Source: Heptranchias perlo (lineage: Eukaryota). From it: a stretch of DNA of 64,000 nucleotides. The number at the start of each line of letters is the position of its first letter. Position 1 is the first letter of the stretch. Shown here piece after piece: positions 1-64,000 of the stretch. Where the stretch lies: positions 1 to 64,000 of the forward strand of contig NW_027139264.1 of the NCBI RefSeq assembly GCF_035084215.1, in the 5' to 3' direction. The notes under the pieces are model-generated. The model was not told where the DNA came from, ran no database searches, and worked only from the letters and a program-made list of their open reading frames with translations. The position numbers were made by a program, and so were the translations under genes.

Positions 1-1410
1 TTCCTCCTCTCTCTCCCCCTCACCTGTCCTCCTCTCTCTCCCCCTCACCTGTCCTCGCTCTCTCTCCCCCTCACCTGTCCTCCTCTCTCTCTCTCTCCCT
101 CACCTGTCCTCCTCTCTCTCCCCCTCACCTGTCCTCCTCTCTCTCCCTCCTCACCTGTCCTCCTCTCTCTCCCCCTCACCTGTCCTCCTCTCTCTCCCCC
201 TCACCTGTCCTCCTCTCTCTCCCCCTCACCTGTCCTCCTCTCTCTCCTCCCTCACCTGTCCTCCTCTCTCTCCCCTCACCTGTCCTCCTCTCTCTCCCCC
301 CTCACCTGTCCTCCTCTCTCTCCCTCACCTGTCCTCCTCTCTCTCCCCCTCACCTGTCCTCCTCTCTCTCCCCTCACCTGTCCTCCTCTCTCTCCCCCTC
401 ACCTGTCCTCCTCTCTCTCCCCTCACCTGTCCTCCTCTCTCTCCTCCTCACCTGTCCTCCTCTCTCTCCCCCTCACCTGTCCTCCTCTCTCTCCCCCTCA
501 CCTGTCCTCCTCTCTCTCTCCCCTCACCTGTCCTCCTCTCTCTCCCCCTCACCTGTCCTCCTCTCTCTCCCCCTCACCTGTCCTCCTCTCTCTCTCCCCC
601 TCACCTGTCCTCCTCTCTCTCCCTCACCTGTCCTCCTCTCTCTCCCCCTCACCTGTCCTCCTCTCTCTCCCTCCTCACTGTCCTCCTCTCTCTCCTCCTC
701 ACCTGTCCTCCTCTCTCTCCCCCTCACCTGTCCTCCTCTCTCTCCCCCTCACCTGTCCTCCTCTCTCTCCCCTCACCTGTCCTCCTCTCTCTCCCCCTCA
801 CCTGTCCTCCTCTCTCTCCCCCTCTCACCTGTCCTCCTCTCTCTCCCCCTCACCTGTCCTCCTCTCTCTCCCTCACCTGTCCTCCTCTCTCTCCCCTCAC
901 CTGTCCTCCTCTCTCTCCCCCTCACCTGTCCTCCTCTCTCTCTCCCCTCACCTGTCCTCCTCTCTCTCCCCCTCACCTGTCCTCCTCTCTCTCTCCCCCT
1001 CACCTGTCCTCCTCTCTCTCCCCTCACCTGTCCTCCTCTCTCTCTCCCTCACCTGTCCTCCTCTCTCTCTCCCCCCTCACCTGTCCTCCTCTCTCTCCCC
1101 CTCACCTGTCCTCCTCTCTCTCCCCCTCACCTGTCCTCCTCTCTCTCCCCCTCACTGTCCTCCTCTCTCTCCCCCTCACCTGTCCTCCTCTCTCTCCCTC
1201 CCCTCACCTGTCCTCCTCTCTCTCCCCCTCACCTGTCCTCCTCTCTCTCCCCCTCACCTGTCCTCCTCTCTCTCTCCCTCACCTGTCCTCCTCTCTCTCC
1301 CCCTCACCTGTCCTCCTCTCTCTCCCCCTCACCTGTCCTCCTCTCTCTCCCACTCACCTGTACTCCTCTCTCTCTCTCTCCTCTCTCTCTCTTCTCCTTC
1401 TCTCTCTCTC
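1..1410. repeat. Pyrimidine-rich minisatellite, ~26-31 bp unit (CCCCTCACCTGTCCTCCTCTCTCTC), ending in a (CT)n tract; truncated by the window start
   Basis: Unit repeats continuously with variable (CT)n and C-run lengths; the R/E/G-rich minus-strand ORFs are by-products. Confidence 0.95.
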
Positions 1411-1454
1411 CGTGACGGAGCCTCTGACCGTCTCCCCAGAGTGCACCGGGGACG

Positions 1455-4400
1455 GACAGACAGAGGGGAATCTCACCATCAGTGACCGCTCCCCAGACTG
1501 ACCAAAACACCAGACAGACAGAGGGGGAATCTCACCATCAGTGACCGCCTCCCAGACTGACCAAAACACCAGACAGACAGGGGGGAATCTCACCATCAGT
1601 CACCGCTCCCAGACTGACCAAAACACCAGACAGACAGGGGGAAATCTCACCATCAATCACCGCTCCCAGACTGACCAAAACACCAGACAGACAGCGGGGA
1701 ATCTCACCATCAGTGACCGCCTCCCAGACTGAGCAAAACACCAGACAGACAGAGGGGGAATCTCACCCTCAGTGACCGCTCCCAGACTGAGCAAAACACC
1801 AGACAGACAGAGGGGAATCTCACGATCAATCACCGCTCCCAGACTGACCAAAACGCCAGACAGACAGAGGGGGAATCTGACTATCAGTCACCGCTCCCGG
1901 GACTGACCAAAACACCAGAGAGACAGAGGGGAATCTCACCATCAGTCACCGCTCCCAGACTGACCAAAAACACCAGACAGACAGAGGGGGAATCTCACCA
2001 TCAGTCACCGCTCCCAGACTGACCAAAACACCAGACAGACAGAGGGGAATCTCACCATCAATCACCGCTCCCAGACTGACCAAAACACCAGACAGACAGG
2101 GGGGAATCTCACCATCAGTCACCGCTCCCAGACTGACCAAACCACCAGACAGACAGGGGGGGAATCTCACCATCAGTCACACCGCTCCCAGACTGACCAA
2201 AACACCAGACAGACAGAGGGGAATCCCACCATCAGTGACCGCTCCCAGACTGACAAAAACACCAGACAGACAGGGGGAATCTCACCATCAGACACCGCTC
2301 CCAGACTGACCAAAGCAGCAGTCAGACAGGGGGGAATCCCACCATCAATCACCGCTCCCAGACTGACCAAAACACCAGACAGACAGAGGGGAATCTCACC
2401 ATCAATCACCGCTCCCAGACTGACCAAAACACCAGACAGACAGAGGGGAATCCCACCATCAATCACCGCTCCCAGACTGACCAAAACACCAGACAGACAG
2501 GGGGGGAATCTCACCATCAGTCACCGCTCCCAGATTGACCAAAACACCAGACAGACAGGGGGGAATCTCACCATCAATCACCGCTACCAGACTGACCAAA
2601 ACACCAGACAGACAGGGGGGAATCTCACCATCAATCACTGCTCCCAGACTGACCAAAACACCAGACAGACAGGGGGAATCTCACCATCAATCACCGCTCC
2701 CAGACTGACCAAAACACCAGAGAGACAGGGGGGAATCTCACCATCAGTGACCGCTCCCAGACTGACCAAAACACCAGACAGACAGGGGGGAATCTCACCA
2801 TCAGTCACCGCTCTCAGACTGACCAAAACACCAGACAGACAGGGGGGAATCTCACCATCAGTCACCGCTCCCAGACTGACCAAAACACCAGACAGACAGA
2901 GGGGAATCTCACCATCTGTCACCGCTCACAGACTGACCAAAACACCAGACAGACAGAGGGGAATCTCACCATCAGTGACCGCTCCCAGACTGACCAAAAC
3001 ACCAGACAGACAGGGGGGAATCCCACCATCAATCACCGCTCCCAGACTGACCAAAACACCAGACAGACAGAGGGGAATCTCACCATCAGTCACCGCTCCC
3101 CGACTGACCAAAACACCAGACAGACAGAGGGGAATCCCACCATATGTGACCGCTCCCAGACTGACCAAAACACCAGACAGACAGAGGGGGAATCTCACCA
3201 TCAGTGACCGCTCCCAGACTGACCAAAACACCAGACAGACAGGGGGAATCTCACCATCAGACACCGCTCCCAGACTGACCAAAGCAGCAGTCAGACAGGG
3301 GGGAATCCCACCATCAATCACCGCTCCCAGACTGACCAAAACACCAGACAGACAGAGGGGAATCCCACCATCAATCACCGCTCCCAGACTGACCAAAACA
3401 CCAGACAGACAGGGGGGAATCTCACCATCAGTGACCGCTCCCAGACTGACCAAAACACCAGACAGACAGAGGGGAATCTCACCATCAGTGACCGCTCACA
3501 GACTGACCAAAACACCAGACAGACAGGGGGGAATCTCACCATCAGTCACCGCTCACAGACTGACCAAAACACCAGACAGACAGGGGGAATCCCACCATCA
3601 GTGACCGCTCCCAGACTGACCAAAACACCAGACAGACAGAGGGGAATCCCACCATCAGTGACCGCTCCCAGACTGACCAAAACACCAGACAGACAGAGGG
3701 GGAATCTCACCATCAGTGACCGCTCCCAGACTGACCAAAACACCAGACAGACAGGGGGGAATCTTACCATCAGTCACCGCTCCCAGACTGACCAAAACAC
3801 CAGACAGACAGGGGGGAATCTCACCATCAATCACCGCTCCCAGACTGACCAAAACACCAGACAGACAGCGGGGAATCTCACCATCAGTGACCGCTCCCAG
3901 ACTGAGCAAAACACCAGACAGACAGAGGGGAATCTCACCCTCAGTGACCGCTCCCAGACTGAGCAAAACACCAGACAGACAGAGGGGAATCTCACGATCA
4001 ATCACCGCTCCCAGACTGACCAAAACGCCAGACAGACAGAGGGGGAATCTGACCATCAGTCACCGCTCCCGGACTGACCAAAACACCAGAGAGACAGAGG
4101 GGAATCTCACCATCAGTCACCGCTCCCAGACTGACCAAAACACCAGACAGACAGAGGGGGAATCTCACCATCAGTCACCGCTCCCAGACTGACCAAAACA
4201 CCAGACAGACAGAGGGGAATCTCACCATCAATCACCGCTCCCAGACTGACCAAAACACCAGACAGACAGGGGGGAATCTCACCATCAGTCACCGCTCCCA
4301 GACTGACCAAAACACCAGACAGACAGGGGGGAATCCCACCATCAGTGACCGCTCCCAGACTGACAAAAACACCAGACAGACAGGGGGAATCTCACCATCA

Positions 4401-7400
4401 GACACCGCTCCCAGACTGACCAAAGCAGCAGTCAGACAGGGGGGAATCCCACCATCAATCACCGCTCCCAGACTGACCAAAACACCAGACAGACAGAGGG
4501 GAATCTCACCATCAATCACCGCTCCCAGACTGACCAAAACACCAGACAGACAGAGGGGAATCCCACCATCAATCACCGCTCCCAGACTCACCAAAACACC
4601 AGACAGACAGGGGGGGAATCTCACCATCAGTCACCGCTCCCAGATTGACCAAAACACCAGACAGACAGGGGGGAATCTCACCATCAATCACCGCTACCAG
4701 ACTGACCAAAACACCAGACAGACAGGGGGGAATCTCACCATCAGTGACCGCTCCCAGACTGACCAAAACACCAGACAGACAGAGGGGAATCTCACCGTCA
4801 GTCACCGCTCCCAGACTGACCAAAACACCAGACAGACAGAGGGGAATCTAACCATCAATCACCGCTCCCAGACTGACCAAAACACCAGACAGACAGGGGG
4901 GAATCTCACCATCAGTGACCGCTCCCAGACTGACCAAAACACCAGACAGACAGAGGGGAATCTCACCATCAATCACCGCTCCCAGACTGACCAAAACACC
5001 AGACAGACAGGGGGGAATCTCACCATCAGTCACCGCTCCCAGACTGACCAAAACACCAGACAGACAGGGAGGAATCTCACCATCAGTGACCGCTCCCAGA
5101 CTGACCAAAACACCAGACAGACAGGGGGGAATCTCACCATCAGTCACCGCTCCCAGACTGACCAAAACACCAGACAGACAGAGGGGGAATCTCACCATCG
5201 GTCACCGCTCCCAGACTGACCAAAACACCAGACAGACAGAGGGGAATCTCACCATCAATCACCGCTCCCAGACTGACCAAAACACCAGACAGACAGGGCG
5301 GAATCTCACCATCAGTCACCGCTCCCAGACTGACCAAAACACCAGACAGACAGGGCGGAATCTCACCATCAGTCACCGCTCCCAGACTGACCAAAACACC
5401 AGACAGACAGAGGGGAATCTCACCATCAGTCACCGCTCCCAGACTGACCAAAACACCAGACAGACAGGGGGGGAATCTCACCATCAGTCACCGCTCACAG
5501 ACTGACCAAAACACCAGACAGACAGAGGGGGAATCTCACCATCAGTGACCGCTCCCAGACTGACCAAAACACCAGACAGACAGAGGGGAATCTCACCATC
5601 AATCACCGCTCCCAGACTGACCAAAACACCAGACAGACAGAGGGGAATCTCACCATGAATCACCGCTCCCAGACTGACCAAAACACCAGACAGACAGGGG
5701 GGAATCTCACCATCAATCACCGCTCCCAGACTGACCAAAACACCAGACAGACAGGGGGGAATCTCACCATCAGTCACCGCTCCCAGACTGACCAAAACAC
5801 CAGACAGACAGGGGGGAATCTCACCATCAGTCACCGCTCCCAGACTGACCAAAACACCAGATAGACAGAGGGGGAATCTCACCATCAGTCACCGCTCCCA
5901 GACTGACCAAAACACCAGACAGACAGAGGGGAATCTCACCATCAATCACCGCTCCCAGACTGACCAAAACACCAGACAGACAGGGCGGAATCTCACCATC
6001 AGTCACCGCTCCCGGACTGACCAAAACACCAGACAGACAGAGGGGAATCTCACCATCAGTCACCGCTCCCAGACTGACCAAAACACCAGACAGACAGAGG
6101 GGAATCTCACCATCAGTGACCGCTCCCAGACTGACCAAAACACCAGACAGACAGGGGGGAATCTCACCATCAATCACCGCTCCCAGACTGACCAAAACAC
6201 CAGACAGACAGAGGGGAATCTCACCATCAGTGACCGCTCCCAGACTGACCAAAACACCAGACAGACAGGGGGGAATCTCACCATCAATCACCGCTCCCAG
6301 ACTGACCAAAACACCAGACAGACAGGGGGGAATGCCACCATCAATCACCGCTCCCAGACTGACCAAAACACCAGACAGACAGGGGGGAATCTCACCATCA
6401 GTCACCGCTCCCAGACTGACCAAAACACCAGACAGACAGAGGGGAATCTCACCATCAATCACCGCTCCCAGACTGACCAAAACACCAGACAGACAGAGGG
6501 GAATCTCTCCATTAATCACCGCTCCCAGACTGACCAAAACACCAGACAGACAGGGGGGAATCTCACCATGAATCACCGCTCCCAGACTGACCAAAACACC
6601 AGACAGACAGGGGGGGATCCCACCATCAATCACCGCTCCCAGACTGACCAAAACACCAGACAGACAGGGGGGAATCTCACCATCAGTGACCGCTCCCAGA
6701 CTGACCAAAACACCAGACAGACAGGGGGGAATCTCACCATCAGTGACCGCTCCCAGACTGACCAAAACACCAGACAGACAGAGGGGGAATCTCACCATCA
6801 GTCACCGCTCCCAGACTGACCAAAACACCAGACAGACAGAGGGGAATCTCACCATCAATCACCGCTCCCAGACTGACCAAAACACCAGACAGACAGGGGG
6901 GAATCTCACCATCAGTCACCGCTCCCAGACTGACCAAAACACCAGACAGACAGGGGGGAATCCCACCATCAGTGACCGCTCCCAGACTGACAAAAACACC
7001 AGACAGACAGGGGGAATCTCACCATCAGACACCGCTCCCAGACTGACCAAAGCAGCAGTCAGACAGGGGGGAATCCCACCATCAATCACCGCTCCCAGAC
7101 TGACCAAAACACCAGACAGACAGAGGGGAATCTCACCATCAATCACCGCTCCCAGACTGACCAAAACACCAGACAGACAGAGGGGAATCCCACCATCAAT
7201 CACCGCTCCCAGACTCACCAAAACACCAGACAGACAGGGGGGGAATCTCACCATCAGTCACCGCTCCCAGATTGACCAAAACACCAGACAGACAGGGGGG
7301 AATCTCACCATCAATCACCGCTACCAGACTGACCAAAACACCAGACAGACAGGGGGGAATCTCACCATCAGTGACCGCTCCCAGACTGACCAACACACCA

Positions 7401-10400
7401 GACAGACAGAGGGGAATCTCACCGTCAGTCACCGCTCCCAGACTGACCAAAACACCAGACAGACAGAGGGGAATCTAACCATCAATCACCGCTCCCAGAC
7501 TGACCAAAACACCAGACAGACAGGGGGGAATCTCACCATCAGTGACCGCTCCCAGACTGACCAAAACACCAGACAGACAGAGGGGAATCTCACCATCAAT
7601 CACCGCTCCCAGACTGACCAAAACACCAGACAGACAGGGGGGAATCTCACCATCAGTCACCGCTCCCAGACTGACCAAAACACCAGACAGACAGGGAGGA
7701 ATCTCACCATCAGTGACCGCTCCCAGACTGACCAAAACACCAGACAGACAGGGGGGAATCTCACCATCAGTCACCGCTCCCAGACTGACCAAAACACCAG
7801 ACAGACAGAGGGGGAATCTCACCATCGGTCACCGCTCCCAGACTGACCAAAACACCAGACAGACAGAGGGGAATCTCACCATCAATCACCGCTCCCAGAC
7901 TGACCAAAACACCAGACAGACAGGGCGGAATCTCACCATCAGTCACCGCTCCCAGACTGACCAAAACACCAGACAGACAGGGCGGAATCTCACCATCAGT
8001 CACCGCTCCCAGACTGACCAAAACACCAGACAGACAGAGGGGAATCTCACCATCAGTCACCGCTCCCAGACTGACCAAAACACCAGACAGACAGGGGGGG
8101 AATCTCACCATCAGTCACCGCTCACAGACTGACCAAAACACCAGACAGACAGAGGGGAATCTCACCATCAGTCACCGCTCCCAGACTGACCAAAACACCA
8201 GACAGACAGAGGGGGAATCTCACCATCAGTGACCGCTCCCAGACTGACCAAAACACCAGACAGACAGAGGGGAATCTCACCATCAATCACCGCTCCCAGA
8301 CTGACCAAAACACCAGACAGACAGAGGGGAATCTCACCATGAATCACCGCTCCCAGACTGACCAAAACACCAGACAGACAGGGGGGAATCTCACCATCAA
8401 TCACCGCTCCCAGACTGACCAAAACACCAGACAGACAGGGGGGAATCTCACCATCAGTCACCGCTCCCAGACTGACCAAAACACCAGACAGACAGGGGGG
8501 AATCTCACCATCAGTCACCGCTCCCAGACTGACCAAAACACCAGATAGACAGAGGGGGAATCTCACCATCAGTCACCGCTCCCAGACTGACCAAAACACC
8601 AGACAGACAGAGGGGAATCTCACCATCAATCACCGCTCCCAGACTGACCAAAACACCAGACAGACAGGGCGGAATCTCACCATCAGTCACCGCTCCCGGA
8701 CTGACCAAAACACCAGACAGACAGAGGGGAATCTCACCATCAGTCACCGCTCCCAGACTGACCAAAACACCAGACAGACAGAGGGGAATCTCACCATCAG
8801 TGACCGCTCCCAGACTGACCAAAACACCAGACAGACAGGGGGGAATCTCACCATCAATCACCGCTCCCAGACTGACCAAAACACCAGACAGACAGAGGGG
8901 AATCTCACCATCAGTGACCGCTCCCAGACTGACCAAAACACCAGACAGACAGGGGGGAATCTCACCATCAATCACCGCTCCCAGACTGACCAAAACACCA
9001 GACAGACAGGGGGGAATCTCACCATCAATCACCGCTCCCAGACTGACCAAAACACCAGACAGACAGGGGGGAATGCCACCATCAATCACCGCTCCCAGAC
9101 TGACCAAAACACCAGACAGACAGGGGGGAATCTCACCATCAGTCACCGCTCCCAGACTGACCAAAACACCAGACAGACAGAGGGGAATCTCACCATCAAT
9201 CACCGCTCCCAGACTGACCAAAACACCAGACAGACAGAGGGGAATCTCTCCATTAATCACCGCTCCCAGACTGACCAAAACACCAGACAGACAGGGGGGA
9301 ATCTCACCATGAATCACCGCTCCCAGACTGACCAAAACACCAGACAGACAGAGGGGAATCTCTCCATTAATCACCGCTCCCAGACTGACCAAAACACCAG
9401 ACAGACAGGGGGGAATCTCACCATGAATCACCGCTCCCAGACTGACCAAAACACCAGACAGACAGGGGGGGATCCCACCATCAATCACCGCTCCCAGACT
9501 GACCAAAACACCAGACAGACAGGGGGGAATCTCACCATGAATCACCGCTCCCAGACTGACCAAAACACCAGACAGACAGGGGGGAATCTCACCATCAATC
9601 ACCGCTCCCAGACTGACCAAAACACCAGACAGACAGGGGGGAATGCCACGATCAATCACCGCTCCCAGACTGACCAAAACACCAGACAGACAGGGGGGAA
9701 TCTCACCATCAGTCACCGCTCCCAGACTGACCAAAACACCAGACAGACAGAGGGGAATCTCACCATCAATCACCGCTCCCAGACTGACCAAAACACCAGA
9801 CAGACAGAGGGGAATCTCTCCATTAATCACCGCTCCCAGACTGACCAAAACACCAGACAGACAGGGGGGAATCTCACCATGAATCACCGCTCCCAGACTG
9901 ACCAAAACACCAGACAGACAGGGGGGGATCCCACCATCAATCACCGCTCCCAGACTGACCAAAACACCAGACAGACAGGGGGGAATCTCACCATCAGTGA
10001 CCGCTCCCAGACTGACCAAAACACCAGACAGACAGGGGGGAATCTCACCATCAGTGACCGCTCCCAGACTGACCAAAACACCAGACAGACAGAGGGGGAA
10101 TCTCACCATCAGTCACCGCTCCCAGACTGACCAAAACACCAGACAGACAGAGGGGAATCTCACCATCAATCACCGCTCCCAGACTGACCAAAACACCAGA
10201 CAGACAGGGGGGAATCTCACCATCAGTCACCGCTCCCAGACTGACCAAAACACCAGACAGACAGGGGGGAATCCCACCATCAGTGACCGCTCCCAGACTG
10301 ACAAAAACACCAGACAGACAGGGGGAATCTCACCATCAGACACCGCTCCCAGACTGACCAAAGCAGCAGTCAGACAGGGGGGAATCCCACCATCAATCAC

Positions 10401-13135
10401 CGCTCCCAGACTGACCAAAACACCAGACAGACAGAGGGGAATCTCACCATCAATCACCGCTCCCAGACTGACCAAAACACCAGACAGACAGAGGGGAATC
10501 CCACCATCAATCACCGCTCCCAGACTCACCAAAACACCAGACAGACAGGGGGGGAATCTCACCATCAGTCACCGCTCCCAGATTGACCAAAACACCAGAC
10601 AGACAGGGGGGAATCTCACCATCAATCACCGCTACCAGACTGACCAAAACACCAGACAGACAGGGGGGAATCTCACCATCAGTGACCGCTCCCAGACTGA
10701 CCAACACACCAGACAGACAGAGGGGAATCTCACCGTCAGTCACCGCTCCCAGACTGACCAAAACACCAGACAGACAGAGGGGAATCTAACCATCAATCAC
10801 CGCTCCCAGACTGACCAAAACACCAGACAGACAGGGGGGAATCTCACCATCAGTGACCGCTCCCAGACTGACCAAAACACCAGACAGACAGAGGGGAATC
10901 TCACCATCAATCACCGCTCCCAGACTGACCAAAACACCAGACAGACAGGGGGGAATCTCACCATCAGTCACCGCTCCCAGACTGACCAAAACACCAGACA
11001 GACAGGGAGGAATCTCACCATCAGTGACCGCTCCCAGACTGACCAAAACACCAGACAGACAGGGGGGAATCTCACCATCAGTCACCGCTCCCAGACTGAC
11101 CAAAACACCAGACAGACAGAGGGGGAATCTCACCATCGGTCACCGCTCCCAGACTGACCAAAACACCAGACAGACAGAGGGGAATCTCACCATCAATCAC
11201 CGCTCCCAGACTGACCAAAACACCAGACAGACAGGGCGGAATCTCACCATCAGTCACCGCTCCCAGACTGACCAAAACACCAGACAGACAGGGCGGAATC
11301 TCACCATCAGTCACCGCTCCCAGACTGACCAAAACACCAGACAGACAGAGGGGAATCTCACCATCAGTCACCGCTCCCAGACTGACCAAAACACCAGACA
11401 GACAGGGGGGGAATCTCACCATCAGTCACCGCTCACAGACTGACCAAAACACCAGACAGACAGAGGGGAATCTCACCATCAGTCACCGCTCCCAGACTGA
11501 CCAAAACACCAGACAGACAGAGGGGGAATCTCACCATCAGTGACCGCTCCCAGACTGACCAAAACACCAGACAGACAGAGGGGAATCTCACCATCAATCA
11601 CCGCTCCCAGACTGACCAAAACACCAGACAGACAGAGGGGAATCTCACCATGAATCACCGCTCCCAGACTGACCAAAACACCAGACAGACAGGGGGGAAT
11701 CTCACCATCAATCACCGCTCCCAGACTGACCAAAACACCAGACAGACAGGGGGGAATCTCACCATCAGTCACCGCTCCCAGACTGACCAAAACACCAGAC
11801 AGACAGGGGGGAATCTCACCATCAGTCACCGCTCCCAGACTGACCAAAACACCAGATAGACAGAGGGGGAATCTCACCATCAGTCACCGCTCCCAGACTG
11901 ACCAAAACACCAGACAGACAGAGGGGAATCTCACCATCAATCACCGCTCCCAGACTGACCAAAACACCAGACAGACAGGGCGGAATCTCACCATCAGTCA
12001 CCGCTCCCGGACTGACCAAAACACCAGACAGACAGAGGGGAATCTCACCATCAGTCACCGCTCCCAGACTGACCAAAACACCAGACAGACAGAGGGGAAT
12101 CTCACCATCAGTGACCGCTCCCAGACTGACCAAAACACCAGACAGACAGGGGGGAATCTCACCATCAATCACCGCTCCCAGACTGACCAAAACACCAGAC
12201 AGACAGAGGGGAATCTCACCATCAGTGACCGCTCCCAGACTGACCAAAACACCAGACAGACAGGGGGGAATCTCACCATCAATCACCGCTCCCAGACTGA
12301 CCAAAACACCAGACAGACAGGGGGGAATCTCACCATCAATCACCGCTCCCAGACTGACCAAAACACCAGACAGACAGGGGGGAATGCCACCATCAATCAC
12401 CGCTCCCAGACTGACCAAAACACCAGACAGACAGGGGGGAATCTCACCATCAGTCACCGCTCCCAGACTGACCAAAACACCAGACAGACAGAGGGGAATC
12501 TCACCATCAATCACCGCTCCCAGACTGACCAAAACACCAGACAGACAGAGGGGAATCTCTCCATTAATCACCGCTCCCAGACTGACCAAAACACCAGACA
12601 GACAGGGGGGAATCTCACCATGAATCACCGCTCCCAGACTGACCAAAACACCAGACAGACAGGGGGGGATCCCACCATCAATCACCGCTCCCAGACTGAC
12701 CAAAACACCAGACAGACAGGGGGGAATCTCACCATCAGTGACCGCTCCCAGACTGACCAAAACACCAGACAGACAGGGGGGAATCTCACCATCAGTGACC
12801 GCTCCCAGACTGACCAAAACACCAGACAGACAGGTGGGAATCTCACCATCAATCACCGCTCCCAGACTGACCAAAACACCAGACAGACAGGGGGGAATCT
12901 CACCATCAATCACCGCTCCCAGACTGACCAAAACACCAGACAGACAGGTGGGAATCTCACCATCAATCACCGCTCCCAGACTGACCAAAACACCAGACAG
13001 ACAGGGGGAATCTCACCATCAATCACCGCTCCCAGACTGACCAAAACACCAGACAGACAGGGGGGAATCTCACCATCAGTCACCGCTCCCAGACTGACCA
13101 AAACACCAGACAGACAGGGGGGAATCCCACCATTG
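1455..13135. repeat. 57-bp tandem array (~205 units) with higher-order structure
   Basis: Consensus CAGACAGACAGAGGGGAATCTCACCATCAGTGACCGCTCCCAGACTGACCAAAACAC. A variant unit containing aaagcagcagtcagac recurs at ~2312, 3281, 4422, 7049 and 10360. Confidence 0.97.
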
Positions 13136-13378
13136 ATCAGCCGGGATGCGCTGTGAAGCTGGATCGCTTTCATGCCTCGATCTTCCGTGAATATCCAAGT
13201 GGAATTGGATGAGAGAGAAAAGAGAATCCAGTTCCCGATCAAGAGACATTATTATCCGGGAAGTGTCCAGTTCCCCATCGATTCCCCGTTACATTTGAGA
13301 CTGATGGGCTTCCATGAGGAATTGTCACTTGGCCCAGGTTGTTCTTCAGCAGCTCGAATTCCATTCCACGCAGAGATT
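13131..13378 (-). pseudogene. Possible decayed coding exon (helical, TRIM coiled-coil-like), tentative
   Basis: Minus-strand AG at 13380-13379 and G|GTGGGA at 13131/13130. Interrupted frames read SLRGMEFELLKNNLGQV / QFLMEAHQSQM*RGIDGELDTSRIIMSLDRELDSLFSLIQ. No diagnostic motif. Confidence 0.25.
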
Positions 13379-13689
13379 CTTTTTACAAAGAAAACTGTAA
13401 AATACTTTTAGTTTCAGGAAAATCAACAAGTTCCCACAAAGTAAATGCGCGACCCACAGGGCTGATTGGAGAGGAATCAGTGGGTGATTGAAACTCACAG
13501 CTCAGCAAGGAGTCTTTCCCCTTCTGAGTGTCAGAGAATTGTCCCCCAACAGCCCGTGACTTTCCATCTATTTCAATTAACGATCATAAAATCATGGACT
13601 GGAATGTGTAATTTCCTAATGTGCCCCCTCTCCCCACACAACCTGCTTCCCCCCCAGTCCAGGGGCGCTGATCGCCGAGGGACACAGGA

Positions 13690-15190
13690 CACAGGAACAG
13701 GAATCGGCCATTTCGCCTCTCAAGCCTGTTCTGCCATTCATTGAGATCCTGGCTGATCTGTGAGCTGACTCCAGACACCAGCCTTATCCCCACATCCCTT
13801 TATATCTTTGGTTACCACAAATCTATCAAACTCAGATTTAAAACCAATGGAGCGAGCATTAACTGCCGATTGCGGAAGAGAGTTCCAAACTTCTACCGCC
13901 CTTTGCGTCACTCCTGAAAGTCCTGGCTCTAATTTTTAGGCTGTGTCCCCTCGTCCTGGACTCCCCAACCAGCGGAAATAGTTTCTCTCAATCTACCCGA
14001 TCAGTTCCCCTTAATATCTTGAAAACTTCGATCAAGTCACCCCTTAATCTTCTAAATTCCACAGAATACAATTCTAGTTTGTGTAATCACTCCTCGTAAT
14101 TTAACCCTTGGAGCCCAGGTATCATTCTAGTAAATCTACGCTGCTCTCCCTTCCTAAGGTGCGGTGCCCAGAACAGTACTCCAGGTGTGGTCTAACCAGG
14201 GCTTTGTACAGCTGTATAACTTCTACCCTCTTGTATTCTAGTCCTCTAGATATAAAGGCCAGCATCCCATTAGCCTTTTTGATTATTTTCTGTACCTGTC
14301 CATAACATTTTAATGATCTATGTACATGGGCCCTTAAGTCTCTTTGGACCTCCACTGTTTCCAGCTTTTCACCATTTAGAAAGTACTCTGATCTCTCCTT
14401 TTTAGGTCCAAAGTGGATGACCTCACACTTGCCCACACTGAAATCCATTTGCCACAGTTTTGCCCATTCACATAATCTGTTAATATCTCTGTAATTTTAT
14501 GCTTCCATCTACACTGCTTACAATGCTGTCTTTCTTTCTGTCATCATCAATACAGTGAATAGTTGAGGTCCCAACACAGATCCCTGTGGGACACCACGAG
14601 TCACATCCTGCCTATTTGAGTACCTGCCCATTATCCCTACTCCCTGTCTCCTGCCGCTCAGCCAATTTCCTAACCAGGTCAATAATTTGACCTCAATTCC
14701 ATGAGCTTCAACTTTAGCTAACAGTCTCTTATGAGGGACTTTATCGATTGCCTTCTGGAAGTCCATATAAACAACATCCATGGACATTCCCCCATCCATT
14801 ACTTTAGTCACCTCTTCAAGGCATGACCCTTTACAAATCCATGCTGGCTCTCTGATCAGCTGAAAATTTTCAAGGTGTTCAGTCACTCTATCCTTAATTA
14901 TAGACTCGAGTAATTTCCCAACAACAGATGTTAGGCTAACTAGTCTATAATTCCCTGGTTTCTCTCTCTCACCTTTCTGAAATAGCGGAGTGACGTGTGC
15001 AATTTTCCAATCTAAAGGAACGGTTCCTGAATCGAGAGAAGTTTGGAAGATTATGGTTAGGGCTTCTGGAATGTTCTCACCGACTTCCTTTAAAACCCTG
15101 GGATGGAAACCATCTGGTCCTGGGGATTTTCACTCTTTAGTGCCATTATTTTCTTCATTACTGTTAATTATGGTAAGTCCCCGTCTCTGA
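13690..15190 (-). mobile_element. CR1 LINE, 5'-truncated and degenerate (RT plus 3' end)
   Basis: ORF pieces MDVVYMDFQKAIDKVPHKRLL, GVPQGSVLGP, KCEVIHFG and LYKALVRPHLEYC are CR1 ORF2 motifs. Confidence 0.9.
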
Positions 15191-16209
15191 TTCAGAATTA
15201 GTTTCCTACATAATTAGATGGAGAATACTGTTGGGAAAATAAAAATGGTCTCTTTCATCCATTAAAAAAAAGCCCGGTGCCCGGACGCTGAGTTTCTGCA
15301 CGAGACTGTAATGCAAGACTTCTGGCTTGGCACTTGAATTTAAAAGCTCCTTCCTAGGCCCATGATCTGCTTGCCACTCCCTCCCTCTTCAGGCCTCCGT
15401 TCTGCTGCTGCTCCCTACCTCTACCCCAGGGCCCCATTCTTTACTGGTCTCTCCGTCTCTCACACTGCTCCTCATTTGATTTTTCCCGACTGCTCCCGCT
15501 TCTGTTTGCTCTCCTATGCTGTACGATCCTTGGCTGCCCCGCTGCCCCCAACTCTCTCCAGGCGGACACCCTCCCCAACCTCTCCCTCTCTCAAGTCCCT
15601 GCTTTCCTCACAAAATCTGGGCCCGAAATTCCTTTGGGGAGTGGGGTGGTGGCAGAGGCAATGTAATCAGGGCTGGATTCTGGAACTGGACCCGGCTGCT
15701 CCAGGTCTCCATCCCTTTTTTCCCCAAAGTTGGGAAATTTCACCGAGAGTGTGAGGGGTCACCTCTTGTGTCCTTTCCACCCCCCCGTCCCCTCCACCCC
15801 CACTCCATGCGGACATCATTGGAAGAGATGGGACTGTAAACATGGCACCATCCATCAGAACTCCCTCAGTTCCGCTCCCCAGTGCCCCCCAACACTAAGT
15901 ACTCCTGTAGGGTACGTATCAGGACTAGATCCCCGTGGAAGTGACCAAAAGCACTTTACAGTGAAGGATTTTGGACTTTTAAATACCAGTTTTAAGGATT
16001 AATTACCTGCTAAAGGAGCTGAGTTTGGTTAAAAGTATTAATTCAACATCGGAACTGTTGAACTGACTGTTCAAGGCGGCATGCTGGACAGGTTGGCCAC
16101 GTTGGAAAAGTGTTATTCGAACTGCCTGGAAGGCTAGAGATAAGGAGGCCTTGAAATATTGTGGGAGACCATCGTAAACACCAGGTGATGTTTTTGTAGT
16201 CTCAGTCCC

Positions 16210-16900
16210 CTCAGATAATGAAGCAGTCCGAGCCCGCGTGCAGCTCGACCTGGACAACATCCAGGCTTGGGCTGATAAGTGGCAAGTAACATTCGCACCA
16301 GACAAGTGCCAGGCAATGACTATCTCCAACAAGAGAGAGTCTAACCACCTCCCCTTGACATTCAACGGCATTACCATCGCCGAATCCCCCACCATCAACA
16401 TCCTGGGGCTCGCCATTGACCAGAAACTTAACTGGACCAGCCATATAAATACTGTGGCTACAAGAGCAGGTCAGAGGCTGGGTATTCTGCGGTGAGTGAC
16501 TCACCTCCTGACTCCCCAAAGCCTTTCCACCATCTACAAGACACAAGTCAGGAGTGTGATGGAATACTCTCCACTTGCCTGGATGAGTGCAGCTCCAACA
16601 ACACTTAAGAAGCTCAACGCCATCCAGGACAAAGCAGCCCGCTTGATTGGCACCCCATCCACCACCCTAAACATTCACTCCCTTCACCACCAGCGCACTG
16701 TGACTGCAGTGTGTACCATCCACAGGATGCACTGCAGCAACTCGCCAAGGCTTCTTCGACAGCACCTCCCAAACCCGTGACCTCTACCACCTAGAAGGAC
16801 AAGAGCAGCAGGCACATGGGAATAACACCACCTGCACGTTCCCCTCCAAGTCAGACACCATCCTGACTTGGAAATATATCGCTGTTCTTTCATCGTCGCT
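16210..16900 (+). mobile_element. Non-LTR retrotransposon 3' fragment (C-terminal RT region, CR1-group-like)
   Basis: DLDNIQAWADKWQVTFAPDKCQ...IYKTQVRSVMEYSPLAW, with an in-frame stop at ~16493. Confidence 0.8.
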
Positions 16901-16902
16901 GT

Positions 16903-16937
<35 letters not shown>

Positions 16938-17395
16938 CCTGCATTTATTTCGCGCCTTTAACGTCCCAAGGCACTTCACAGGAGCAATTATCAAACAAGA
17001 CTTGACACTGAGCCACGTAAGGAGATGTTAGGACAGGTGACCAAAAGCTTGGTCAAAGAGGTAGGTTTGAAAGAGCATCTTAAAGGAGGAGAGAGAGGTG
17101 GAGAGGCGGAGAGGTTCAGGGAGGGAATTCCAGAGCTGAGGGCCTAGGCAGCTGAAGGCATGGCCGCCAATGGTGGAGTGATTAAAATTGGGGATGCGCA
17201 AGAGGCCAGAATTGGAGGAGTGCAGAGATCTCGGAGCGTTGTAGGGTTGGAGGAGGTCACAGGGATAGGGAAGTGCGAGGCCAGGGAGGGATTTGAACAC
17301 ATGGAGGAATTTTAAAATCGAGGTGTTCCCGGATCGGGAGCCAATGTAGGTCAGCGAGCACGGGGTGGGTGGGGAACGGGTGACAGGAAGGGAAG
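16903..17395 (-). mobile_element. L2 LINE 3' fragment with (TTG)n tail
   Basis: IGGHAFSCLGPQLWNSLPEPLRLSTSLSSFK...TYLFDQAF; the (AAC)n at 16903-16938 is the tail read on the + strand. Confidence 0.8.
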
Positions 17396-17974
17396 GGAAC
17401 ACCACATTTTCTGGATGCTATTGGGTAGTTTCTGGGTCATACTTTGTAGTCGCCTGAGCAAGAGTAAGTGGGCTTGAGCAATCGAATGATGCTCCAGTAC
17501 CTGTGGCCAGTGGGGTGACTCGGCTGGTATCTCAGGATTGGAGGTAGACTGGACTGTAACCCAAAGAGACTGTGCACAGAGGGTCACCAGTCACTGTTTT
17601 AGACACTCTCTGTGCTGGGTGGTTAAAAGCCACTTTAAACTGACCCCAACTGGGGTGATGGTAGTAGGGCCGCGACATGTGGCCTCAGGGCCCCTGGGTT
17701 AGGGAGGGGACTGTTATCCCCACTCTAAATCAAACAGTGTTGGAACTGTGCGTGTCTGGACATCGGACGGGCCAGGATCTGGCCAGGCTGTGTTGAAAAG
17801 CCTATTGATGCTTAGTGTCAAGGTTCACAGGTGTTTAATGGTCACTGGGGCGATATACTGGAGAGTGACCCCTGTCTGTGGAACCCTATCCAGCAAGAGG
17901 TTAATGGATTCAAGAGAGGAGGAGGAGGAGAGAAGGGAGTTGGTGAGGGAAGGAGTGTCGAGAATTTGCTTTCG

Positions 17975-18290
17975 ATTCAGCGCTTGAAATCCGTATTCTA
18001 ACTCGCACCAAGTCCCGTTCTCCCATCACCCCCTGCGTTCGCTGACCTACACTGGCCCCCGGTCCGGGAACGCCTCGATTTTAAAATTCTCATCCTTGTT
18101 TTAAATCCCTCCATGGCCTCGCCCTCCCTTTCCCTGTAACCTCCTCCAGCCCTACAACCCTCCGAGATCTCTGCGCTCCTCCAATTCTGGCCTCTAGCGC
18201 AGCCCCGATTTTAATCGCTCCACCATTGGCGGCCGTGCCTTCAGCTGCCTCGGCGTTAAGCTCTGGAATTCCGTCCCTAAACCTCTCTGG
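17975..18290 (+). mobile_element. L2 LINE fragment
   Basis: Reverse-complement similarity to the 17050-17370 L2 segment (ctccagccctacaaccctccgagatctctgcgctcc...ccattggcggccgtgccttcagctgcct). Confidence 0.7.
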
Positions 18291-18486
18291 TTCTCCAGCA
18301 GTCTCCCTCAGGATTCCTGTCTTCTTCCTTCCTGTCTCCACACAGTTCCTGAATCCCCTTCTGTCCGTGATTCTGGCTCCCCTTAAATCCTCTCTTTGGT
18401 CTCCTTCCTCCTGCTCTGTGCTCTGAGGTGTCTCCCTGTACACTGTTTTATTGTAAGTTGCTGTACACAGTCAAAACATCACATTG

Positions 18487-18930
18487 GAACATAGGAACAG
18501 GAGGAGGCCATTCAGCCCCTCGATCCTGTTCCGCCATTCAATTAGATCATGGCCAATCTGCATCTCAACTCCATCCTTGGTGCCATATCCCTTAATAACC
18601 TTGCCGAACAAAAATCGATCAATCTCAGTTGTGAAATTTTCAATTGACCCCCAGCCTCAACAGTTTTTTGGGGGAGAGAGTTACAGGTTTCCACTCCCCT
18701 TTGTGTGAAGAAACGCTTCCTGACATCACCCCTGAACGGCCTGGCTCTAATTTTAAGGTGACGCCCCCTTGTTCTGGATTCTCCCACCGGAGGAAATAGT
18801 TTCTCTCTATCTACCCTATCAAATCCTTCAATGATCTTAATTACAGCACCCGTTAATCTTCTGCACTCAAGGGAATACAAGCCTAGTCTGTGCAACCTGT
18901 CCTCATAATTCAACCCTTTCAGCCCCCAGT
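18487..18930 (-). mobile_element. CR1 LINE 3' end (second copy at ~21828-22280)
   Basis: YEDRLHRLGLYSLECRRL...FFTQRGV, typical of the CR1 ORF2 C-terminus. Confidence 0.85.
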
Positions 18931-19554
18931 ATGAAAGTACTTCTCACAATGAATGGCGTTTCCCACATTACAACAGTGATGACACTTTCACATTACTTCA
19001 CTTTCTGTGAAGCGCTTTGGGACATCCTGAGGTTGTGAAAGGTGATGTATAAAAAGATCTTTTGTTCTTTCCGAACCTTCTTGTGCTGCTTCAGCAGGGT
19101 GACACTGAAATCGAAGCAGATTCGAAGCCTGGCCCCCCGTTCCCACCTTCACCTCACAGCAACACAATGGACTTTGGACTGTCCGATGTCCGATGTGTTG
19201 CTCAGGCCCACGACTGACTTTTATTTCTGAGCAAACACTGCCCGTTTATTATAGTCTCTGAGCGGGTCAAGGCCAAAGTGAACTCTGTGTGTCCGATTGT
19301 GGGGAGAATGAGCTGCTGACTCTTCAATAATCAACTGGTGCTCGAGGAAAAAATACTCACAGTGATGTTGATCTGGGTGAATTAGAATAAATTGGCATCG
19401 AAACAAATTCACAGACAGATTTTTATGTTAATTTTCAATGCACCGTCTTCGAGTTGCGCTTAACATGAGGCTCCTCAGAACAGCAATCCATGAGGATAAC
19501 AGAACATTGAACAATGTCAACAAATCCAGTCAGTGGACGTCATGCTCAAACTGA

Positions 19555-20030
19555 GGGGGAGGGGGAAAGGGGAAGGGGGAGAGCATGGGGGAGGCAGAGG
19601 GATAGGATGTGGGAGAGCGGGAGGGAGAAGGAGAGGGGGAGGGAGACGGAGAGAGGGGGGGGAGGAGATGGGAGTGGGAGATAGTGAGGGGTAGGGAGAT
19701 GAGAGGGAAAGGGATGGGGAGGGAGAGGGGACGGGGAAGGGTCGGGAGAGGGATGAGGAGGGAGAGGGGACGGGGATGGAGAAGGAGAAAGAGAGGTGGA
19801 GGATTGGGTGGAATTGTGCAGGGAGAGTGGGAAGGAGGGGATATGAGGAGGGAGGGGGGAATTGGATGAAGAGAGGGAGAGGAAGGGAAAGGAGATGGGG
19901 AGTGGAAGAGGACAAGAAGGGAGATGAGGAGGGGAGGGAGAGGGAGATGGGAGTGAGAGGGTGGGACAGGGAGAGAGGGATGGTGGGAGTTAGAGGAGGA
20001 GGAGGGGACGGGGAGGGAGAGCGAGTAGGG
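19555..20030 (+). repeat. Polypurine (G/A-rich) low-complexity tract
   Basis: Almost exclusively G and A with many GGG runs; a counterpart with different sequence lies at ~22907-23335. Confidence 0.9.
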
Positions 20031-20399
20031 AGATTATCTGGCCATTAACTCGTTGCTGTTTGTGGCATCTTGCTGTGCGCAAATTGGCTGCCGTGTTTCC
20101 TACATTAAAACAGTGACTGCACTTCACTAATACTTCACTGTCTGTAAAACTCTTTGGGAGGTCCTGAGGTGGTGAAATCACAATAGGAATGTGAGTCTCT
20201 CTTTTCTTTGTGGTCCCATTGCCAGTGAGAGTCGGTGCATTGGGAAGAGAATGGGAGGGGTGAAAGTGGGAGTCTGGAATAGACCATTGAAATACAGGGG
20301 GTGTAACCAGATGCGATGGTTCGGTGTTAATACTGGGCTGGGCCTCAGTGTGAACCCCTGCTGTAAGATGCAGGCTCAGACTCCACTCCCTGGGACCCA

Positions 20400-20568
20400 G
20401 TGACCAGAACAAGTCCCTCCATTCTAACTGGATCTGGTTATCAGACCTGCTGCACACAAGCACCAATAAGTAGCTTCAGACTCGAGTGGTGTTGAAAACG
20501 CAAGAGATTAAGTTACTGTTACAGCAGCTTCTCTCCTGGTTAATCAGCGCCTCGGGTGACTTTACAAC
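20400..20568 (+). promoter_or_regulatory. Putative proximal promoter/5'UTR of the MHC class I gene with a CCAAT box at 20463-20467
   Basis: CCAAT lies ~100 bp upstream of the leader ATG. A canonical S-X-Y module, ISRE or kB site could not be identified with confidence. Confidence 0.35.
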
Positions 20569-20620
20569 ATGCTGCTTGTTACTTTACTGAACGTTTACTG
20601 TGTGCCCAACGTCTCCTCTG
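20569..20620 (+). CDS. MHC class I-like gene, exon 1 (signal peptide MLLVTLLNVYCVPNVSS)
   Basis: acaacATG start, hydrophobic 17-aa leader, strong phase-1 donor TCTG|GTAAGC. Joining G to AT of the alpha1 exon gives Asp1 in frame. Confidence 0.75.
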
Positions 20621-21134
20621 GTAAGCAAATCAAACAGCTTCTATCTGTGGACAGTATTTGAGGGGACACCGAGATTGAACCCATCTTCATCACAAGATGC
20701 TCTCGAGCGGCCCCTGGGTTTGGACTATCTCATTGCCTTGGGTGTGTGAGCGATTCAGGTTAAGGATGATCCCTGTTCTGGGGAGGGGTCACTGGGAGAG
20801 GTTGTGTCACTGATCTGTTTGCAAAGTGTTTGTTCGAGGCACTTTTCTTCAATTATTGTCAAGGCTCACAGACAAATAACAGCCATTTTGGGGGGTGAGG
20901 TATTGGAGCTGTACCTCGGAAGCAGTGGAAGGGAAGGGGATGGAGGGAATGGGAAGGGACAGGAAAGAAAAGGAAGGGGAAGGGAAGGGAAGGAATCGGA
21001 AAGGAAGGGAAAGGGAATGGAAGGGGAGGGAAGGAAAACCCTTTCCCTCGGATGGTGTTTGAAGGAGGATTCCATTATCCCCTTTCACATAACGGGCTCG
21101 ATTGTGGTTTTAGCTCCGAGACATTAGGCATCAC

Positions 21135-21310
21135 CTGGGCTGAGTTCAGAACGGAAATCTGGCCGGGCGGGGGGGATTTCAATAGATGGAAAATGCTCCA
21201 GGTTCTGTTCCTGCCGTGTGATCCTCCTCTCCAGATTTTGCTCTCTCTCTGCTCCGCCCAGTTGATGCTGAACACCCAGGTGGTAAAGGTGAAAATCGAC
21301 CTCAATATTA
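21135..21310 (-). other. Exon-like antisense segment inside class I intron 1 (coiled-coil-like peptide), tentative
   Basis: tgtggtccAG acceptor and CCCAG|GTGA donor; open frame NIEVDFHLYHLGVQHQLGGAEREQNLERRITRQEQNLEHFPSIEIPPARPDFRSELSP. Confidence 0.25.
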
Positions 21311-21624
21311 CTGGACCACAGACACGTGTGAACCTTTCAGAGATTGTGTTCTGATCGATGTGTTCTGCCTCCTCCCTCTCACCCCCATCCCTTGTTCGTG
21401 CCAAAACCCCATCAGCTCCTCCAACTCCACAGAATTGACTCAAAGGTTCATTTCTTCACCTTTAAAGCCCTCTCTGTCCTCCTCCCTTCCCACCTCCGCA
21501 ATCTCCCCCAATCTCATGCCCCCACATGCCCCCTCCGCTCCTCCCACACCGGCCTAACCCCTCCTTCTCCACTGCCTCTGTTCCACCACTGGGAGCCGAT
21601 CCTTCAGTCTCTCCTGTCCCTGCC

Positions 21625-23847
21625 CTCTCCAGCAATCTCCCTCAGGATTCCTGCCTTGTCCCTTCCCGGCCTCTCCACTGTTCCTGAATCAACTCCTGAG
21701 TGTGATTCTGGCTCCTCTTAAATCCTCTCTTTGGGCTCCTCCCTCCTGCTCTGTGCTCTGAGGCGTCTCCCTGTACACGAGGGCTGTTGTAGTAATGTAA
21801 GCTGCTGCACACAGTCAAAGCATCTCATCGGAACATGGGAACAGGAGGAGGCCATTCAGCCCCTCAAGCCTGTTCCGCCATTCAATTAGATCATGGCTGA
21901 TCTGTTTCTTAACTCCACCCACCCGCCTTGGTGCCATATCCCATAATAACCTTGCCTAACAAAAATCGATCAATCTCAGTTGTGAAATTTTCAATTGACC
22001 CCCAGCCTCAACAGCATTTTGGGGGAGAGAGTTCCAGATTTCCACTCCCCTTTGTGTGAAGAAACGCTTCCTGACATCACCCCTGAACGGCCTGGCTCTA
22101 ATTTTAAGGTGACGCCCCCTCTTGTTCTGGACTCTCCCACTGGAGGAAATAGTTTCTCTCTATCTTCAATATCAAATCCTTCAATGATCTTAATTACAGC
22201 ACCCGTTAATCTTCTGCACTCAAGGGAATACAAGCCTCGTCTGTGCAACCTGTCCTCATAATTTAACCCTTTCAGCCCCCAGTATGAAAGTACTTCTCAT
22301 AATGAATGGCGTTTCCCACATTACAACAGTGATGACACTTTCACATTACTTCACTTTCTGTGAAGCGCTTTGGGACATCCTGAGGTTGTGAAAGGTGATG
22401 TATAAAAAGATCTTTTGTTCTTTCCGAACCTTCTTGTGCTGCTTCAGCAGGGTGACACTGAAATCGAAGCAGATTCGAAGCCTGCCCCCCCGTTCCCACC
22501 TTCACCTCACAGCAACACAATGGACTTTGGGCTGTCCGATGTCCGATGTGTTGCTCAGGCCCACGACTGACTTTTATTTCTGAGCAAACACTGCCCGTTT
22601 ATTATAGTCTCTGAGCGGGTCAAGGCCAAAGTGAACTCTGTGTGTCCGATTGTGGGGAGAATGAGCTGCTGACTCTTCAATAATCAACTGGTGCTCGAGG
22701 CAAAAATACTCACAGTGATGTTGATCTGGGTGAATTAGAATAAATTGGCATCGAAGCAAATTCACAGACAGATTTTTATGTTAATTTTCAATGCACCGTC
22801 TTCGAGTCGCGCTTAACATGAGGCTCCTCAGAACAGCAATCCATGAGGATAACAGAACATTGAACAATGTCACCAAATCCAGTCAGTGGACGTCATGCTC
22901 AAACTGAGGGGGAGGGGGAAAGGGAGGGAGAGGGATAGTGGGAGGGAGATGGAGAGGGAGAATGGGAGGGGGAGTCGGAGGGAGAGTTGGAGGCAGAGGC
23001 TGAGGGGGAGGGGAGGGAGAGTGGAGGGGAGGGAGAGTGGAGGGGAGGGAGAGGCTGGGGGAGCTAGAGGGAGAGAGGGAGGGTGATGGGGAAGGGACAG
23101 AGAAGGGGAGCGAGAGGGAGAGGTGCAGGAGGGGGTGTGTGAGTGAAGAGAGAGGGTAAAGGTGGGGAGATGGGGAGGGAGAGGGGGAGTCAGACAAAGA
23201 GAGGGAGAGGAAAGGGAAGAGGATGAGGCAGATGGGGAGAGAGAGGGAGATGGGGAGGGAGAGGGTGGGAAAGGGAGAGAGGGATGGTGGGAGAGAGTGG
23301 GGGATGAGGAGGGGGAGGGGAGGGAGTGGGGAGATTATCTGGTCATTATCTCGTTGATGTTTGTGGGATCTTGCTGTGCGCAAATTGGCTGCCGTGTTTC
23401 CTACATTAAAACAGTGACTGCACTTCACTAATACTTCACTGTCTGTAAAACGCTTTGGGAGGTCCTGAGGTGGTGAAATCACAATAGGAATGTGAGTCTC
23501 TCTTTTCTTTGTGGTCCCATTGCCAGTGAGAGTCGATGCATTGGGAAGAGAATGGGAGGGGTGAAAGTGGGAGTCTGGAATAGACCATTGAAATACAGGG
23601 GGTGTAAACAGATGCGATGGTTCGGTGTTAATACTGGGCTGGGCCTCAGTGTGAACCCCTGCTGTAAGATGCAGGCTCAGACTCCACTCCCTGGGACCCA
23701 GTGACCAGAACAAGTCCCTCCATTCTAACTGGATCTGGTTATCAGACCTGCTGCACACAAGCACCAATAAGTAGCTTCAGACTCGAGTGGTGTTGAAAAG
23801 CGCAAGAGATTAAGTTACTGTTACAGCAGGTTCTCTCCTGGTTAATC
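21625..23847 (+). repeat. Local segmental duplication, copy 2: promoter copy without the leader exon, inside intron 1
   Basis: Matches 18293-20546; similarity ends at ...ctcctggttaatc, about 22 bp before the position of the leader ATG in copy 1. Confidence 0.93.
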
Positions 23848-24044
23848 CGTGTCCATGACTGACATTTATTTCTGGTCAAACACTGCCTGTTTATTGTAGT
23901 CTCTGAGCACGTCAAGGCCAAGGTGAACTCTAAGGGGTCGATTTTAACCCCATGAACGGGTGGGTTTGGGTGCAGGTGGGAAGGTAAAAATTGTAAAAAT
24001 CTAAAACCCGCCTTCCAACTGACCACTTCCGGTTTTAACGGCAT

Positions 24045-27000
24045 AGAACCATACAAAGGATACAGCACAGAAGGGGGCTATTCGGCCCATCGTGTCCGTG
24101 CCGGCTCGAAAAACAACCAGGTCCCCATTCTAGTCCCACCTTCCAGCACCCGGTCCGTAGCCCTGCAGCTTACAGCACTTTAGATGCAGGTCCAGGTACT
24201 TTTTAAAAGAGTTGAGGGTCCCTGCCTCTACCACCAATTCGGGCAGCGAATTCCATACACCCACCACCCTCTGGGTAAAAGTGTTTTTCCTCATGTCCCC
24301 TCTAATCCTTCCGCCAATCAGCTTAAAGCTATGTCCTCTAGTTCTTGAACTCTCCGCTAGGGGAAACAGGTATTTCCTGTCTACTCTATCTAGGCCCCTC
24401 ATAATTTTGTACACCTCAATCAAGTCTCCCCTCAGCCTCCTCTGCTCCAAGGAAAACAACCCCAGCCAATCCAATCTCTCCTCCGAGCTGCAATTTTCAA
24501 GCCCTGGCAACATTCTTGTAAATCTTCTCTGCACTCTCTCCAGAGCAATTACGTCCTTCCTGTAATGTGGTGACCAGAACTGCGCACAATACTCCAGCTG
24601 TGGCCTTACCAGCATTTTATACAGTTCCATCATTACATCCCTGATTTTGTATTCTATGCCTCTGCTAATAACGGAGAGCATTCCGTATGCCTTCTTCACA
24701 ACCTTATCGACCTGTACTGCCACCTTCAGGGACCTGTGCACATGCACTCCAAGGTCTCTCACTTCCTCTACCCCTCTCAATATATTCCAGTTTACTGTGT
24801 ATTCCCTTTTACTGTTTGCCCTCCCTAAGTGCATTACCTCACACTTCTCCAGGTTGAACTCCATTTGCCACTTTTCCGCCCACTCCACCAACCCATTGAT
24901 ATCTTCTTGGAGTCTACAGCTATCCTCTTCACTATCAACTGCACGGCCAATTTTTGTCGTCTATAAATTTGCCAATCATGCCCCCTACATTCAAGTCCAA
25001 ATCATTAATACATACCACAAACAGCAAGAAACCCAACACTGAGCCTTGTGGCACACCACTGGAAACGGATTTCCATTCTCAAAGACATCCATCGACTTTT
25101 ACCATTTGTTTCCTGTTACTGAGCCAATTTTGGATCCAATTCACCACATTTCCCTGTATCCCATGGGCTTTTACCTTTCTGACCAGTCTGCCATGTGGGA
25201 CCTTGTCAAATGCCTTACTAAAATCCATGTAGACAGCATCCATTGCACTACCCTCATCAATCCTCCTTGTCACTTCCTCAAAGAATTTAATCAGATTTGT
25301 AAGGCATGACCTTCCCTGAACAAATCCATGCTGACTATCCCTGATTAAACCATGCCTTTCCAAGTGACAGTTTATCCTATCTCTCAGTATTGATTCTAAT
25401 CGTTTGCCCACCACCGAGGTAAGACTGACCGGCCTATAATTGTTCGGCCTTTCCCTCGTACCCTTTTTAAACAACGGTACTACGTTTGCAGTCTTCCAGT
25501 CCTCCGGTACCTCCCCTGTATCTAGTGAGGATTGGAAAATGATCCTCAGAGCATCCGCTATTTCCTCACTGGCTTCCTTCAATAGCCTAGGAAACAATCC
25601 ATCCAGCCCTGGTGACTTATCAAATTTCAAGGATTCCACTCCCTCTGGTACTTCCTCTCTCGTTATGTTTATTTTATCCAATATTTCACACCTCTCCTCT
25701 TTAACTACTACGTCCAGATCATCCCTTTCCCTTATGAATACGAAGACAAAATATTCATTTAAAACCCTACCCACATCCTCTGCTTCTACACACAGGTTAC
25801 CCTTATCGTCCCTGATCGGTCCCACCTTTTCCTCAGCTATCCTCTTGTTCTTAATGTACTGATAAAACATCTTTGGGTTTTCTTTAATCTTACTCGTTAA
25901 TATTTCTTCATGCCCGCTCTTTGCTTTCCTTATTTCCTTTTTTACGTCATCCCTGTACTTTCTATACTCCTCCAGGCTTTCTGCAGTATTTAGTTTTCTG
26001 TGACAGTCATAATCTTTCTTTTCCTGCTTTATCTTGCCCCGTATACTTCTAGACAACCAGGGGGCTCTAAATTTGGCAGTGCCACCCTTTTTCTTTGAGG
26101 GGACGTGTCTGCATTGTACCCGTAGAATTTCACTTTTTAGTGCCTCCCACTGGCTTGCCACTGATTTCTCCTCAAGTAGTTGTGTCCAGTCCACTTCTGC
26201 CAAATCACCTCTAAGTTCTGTAAAATTTGCCTTCCCCCAATTTAAAACATTTACTCCTGATTTAACACTGTCCTTTTCCATAATAATGCTGAAACTAACT
26301 GAATTGTGGTCACCATCCCCAATATGGTCACCCACTGTCACTTCACCCACTTGCCCATCTTCATTTCCCAGGACTAAATCTCGAATGGCATCCCCTCTTG
26401 TTGGGCTTGTCACGTACTGGCTAAAAAAGTTCTCCTGGACACCAATCAAGAATTTTGCGCCCTCTGTGCCCCTCACACTGTTTGAATCCCAGTTGATGTT
26501 CGGGTAGTTGAAATCCCCTACTATTATTGCCCTCTTATTTTTGCACTCAGAAATTTGCCGACATATTTGTTCTTCTATCTCCCTTTCGCTATTCGGGGGT
26601 CTAGAGTACACTCCTAGTAGTGTGACTGCCCCTTTTTTATTCCTTAGCTCAACCCATACGGCCTCGATTAATGATCCATTTAGCATATCATCCCTTCTCA
26701 CAACTCTAATTGATTCTTTAACCAATAATGCTACCCCCCTCCTTTTTTATCACCCACTCGATCCTGCTTGAACACTCTATATCCAGGGATATTGAGCTGC
26801 CAATTATCCCCCTCTTTAAGCCAGGTTTCCATTATAGCAATGATATCATGCTGCCACGTGTCTATCTGTGCCCTTAGCTCATCTGCTTTGTTTGTAATAC
26901 TCCTTGAATTGAAGTATATACCCTTTAACCCCGTCAAATTCCTGTGCTGAACACTATTTAACCTTTGCTTTTTTGCATTTCTGAGTCGCAAACTACGTCA

Positions 27001-27395
27001 CTAACTGCTTTTCTACTTTGCGTTTCCTGGTCTGAATTTGTCCTATCTGGACCTGCCCTTTGGTTCCCATCCCCCACCATACTAGTTTAAACCCTCCCCA
27101 ACACAACTCGCAAATGTCCCCACGAGGATACTGGTCCCGGTTCTGCTTGGGTGCAATCCTTTCATCTTGTACAGGTCCCGCCTTTCCCAGAATCGGTCTC
27201 AATGCCTCAGGAATTTAAACCCCTCCCTCCTACACCATCTCTCAAGCCACGCATTCATCTGGTCTATTCTCCTATTTCTGCTCTCGCTGGCATGTGGCAC
27301 TGGGAGTAATCCTGAGATTACTTCCTTAGAGGTCCTGCTTTTTAATTTATTTCCTATCTCCCGATATTCTGCTTGCAGGACCTCATCCGTTTTTT
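24045..27395 (-). mobile_element. CR1 LINE, ~3.35 kb: end of ORF1 (esterase-like) plus frameshifted ORF2 (APE endonuclease and RT)
   Basis: ORF1 VISGLLPVPHASESRNRRIDQMNAWLERWCRREGF; endonuclease YFNSRSITNK, IIAIMETWL, IIVGDFNYP, DHN; RT YRPVSLTSVVGK, YMDFSKAFDKVPH; 3' end QGYGPGAGRWD. Confidence 0.95.
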
Positions 27396-27599
27396 TTTTA
27401 CAATACTTCACACTAAATTGTGGGAGTACGACTTAGGTTCAAACGAGTAAAAGGCGACTTGGGACAGACGTCAGGATGATATCTTCCTCATGCTAAAGCC
27501 TCGATTTTAACCTAACCTGTCCAGAGGGAATGGGATGGATTTGGTTCAACTTCAATGGAGCGTAAAATCGGGCAGGGTATAAATAGGGCGAACCATGTG

Positions 27600-28110
27600 A
27601 CCTGTTACTAAACGGGGAACAGAGAGGAGACAATAGGAGGGAGTCCACAGTTAAAGTCAGAGGTCCTGTGGTGGGATAAAGTTGATGTAGATAGGGTGGA
27701 GTCAGCTTGGAGCATCAACCAACTGATGTCCAGGTTCGGTGACAGGGTGTGGAGGGTGAGTGAGTCCAGAAGCTATTTGAAGGGTAGATTATCGGAGGAC
27801 GCACTGCTGGGGGGGATTTCCGTGGGGATGAAGAGTCAGGAGGTTTGGAGAATCGATCGCAGAGCAGAAGAACAATGGTGAAGATGGAGGTCACTGTAAG
27901 ATCTAGAAGCAGCGGAGGAATGGACTTCGGCCCAGGGGAGTGAATTTCTGGCCAGGAACCAGAGTGTAGAAAAATAAAGCTGAAAAACCAGTAGTACAGT
28001 CATAAACTCAGCAGGTAATAGCTGGGGGATGGGCTGTGGGCTGGACAAAGTTACCTTAACTCTTAAGCAGCTGAGTCTTCCAGTGGAGTAGCGTAGTGCT
28101 GAGAAGTCGA
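27600..28110 (-). mobile_element. Probable L2-like LINE endonuclease-region fragment, degenerate
   Basis: Minus strand contains pyrimidine-rich coding remnants (ctctgactttaac, i.e. a xDFN-like motif) with many disruptions. Confidence 0.4.
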
Positions 28111-28944
28111 GGAATTTAGAAGCCAAATTTGAGCAAAGATCCAGTTTTCACTGATGTAAACAAAGAGCAGGCCCGGTCGGGGAATGGGCAGTGGGCCCAG
28201 GTAAGTTTAAACTTGCAGCTTGAACTTGTGGGTAGGGGTAAAATGCACCCACTATTAGAGCCAGGGAACTTAAACAGTGGAAGAGAGGAGATTGGGGGAG
28301 AATGGGCAAAGGATGGCAATGGATGACCAAGGATAGGATTGTCCAGCAAAGGAGCTCCCGAGGGAGCAGCCAGCCCAGGAGCCATCTTGTTAACAGTAGG
28401 AATCGTAGGAACATAACATTGTACAGCACAGAAGAAGGCCATTTGGCCCATCATGCTATGCTGGCTCTCTGAAAGCGCTACCCACTTTCTCCTGACCTTT
28501 GCCCAGACTCTTTTAAAAAGAAAAATTAAAAAAAATATTTATCCACTTTCCTTTGAGCAGCTATTGTGGGACCTGTTCCCCCCTCTGGTCGGGCAGTCTG
28601 ACCAATGCTTTCCTGCTCCAGAACTCCTGGGAGCTCCTAACGGAAGCTGCCACTTCACCAAGCTCTGAGCTTCCAGCTAGTAAAATGAATGGTGGGAGAA
28701 TCACGGCTGAGGAATTTTCCAACGTGGGCTCGTGGTGTCCGCTTGGAGCATTGAAGCAGGAAATCCCAGCCTCCGTCTCCGAACATCCCTCTCCATTAAC
28801 AAAATTCCCCCTAATCTCTCCCTTTGCTCTTGACCTTAAATTTATGCCCTCTAGTTTCCGACTTACTGACCAACAGAAAGTGTTTATTCTCTTTATTTTC
28901 CAACCCCCTGAGAGTTTGGACCCCTCTATCAGATCCCCTTGACC

Positions 28945-29610
28945 ATTAGCAATTCGGAAGGCAAATGGTATGTCGGCCTTTATTACAAGAGGATTGGAGT
29001 GCAGGAGTAAAGATGTCTTACTGCAATTATACAGGGCCTTGGTGAGACCACACCTGGAGTATTGTGTGCAGTTTTGGTCTCCTTACCTAAGAAAGGATAT
29101 ACTTGCCGTAGAGGAAGTGCAACGAAGGTTCACCAGACTGATTCCTGGGATGGCAGGATTGTCGTATGAGGAGAGATTGAGTAGACTAGGCCTGTATTCT
29201 CTAGAGTTTAGAAGAATGGGAGGTGATCTCATTGAAACATACAAAATTCTTACAGGGCTCGACAGGGCAGACGCAGGGAGGATGTTTCCCTTGGCTGGGG
29301 CGTCTAGGACCAGGGGTCACAGTCTCAGAATAAGGGGTAGGTCATTTAGGACTGAGATGAGGAGAAATTTCTTCACTCAGAGGGTGGTGAATCTTTGGAA
29401 TTCTCTACCCCAGAGGGCTGTGGAGGCTCAGTCATTGAGTACATTCAAAACAGAGATCGATAGATTTCCAGATATTAAAGGCATCAAGGGATATGGGGAT
29501 AGTGCAGGAAAATGGGGTTGAGGTAGGAGATCAGCCATGATCTGATTGAGTGGTGGAGCAGGCTCGAGGGGCCGGATGGCCTACTCCTGTTCCTGTTTCT
29601 TATGTTCTTA
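28945..29610 (+). mobile_element. CR1 LINE 3' fragment
   Basis: LYRALVRPHLEYCVQFWSPYLRKD...FFTQRVVNLWNSLP...GYGDSAGKWG followed by a CR1-type 3'UTR. Confidence 0.92.
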
Positions 29611-29664
29611 TCTCTGTACCAATGAAAAGAATCCCAGTCTGTTCTCATAACTCAAGCCTCTCAT

Positions 29665-30305
29665 CGGAACCTAGGTATAGCAGGAGGCCATTCAGCCCCT
29701 CGAGCCTGTTCTGCCATTCAATTACATCATGGCTTGATGCATATCTTAACTCCATCTACCAGCCTTGATTCCGTATCCCTTAATACCCTTACCTGACAGA
29801 AATCCATCAATCTCAGTTTTGAAATTTTCAATTGACCCCCAGCCTCAACAGCTTTTTGGGGGAGAGAGTTCCAGATTTCCACTCCCCTTTGTGTGTTGAA
29901 GAGTTTCCTGACATCACCCCTGAACGGCCTAGCTCTAATTTTAAGGTTACGCCCCCTTGTTCTGGACTCCCCCCACCAGAGGAAATAGTTTCTCTCTATC
30001 TACCCTATCAAATCCTTTAATCATCTCAAACACCTCAATTGGATCACCCCTTAATCTTCTACACTCAAGGGAATACAAGCCTCGTCGATGCAACCTGTCC
30101 TCATAATTTAACCCTCTAAGCCCCGGTATCATTCTGCTAAATCTCCAAGGCCAATCTATCCTTCCTGAGGTGCGGTTCCCAGAACTGAACACAGTATCTC
30201 CAGATGTGGTCTGACCAGAGCTCTGAACAGCTGGAACATAACTTCCTCCCCTTTGTATTCCAGCCCCCGAGATAAAGGCCAACGTTCCATTAGCCATTCC
30301 ATTTT
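29665..30305 (-). mobile_element. CR1 LINE 3' fragment
   Basis: LFRALVRPHLE and YEDRLHRRGLYSLECRRLRGD. Confidence 0.88.
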
Positions 30306-30429
30306 TGTAGCTGTCCACCAGATTCCCTGGGATCGCCCGAGCAAATCTCTTCCCGACCTTCTCCGTGAGCTTGACATCCTCTTCAACACATGGTATCCAA
30401 AATCGGACGCAACGTCCTCACTGTGGCCT

Positions 30430-31255
30430 AATATGGGAAAATGTGGAGTCATCCACTTTGGGAGGAAAAATAAAAAAGCAAAATATTATTTGAATGGAGA
30501 AATAATACAAAATGCTGCGGTACAGAGGGATCTGGGTGTCCTCCTACATGAAACACAAAAAGTCAACATACAGGTGCAGCAGGTAATCCGGAAGGCAAAC
30601 GGAGTATTGGCCTTTATTTCTAGGGGGATGGAGTATAAAAGCAGGGAAGTCATGCTACAACTGTACAGGGTGCTGGTGAGACCACACCTGGAGTACTGCG
30701 TACAGTTCTGGTGACCTTATTTAAGGAAGGACATACTTGCATTGGAGGCAGTTCAGAGAAGGTTCATGAGGTTGATTCCGGGTATGGAAGGGTTGTCTTA
30801 TGAGGAAAGATTGAACAGGTTGGGTCTATACTCATTGGAGTTTAGAAGAATGAGAGGAGATCTTATGAAAAATACAAGATTCTGAGGGGACTCGATAGGG
30901 TAGATGCTGAGAGGACGTTACCCCTCATGGGGGAATCTAAAACTAGGGGGCATAGTCTCAGAATAAGGGGTTGCCCGTTTAAGATGGAAATGAGGAGGAA
31001 TTTCTTCTCCCAGAGGGTTGTGAATCTTTGGAATTCTTTATCCCAAAAAGCTGTGGAGGCTGAGTCATTGAATACATTCAAGGCTGAGTTAGACAAATTT
31101 TTGATCAGCAAGGGAGTCAAACGATATGGGGAAAAGGCGGGAAAGTGGAGTTGAGGTAAAAATCAGATCAGCCATGATCTCATTGAATGGCGGAGCAGGC
31201 TCGAGGGGCTGAATGGCCTATTCCTGCTGCTATCTCTTATGGTCTTATGGTCTAA
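30430..31255 (+). mobile_element. CR1 LINE 3' fragment
   Basis: KCGVIHFGRKN...LVRPHLEYCVQFW...FFSQRVVNLWNSL...YGEKAGKWS with a tcttatgg repeat tail. Confidence 0.92.
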
Positions 31256-31340
31256 CCAGGCTCAGCATTAGCCGTTTCCACTTTGAGTTACTTATGATTA
31301 ACGTCATTTTTGAGACTGGTTTCTGTCTGTGATCCTGCAG

Positions 31341-31601
31341 ATTTCCACATCCTCGCATTTTACTACATACTGAGCCGTGGCGGGGCCGAGATGCCCGAGT
31401 ACAGCTTGGTCGCGATGCTCGATGACTATGAGATAGTGTATTTCGACAGCACCCTGCAGCGGACTGTGCCCAGACAGCAGTGGATGGCCGACTCCTTCGA
31501 CAACCATCACTGGGACGCCATCGCCATCACAATGGCGGGGTTCCATGGTCTGGTCAGAGGAAACGCCGAGATATTTTACCGACAGCAACACGGTGCCTCG
31601 A
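31341..31601 (+). CDS. MHC class I-like gene, exon 2 (alpha1 domain)
   Basis: ctgcAG acceptor and A|GTGAGT donor, 261 bp, phase 1-1. (D)FHILAFYYILSRGGAEMPEYSLVAMLDDYEIVYFDSTLQRTVPRQQWMADSFDNHHWD... carries alpha1 hallmarks H3, DD, FDS, PRxxWM and W60. Confidence 0.95.
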
Positions 31602-31759
31602 GTGAGTATCCTCACAGATTCGGTGCAGCTATCGACTGACAGGAGGAAAGGATTTGTATCCATATAGAGCCTTATCCTGTCTCGGAGAAATGTCCTGAAC
31701 CACTTTACACCCATTAAATGACTTGGGATGACCTGGTCATTGGCACTATCTGGGAGTAA

Positions 31760-32650
31760 CATGGCAGACATTTTCTGCACAGCAAATGGCAATGAGATGA
31801 TTGATTTGTTCATCTGTTTTTATTGGTGTGGATTGAGGGAGAAATGGGAGCAATAGGTTCTTTTTATGTTCATTTGAACAGGAAGACGGGGCCTCGATTT
31901 AACGTCTCATCTGAAGGACGGCATCTCCGACAGTGCAGCACTACCTCAGTACTGCCTCTCCGACAATGCAGCACTCCCTCAGTACTGCCCCTCCGACAAT
32001 GCATCACTCCCTCAGTACTGCCTCTCCGACAGTGCAGCACTCCCTCAGTACTGCCTCTCCGACAATGCAGCACTACCTCAGTACTGCCCCTCCGACAATA
32101 CATCACTCCCTCAGTACTGCCCCTCCGACAATGCATCACTCCCTCAGTACTGCCTCTCCGACAAAGCAGCACTCCCTCAGTACTGCCCCTCCGACAATGC
32201 ATCACTCCCTCAGTACTGCCTCTCCGACAATGCATCACTCCCTCAGTACTGCCCCTCCGACAATGCATCACTCCCTCAGTACTGCCCCTCCGACAATGCA
32301 TCACTCCCTCAGTACTGCCTCTCCGACAATGCATCACTCCCTCAGTACTGCCCCTCCGACAATGCATCACTCCCTCAGTACTGCCCCTCCGACAATGCAG
32401 CACTCCCTCAGGACTGCCTCTCCGACAGTGCAGCGCTCCCTCACTACTTCCCCTCCGACAGTGCAGTGCTCCCTCAGTACTGCCTCTCCGACAGTGCAGC
32501 ACTCCCTCAGTACTGCCCCTCCGACAGTGCAGCACTCCCTCAGTACTGCCCCTCCGACAGTGCAGCGCTCCCTCAGTACTGCACTGGAGTGTCAGCCCAG
32601 ATTATGCGCTCAAATCTCTGGAGTGGGGCCTGAAACCACGACCTTCTTAC
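31760..32650 (-). mobile_element. Deu-domain SINE (SacSINE1-like) with an internal 33-bp segment amplified ~20 times (31925-32580)
   Basis: gggcctcgatttaacgtctcatctgaaggacggc is the reverse complement of the Deu-domain core as recalled; unit CTCCGACAGTGCAGCACTCCCTCAGTACTGCCC. Confidence 0.8.
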
Positions 32651-32948
32651 TCTCACCTCTAGTTCAGAAGGTTGTGGGTTCAAGACCCACTCCAGAGACT
32701 GGAGCACAAAATCTCGGCTGGCACTCCCAGTGCAGCACTGAGGGAGGGGCAGCACTGAGGGAGGGGCAGCACTGAGGGAGGGGCAGCACTGAGGGAGGGG
32801 CAGCACTGAGGGAGGGGCAGCACTGTGGGAGGGGCAGCACTGAGGGAGGGGCAGCACTGAGGGAGGGGCAGCACTGAGGGAGGGGCAGCACTGTGGGAGG
32901 GGCAGCACTGAGGGAGGGGCAGCACTGAGGGAGGGGCAGCACTGAGGG
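32650..32948 (+). repeat. SINE 5' head followed by a 17-bp minisatellite (CAGCACTGAGGGAGGGG, ~13 copies)
   Basis: B-box-like GGTTCAAGACC at ~32677; tandem 17-mers at 32733-32948. Confidence 0.75.
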
Positions 32949-33404
32949 ATTTGATGTGAGCACCTTGAACGTTGGAATGAAATCATCGCTGCCACTTGTT
33001 TCTCCTCTTCTAAAGCTGCGTTGCCAGGGTTACTAACAAACAGATGAAATCAGGACAGGCGGGTCCATCAAGCCTGTCCTGTCTTGGCACGGTGAAACAA
33101 CACACACACACACACCATCAGCACCCTCTCCCTCCCACAGTCACACAATCTCCTGGGAGAGGCCAAAGAAAGAGGATGAAACTGAGGCCAAGTTAGGAAA
33201 GCAAACACTCTGGGAGATTCCTCTGCGACCCCCCCCCCCAGGGAATCGAGGAAGGTGCAGGAGACCACAGTGTCTGATATCACTGGTCCCCATTAACCCC
33301 ACACACCTCCTATAACTCGAGATACTTTCTATTGGTCGCCAGTCCCCTTTCCAACACTTGCAGTCCACACACACACACTGTGCATGCAGGCAACTTGTTC
33401 ATCG

Positions 33405-35545
33405 AATCACAGAAAGGTGACAGCACGGAAGGAGGCCATTCGGCCCATTGAGTCCGTGCTGGTTCTATGCAAGTGCAATCCAGCTAGTCCCACTCCCCTG
33501 CCCTATCCCCGTAGCCCTGCAAATTTTTTCCTTTCATTACTTATCCAGTTCCCTTTTGAAGGCCACGATTGAATCTGCCTCCACCACCCCCTCGGGCCGT
33601 GCATTCCAGATCCTAACCACTCGCTGTGTAAAAAAGTTTTTCCTCAAGTCACCTTTGGTTCTTTTGCCAATCACCGTAAATCTATGACCTCTGGTTTTTA
33701 ACCCTTCCACCAATGGGAATAGTTTCTTCATGATTTTAAACACCTCTATCAAATCTCCTCGCAACCGTCTCTGTTCCAAGGAGAACAACCCCAGCTTCTC
33801 CAGTCTATCCACACAACTGAAGTCCCTCATCCCTGGAATCATTCTGGTAAATCTATTCTGCACCCTCTCTAAGGCCTTCACATCCTTCCTAAAGTGTGGT
33901 GCCCAGAACTGGACACCATACTCCAGTTGTGGCCGAACCAGTGTTTTATAAAGGTTCATCATGACTTCCATACTTTTGTACTCTATGCCTCGATTTATAA
34001 AGCCCAAGATCCCATATGCTTTTTTAACCACTTTCTCAACCTGCCCTGCTCCCTTGAATGATTTGTGCACATATACCCCCAGATCTCTCTGTTCCTGTAC
34101 CCTTTTAGAGTTGTGCCCTCTAGTTTATATTGCCTCTCCTCGTTCTTCCTACCAAAATGTATCACTTCGCATTTTTCTGCATTAAATTTCATCTGCCACG
34201 TGTCTGCCCATTCCACCAGCCTGTCTATATCCTCTTGAAATCTATCACTCTCCTCCTCACTGTTTACTACACTTCCAAGTTTTGTGCCATCTGCAAATTT
34301 TGGAATTGTGCCCTGTGCACCCAAGTCCAAGTCATTAATATTTATCAAGAAAAGCAGTGGTCCCAGCACCGACCCCTGGGGAACACCACTGTACACCTCC
34401 CTCCAGTCTGAAAAACAACCGTTCACCACTACTCTCTGTTTCCTGTCCCTTAGCCAATTTTGTATCCATGTTCCTACTGCCCCCTTTATTCCATGGGCCG
34501 CAATCTTGATGATAAGCCCACCATGCGGCACTTTATCAAACGCCTTTTGGAAGTCCATGTACATCACATCAACTGCATTGCCCTCATCTACTCTCTCTGT
34601 TACCTCATCAAAAAACTGTATCAGGTTAGTTGAATACGTTTTGCCTTTAAATCCATGCTGGCTTTCCCTAATCAATTCACACTCGTCCAAGTGACTGTTA
34701 ATTCTGTCCCGGATTATCGTTTCTAAAAGTTTCCCCACCACTGAGGTTAAACTGACTGACCTGTAGTTGCTGGGTTTGTCCTTACACCCTTTTTTTGAAC
34801 AAGGATATAACATTTGCAATTCTCCAGTCCTCTGGCACCACCCCTGTATCTACGGATGTTTGGAAGATTATGGCCAGTATCTCCGCAATTTCCACCCTTA
34901 CTTCCCTCAGCAACCTAGGATGCATCCCATCCAGACATGGTGACTTATCTACTTTAAGTACAGCTAGCCTTTCCAGTACCTCTTCTATATCAATTTTTAG
35001 CCCATCCAGTATCTCAACCATATCTTCCTTTACTGAGACTCTGGCAGCATCTTCTTCCTTGGTAAAAACAGATGCAAATTACTCATTTAGTACCTTGGCC
35101 ATCTCCTCTGCCTCCATGAGTAGATCTCCTTTATGGTCCCTAATCGGCCCCACCCCTCCTCTTACTACCTGTTTACTGTTTAGATGCCTATAGAAGACTT
35201 TTGGATTCCCTTTTATGTTGGCCGCCAGTCTATTCTCAGACTCTCTCTTTGCCCCTCTTATTTCCTTTTTCACTTCCCCTCTGAACTTTCTATATTCTGC
35301 CTGGTCCTCACTTGTATTATCAACCTGACATCTGTCATATGCCCCTTTTTTCTGTTTCATCTTACTCTCTATCTCTTTTGTCATCCAGGGAGCTCTGGCT
35401 TTAGTTGCCCTCCCTTTCCCCCTCGTGGAGACTGTACCCGAACCATCTCCTCCTTAAAGGCCGCCCGCTGTTCAATTACAGTTTTGCCTGACAATCTTTG
35501 ATTCCAATTTACCCGGGACCAGATCTGTTCTCATCCCGTTGAAAT
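33405..35545 (-). mobile_element. CR1 LINE, 5'-truncated and frameshifted ORF2
   Basis: NYRSVSLTSVVGK, YMDFQKAFDKVPH, GVPQGSVLGPLLF, KFADGTKL, FFTQRVVRIWN. Confidence 0.95.
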
Positions 35546-35644
35546 TCCAGAGATCGATGACTCTCTGTGACAATCTAACCTATTGCTAAGGTTAAAGTCC
35601 AAGACAGCAGGACATAAATGGAACCTCAACGTAACACAGCTGCT

Positions 35645-36157
35645 CAGGAGCATCGAAAGAGGAAGAGGCCATTCAGCCCCTCGAGCCTGCTCCACCATTC
35701 ATTTATATCATGGCTAATCTGCACCGTAACTCCATTTTCCAGCCTTTGCTTCCTATCCATCGATACCCTTACCTAACAAAAATTTAACAATCTCAGTCTT
35801 GAAAGCTCCAATGGGCCGCCAGCATCCCACAGCCTTTTGGGGGAGAGAGTTCCTGATTCCCACTCCCCTTTGTGTGATAAAGTGCTTCCTGATTTCACTC
35901 CTAAATGGCCTGGCTCTGAATCTAAGATCTTGATTCCCCCACCTGAGGAAATAGTCCCTCTGGAATTCCCTCCCTAAACCTCTCCGCCTCTCTCTCCTCC
36001 TTTAAGATGCTCCTTCAAACCTACCTCTTTGTCCAAGCTTTTGGTCACCTGTCCTAATATCTCCTTATGTGGCTCGGTGTCAAATTTTGTTTGTCAAGTG
36101 CCTTGTGATGTTTTACTCTGTGAAAGGCGCTATATAAATGCAAGTTGTTGTTGTTGT
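35645..36157. mobile_element. CR1 3' end (-) fused to an L2 3' end (+) with a (TTG)n tail, just upstream of the alpha2 exon
   Basis: aggccattcagcccctcgagcctg CR1 3'UTR; tttaagatgctccttcaaacctacctcttt...gctatataaatgcaagttgttgttgttg L2 tail. Confidence 0.75.
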
Positions 36158-36212
36158 ATGTACCCGATCGAACCCTTTTCACATTTTCAATTGACTTGAG
36201 TTGTTTCTCCAG

Positions 36213-36488
36213 GTGTTTTCTTTGTCCAGGGAATGTGTGGCTGCGAACTGAACAGCGACAACTCCACGGAGGGGTTTATAAAGTTTGGATATGACGGGGA
36301 GGACGCGTATGTTTTTGACAAGGACAGATTGAGTTGGATTGCGGTGAATCCAGAGTTCCAGACTTTAGCAGACCGGTGGAATGCGAACACCTTCATGAAC
36401 AAATACTTCAAGACCCTGTTGGAAAAGGACTGTGTGAAGTGGCTGCTGATATACCTTCGGGCTGGGCGAGAAGCACTACAGAGGAAAG
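36213..36488 (+). CDS. MHC class I-like gene, exon 3 (alpha2 domain)
   Basis: ttctccAG acceptor and AAAG|GTACC donor, 276 bp, phase 1-1. VQGMCGCEL...FGYDGED...W...RW...LEKDCVKWLLIYL...LQRK includes the C101-C164 pair. Confidence 0.97.
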
Positions 36489-36844
36489 GTACCTCGAGCG
36501 AGCGGGAACTGGAGGTGCCGTACAGGCAAAGTTTATATTCCCAGTCTGTCCTGAGCCAGCTGTTCCCGGACAGGGTAGCAGTGAGGGGTGCTGCACCTGG
36601 CCTCAGTACCCCTTGGGGTGGGTGGGGTGGGGATGGGGGAGATAATCGGGCAGGTGACCGAAATCCGATGACCTACTCAGTCTCCCCGGCTGGAAAGCCC
36701 GTGCGTGTTGACATCGGGTGAGGACGGGGTTCAACTAAATTGTAATACCCCCATGGTTGAATAGCGTCCTGGTCCTCACTGTGAAGGCTCACTCGTGAAC
36801 ACTGGGTGCTTGTGTGCGTTACCGGAACGTGACCCGTTACATGG

Positions 36845-37140
36845 AATTTACAACACAGAAACAGGCCATTCGGCCCAACAGGTCTATGCCAGTGTTATTG
36901 CTGCACCCTCCCTACTTCATCTCCCCCGATCAGCATATCCTTCTATTCCTTTCTCCCTCATGTGTTTATCCAGCTTCCCCTTAAAGGCATCTGTGCTATT
37001 CGCCTCAACTACTCCTTGTGAGAGCGAGCTCCACATTCAAACCACTCTCTGCGTTTCTCCTGAATTCCCCATTGGATTTATTAGTGACTCTCTTATATTT
37101 ATGGCCCCTCGTTCAGGCCTCTGCCACAAGTGGAAACATC
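36845..37140 (-). mobile_element. CR1 3' end, interrupted; resumes at 38799-38870
   Basis: acaggccattcggcccaac 3'UTR; gtggaaacatc joins atcttccctacgtctatcctatcaaaccc across the insertion. Confidence 0.7.
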
Positions 37141-38798
37141 GGGGGAAAAATTTGGATGTGGCCGTTTTTGGGCGGGGGCAGCGTGATGTGCTTTACCCCG
37201 TGTCCAATGGTCCCGGCGCAGGCAGGATGCAAGTTTCGACCCACCCGAGGACCGACCTGCGATCAGCGTTCCATCCCAGGCCTTGCATCTGGAATCAATG
37301 CAATTCACACTTTCCACCACCAGAGGGAGTCCAATCTCTTAAAGGGAGGATGTTTGTCAGAAATCTCTTAAAGGTAGCTGGTACCTGTTATTTGCTGAAA
37401 ATAACAGTCTGCACGGAGTCTGAACGGAGATCAGACATCACACACGTAAAACACGATGCAGGTCCCATCCCTATGTTTACACACTGATGAGTTATGTTAA
37501 AACATTGAATAAAGGTTGCACACTACTAAATCCCACATCCTCCAATCTGCACACCAGACCTCACCAATCTGCCGATCTGAGTTGGTACCAGGCCTGTGAG
37601 AGTGCATGCACCAGGGTTCTCTGCTGATGCACTAGAGGCCTTGGTGCAAGAGGTGGACAGAAGGAGGGACATCCTATATCCACAGTTGGTGGGGGGAGGG
37701 GGGCAAGAGGCCCTCCAGACAGATATCCAAAAGGCAGTGGGAGGCAGCGGGGGACGAAGTCAATCCCAGGCTCACAGCATCATGAACATGGATGTATTGC
37801 AGGAAGAAGTTCAATGCTTTGACATGAGTGGTCAAGGTGAGTGAGGTCAACTGTCAGGTGTTGTCTCCAACCAACTGCTCCACACACGACACCCCCATCA
37901 CCCACATACCAACAAACTCTTTCCATCAGTACTCAACTCTTCCCATCAGATGCTTCCTCTCACCCTTCCACATTACCACTGTTTCAAGCCGCCCACCCAC
38001 AACTCACAGGCCACACACACTGGCAGCTATTCAACCATGACAGGAACATCACCCAGACACAGGAGAAGGTGGCGCATATCAAGAGGCAGCAAGTGACAGT
38101 GGCATTCAGCCCCTCGAGCCTGTTCCACCATTCAATGAGATCATGGTGGACCTGTGACCTAACTCCATATACCCACCTTAGCCCCATATCCCTTAATACC
38201 CTTGGTTCACAGAAATCTATCAATCTCAGATTTAACATTCACAAGTGAGCTAGCATCAACTGCTGTCTGTAGAAGAGCGTTCCAAACATCTCCCACCCTT
38301 TGTGTGAAGAAGCATTTCCTAACTTCACACCTGCACATCCTGGCTCTAAATGTTTGGCTATGTCCCCGTGTCCCAGTATTCAAATGTAGGAGACCTCCGA
38401 AAACAGTTTTGAATGTCTTGGCAGCCAGAAGCAACAATCCAGCCACTAACCTGTAAATCCTGCATGGTCCCTTTAAATAGTGCCGGTGGGGGGTCCTCCA
38501 GGAACTGTAAGACACGTTCAGATGGTCGGGGTTAAGACTGTGCGTTGAGTTGAGCGTTAAGTCCCGAAATGGTGTCTATCACTTTAAATCAGCGTTGCAC
38601 ACTGATTGAAGCCATTTTCTCCCTACTTTACATGATTCCAGCGTTCGTTATCTGCGCCTGCGCTAACTCCTATACCAAGATGGCGTCTGGCGCACGTCAC
38701 GCTGGAAATGTGCGTGCGCATCCAAGACGCCATCTTGGATGTCGGAGAGGCCGTCTAGCGCCGAAACAACGGGCGCTACACGGCCCTATTTAGCGCCC
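37141..38798 (+). mobile_element. Degenerate PIF/Harbinger-type DNA transposon with a Myb/SANT-like gene remnant (37596-37836) and a nested CR1 fragment (~38098-38375)
   Basis: RVHAPGFSADALEALVQEVDRRRDILYP, then a shifted frame RQWEAAGDEVN..S*TWMYCRKKFNALT. Ends are GGG...CCC, flanked by ATC on both sides (3-bp target duplication). Confidence 0.65.
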
Positions 38799-39009
38799 AT
38801 CTTCCCTACGTCTATCCTATCAAACCCTTTCATAATCTTAACGACCTCTATCAGGTGACCCCTCAGCTGAACTCCGGTGAACTCCAGCTGTCTCTCAGCA
38901 TCAGTCATCTGCCTTCAGGCCGAGAAAATTGATGGTGGTGGGCGGGGTAGAAATGAAGGCAAAAGAAGAGAACTTGTCACCGATTGTACTCTTTGTTTAA
39001 ATCTCTCAG

Positions 39010-39282
39010 TCGCCCCTGAGGTGTTTATTGGGAAGAGGAGTGACGGGGACAGAGTGCTAAGGGTCTCCTGCCTTGTGTCGGGGTTCTACCCCTGGGCCAT
39101 CGAGGTGACTTGGTTGGGGAATGGCGAGGAGATCGCTGACATTGAATCCAGTGACGTGCTGCCCAACCAGGATATGACCTATCGGGTACTGAAAACGATC
39201 GAGCTGAGTGGAGACGACAGGAAGAGCTACTCCTGTCATATCGAGCACGCCAGCCTCCTGCGGGGGATCAACGTACCCTGGG
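39010..39282 (+). CDS. MHC class I-like gene, exon 4 (alpha3, Ig C1-set domain)
   Basis: ctctcAG acceptor and TGGG|GTGAGT donor, 273 bp, phase 1-1. VAPEVF...VSCLVSGFYPWAIEVTW...VLPNQDMTY...YSCHIEHASL...VPW matches the Ig/MHC YxCxxxH signature. Confidence 0.97.
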
Positions 39283-39299
39283 GTGAGTGGCAAATCGGG

Positions 39300-40650
39300 G
39301 GGGGGGCCTCAGGGTCTTTCCCTGTGTCTCGGGGGGGCCGCGAGGTACTTCCTGGAACTCTGGGTCCTTCCCCGATTCTCGGGAGGGCCGCAGGGCTTTT
39401 CCCCGTGTCTTGGGGGCCCACAGGGTCCTTCCCCATGCCTCTGGGTCATTCCCCGTGCCTCTGGGTCATTCCCTGTGCCTCTGGGTCATTCCCTGTGCCT
39501 CTGGGTCCTTCCCCGTGCCTCTGGGTCCTTCCCCATTCCTCTGCATTCTTCCCCATGCCTCTGGGTCATTCCCTGTGCCTCTGGATCATTCCCCGTTCCT
39601 CTGCATCCTTCCCTGTGCCTCTGGGTCATTCCCTGTGCCTCTGGATCATTCCCTGTGCCTCTGGATCATTCCCTGTGCCTCTGGGTCCTTCCCCGTGCCT
39701 CTGGATCATTCCCTGTGCCTCTGCATCCTTCCCTCTGCCTCTGGGTCCTTCCCTGTGCCTCTGGATCATTCCTCGTGCCTCTGCATCCTTCCCTGTGCCT
39801 CTGGGTCCTTCCCCGTGCCTCTGGATCATTCCCCATGCCTCTGCATCCTTCCCCGTGCCTCTGGGTCCTTCCCTGTGCCTCTGGATCATTCCTCGTGCCT
39901 CTGCATCCTTCCCTGTGCCTCTGGGTCATTCCCCGTGCCTCTGCGTCCTTCCCTGTGCCTCTGGGTCATTCCCCGTGCCTCTGGGTCATTCCCCTTGCCT
40001 CTGGGTCCTTCCCTGTGCCTCTGGGTCATTCCCCGTGCCTCTGGATCATTCCCCGTTCCTCTACATCCTTCCTCATGTCTCTGCATCCTTCCCTGTGCCT
40101 CTGGGTCATTCCCTGTGCCTCTGGATCATTCCCTGTGCCTCTGGGTCATTCCCCGTGCCTCTGGGTCCTTCCCCGTGCCTCTGGGTCCTTCCCTGTGCCT
40201 CTGGATCATTCCTCGTACCTCTGCATCCTTCCCTGTGCCTCTGGATCCTTCCCCGTGCCTCTGGGTCCTTCCCCGTGCCTCTGGGTCATTCCCTGTGCCT
40301 CTGCATCATTCCCCGTGTCTCAGGGTCCTTCCCCGTGCCTCTGGATCATTCCCCGTTCCTCTGCATCCTTCCCTGTGCCTCTGGGTCCTTCCCTGTGTCT
40401 CAGGGTCATTCCCTGTGCCTCTGCATCCTTCCCCGTGCCTCTGGGTCATTGCTGTGCCTCAGGGTCCTTCCTTGTGTCTCTGCGTCCTTCCCCACTTCTC
40501 TGGATCCTCCCATGTGACTCTAGGTCATTCCCTGTGACTCGAGGTCATTCCCTGTGACTCGAGGTCATTCCCTGTGCCTCAAGGTCATTCCCTGTGCCTC
40601 AAGGTCATTCCCTGTGCCGCAGGGTCCTTCCCCGTGTCTCTGCATCCTTC
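39300..40650. repeat. 20-bp minisatellite (CTCTGGGTCATTCCCTGTGC), ~60 regular units plus degenerate flanks, in intron 4
   Basis: Strict 20-bp periodicity visible at 39421-40450. Confidence 0.95.
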
Positions 40651-41090
40651 GGGGGAGCGCTGCACTGTCAAAGGGGCAGTACTGAGGGAGTGCGGTACTG
40701 TCGGAGGGTCAGTACTGAGGGAGAGCTGCACTGTCGGAGGGTCAGTACTGAGGGAGTGCTGCACTGTGGGAGGTGCCATCTTTCAGATGAGATGTTAAGT
40801 CAAGGCCCCAACTGCCATCTCAGGTGGAGGTAAAACATCCCATGACATTATTTCGAGGATGAGCAGGAGAGTTATCCCCAGTGTCCTGGCCAATATTTAT
40901 CCCTCAATAAACATGAAAATAAAAAAAGTGATCTGATCATTATCACATTGCTGGTCGTGGGATCTTGCTGTGCGCAAATTGGCTGCCGGGTTTTCCACAT
41001 CACAACAGTGACTACACTTCAAAATAGTTTAATTGGCTGTAAAGTGCTTTGAGACATCCTGAGCTCATGAAAGGTGTTATATAAATGCAC
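40651..41090 (+). mobile_element. Deu-domain SINE (SacSINE1-like) with ~3 copies of the 33-bp segment
   Basis: cagtactgagggagtgctgcactgtgggaggtgccatctttcagatgagatgttaa...gtgtcctggccaatatttatccctcaa followed by an L2-like tail. Confidence 0.8.
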
Positions 41091-41284
41091 CTCTTCCTTT
41101 TCTCTTTCAATAGCACATGCCCACCTTTCACGGTGTTACACTGAGCAAAATCCCCTTCAATTTACCCAATAGCACAATTGGTAAATGACCTGCCCAATGT
41201 GGAACAAAGACGGACAGACCAGAGGGTCCCAGATTTAACCCCTGGCCTCTGCTGAGTGGGAGGATTTCAATTGGAGAGACTGCC

Positions 41285-42300
41285 CTTTCCCCATAGCCCT
41301 GACTCAATTCCAAACGAATCCCACTGCCCCACTCTCTCCCCATAGCCCTGTATCAATCCCAAACTAATCCCACTGCCCCACTCTCTCCCCATAGCCGTGT
41401 AACAATCCCAAACTAATCCCACTGCCCCGCGCCCTCCCCATAGCCCTGTATCAATCCCAAACTAATCCCACTGCCCCACTCTCTCCCCATCGCCCGGTAT
41501 CAATCCCAAACTAATCCCACTGCCCCACTCTCTCCACATAGCCCTGTATCAATCCCAAACTAATCCCACTGCCTCACTCTCTCCCCAGAGCCCTGTATCA
41601 ATCCCAAACTAATCCCACTGCCCCACTCTCTCCACACAGCCCTGTATCAATCCCAAACTAATCCCACTGCCCTACTCTCTCCCCATAGCCCTGCATCAAT
41701 CCCAAACTAATCCCACTGCCCCACTCTCTCCCCATCGCCCTGTATCAATGCAAAACTAATCCCACTGCCCCACTCTCTCCCCATAGCCCTGTATCAATCC
41801 TAAACTAATCCCACTGCCTCACTCTCTCCCCATAGCCCTGCAGCAATCCCAAACTAATCCCACTGCCCCAATCTCACCATAGCCCTGTATCAATCCCAAA
41901 CTAATCCCACTGCCCCACTCTCTCCCCATTGCTCTGTATCAATCCCAAACTAATCCCACTGCCCCACACTCTCCCCATAGCCCTGTATCAATCCAAAACT
42001 AATCCCACTGTCCCACTCTCTCCCCATAGCCCCGTATCAATCCCAAACTAATCCACTGTCCCACTCTCTCCCCATAGCTCTGCATCAATCCCAAACTAAT
42101 CCACTGTCCCGCTCTCTCCCCATAGCCCTGTATCAATCCCAAACTAATCCCACTGCCCCACTCTCTCCCCATAGCCCTGTATCAATCCCAAACTAATCCC
42201 ACTGCCCCACTCTCTCCCCATAGCCCTGTATCAATCCCAAACTAATCCCACTGCCCCACTCTCTCCCCACAGTCCTGTATCAATCCCAAACTAACCTCAC
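41285..42300. repeat. 49-bp minisatellite (~20 units) derived from a CR1 3' end; CR1 remnant continues to ~42430
   Basis: Unit CCCCATAGCCCTGTATCAATCCCAAACTAATCCCACTGCCCCACTCTCT reads QGYGERVGQWD* on the minus strand, the CR1 ORF2 terminus. Confidence 0.9.
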
Positions 42301-42776
42301 TGCCCTGTATCTCCCTGAGCTTCGAATGTTTAGCCACCCTTCCCTTAAAACATACAATGGTCTCTGTCTCAACCACTCCCTGTGGCCAAACATTGCAATG
42401 TGCAACCATCATCTGTGTAAAGAAATGGCCAATAGTTTCCCCTCCTTGGCATTGCACTGTTATTTTACAGTGTGTAATTCTGCAGCCTCTATCCCTGATA
42501 TCAGATGGTTCGTGTGTTGATTTAATCTGCTGACTACAGAATTGCACTTTAAACTCTGTAACGAGTCAGGAACTGCCCTGTTTCTGAGATTAATGAATGG
42601 TAACTAGTTGTATTCTGCTTATTATTTGTAATGGAGCCAGTTAGGCATGTTTCAATCCATTTTAAATTGTTCATTACCCTATCAGACATGTACTGTACCA
42701 GTGTGCAGCTTAATGAAGCACCTAATGAAATCATTAGGAAATAATTATTGATCAACATCATTTTAAAATTCAATAG

Positions 42777-42967
42777 AGAGGGCGACAGAAGGAGGCACGA
42801 ATGTCGGGATTGGGACTGGAGCAGCAGCCGTCTCACTCACTCTTCTTGGCATCATCGTCGGAATTGGCTTCTGGAGCAAGAGGCAAAACAGGAGAGACCA
42901 GCAGAGCCCATCAGAGACCAGCAAAGCCCATCAGAGACCAGTAGAAACTGGCAGAGTCCTGCCGTGA
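42777..42967 (+). CDS. MHC class I-like gene, exon 5 (connecting peptide, transmembrane segment, cytoplasmic tail and stop)
   Basis: caatAG acceptor, phase 1. Reads (E)RATEGGTNVGIGTGAAAVSLTLLGIIVGIGFWSKRQNRRDQQSPSETSKAHQRPVETGRVLP*: a hydrophobic stretch followed by basic stop-transfer residues. Not in the ORF track frame. Confidence 0.85.
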
Positions 42968-43140
42968 TGAGCAGAGACCGGCAGAGTCCTGCAGTGACCG
43001 GCAGAGACCAGTAAGACCAGCAGAGTTCTGCAGTGACCAGCAGAGAATATCAGAGACCAGAAGGGACTGGCAGAGACCAGCAGAAAGCGACAGAGTCCAG
43101 CAGAGACAGACAATGTCAGAGACGAGCAGAGAACAGCAGG
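42890..43140 (+). repeat. Degenerate 10/20-bp minisatellite (CAGAGACCAG-based) overlapping the cytoplasmic tail and 3'UTR
   Basis: gagaccagcagagcccat cagagaccagcaaagcccat cagagaccagtagaaactgg cagagtcctg... Confidence 0.75.
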
Positions 43141-43297
43141 TTCCTCACCTGCTGACCAACAAGATCCATTTTCAGTAGTTAATTCCACGAACGATATATT
43201 TTCTTCCATTCTCCTCCCATATTCTCCTGAAGTTGCAAACTCTTAAATGGTGTACGTGCCAGGACCACCCAGAATATCACCTGTGCTCCATCTTCAG

Positions 43298-43690
43298 ATG
43301 TTTGATGGGACAGTGTAGAGGGAGCTTTACTCTGTATCTAATCCATGCTGCACCTGCCCTGGGAGTGTTTGATGGGACAGTGTAGAGGGAGATTTACTCT
43401 GTATCTAACCCATGCTGTACCTGCCCTGGGAGTGTTTGATGGGACAGTGTAGAGGGAGATTTACTCTGTATCTAACCCATGCTGTACCTGCCCTGGGAGT
43501 GTTTGATGGGACAGTGTAGAGGGAGCTTTACTCTGTATCTAACCCGTGCTGTACCTGCCCTGGGAGTGTTTGATGGGACAGTGTAGAGGGAGCTTTACCC
43601 TGTATCTAACCCATGCTGTACCTGCCCTGGGAGTGTTTGATGGGACAGTGTAGAGGGAGATTCACTCTATCTAGCCCATGGTGTACCTGG
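43298..43690. repeat. 67-bp tandem repeat (~6 copies)
   Basis: Unit GGGAGTGTTTGATGGGACAGTGTAGAGGGAGCTTTACTCTGTATCTAACCCATGCTGTACCTGCCCT. Confidence 0.92.
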
Positions 43691-43919
43691 CCATACCCAT
43701 GTTTCTACCAGCTGTGGTTTGTCCTATACAGCAAAAGTTCCCACAACCCACACCCACACACCAGAGGCAAGTATTCCGCTAGATGTCAACCCAGAATTCA
43801 GTGTGAGTCTCCACTCGCTGGGACTGGGGCTCAAACCCTGCCCTTTCTGACTCAGGGGCAAGAATTCTACAGTTAAGCCAAAGGTTCGCTCCCACCGAGA
43901 GGGGACAATTGGATTGAAA

Positions 43920-45075
43920 GAAAGTACTTGCATTTATATAGCGCCTTTCACGACCATAGGTCGTCCCAAACCTTTACAGCCAATGAAGTACTTTTGAAGT
44001 GTAGTCACTGTTGTCATGTAGTAAACATGGCAGCCGATTTACACTCAGCAAGATCCCACAAACAGCAACGTGATAATGAGCAGATCATCTGTTTTTCAGT
44101 GATGTTGGTTGAGGGATAAATATTGGCCAGGACACCAGGGAGAACTCCCCTGCTCTTCTTCGAAATAGTGCTATGGGATCTTTTACGTCTGCCAGAGAGG
44201 TTAGACAGGGCCTCGGTTTAACATCTCATCCGAAAGATGGCACCCCGTCAGTGCAGCACTCCCTCAGTACTGTCCCTGAGATAGTACAGCACTCCCTCAG
44301 TACTGACCCTCTGACAGTGCAGCACTCCCTCAGTACTGCCCCTCCGACAGTGCAGCGCTCCCTCAGTACTGACCCTCCGACAGTGCAGCGCTCCCTCAGT
44401 ACTGACCGTCCGACAGTGCAGCACTCTCTCAGTACTGACCGTCCGACAGTGCAGCACTCTCTCAGTACTGCCCTCCGACTGTGCAGCACTCCCTCAGTAC
44501 TGCCCTCCGACTGTGCAGCACTCTCTCAGTACTGCCCCTCCGACTGTGCAGCACTCTCTCAGTACTGCCCCTCCGACTGTGCAGCACTCTCTCAGTACTG
44601 CCCCTCCGACAGTGCAGCGCTCCCTCAGTCCTGACCGTCCGACAGTGCAGCACTCTCTCAGTACTGCCCCTCTGACTGTGCAGCACTCCCTCAGTACTGT
44701 CCCTCCGACAGCGCAGTGCTCCCTCAGTACTGCCCTCCGACTGTGCAGCACTCCCTCAGTACTGCCCCTCTGACAGTGCAGCACTCCCTCAGTACTGCCC
44801 CTCCGACAGCGCATCACTCCCTCAGTACTGCCCCTCCGACAACGCAGCGCTCCCTCAGTACTGCCCCTCTGACAGTGCAGCACTCCCTCAGTACTGCCCC
44901 TCCGACTGTGCAGCACTCCCTCAGTACTGTCCCTCCGAGAGTGCAGAGCTCCCTCACTACTGCACTCGGTGTGTCAGGCTAGATTTTGTGCTCAAGTCTC
45001 TGAAGTGGGACTTGATCCCATGACCTTGTGACTGAGAGAGGGGAGTGCTACCCACTGAGCCATAGCTGACACCGT
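43920..45075 (-). mobile_element. Near-full-length Deu-domain SINE with the 33-bp segment amplified ~21 times (44245-44960)
   Basis: tRNA-like head on the minus strand (TGGCTCAGTGGG A box, GGATCAAGTCC B box at ~45065-45005), Deu core at ~44100-44245, L2-type tail at ~43925-43960. Confidence 0.85.
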
Positions 45076-46527
45076 TGGGTGGTGGTCGAGTCCCCACCAC
45101 TTATAATAGACGGGTTCGTGCGAGGGGGATTCACCTGCTATTCGCGGTGGACGATGTGACCTGATGGCCGAGCCCCTGGAGGTGGTGGGAAGCATGGCGA
45201 GGGTTTGTGCTGTATCCTCACACTGATCAGGGTCAGGCCTCTTGAAACCTGTTGGTATTTTCGAGATATATTTTGTAAACTCACTTCACTCAAGTTTAGA
45301 TTTAAACACTGGCGACAGCATCAATTTTTGGTTTGTGATTGGCCGTTGCCATGCTGTGAGTGTGACCCTTTACTCTACTCTCGCCATTGCAGCCGGGGTG
45401 GGTTTCCTGGTGAAGTTTCGAAAGTAGCCGATTAATGTAAGATTCATTACTCGTGATGAGAGTTTACTCTGCGTATCTACTGCTCCGAGTGGGGACACGG
45501 GGAGCGTTCTGCTAAAGAGGTTCTGGAGTTCGGGCTGAAACACGCAGCGGTCCTGGCCAGTTTCACCTCCGGCCCACTCCACCACCACAGCAGGTAAATA
45601 TTTGTGAGAAGTAATCGCAGGAGTTATAGCGGCCATGGAGGGGGGCGGGATGGGGGGGTGACAGATGGCAGCAGGGGCTGCCTGGAAGGAATTAATGACA
45701 GGTGATCGCCCTTTACAGATGTGCGAACAGCTGCTTGAACTGCCCGAAATGGTCGGCCCACTTAATACGGTTTAAGTGGGCACCTTATTACTGATGCTTA
45801 TGGTGATGGGAGATGGTTACAGAGGCCGAGTGTGAAAAGGCTTAACGATAACCCCATACTGGATATCACCTCGTGTACAGTCAACTTTCTGGAAGTGCGA
45901 GCTGATAACGGGCACGGAGAGGGCAACGGGGAATCTGGGACCTCAGTGACTGTCGAGACCAAAAGTCCATCTCCTTAACCATTGAGATTTAAGGATTGAG
46001 AAAGAATCAGAGGAACGACAGAGTGAATTAGTGTCAAATCAGGTACTGAAAGAGAAATAAAGAGGGAAGAAAAGATTGGATTAAAAAGAGACAGAAAGGA
46101 AAAGTAAGGAAAAAGAAGTTAAATTTTAAATTTTAAAAATCTCTAAGAAGAATTTACTACCTGCCGGGTGAGATTCACTTGTTTAAATCGTCCCCTTTCT
46201 GGGCAGGAGAGATTGATTGGCATCAACAATTCTCACATTGTTAAGAGGGTATTTACGATGTTAAGTTCCAGCCCTGACTTTGAGGCGAGTTTAACGGGCG
46301 ATTAATGTGCAAATCCAGCAAGTTCTTAAAAATAACGGAGGTTGAGGTCGTGAGAAGCAAATGGCGGAACGGCGTAAATCGACCAGCAAATTCCGGAGAT
46401 TTGCATCTCACGGTGTGTCTCTTAATCCCCTGACCTTGCTGGCCGATTTGTGCATTAATAACGACGTGTGTCGTGAGCCCCCCGTTACCTCTCCAGGAGA
46501 ATTCGGCCCCGTTAACTCATTACAGTT

Positions 46528-47057
46528 TCAAATGACGCCGTTTAAAAGAGGTTCCGTGTTTCTCCTACTTTTGTTCAACCAAGGATTAAAGAAAGGGAAC
46601 AGTTTGTCTTTGAACGTGTGAGTGAAAAAGTGCAGAGATGGAACATGTCATCAGCATTGTAAAAGGACACCTGTCCTCCCTCATAGACCCTGATCTTCCT
46701 GGGCTTGGTTGTTAGTTTGAGGACAGTGGAGGGTGAGGTCAGAGCCCCTTCGATGTGCTCGTACCTCTGACAGATGGTCCACTACCCATCGAGGGTCAGC
46801 GTGATCTGCCCCTTCCTGTTGGCCGTCTCCTGGGCCAGTCCCAAGTCCCAGTCGGTCTTGTTGGCCGCCTCCATCTCCCAGTAGTGATTCCCTGAGGTGA
46901 ATCCCTGGCTGCTCAGAACGCAGGTGCACTGCTCATACCCCTGGCAGACGTTGTTTAGGTTATTGGCTCAGATCATTGGCGTCCACCATGGTCAGGTCCT
47001 CAGGTACTACAAGCCTGGACTGCCCGGTTCTGGGATCGAGAGTGATCAGAGCCAGCA
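46528..47057 (-). pseudogene. B30.2 (PRY-SPRY) terminal exon of a TRIM/butyrophilin-type gene, disabled
   Basis: Acceptor AG at 47059-47058. Reads ITLDPRTGQSRLVVPEDLT / frameshift / CVLSSQGFTSGNHYWEMEAANKTDWDLGLAQETANRKG...DG*WTI (TAG at 46784-46782)...PRKIRVY[LDY missing][19 protein letters not shown] / frameshift / [10 protein letters not shown]. Confidence 0.92.
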
Positions 47058-47849
47058 CTTTTAATAATAGACAGGGAGAACGTTATAAACATTCGACAAT
47101 TATAACTGGAACATGAAAATACTGAAATCCAAGGTGATATATCGAGAAGGTGTTATCGGCTTTGCATACAGTACACAATTCCTTCTGGGGACACGTTCCC
47201 CCCTCATATCTTGCCGATAACACCCCTCTTTACGAAACAGTATATCCTCTGACTCGCCCCCTCCACAATCCCGCAGGGGAATCGTTCACCTTTATCAACA
47301 TTTCCCCTTCTCTTGATACAGGGGTATTGATACCTTGCTCTGATCTGATTCCAATGGAGCCCTAGTACCTTCAGAATCTTACCCACATGGCCGACCTTCA
47401 GATATCAACCTGCACGGGGACTGCTGGCAAGCTATTATTCGACTGTGGAAGGCATCACAGCTCAGCCTGACCTGGGCCCCACCGGATTCCCACACGGGCG
47501 AGGGATCAGGACCAGGAACCGTAGCTCAGAGTCTGACTCACCCCCAGCCCAGGGAGAGCCGAGAATGATTGGTGCTCAGGTCAGCTAACTTGGCCCAGGC
47601 TAGAAATGCCACAGGAGATAGAGGATCCATAAAGAAAATCACATCAATTGGGGAATATTTTCCTCTGTGCGTAAAGTTACAGAAAGATTCTTCTATTACT
47701 AAACTGGGGAGGTTTATAAGAAAATCTGTCTTTCACCTGAGTTCAAATACAACCCAGATGAAAGGTCGATAAAGGTTTCATGTGAGGAGAGTTTAGGGCC
47801 GTCTCAAGCAATTCTTGTTATTTGTGGGTCCATAGGGGATAGGAATTAA

Positions 47850-48470
47850 TTGGGGAGTGGGCCTCAGTCGGGTTAGAGTGGGGAGTGGGATTCAGTCGGG
47901 TCTGAGTGGGGAGTGGGATTCAGTCGGGTCTGAATGGGGAGTGGGATTCAGTCGGGTCAGAGTGGGGAGTGGGCCTCAGTCGGGTTAGAGTGGGGAGTGG
48001 GATTCAGTCGGGTCAGAGTGGGGAGTGGGGCTCAGTCGGGTCAGAGTGGGGAGTGGGCCTCAGTCGGGTCAGAGTGGGGAGTGGGCCTCAGTCGGGTTAG
48101 AGTGGGGAGTGGGATTCAGTCGGGTCAGAGTGGGGAGTGGGGCTCAGTCGGGTCAGAGTGGGGAGTGGGCCTCAGTCGGGTCAGAGTGGGGAGTGGGATT
48201 CAGTCGGGTCAGAGTGGGGAGTGGGATTCAGTCGGGTCAGAGTGGGGAGTGGGGCTCAGTCGGGTCAGAGTGGGGAGTGGGACTCAGTCGGGTCAGAGTG
48301 GGGAGTGGGACTCAGTCGGGTCAGAGTGGGGAGTGGGACTCAGTCGGGTCAGAGTGGGGAGTGGGACTCAGTCGGGTCAGAGTGGGGAGTGGGACTCAGT
48401 CGGGTCAGAGTGGAGAGTGGGACTCAGTCGGGTCAGAGTGGGGAGTGGGACTCAGTCGGGTCAGAGTGGG
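47850..48470. repeat. 28-bp G-rich minisatellite (~22 units)
   Basis: Unit GTGGGGAGTGGGACTCAGTCGGGTCAGA. Confidence 0.95.
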
Positions 48471-48884
48471 AGACTTGTTTTTATGTTCACTGTAATGACC
48501 TCACGTATTAGATACACATTGAATGAATGATTTCACTTCATCCTTAAAGGAGATCATGTCCGGCTTTATAATAAAAATACAAATGAGTCTCCGTGTGCAG
48601 AGTTTATCGAAGTTTGATCCTTGTGCATGTCTCTCCAGTTGGTTGCGGCATTGAAGGGGGGTGGGGGCGGTGGTATTTTCGGAGTCCCTGCTCCAGCGAT
48701 GGGACCTCACCCCCAGAGGGCAGTTTATCAGTAAATAGTCGGCCCACTGCCCGTGATTTTCCATTCGTTAATGGCAATGGACCAAGAATTGTGGACACCT
48801 CCGATGATCCACACGCTGTGTGCAAGGCTCTGCCAGTGGCCCAGGGCCCCGATAATCTCAGCTCAACAGGTCTACGTTCCTTCA

Positions 48885-49010
48885 GAGCGTTGGGTAGCTC
48901 AGCTGGTCGAGAGCTGGACGAAGGGGTTAAGGGTCCCAGGTTTGAATCCCAACAACGTCCACTCAGCCTTTCAACTGTCTGAGGTTCATGAAGTGAATAC
49001 CATATTGCAG
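48885..49010 (+). mobile_element. tRNA-derived SINE remnant
   Basis: A box TAGCTCAGCTGG at 48895-48906 and B box GGTTTGAATCC at 48939-48949; no intact cloverleaf and a non-tRNA body follows. Confidence 0.55.
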
Positions 49011-49234
49011 GGCGTAGGGAGAAATCCAGAGACTGCTCGCAGTCCTTCCCATTGCTAATGGAGCTGCCCCAGACGGCCCTGACTCCTCAGTAATAGGTAT
49101 GGGGATGACCAGCTGATTAAAACAGACCAAGGATGGAACCTGCAATCTTCCTCTGGGGCTCAACCACCTATTTCATAAACTCACTGTGTCATCAGAACAG
49201 CTACAGACAACAGAGATAACATCAAACCTCACAT

Positions 49235-52200
49235 GGTAAATCTATCGGTGTTCACCGAGAGAGGGGATTAGGGTAAATCTATCGGTGTTCACCGAGAGAG
49301 GGGATTAGGGTAAATCTATCGGTGTTCACCGAGAGAGGGGATTGGGGTAAATCTATCGGTGTTCACCGAGAGAGGGGATTAGGGTAAATCTATCGGTGTT
49401 CACCGAGAGAGGGGATTAGGGTAAATCTATCGGTGTTCACCGAGAGAGGGGATTAGGGTCAATCTATCGGTGTTCACCGAGAGAGGGGATTAGGGTAAAT
49501 CTATCGGTGTTTACCAGGAGAGAGGGGATTAGTGTAAATCTATCGGTGTTCACCGAGAGAGGGGATTAGGGTAAATCTATCGGTGTTCACCGAGAGAGGG
49601 GATTAGGGTAAATCTATCGGTGTTCACCGAGAGAGGGGATTCGGGTAAATCTATCGGTGTTCAGCGAGAGAGGGGATTAGGGTAAATCTATCGGTGTTTA
49701 ACAGGAGAGAGAGGATTAGGGTAAATCTATCGGTGTTCACCGAGAGAGGGGATTAGGGTAAATCTATCGGTGTTCAGCGAGAGAGGGGATTAGGGTAAAT
49801 CTATTGGTGTTTACCGAGAGAGTGGATTAGGGTAAATCTATCGGTGTTTACCAGGAGAGGGGATTAGGGTAAATCTATCGGTGTTCACCGAGAGAGGGGA
49901 TTAGGGTAAATCTATCGGTGTTCAGCGAGAGAGGGGATGAGGGTAAATCTATTGGTGTTTACCGAGAGAGGGGATTAGGGTAAATCTAATGGTGTTCACC
50001 GAGAGAGTGGAATGGGTAAATCTATCGGTGTTTACCAGGAGAGGGGATTAGGGTAAATCTATCGGTGTTCACCAGGAGAGAGGGGATTGGGGTAAATCTA
50101 TCGGTGTTCACCAGGAGAGAGGGGATTAGGGTAAATCAATCGGTGTTTACTGAGAGAGGGGATTAGGGTAAATCTATCGGTGTTCACCGAGAGAGGGGAT
50201 TAGGGTAAATCTATCGGAGTTCACCGAGAGAGGGGATGAGGGTAAATCTATCGCTGTTTACCGAGAGAGGGGATTAGGGTAAATCTATCGGTGTTCACCA
50301 GGAGAGGGGATTAGTGTAAATCTATCGGTGTTTACCGAGAGAGGGGATTAGAATCTATCGGTGTTTACCGAGAGAGGGGATTAGGGTAAATCTATCGGTG
50401 TTTATCAGGAGAGAGGGGATTAGGGTAAATCTATCGGTGTTTACCGAGAGAGGGGATTGGGGTAAATCTATCGGTGTTGACCGAGAGAGGGGATTAGGGT
50501 AAATCTATCGGTGTTTACTGAGAGAGGGGATTAGGGTAAATCTATCGGTGTTTACCGAGAGAGGGGATTAGGGTAAATCTATCGGTGTTCACCGAGAGAG
50601 GGGATTGGGGTAAATCTATCGGTGTTTACCGAGAGAGGGGATTAGGGTAAATCTATCGGTGTTTACCGAGAGAGGGGATAAGGGTAAATCTATCGGTGTT
50701 TATCAGGAGAGAGGGGATTAGGGTAAATCTATCGGTGTTTACCGAGAGAGGGGATTAGGGTAAATCTATCGGTGTTTACCGAGAGAGGGGATTAGGGTAA
50801 ATCTATCGGTGTTTACCGAGAGAGGGGATTAGGGTAAATCTATCGGTGTTTACTGAGAGAGGGGATTAGGGTAAATCTATCGGTGTTTACCGAGAGAGGG
50901 GATTAGAATCTATCGGTGTTTACCGAGAGAGGGGATTGGGGTAAATCTATCGGTGTTCACCGAGAGAAGGGATTGGGGTAAATCTATCGGTGTCTACCGA
51001 GAGAGGTGATTAGGGTAAATCTATCGGTGTTTACCGAGAGAGGGGATTGGGGTAAATCTATCGGTGTTTACCGAGAGAGGGGATTAGGGTAAATCTATCG
51101 GTGTTTACCGAGAGAGGGGATTAGGGTAAATCTATCGGTGTTTACCAGGAGAGGGGATGAGGGTAAATCTATCGATGTTTACCGAGAGAGGGGATTAGTG
51201 TTAATCTATCGGTGTTTACCAGGAGAGGGGATTAGGGTAAATCTATCGGTGTTTACCGAGAGAGGGGACTAGGGTAAATCTATCGGTGTTTACCAGGAGA
51301 GAGGGGATTAGGGTAAATCTATCGGTGTTCACCGAGAGAGGGGATTAGGGTAAATCTGTCGGTGTTTTCCGAGAGAGGGGATTACGGTAAATCTATCGGT
51401 GTTCACCGAGAGAGGGGATTAGGGTAAATCTATCGGTGTTCACCAGGAGAGAGGGGATTAGGGTAAATCTATCGGTGTTTACCGAGAGAGGGGATTGGGG
51501 TAAATCTATCGGTGTTTACCGAGAGAGGGGATTTGGGTAAATCTATCGGTGTTTACCAGGAGAGAGGGGATTAGGGTAAATCTATCGGTGTTTACCGAGA
51601 GAGGGGATTCGGTTAAATCTATCGGTGTTTACCGAGAGAGGGGATTAGGGTAAATCTATCGGTGTTTACCAGGAGAGAGGGGATTGGGGTAAATCTATCG
51701 GTGTTTACCAGGAGAGAGGGGATTTGGGTCAATCTATCGGTGTTTACCGAGAGAGGGGATTAGGGTAAATCTATCAATGTTTACCGAGAGAGGGGAATGG
51801 GGTAAATCTATCAGTGTTTACCGAGAGAGGGGATTGGGGTAAATCTACCGGTGTTCACCGAGAGAGGGGATTAGGGTAAATCTATCAGTGTTTACCGAGA
51901 GAGGGGATTAGGGTAAAACTATCAGTGTTTACCGAGAGAGGGGATTAGGGTAAATCTATCGGTGTTCACCGAGAGAGGGGATTGGGGTAAATCTATCGGT
52001 GTTCACTGAGAGAGGGGATTAGGGTAAATCTATCGGTGTTCACCGAGAGAGGGGATTAGGTTAAATCTATCGGTGTTTACCGAGAGAGGGGATTAGGGTA
52101 AATCTATCGGTGTTCACCGAGAGAGGGGATTAGGGTAACTCTATCGGTGTTCACCGAGAGAGGGGATTAGGGTAAATCTATCGGTGTTCACCGAGAGAGG

Positions 52201-55200
52201 GGATTAGGGTAAATCTATCGGTGTTCACCGAGAGAGGGGATTAGGGTAAATCTATCGGTGTTCACCGAGAGAGGGGATTAGAGTCAATCTATCGGTGTTC
52301 ACCGAGAGAGGGGATTAGGGTAACTCTATCGGTGTTCACCGAGAGAGGGGATTAGGGTAAATCTATCGTTGTTCACCGAGAGAGGGGATTAGGGTAAATC
52401 TATCGGTGTTCACCGAGAGAGGGGATTAGGGTAAATCTATCGGTGTTCACCGAGAGAGGGGATTAGGGTCAATCTATCGGTGTTCACCGAGAGAGGGGAT
52501 TAGGGTAAATCTATCGGTGTTCACCGAGAGAGGGGATTAGGGTAAATCTATCGGTGTTCACCGAGAGAGGGGATTAGGGTAAATCTATCGGTGTTCACCG
52601 AGAGAGGGGATTAGGGTAAATCTATCGCTGTTCAGCGAGAGAGGGGATTAGGGTAAATCTATCGGTGTTTAACAGGAGAGAGAGGATTAGGGTAAATCTA
52701 TCGGTGTTCACCGAGAGAGGGAATTAGGGTAAATCTATCGGTGTTCAGCGAGAGAGGGGATTAGGGTAAATCTATTGGTGTTTACCGAGAGAGGGGATTA
52801 GGGTAAATCTAATGGTGTTTACCGAGAGAGTGGATTAGGGTAAATCTATCGGTGTTTACCAGGAGAGGGGATTAGGGTAAATCTATTGGTGTTTACCGAG
52901 AGAGTGGATTAGGGTAAATCTATCGGTGTTTACCAGGAGAGGGGATTAGGGTAAATCTATCGGTGTTCACCGAGAGAGGGGATTAGGGTAAATCTATCGG
53001 TGTTCAGCGAGAGAGGGGATTAGGGTAAATCTATTGGTGTTTACCGAGAGAGGGGATTAGGGTAAATCTAATGGTGTTCACCGAGAGAGTGGAATGGGTA
53101 AATCTATCGGTGTTTACCAGGAGAGGGGATTAGGGTAAATCTATCGGTGTTCACCAGGAGAGAGGGGATTGGGGTAAATCTATCGGTGTTCACCAGGAGA
53201 GAGGGGATTAGGGTAAATCAATCGGTGTTTACTGAGAGAGGGGATTAGGGTAAATCTATCGGTGTTCACCGAGAGAGGGGATTAGGGTAAATCTATCGGA
53301 GTTCACCGAGAGAGGGGATTAGGGTAAATCTATCGCTGTTTACCGAGAGAGGGGATTAGGGTAAATCTATCGGTGTTCACCAGGAGAGAGGGGATTAGTG
53401 TAAATCTATCGGTGTTTACCGAGAGAGGGGATTAGGGTAAATCTATCGGTGTTTATCAGGAGAGAGGGGATTAGGGTAAATCTATCGGTGTTTACCGAGA
53501 GAGGGGATTGGGGTAAATCTATCGGTGTTTACCGAGAGAGGGGATTAGAATCTATCGGTGTTTGCCGAGAGAGGGGATCAGGGTAAATCTATCGGTGTTT
53601 ACCGAGAGAGGGGATTAGAATCTATCGGTGTTTACCGAGAGAGGGGATTAGGGTAAATCTATCGGTGTTCACCGAGAGAGGGGATTAGGGTAAATCTATC
53701 GGTGTTTACCGAGAGAGGGGATTAGGGTAAATCTATCGGTGTTTACCAGGAGAGAGGGGATTAGGGTAAATCTATCGGTGTTTACCGAGAGAGGGGATTG
53801 GGGTAAATCTATCGGTGTTTACCAGGAGAGAGGGGATTAGGGTAAATCTATCGGTGTTTACCGAGAGAGGGGATTAGGGTAAATCTATCGGTGTTTACCG
53901 AGAGAGGGGATTAGGGTAAATCTATCAGTGTTCACCGAGAGAGGGGTTAGGGTAAATCTATCGGTGTTTACCGAGAGAGGGGATTAGGGTAAATCTATCG
54001 GTGTTTACCGAGAGAGGGGTTTGGGGTAAATCTATCGGTGTTTACCGAGAGAGGGGATTAGAATCTATCGGTGTTTACCGAGAGAGGGGATTCGGGTAAA
54101 TCTATCGGTGTTCACCGAGAGAAGGGATTGGGGTAAATCTATCGGTGTTTACCGAGAGAGGTGATTAGGGTAAATCTATCGGTGTTTACCGAGAGAGGGG
54201 ATTGGGGTAAATCTATCGGTGTTTACCGAGAGAGGGGATTAGGGTAAATCTATCGGTGTTTACCGAGAGAGGGGATTAGGGTAAATCTATCGGTGTTTAC
54301 CAGGAGAGGGGATTAGGGTAAATCTATCGATGTTTACCGAGAGAGGAGATCAGGGTAAATCTATCGGTGTTTACCGAGAGAGGGGATTGGGGTAAATCTA
54401 TCGGTGTTTACCGAGAGAGGGGATTAGAATCTATCGGTGTTTGCCGAGAGAGGGGATCAGGGTAAATCTATCGGTGTTTACCGAGAGAGGGGATTGGGGT
54501 AAATCTATCGGTGTTTACCGAGAGAGGGGATTTGGGTAAATCTATCGGTGTTTACCAGGAGAGAGGGGATTAGGGTAAATCTATCGGTGTTTACCGAGAG
54601 AGGGGATTCGGTTAAATCTATCGGTGTTTACCGAGAGAGGGGATTAGGGTAAATCTATCGGTGTTTACCAGGAGAGAGGGGATTGGGGTAAATCTATCGG
54701 TGTTTACCAGGAGAGAGGGGATTTGGGTCAATCTATCGGTGTTTACCGAGAGAGGGGATTAGGGTAAATCTATCAATGTTTACCGAGAGAGGGGAATGGG
54801 GTAAATCTATCAGTGTTTACCGAGAGAGGGGATTGGGGTAAATCTACCGGTGTTCACCGAGAGAGGGGATTAGGGTAAATCTATCAGTGTTTACCGAGAG
54901 AGGGGATTAGGGTAAAACTATCAGTGTTTACCGAGAGAGGGGATTAGGGTAAATCTATCGGTGTTCACCGAGAGAGGGGATTGGGGTAAATCTATCGGTG
55001 TTCACTGAGAGAGGGGATTAGGGTAAATCTATCGGTGTTCACCGAGAGAGGGGATTAGGTTAAATCTATCGGTGTTTACCGAGAGAGGGGATTAGGGTAA
55101 ATCTATCGGTGTTCACCGAGAGAGGGGATTAGGGTAACTCTATCGGTGTTCACCGAGAGAGGGGATTAGGGTAAATCTATCGGTGTTCACCGAGAGAGGG

Positions 55201-58200
55201 GATTAGGGTAAATCTATCGGTGTTCACCGAGAGAGGGGATTAGGGTAAATCTATCGGTGTTCACCGAGAGAGGGGATTAGGGTCAATCTATCGGTGTTCA
55301 CCGAGAGAGGGGATTAGGGTAACTCTATCGGTGTTCACCGAGAGAGGGGATTAGGGTAAATCTATCGTTGTTCACCGAGAGAGGGGATTAGGGTAAATCT
55401 ATCGGTGTTCACCGAGAGAGGGGATTAGGGTAAATCTATCGGTGTTCACCGAGAGAGGGGATTAGGGTCAATCTATCGGTGTTCACCGAGAGAGGGGATT
55501 AGGGTAAATCTATCGGTGTTTACCAGGAGAGAGGGGATTAGTGTAAATCTATCGGTGTTCACCGAGAGAGGGGATTAGGGTAAATCTATCGGTGTTCACC
55601 GAGAGAGGGGATTAGGGTAAATCTATCGGTGTTCACCGAGAGAGGGGATTAGGGTAAATCTATCGCTGTTCAGCGAGAGAGGGGATTAGGGTAAATCTAT
55701 CGGTGTTTAACAGGAGAGAGAGGATTAGGGTAAATCTATCGGTGTTCACCGAGAGAGGGAATTAGGGTAAATCTATCGGTGTTCAGCGAGAGAGGGGATT
55801 AGGGTAAATCTATTGGTGTTTACCGAGAGAGGGGATTAGGGTAAATCTAATGGTGTTTACCGAGAGAGTGGATTAGGGTAAATCTATCGGTGTTTACCAG
55901 GAGAGGGGATTAGGGTAAATCTATTGGTGTTTACCGAGAGAGTGGATTAGGGTAAATCTATCGGTGTTTACCAGGAGAGGGGATTAGGGTAAATCTATCG
56001 GTGTTCACCGAGAGAGGGGATTAGGGTAAATCTATCGGTGTTCAGCGAGAGAGGGGATTAGGGTAAATCTATTGGTGTTTACCGAGAGAGGGGATTAGGG
56101 TAAATCTAATGGTGTTCACCGAGAGAGTGGAATGGGTAAATCTATCGGTGTTTACCAGGAGAGGGGATTAGGGTAAATCTATCGGTGTTCACCAGGAGAG
56201 AGGGGATTGGGGTAAATCTATCGGTGTTCACCAGGAGAGAGGGGATTAGGGTAAATCAATCGGTGTTTACTGAGAGAGGGGATTAGGGTAAATCTATCGG
56301 TGTTCACCGAGAGAGGGGATTAGGGTAAATCTATCGGAGTTCACCGAGAGAGGGGATTAGGGTAAATCTATCGCTGTTTACCGAGAGAGGGGATTAGGGT
56401 AAATCTATCGGTGTTCACCAGGAGAGAGGGGATTAGTGTAAATCTATCGGTGTTTACCGAGAGAGGGGATTAGGGTAAATCTATCGGTGTTTATCAGGAG
56501 AGAGGGGATTAGGGTAAATCTATCGGTGTTTACCGAGAGAGGGGATTGGGGTAAATCTATCGGTGTTTACCGAGAGAGGGGATTAGAATCTATCGGTGTT
56601 TGCCGAGAGAGGGGATCAGGGTAAATCTATCGGTGTTTACCGAGAGAGGGGATTAGAATCTATCGGTGTTTACCGAGAGAGGGGATTAGGGTAAATCTAT
56701 CGGTGTTCACCGAGAGAGGGGATTAGGGTAAATCTATCGGTGTTTACCGAGAGAGGGGATTAGGGTAAATCTATCGGTGTTTACCAGGAGAGAGGGGATT
56801 AGGGTAAATCTATCGGTGTTTACCGAGAGAGGGGATTGGGGTAAATCTATCGGTGTTTACCAGGAGAGAGGGGATTAGGGTAAATCTATCGGTGTTTACC
56901 GAGAGAGGGGATTAGGGTAAATCTATCGGTGTTTACCGAGAGAGGGGATTAGGGTAAATCTATCAGTGTTCACCGAGAGAGGGGTTAGGGTAAATCTATC
57001 GGTGTTTACCGAGAGAGGGGATTAGGGTAAATCTATCGGTGTTTACCGAGAGAGGGGTTTGGGGTAAATCTATCGGTGTTTACCGAGAGAGGGGATTAGA
57101 ATCTATCGGTGTTTACCGAGAGAGGGGATTCGGGTAAATCTATCGGTGTTCACCGAGAGAAGGGATTGGGGTAAATCTATCGGTGTTTACCGAGAGAGGT
57201 GATTAGGGTAAATCTATCGGTGTTTACCGAGAGAGGGGATTGGGGTAAATCTATCGGTGTTTACCGAGAGAGGGGATTAGGGTAAATCTATCGGTGTTTA
57301 CCGAGAGAGGGGATTAGGGTAAATCTATCGGTGTTTACCAGGAGAGGGGATTAGGGTAAATCTATCGATGTTTACCGAGAGAGGGGATCAGGGTAAATCT
57401 ATCGGTGTTTACCAGGAGAGGGGATTAAGGTAAATCTATCGGTGTTTACCGAGAGAGGGGATTAGGGTAAATCTATCGGTGTTTACCAGGAGAGAGGGGA
57501 TTAGGGTAAATCTATCGGTGTTCACCGAGAGAGGGGATTAGGGTAAATCTGTTGGTGTTTACCGAGAGAGGGGATTACGGTAAATCTATCGGTGTTTACC
57601 GAGAGAGGGGATTAGAATCTATCGGTGTTTGCCGAGAGAGGGGATCAGGGTAAATCTATCGGTGTTTACCGAGAGAGGGGATTGGGGTAAATCTATCGGT
57701 GTTTACCGAGAGAGGGGATTTGGGTAAATCTATCGGTGTTTACCAGGAGAGAGGGGATTAGGGTAAATCTATCGGTGTTTACCGAGAGAGGGGATTCGGT
57801 TAAATCTATCGGTGTTTACCGAGAGAGGGGATTAGGGTAAATCTATCGGTGTTTACCAGGAGAGAGGGGATTGGGGTAAATCTATCGGTGTTTACCAGGA
57901 GAGAGGGGATTTGGGTCAATCTATCGGTGTTTACCGAGAGAGGGGATTAGGGTAAATCTATCAATGTTTACCGAGAGAGGGGAATGGGGTAAATCTATCA
58001 GTGTTTACCGAGAGAGGGGATTGGGGTAAATCTACCGGTGTTCACCGAGAGAGGGGATTAGGGTAAATCTATCAGTGTTTACCGAGAGAGGGGATTAGGG
58101 TAAAACTATCAGTGTTTACCGAGAGAGGGGATTAGGGTAAATCTATCGGTGTTCACCGAGAGAGGGGATTGGGGTAAATCTATCGGTGTTCACTGAGAGA

Positions 58201-61200
58201 GGGGATTAGGGTAAATCTATCGGTGTTCACCGAGAGAGGGGATTAGGTTAAATCTATCGGTGTTTACCGAGAGAGGGGATTAGGGTAAATCTATCGGTGT
58301 TCACCGAGAGAGGGGATTAGGGTAACTCTATCGGTGTTCACCGAGAGAGGGGATTAGGGTAAATCTATCGGTGTTCACCGAGAGAGGGGATTAGGGTAAA
58401 TCTATCGGTGTTCACCGAGAGAGGGGATTAGGGTAAATCTATCGGTGTTCACCGAGAGAGGGGATTAGGGTCAATCTATCGGTGTTCACCGAGAGAGGGG
58501 ATTAGGGTAACTCTATCGGTGTTCACCGAGAGAGGGGATTAGGGTAAATCTATCGTTGTTCACCGAGAGAGGGGATTAGGGTAAATCTATCGGTGTTCAC
58601 CGAGAGAGGGGATTAGGGTAAATCTATCGGTGTTCACCGAGAGAGGGGATTAGGGTCAATCTATCGGTGTTCACCGAGAGAGGGGATTAGGGTAAATCTA
58701 TCGGTGTTTACCAGGAGAGAGGGGATTAGTGTAAATCTATCGGTGTTCACCGAGAGAGGGGATTAGGGTAAATCTATCGGTGTTCACCGAGAGAGGGGAT
58801 TAGGGTAAATCTATCGGTGTTCACCGAGAGAGGGGATTAGGGTAAATCTATCGCTGTTCAGCGAGAGAGGGGATTAGGGTAAATCTATCGGTGTTTAACA
58901 GGAGAGAGAGGATTAGGGTAAATCTATCGGTGTTCACCGAGAGAGGGAATTAGGGTAAATCTATCGGTGTTCAGCGAGAGAGGGGATTAGGGTAAATCTA
59001 TTGGTGTTTACCGAGAGAGGGGATTAGGGTAAATCTAATGGTGTTTACCGAGAGAGTGGATTAGGGTAAATCTATCGGTGTTTACCAGGAGAGGGGATTA
59101 GGGTAAATCTATTGGTGTTTACCGAGAGAGTGGATTAGGGTAAATCTATCGGTGTTTACCAGGAGAGGGGATTAGGGTAAATCTATCGGTGTTCACCGAG
59201 AGAGGGGATTAGGGTAAATCTATCGGTGTTCAGCGAGAGAGGGGATTAGGGTAAATCTATTGGTGTTTACCGAGAGAGGGGATTAGGGTAAATCTAATGG
59301 TGTTCACCGAGAGAGTGGAATGGGTAAATCTATCGGTGTTTACCAGGAGAGGGGATTAGGGTAAATCTATCGGTGTTCACCAGGAGAGAGGGGATTGGGG
59401 TAAATCTATCGGTGTTCACCAGGAGAGAGGGGATTAGGGTAAATCAATCGGTGTTTACTGAGAGAGGGGATTAGGGTAAATCTATCGGTGTTCACCGAGA
59501 GAGGGGATTAGGGTAAATCTATCGGAGTTCACCGAGAGAGGGGATTAGGGTAAATCTATCGCTGTTTACCGAGAGAGGGGATTAGGGTAAATCTATCGGT
59601 GTTCACCAGGAGAGAGGGGATTAGTGTAAATCTATCGGTGTTTACCGAGAGAGGGGATTAGGGTAAATCTATCGGTGTTTATCAGGAGAGAGGGGATTAG
59701 GGTAAATCTATCGGTGTTTACCGAGAGAGGGGATTGGGGTAAATCTATCGGTGTTTACCGAGAGAGGGGATTAGAATCTATCGGTGTTTGCCGAGAGAGG
59801 GGATCAGGGTAAATCTATCGGTGTTTACCGAGAGAGGGGATTAGAATCTATCGGTGTTTACCGAGAGAGGGGATTAGGGTAAATCTATCGGTGTTCACCG
59901 AGAGAGGGGATTAGGGTAAATCTATCGGTGTTTACCGAGAGAGGGGATTAGGGTAAATCTATCGGTGTTTACCAGGAGAGAGGGGATTAGGGTAAATCTA
60001 TCGGTGTTTACCGAGAGAGGGGATTGGGGTAAATCTATCGGTGTTTACCAGGAGAGAGGGGATTAGGGTAAATCTATCGGTGTTTACCGAGAGAGGGGAT
60101 TAGGGTAAATCTATCGGTGTTTACCGAGAGAGGGGATTAGGGTAAATCTATCAGTGTTCACCGAGAGAGGGGTTAGGGTAAATCTATCGGTGTTTACCGA
60201 GAGAGGGGATTAGGGTAAATCTATCGGTGTTTACCGAGAGAGGGGTTTGGGGTAAATCTATCGGTGTTTACCGAGAGAGGGGATTAGAATCTATCGGTGT
60301 TTACCGAGAGAGGGGATTCGGGTAAATCTATCGGTGTTCACCGAGAGAAGGGATTGGGGTAAATCTATCGGTGTTTACCGAGAGAGGTGATTAGGGTAAA
60401 TCTATCGGTGTTTACCGAGAGAGGGGATTGGGGTAAATCTATCGGTGTTTACCGAGAGAGGGGATTAGGGTAAATCTATCGGTGTTTACCGAGAGAGGGG
60501 ATTAGGGTAAATCTATCGGTGTTTACCAGGAGAGGGGATTAGGGTAAATCTATCGATGTTTACCGAGAGAGGGGATCAGGGTAAATCTATCGGTGTTTAC
60601 CAGGAGAGGGGATTAAGGTAAATCTATCGGTGTTTACCGAGAGAGGGGATTAGGGTAAATCTATCGGTGTTTACCAGGAGAGAGGGGATTAGGGTAAATC
60701 TATCGGTGTTCACCGAGAGAGGGGATTAGGGTAAATCTGTTGGTGTTTACCGAGAGAGGGGATTACGGTAAATCTATCGGTGTTCACCGAGAGAGGGGAT
60801 TAGGGTAAATCTATCGGTGTTCACCAGGAGAGAGGGGATTAGGGTAAATCTATCGGTGTTTACCGAGAGAGGGGATTGGGGTAAATCTACCGGTGTTTAC
60901 CGAGAGAGGGGATTGGGGTAAATCTATCGGTGTTTACCAGGAGAGAGGGGATTAGGGTAAATCTATCGGTGTTTACCGAGAGAGGGGATTCGGTTAAATC
61001 TATCGGTGTTTACCGAGAGAGGGGATTGGGGTAAATCTATCGGTGTTTACCGAGAGAGGGGATTGGGGTAAATCTATCGGTGTTTACCAGGAGAGGGGAT
61101 TAGGGTAAATCTATCGGTGTTCACCGAGAGAGGGGATTAGGGTAAATCTATCGGTGTTCAGCGAGAGAGGGGATTAGGGTAAATCTATTGGTGTTTACCG

Positions 61201-64000
61201 AGAGAGGGGATTAGGGTAAATCTAATGGTGTTCACCGAGAGAGTGGAATGGGTAAATCTATCGGTGTTTACCAGGAGAGGGGATTAGGGTAAATCTATCG
61301 GTGTTCACCAGGAGAGAGGGGATTGGGGTAAATCTATCGGTGTTCACCAGGAGAGAGGGGATTAGGGTAAATCAATCGGTGTTTACTGAGAGAGGGGATT
61401 AGGGTAAATCTATCGGTGTTCACCGAGAGAGGGGATTAGGGTAAATCTATCGGAGTTCACCGAGAGAGGGGATTAGGGTAAATCTATCGCTGTTTACCGA
61501 GAGAGGGGATTAGGGTAAATCTATCGGTGTTCACCAGGAGAGAGGGGATTAGGGTAAATCTATCGGTGTTTACCGAGAGAGGGGATTGGGGTAAATCTAT
61601 CGGTGTTTACCGAGAGAGGGGATTAGAATCTATCGGTGTTTACCGAGAGAGGGGATTAGGGTAAATCTATCGGTGTTTACCGAGAGAGGGGATTAGGGTA
61701 AATCTATCGGTGTTTACCGAGAGAGGGGATTAGGGTAAATCTATCGGTGTTTATCAGGAGAGAGGGGATTAGGGTAAATCTATCGGTGTTTACCGAGAGA
61801 GGGGATTGGGGTAAATCTATTGGTGTTTACCGAGAGAGGGGATTAGAATCTATCGGTGTTTACCGAGAGAGGGGATTAGGGTAAATCTATCGGTGTTTAC
61901 CGAGAGAGGGGATTAGGGTAAATCTATCGGTGTTTACCAGGAGAGAGGGGATTAGGGTAAATCTATCGGTGTTTACCGAGAGAGGGGATTGGGGTAAATC
62001 TATCGGTGTTTACCAGGAGAGAGGGGATTAGGGTAAATCTATCAGTGTTCACCGAGAGAGGGGGTTAGGGTAAATCTATCGGTGTTTACCGAGAGAGGGG
62101 ATTAGGGTAAATCTATCGGTGTTTACTGAGAGAGGGGATTAGGGTAAATCTATCGGTGTTTACCGAGAGAGGGGATTAGAATCTATCGGTGTTTACCGAG
62201 AGAGGGGATTCGGGTAAATCTATCGGTGTTCACCGAGAGAAGGGATTGGGGTAAATCTATCGGTGTTTACCGAGAGAGGTGATTAGGGTAAATCTATCGG
62301 TGTTTACCGAGAGAGGGGATTGGGGTAAATCTATCGGTGTTTACCGAGAGAGGGGATTAGGGTAAATCTATCGGTGTTTACCGAGAGAGGGGATTAGGGT
62401 AAATCTATCGGTGTTTACCAGGAGAGGGGATTAGGGTAAATCTATCGATGTTTACCGAGAGAGGGGATTAGGGTAAATCTATCGGTGTTTACCAGGAGAG
62501 GGGATTAGGGTAAATCTATCGGTGTTTACCGAGAGAGGGGATTAGGGTAAATCTATCGGTGTTTACCAGGAGAGAGGGGATTAGGGTAAATCTATCGGTG
62601 TTCACCGAGAGAGGGGATTAGGGTAAATCTGTCGGTGTTTACCGAGAGAGGGGATTACGGTAAATCTATCGGTGTTCACCGAGAGAGGGGATTAGGGTAA
62701 ATCTATCGGTGTTCACCAGGAGAGAGGGGATTAGGGTAAATCTATCGGTGTTTACCGAGAGAGGGGATTGGGGTAAATCTATCGGTGTTTACCGAGAGAG
62801 GGGATTGGGGTAAATCTATCGGTGTTTACCAGGAGAGAGGGTATTAGGGTAAATCTATCGGTGTTTACCGAGAGAGGGGATTCGGTTAAATCTATCGGTG
62901 TTTACCGAGAGAGGGGATTGGGGTAAATCTATCAGTGTTTACCAGGAGAGAGGGGATTGGGGTAAATCTATCGGTGTTTACCAGGAGAGAGGGGATTTGG
63001 GTCAATCTATCGGTGTTTACCGAGAGAGGGGATTAGGGTAAATCTATCAATGTTTACCGAGAGAGGGGAATGGGGTAAATCTATCAGTGTTTACCGAGAG
63101 AGGGGATTGGGGTAAATCTACCGGTGTTCACCGAGAGAGGGGATTAGGGTAAATCTATCAGTGTTTACCGAGAGAGGGGATTAGGGTAAAACTATCAGTG
63201 TTTACCGAGAGAGGGGATTAGGGTAAATCTATCGGTGTTCACCGAGAGAGGGGATTGGGGTAAATCTATCGGTGTTCACTGAGAGAGGGGATTAGGGTAA
63301 ATCTATCGGTGTTCACCGATAGAGGGGATTAGGTTAAATCTATCGGTGTTTACCGAGAGAGGGGATTAGGGTAAATCTATCGGTGTTCACCGAGAGAGGG
63401 GATTAGGGTAACTCTATCGGTGTTCACCGAGAGAGGGGATTAGGGTAAATCTATCGGTGTTCACCGAGAGAGGGGATTAGGGTAAATCTATCGGTGTTCA
63501 CCGAGAGAGGGGATTAGGGTAAATCTATCGGTGTTCACCGAGAGAGGGGATTAGGGTAAATCTATCGGTGTTTACCGAGAGAGGGGATTAGGGTAAATCT
63601 ATCAGTGTTTACCAGGAGAGGGGATTAGGGTAAATCTATCGGTGTTTACCGAGAGAGGGGATTAGGGTAAATCTATCGGTGTTTACCAGGAGAGATGGGA
63701 TTAGGGTAAATCTATCGGTGTTCACCAGGAGAGAGGGGATTGGGGTAAATCTATCGGTGTTTACCGAGAGAGGGGATTAGGGTAAATCTATCGGTGTTTA
63801 CCGAGAGAGGGGATTAGGGTAAATCGATCGGTGTTCACCCAGAGAGGGGATTGGGGTAAATCTATCGGTGTTTACCGAGAGAGGGGATTAGGTTAAATCT
63901 ATCGGTATTCACCGAGAGAGGGGATAAGGGTAAATCTATCGGTGTTCACCGAGAGAGGGGATTAGGGTGAATCTATCGGTGTTCACCGAGAGAGGGGATT
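49235..64000. repeat. 37-bp satellite (~400 units in the window, truncated at the window end) with a TTAGGG hexamer, an internal palindrome and ~3-kb higher-order repeats
   Basis: Consensus GGTAAATCTATCGGTGTT(C/T)ACCGAGAGAGGGGATTAG. Confidence 0.97.

What the first reader, a model, noticed from the sequence alone, without database searches (positions are those of the whole stretch)
20569..42967. Intact, highly divergent nonclassical MHC class I gene spread over 22 kb of transposon debris
Seen in sequence: five exons (52+261+276+273+191 nt) join through GT-AG phase-1 introns into an uninterrupted 350-aa leader-a1-a2-a3-TM-cytoplasmic protein. By manual alignment to HLA-A2 numbering, the classical anchor set is mostly lost (Y7F, Y59H, Y/R84Q, T143L, K146R, Y159L, Y123A), with only W147, W167 and Y171 kept. 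Structural cysteines and beta2m-contact residues (Q96, D119, G120, D122, alpha3 LPN) are retained. Established knowledge: that pattern marks a nonclassical class I, and cartilaginous fish have several named lineages (UBA, UCA, UDA, UEA, UFA) besides classical UAA. Inference: this is an expressed member of one of these lineages or an undescribed one. I cannot assign the lineage by eye.
Basis: partly seen in the sequence, partly recalled or inferred. Interest (0 to 1): 0.85.

Follow-up and report, generated by a model that had tools for sequence, protein, structure and literature searches.

The report
Shark nonclassical MHC class I gene
This is a real, intact and spliced nonclassical MHC class I gene of the sevengill shark, already predicted in the public annotation, whose greasy binding groove suggests that it shows something other than peptides to the immune system.

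Summary
All junctions are GT-AG in phase 1, and the frames are open.

- **Public model.** Each exon peptide is 100% identical, at the expected offsets, to RefSeq XP_067834333.1 of Heptranchias perlo, 350 aa, named "MR1-like". The gene is therefore already predicted.
- **Splicing.** A 1,438-nt contig of one public run holds exons 3 and 4 joined, with 0 differences.
- **Lineage.** In per-domain trees every exon falls in one clade with support 100/99, 99/97 and 97/96. The clade has one full-length model in each of 13 shark and ray species.
- **Relatives.** The lineage is not classical UAA. It is not UFA (PDB 8gm8, 29% identity) and not UGA (PDB 9ch4, 41%). It groups with UFA and UGA and is sister to UGA on alpha1.
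- **Printed name.** I could not establish it. UDA is the likeliest, by elimination.
- **Groove.** The peptide-end anchors are lost and the groove-type positions are the most hydrophobic of the groups compared.
- **Copy number.** H. perlo has 11 near-identical models on 7 scaffolds.

The scan noted this stretch once more, and similar genes elsewhere in this genome. I score it as a new member of a known kind, of moderate interest.

The parts
20569..20620 (+). Exon 1: start codon and 17-residue leader, plus the first base of a split codon
   Evidence: The leader peptide is found at offset 0 of P0255. The exon is unique in the window at up to 3 mismatches.
31341..31601 (+). Exon 2: alpha1 domain
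   Evidence: It is 100% identical to P0255 residues 19-104. The best solved relative is 9ch4 (UGA) at 83 bits. Clade support is 100/99.
36213..36488 (+). Exon 3: alpha2 domain, with C101/C164, an extra Cys at the position-99 column and an N-S-T sequon
   Evidence: A spliced contig covers 36213-36486 with 0 differences. Clade support is 99/97.
39010..39282 (+). Exon 4: alpha3, an Ig C1-set domain
   Evidence: The same contig covers 39008-39282 with 0 differences. Clade support is 97/96.
42777..42967 (+). Exon 5, coding part: connecting piece, transmembrane helix, cytoplasmic tail and stop
   Evidence: The model has a helix at residues 303-327. The last 26 or so codons lie in a degenerate 10-bp repeat at 42889-43107.
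25079..26725 (-). LINE fragment (endonuclease and reverse transcriptase) in intron 1
   Evidence: RVT_1 at 61.9 bits and Exo_endo_phos_2 at 37.8 bits.
33995..34819 (-). LINE reverse-transcriptase fragment in intron 2
   Evidence: RVT_1 at 96.7 bits.
21898..23848 (+). Copy in intron 1 of the 2 kb that lie just upstream of exon 1 (18547-20547); it lacks the leader exon
   Evidence: blocks of 89-97% identity. The likeness ends about 20 nt before the ATG.
39423..40642 (.). 20-bp tandem array in intron 4
   Evidence: The alpha3 frame reads on through it as a 546-aa open frame.
41288..42305 (.). 49-bp tandem array in intron 4

Best explanation
The window holds one copy of a conserved elasmobranch nonclassical MHC class I gene, in the sharpnose sevengill shark (Heptranchias perlo).

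**What it encodes.** A type I membrane glycoprotein: leader, alpha1, alpha2, an Ig-like alpha3, a transmembrane helix and a short tail.

**Where it sits among relatives.** The lineage predates the split of sharks and rays. It belongs to a supergroup with the two solved shark nonclassical molecules UFA and UGA, closest to UGA.

**How it probably works (inferred).**
- It probably pairs with beta2-microglobulin.
- Its groove has lost the residues that clamp the ends of a peptide.
- The groove is lined with hydrophobic residues that barely vary between species.
- It therefore most likely holds a conserved hydrophobic non-peptide ligand, such as a lipid. It would show this at the cell surface to T cells or other lymphocytes.

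**Shown versus inferred.** Gene structure, identity, lineage placement and splicing of one junction are shown. Beta2m pairing, the ligand class and the receptor are inferred.
For: **Structure and identity.** Every exon is 100% identical to XP_067834333.1.

**Species and copy number.**

**Splicing.** In run X1, a 1,438-nt contig lies on 36213-36486 and on 39008-39282 at adjacent record positions (814/815), with 0 differences.

**Orthologues.** There is one full-length model in each of 13 species. E-values fall from 1e-104 or lower within the lineage to 2.7e-52 outside it. Two shorter second models of the lineage, P0175 and P0176, and one 611-aa Mustelus model fall between.

**Trees.**
- Lineage clade: alpha1 100/99, alpha2 99/97, alpha3 97/96.
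- Rays form a clade inside it.
- Supergroup with UFA and UGA: 88/81 on alpha1 and 92/90 on alpha2.
- Sister to UGA on alpha1: 95/92.

**Structure prediction.**
- The AF2 model of the public protein has mean pLDDT 82.2.
- Its best match is 9ch4, UGA: Z 28.7, rmsd 1.4 A over 268 residues, 41% identity.

**Groove.**
- Of the eight peptide-end anchor columns that classical shark UAA fills with Y7, Y59, R84, T143, K146, W147, Y159 and Y171, only W147 and Y171 are kept.
- Hydrophobic share at 44 groove-type positions: 0.58 for the lineage (13 rows, 0.57-0.60), 0.54 for UFA, 0.44 for UGA and 0.43 for UAA.
- Most of these positions are invariant across the 13 species.

**Literature.** A 2025 review reports, as a personal communication, that crystal structures and mass spectrometry suggest lipid binding by UFA and UGA (PMC12562908, passages read).
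Against: **No direct evidence.** There is no ligand, beta2m or receptor evidence for this lineage.

**Limits of the groove measure.** The hydrophobic share rests on a hand map of positions and on sequence alone. I could not measure the groove volume of the model.

**Signals that point away from a lipid presenter.**
- By sequence the protein is nearer MR1 (about 181 bits) and classical class I than CD1. No CD1-only chain reached E 1e-35 among the 60 rows listed.
- None of the 13 tails has a YxxPhi or [DE]xxxL[LI] sorting motif. The CD1-type route through endosomes is therefore not indicated.
- UGA, the nearest relative said to bind lipid, scores no more hydrophobic than classical UAA on my measure.

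**Limits of the RNA evidence.**
- Only one junction (E3-E4) was seen.
- It was seen in one run, whose kind (RNA) is the tool's guess.
- With 11 near-identical copies, the transcript cannot be assigned to this locus.

**Limits of the trees.**
- The alpha3 tree does not join the lineage with UGA.
- The alpha2 tree leaves the three lineages unresolved.
Confidence: 0.6

Rival explanations
1. It is a peptide presenter with an unusual anchoring mode, like some nonclassical or non-mammalian class I molecules.
For: - W147, W167 and Y171, the alpha2 disulfide and the overall class I fold are kept.
- Structural Z-scores to bird classical class I (27.6) are within about 1 of the score to UGA (28.7).
Against: - Six of the eight termini-clamping residues are replaced, and the same way in all 13 species.
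- Near-invariance of the groove argues against varied peptides.
- The 11 H. perlo models show no alpha1/alpha2 groove variation.
Confidence: 0.15
2. It carries no antigen. It serves as a ligand for an innate receptor or in another role, as HFE, FcRn or ZAG do.
For: - ZAG (Z 25.9), HFE (25.6) and FcRn (24.0) are close structural matches.
- The strongly conserved surface and the low copy number in most species would also fit a fixed receptor-ligand pair.
Against: - The conserved hydrophobic residues sit at positions that face the groove rather than the outer surface (by the position map).
- The nearest relatives are reported to hold lipids (PMC12562908).
Confidence: 0.18
3. It is a shark counterpart of MR1, presenting small metabolites.
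For: - RefSeq names it MR1-like.
- The alpha2 exon's best solved matches are MR1 chains: 79 bits against 66 for UGA.
- In Foldseek, MR1 chains fill ranks 2-32 apart from a second 9ch4 chain and one untitled entry.
Against: - The lysine that forms the Schiff base in MR1 (K43) aligns with a threonine (alignment).
- On alpha1, MR1 scores only 27-29 bits against 83 for UGA.
- No MR1 sequence could be put in the trees, so orthology was not tested by phylogeny.
Confidence: 0.04
4. This particular copy is a silent duplicate in a repeat-rich array, and the transcript comes from another copy.
For: - There are 11 near-identical models on 7 scaffolds, some truncated.
- The gene sits between large satellites.
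- The region upstream of exon 1 is duplicated into intron 1.
Against: - The frame is intact and all splice sites are canonical.
- The spliced contig matches this copy's exons 3 and 4 with 0 differences over 549 nt.
- Other copies share these exons, so this does not settle it.
Confidence: 0.1

Closest known systems
Shark nonclassical MHC class I UGA (PDB 9ch4, released 2026-03-18)
   Same: - It is the best solved relative by sequence: 240.6 bits, E 2.5e-70.
- It is the best by fold: Z 28.7, rmsd 1.4 A, 268 of 268 residues.
- It is sister on the alpha1 tree, 95/92.
- Many groove-type residues are shared: L5, Y9, Y22, T66, G69, F70, G76, G97, A123, W133, Y156, L159, L160 and Y171.
- In the little skate, models of the two lineages carry consecutive accessions and both are recorded on a 127,421-bp contig.
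   Different: - Identity is only 41%, and the two form separate, well supported clades.
- The window lineage has F7, H59, M/I63, M67, I80, C99, L143, R146, F152 and W167. UGA has Y, Y, D/Y/N, E, E, F, F, K, K and L at those positions.
- The hydrophobic share is higher here: 0.58 against 0.44.
Shark nonclassical MHC class I UFA (PDB 8gm8, released 2024-11-27)
   Same: - It is in the same supergroup on the alpha1 (88/81) and alpha2 (92/90) trees.
- Its hydrophobic share is similarly high, 0.54.
- It is found in sharks and rays.
   Different: - Identity is 29% and Z is 22.4.
- The alpha2 domains are only 24-26% identical.
MR1 of mammals
   Same: - Highest alpha2 sequence score, 79 bits.
- TM-scores of 0.88-0.90.
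- It is the source of the RefSeq name.
   Different: - Threonine stands where MR1 has K43.
- The alpha1 match is weak.
CD1
   Same: - Hydrophobic groove lining and loss of the peptide anchors, so a possible likeness in function.
- Chicken CD1-1 scores Z 26.7.
   Different: - No CD1-only chain reached E 1e-35 among the 60 rows listed.
- A lemur CD1b sits on a very long branch away from the lineage.
- There is no tyrosine sorting motif in any of the 13 tails.
Classical shark class I UAA (PDB 6lup; Triakis and Pristiophorus sequences)
   Same: The same domain plan, exon plan, disulfides and beta2m-contact motifs.
   Different: - Identity is 29-30%.
- It lies in a separate clade.
- The anchors are lost in the window lineage.

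Membership tests
MHC class I superfamily | An alpha1/alpha2 MHC_I fold followed by an Ig C1-set alpha3 domain | tested here: met
   Pfam gives MHC_I at 67 bits for alpha2 and C1-set at 61 bits for alpha3; alpha1 alone scores 27 bits against a cut-off of 28.3. All 999 chains aligned scored Z 8 or more, and the rows shown are class I or class I-like.
MHC class I superfamily | Exon-per-domain gene plan with phase-1 introns | tested here: met
   The E3-E4 joint was seen in a contig.
Classical class I (UAA) | Conserved residues that bind the peptide termini (Y7, Y59, Y/R84, T143, K146, W147, Y159, Y171) | tested here: not met
   Only W147 and Y171 are kept. Triakis and Pristiophorus UAA show all eight in the same columns.
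Classical class I (UAA) | Placement in the UAA clade | tested here: not met
   The window exons fall in a separate clade on alpha1 and alpha2.
UGA (9ch4) | Placement in the clade that holds the 9ch4 orthologues | tested here: not met
   P0004 is a 9ch4 orthologue (E 1e-138). The UGA clade (98/92 and 99/96) is separate from the window's clade. Identity is 41%.
UFA (8gm8) | Placement in the clade that holds the 8gm8 orthologues | tested here: not met
   P0029 and P0050 have 8gm8 as best hit. They form a separate clade. Identity is 29%.
UDA (Almeida et al. 2020) | Clustering with the published UDA reference sequences | not testable with these tools
   - The two J Immunol papers are not held and supplements are closed.
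- No member named by a depositor turned up.
- Single copy and linkage to multicopy class Ib genes fit what PMC10751288 says of UDA.
MR1 | Lysine 43, which forms a Schiff base with the ligand | tested here: not met
   A threonine aligns with K43 in the HMMER alignment to human MR1.
CD1 | Sequence membership in the CD1 family | tested here: not met
   No CD1-only chain is among the 60 rows listed at E 1e-35 or better. The alpha3 exon alone matches CD1 fusion chains, as any C1-set domain would.
CD1 | Tyrosine-based endosomal sorting motif in the tail (feature recalled, not from a call) | tested here: not met
   0 of 13 orthologue tails have YxxPhi or [DE]xxxL[LI].
CD1 | A deep hydrophobic groove that binds lipid | tested here: inconclusive
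   The hydrophobic share is 0.58 at 44 positions. No volume or ligand could be measured.

The most novel reading that the evidence does not exclude
The lineage has no name in print. It would be a third branch of the shark UFA/UGA group of lipid-type presenters, older than the shark-ray split.

- Its groove is the most hydrophobic of the three.
- It has an invariant unpaired cysteine on the groove floor (the position-99 column, 13 of 13 species; F in UGA). That cysteine could tether or sense a ligand.
- In the sevengill shark alone it has grown from a single gene into a family of near-identical copies set among satellites.
Probability: 0.3. Interest if true: 0.6.

Novelty: new member of a known kind. 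Interest (0 to 1): 0.38.

Why it matters
Shark nonclassical class I lineages bear on whether presentation of non-peptide antigens is as old as classical MHC. This is the claim made for UFA in PMC10751288.

This gene adds a third conserved lineage beside the two solved ones. It comes with a verified exon model, a spliced transcript and a list of invariant groove residues to test.

The value is limited because the protein is already in RefSeq and the lineage may already be described as UDA. The points that stand out as testable are the invariant groove cysteine and the copy-number expansion in Heptranchias.

Tried and rejected
**Tried, with no gain**
- **Papers naming PDB entries.** Searches for 9CH4 and 8GM8 gave nothing relevant: 8 unrelated papers and 0 papers.
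- **Papers on a shark CD1-like molecule.** The searches found only PMC10751288 and PMC12562908. In this library I therefore found no primary paper on UFA or UGA, and none that lets a name be tied to this lineage. Subscription journals are not covered.
- **Lineage papers.** PMC7002201, PMC8454915 and their DOIs are not held. PMC8010645 says nothing on class I lineages.
- **Supplements.** The supplements of PMC10751288, which may list gene accessions by lineage, are closed.
- **Short named fragments.** A word search with the alpha2 exon alone (candidates of 50-159 aa) found none.
- **Chimaera search.** A search from the Callorhinchus protein P0194 returned a chimaera-only multicopy family and no elasmobranch orthologue. 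It did not help to place UDA.
- **Atlas look-up.** It gave only generic MHC_I clusters.
- **Promoter and terminator scan.** This is a bacterial-type scan and found nothing of use.

**Rejected readings**
- **UCA.** A GenBank dogfish entry should have surfaced, as the Triakis entries of the same era did. The existence of that entry is recalled, not checked.
- **Several leader cassettes.** The leader exon occurs once in the window.

**Method notes**
- **First alignment.** In the first whole-protein alignment the big 'F10-like' group lacked C101, C164 and Y7 in the expected columns, which I first took for misalignment. I re-cut each domain and re-aligned. The re-alignment showed the same pattern, so that group truly lacks the alpha2 disulfide.
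- **Rows dropped.** Rows whose BLAST match to an exon was under 50 residues (45) were dropped before the trees:
  - 15 of 87 for alpha1 and 3 of 87 for alpha2.
  - 5 of 53 for alpha1 and 2 of 53 for alpha2.
  - All three Callorhinchus rows and CD1b were among those dropped from alpha1.
- **Tree.** It used 53 chosen rows. 19 rows were picked by hand from the F10-named set, 15 of them from the roughly 55 of the big multicopy group.

Full report
**1. Observation**

Reading the sequence at the five places gives the exons below.

| Exon | Coordinates | Length (nt) | Boundaries |
|---|---|---|---|
| E1 | 20569-20620 | 52 | ATG ... \|gtaagc |
| E2 | 31341-31601 | 261 | cag\| ... \|gtgagt |
| E3 | 36213-36488 | 276 | cag\| ... 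\|gtacct |
| E4 | 39010-39282 | 273 | cag\| ... \|gtgagt |
| E5 | 42777-42967 | 191 | tag\| ... tga |

- Every intron is GT-AG in phase 1.
- The lengths sum to 1053 nt, which is 350 codons and a stop.
- The in-frame pieces translate without a stop.
- Searched exon by exon, alpha2 matches Pfam MHC_I at 67 bits and alpha3 matches C1-set at 61 bits. Alpha1 alone scores 27 bits for MHC_I, just under the cut-off of 28.3.
- The introns hold LINE endonuclease and reverse-transcriptase fragments on the minus strand and four tandem arrays.
- The gene is flanked by a 57-bp satellite (1455-13133) and a 37-bp satellite (49235-64000).
- No other class I exon shows among the open frames of 70 aa or more in the rest of the window.

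Each exon was searched on its own.

**2. Identity**

A full HMMER scan with the alpha1 exon found one protein at 70% identity, a little-skate model named 'MR1-like'. A word search from that protein returned a tight group of 'MR1-like' models in sharks and rays.

- Within the group E-values are 1e-104 or lower. The next lineage starts at 2.7e-52.
- Between these fall two shorter second models of the same lineage (Pristiophorus P0175, Leucoraja P0176) and one 611-aa Mustelus model (P0174).

One member of the group is from Heptranchias perlo. Its 90% cluster holds 11 H. perlo models on 7 scaffolds.

- Per-exon BLAST shows that leader, alpha1, alpha2, alpha3 and tail are each 100% identical to P0255 (RefSeq XP_067834333.1, 350 aa). 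The offsets are 0, 19-104, 106-196, 198-287 and 289-350.
- Residues D18, S105, V197 and E288 of P0255 are what the split codons read by eye give.

**3. Expression**

The look-up of sequencing runs on 36213-39282 listed 9 runs. None is on record as RNA; the kind is the tool's guess. I laid X1, X2, X5 and X7 on 36100-39400.

- **X1.** One contig of 1,438 nt lies on 36213-36486 (record 815-1088) and on 39008-39282 (record 540-814), with 0 other letters.
  - The two pieces abut in the record, so intron 3 is removed.
  - The two-base shift from my junction is the AG shared by the exon end and the intron end.
  - The parts of the record outside these pieces have the lengths expected for E5 plus a 3' UTR (539 nt) and for E2, E1 and a 37-nt 5' UTR (350 nt). 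That is arithmetic, not something I saw.
- **X2.** A 349-nt contig covers exon 4 with one difference.
- **X5 and X7.** In the pieces listed, these cover only repeats.

This is one junction, one sample and one study. With 11 near-identical copies, the locus of origin is open.

**4. Lineage**

By sequence against solved structures:
- The alpha1 exon is far closest to 9ch4, at 83 bits against 43 for the next.
- The alpha2 exon is closest to MR1, at 79 bits against 66 for 9ch4.
- The alpha3 exon's best single-domain match is 9ch4.

The fold searches gave the entry titles:
- 9ch4 is 'shark nonclassical MHC class I, UGA'.
- 8gm8 is 'shark nonclassical MHC class I, UFA'.

Stored proteins anchor both lineages:
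- P0004 is a 9ch4 orthologue, with E 1e-138.
- P0029 and P0050 have 8gm8 as best hit.

In careful per-domain trees the window exon always falls in one clade of 15 rows: 13 species, P0255 and the window.

| Domain | Lineage clade support | Relation to UFA and UGA |
|---|---|---|
| alpha1 | 100/99 | Supergroup of 23 rows 88/81; sister to UGA 95/92 |
| alpha2 | 99/97 in the reduced set (87/93 in the larger set) | Supergroup 92/90; the three lineages unresolved |
| alpha3 | 97/96 | Does not join the lineage with UGA |

- Inside the clade, the four rays group together. This is as expected for orthologues.
- The gene is therefore not UAA, UFA or UGA.
- A review counts three single-copy shark class Ib lineages: UDA, UFA and UGA (PMC12562908, passages). 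PMC10751288 places single-copy UDA in a cluster with multicopy UEA (passages).
- In H. perlo a copy of this lineage is recorded on a scaffold of the same length (453,415 bp) as many models of a multicopy class I group.
- By elimination, UDA is the likeliest printed name. I put that at about 0.6, but I could not reach any UDA sequence to test it.

**5. Groove and other features**

I mapped 44 groove-type positions by hand from conserved landmarks. In the same columns the Triakis and Pristiophorus UAA proteins show Y7, Y59, R84, T143, K146, W147, Y159 and Y171, which supports the map.

- Most groove-type positions are invariant across the 13 species. Among these is a cysteine in the position-99 column, next to C101. 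UGA has phenylalanine there.

| Group | Hydrophobic share at the 44 positions |
|---|---|
| This lineage (13 rows) | 0.58 (range 0.57-0.60) |
| UFA | 0.54 |
| UGA | 0.44 |
| UAA | 0.43 |
| Three bony-vertebrate class I | 0.45 |

Other features:
- An N-x-T sequon in alpha2 is kept in 13 of 13 species.
- No tail has a YxxPhi or [DE]xxxL[LI] motif, 0 of 13.
- Threonine aligns with MR1's K43.
- The 11 H. perlo models differ from P0255 at 0-4 residues, or 8 in one with a different tail end. Only two of the differences are in alpha1 or alpha2.

**6. Structure**

For the whole protein I used the public protein P0255, not a joined model.

- AF2 with an 83-row alignment gave mean pLDDT 82.2 and pTM 0.70. 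Confidence is low only in the leader, the stalk and the tail.
- The best match is UGA: Z 28.7, rmsd 1.4 A, 268 residues, 41% identity.
- Bird classical class I, MR1, chicken CD1-1 and YF1*7.1 are tied about 1-2 Z units lower.
- The fold therefore says 'class I, nearest UGA' and does not decide the ligand.

**7. Verdict**

- The gene is a real, spliced nonclassical class I gene. Its lineage is conserved across sharks and rays and lies next to the two solved lineages that are said to bind lipid.
- A hydrophobic non-peptide ligand is the most likely cargo, but that is inference.
- Novelty is modest. The protein is already in RefSeq, and the lineage may be the published UDA.

Noticed in passing
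window 18547-20547 and 21898-23848: About 2 kb lying right upstream of exon 1 is repeated inside intron 1, in blocks of 89-97% identity. The likeness stops about 20 nt before the ATG, so the copy has the putative promoter region but no leader exon. A CCAAT lies about 106 nt before the ATG in both copies.
   Followed up: partly
window 42889-43107: The last 26 or so codons of the cytoplasmic tail, the stop and the start of the 3' UTR lie in a degenerate 10-bp repeat (22 copies, 64% matches). The Pristiophorus orthologue has a much longer repetitive tail of the same Q-x-x-A-E-T-x-R type, so tail length seems to drift with this repeat.
   Followed up: partly
window 1455-13133 and 49235-64000: Two large satellites bracket the gene: a 57-bp unit with about 204 copies and a 37-bp unit with about 398 copies that runs off the window. 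There is also a 25-bp array at 2-1374.
   Followed up: no
window 38877-40517: The alpha3 exon frame stays open for 546 codons because it reads on through the 20-bp tandem array of intron 4. All three forward frames are open across that array.
   Followed up: no
H. perlo proteins P0167 and P0247-P0256: The lineage has one full-length model in each of the other 12 species. Two of those species also have a shorter second model. H. perlo has 11 models on 7 scaffolds, three of them on the 463,596-bp scaffold that carries this window's protein. Several start inside alpha1. This is either real expansion or redundant assembly.
   Followed up: partly
proteins P0177-P0237 ('F10 alpha chain-like' of many sharks): A large multicopy shark class I group lacks the alpha2 disulfide. 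It has valine in the C101 column in 51 of 59 rows, and cysteine in the C164 column in only 7. It may be the published multicopy UEA lineage; I did not test this.
   Followed up: partly
Callorhinchus proteins P0194, P0203, P0209 and P0290-P0301: The elephant shark has its own multicopy family of divergent class I-like proteins (15 distinct sequences at 65-100% identity to P0194). No closer relative turned up in sharks or rays.
   Followed up: partly
alpha2 exon, window 36236-36238: A cysteine two residues before the conserved C101 is invariant in all 13 species of the lineage, and is phenylalanine in UGA. By the position map it sits on the floor of the groove and has no obvious partner.
   Followed up: partly
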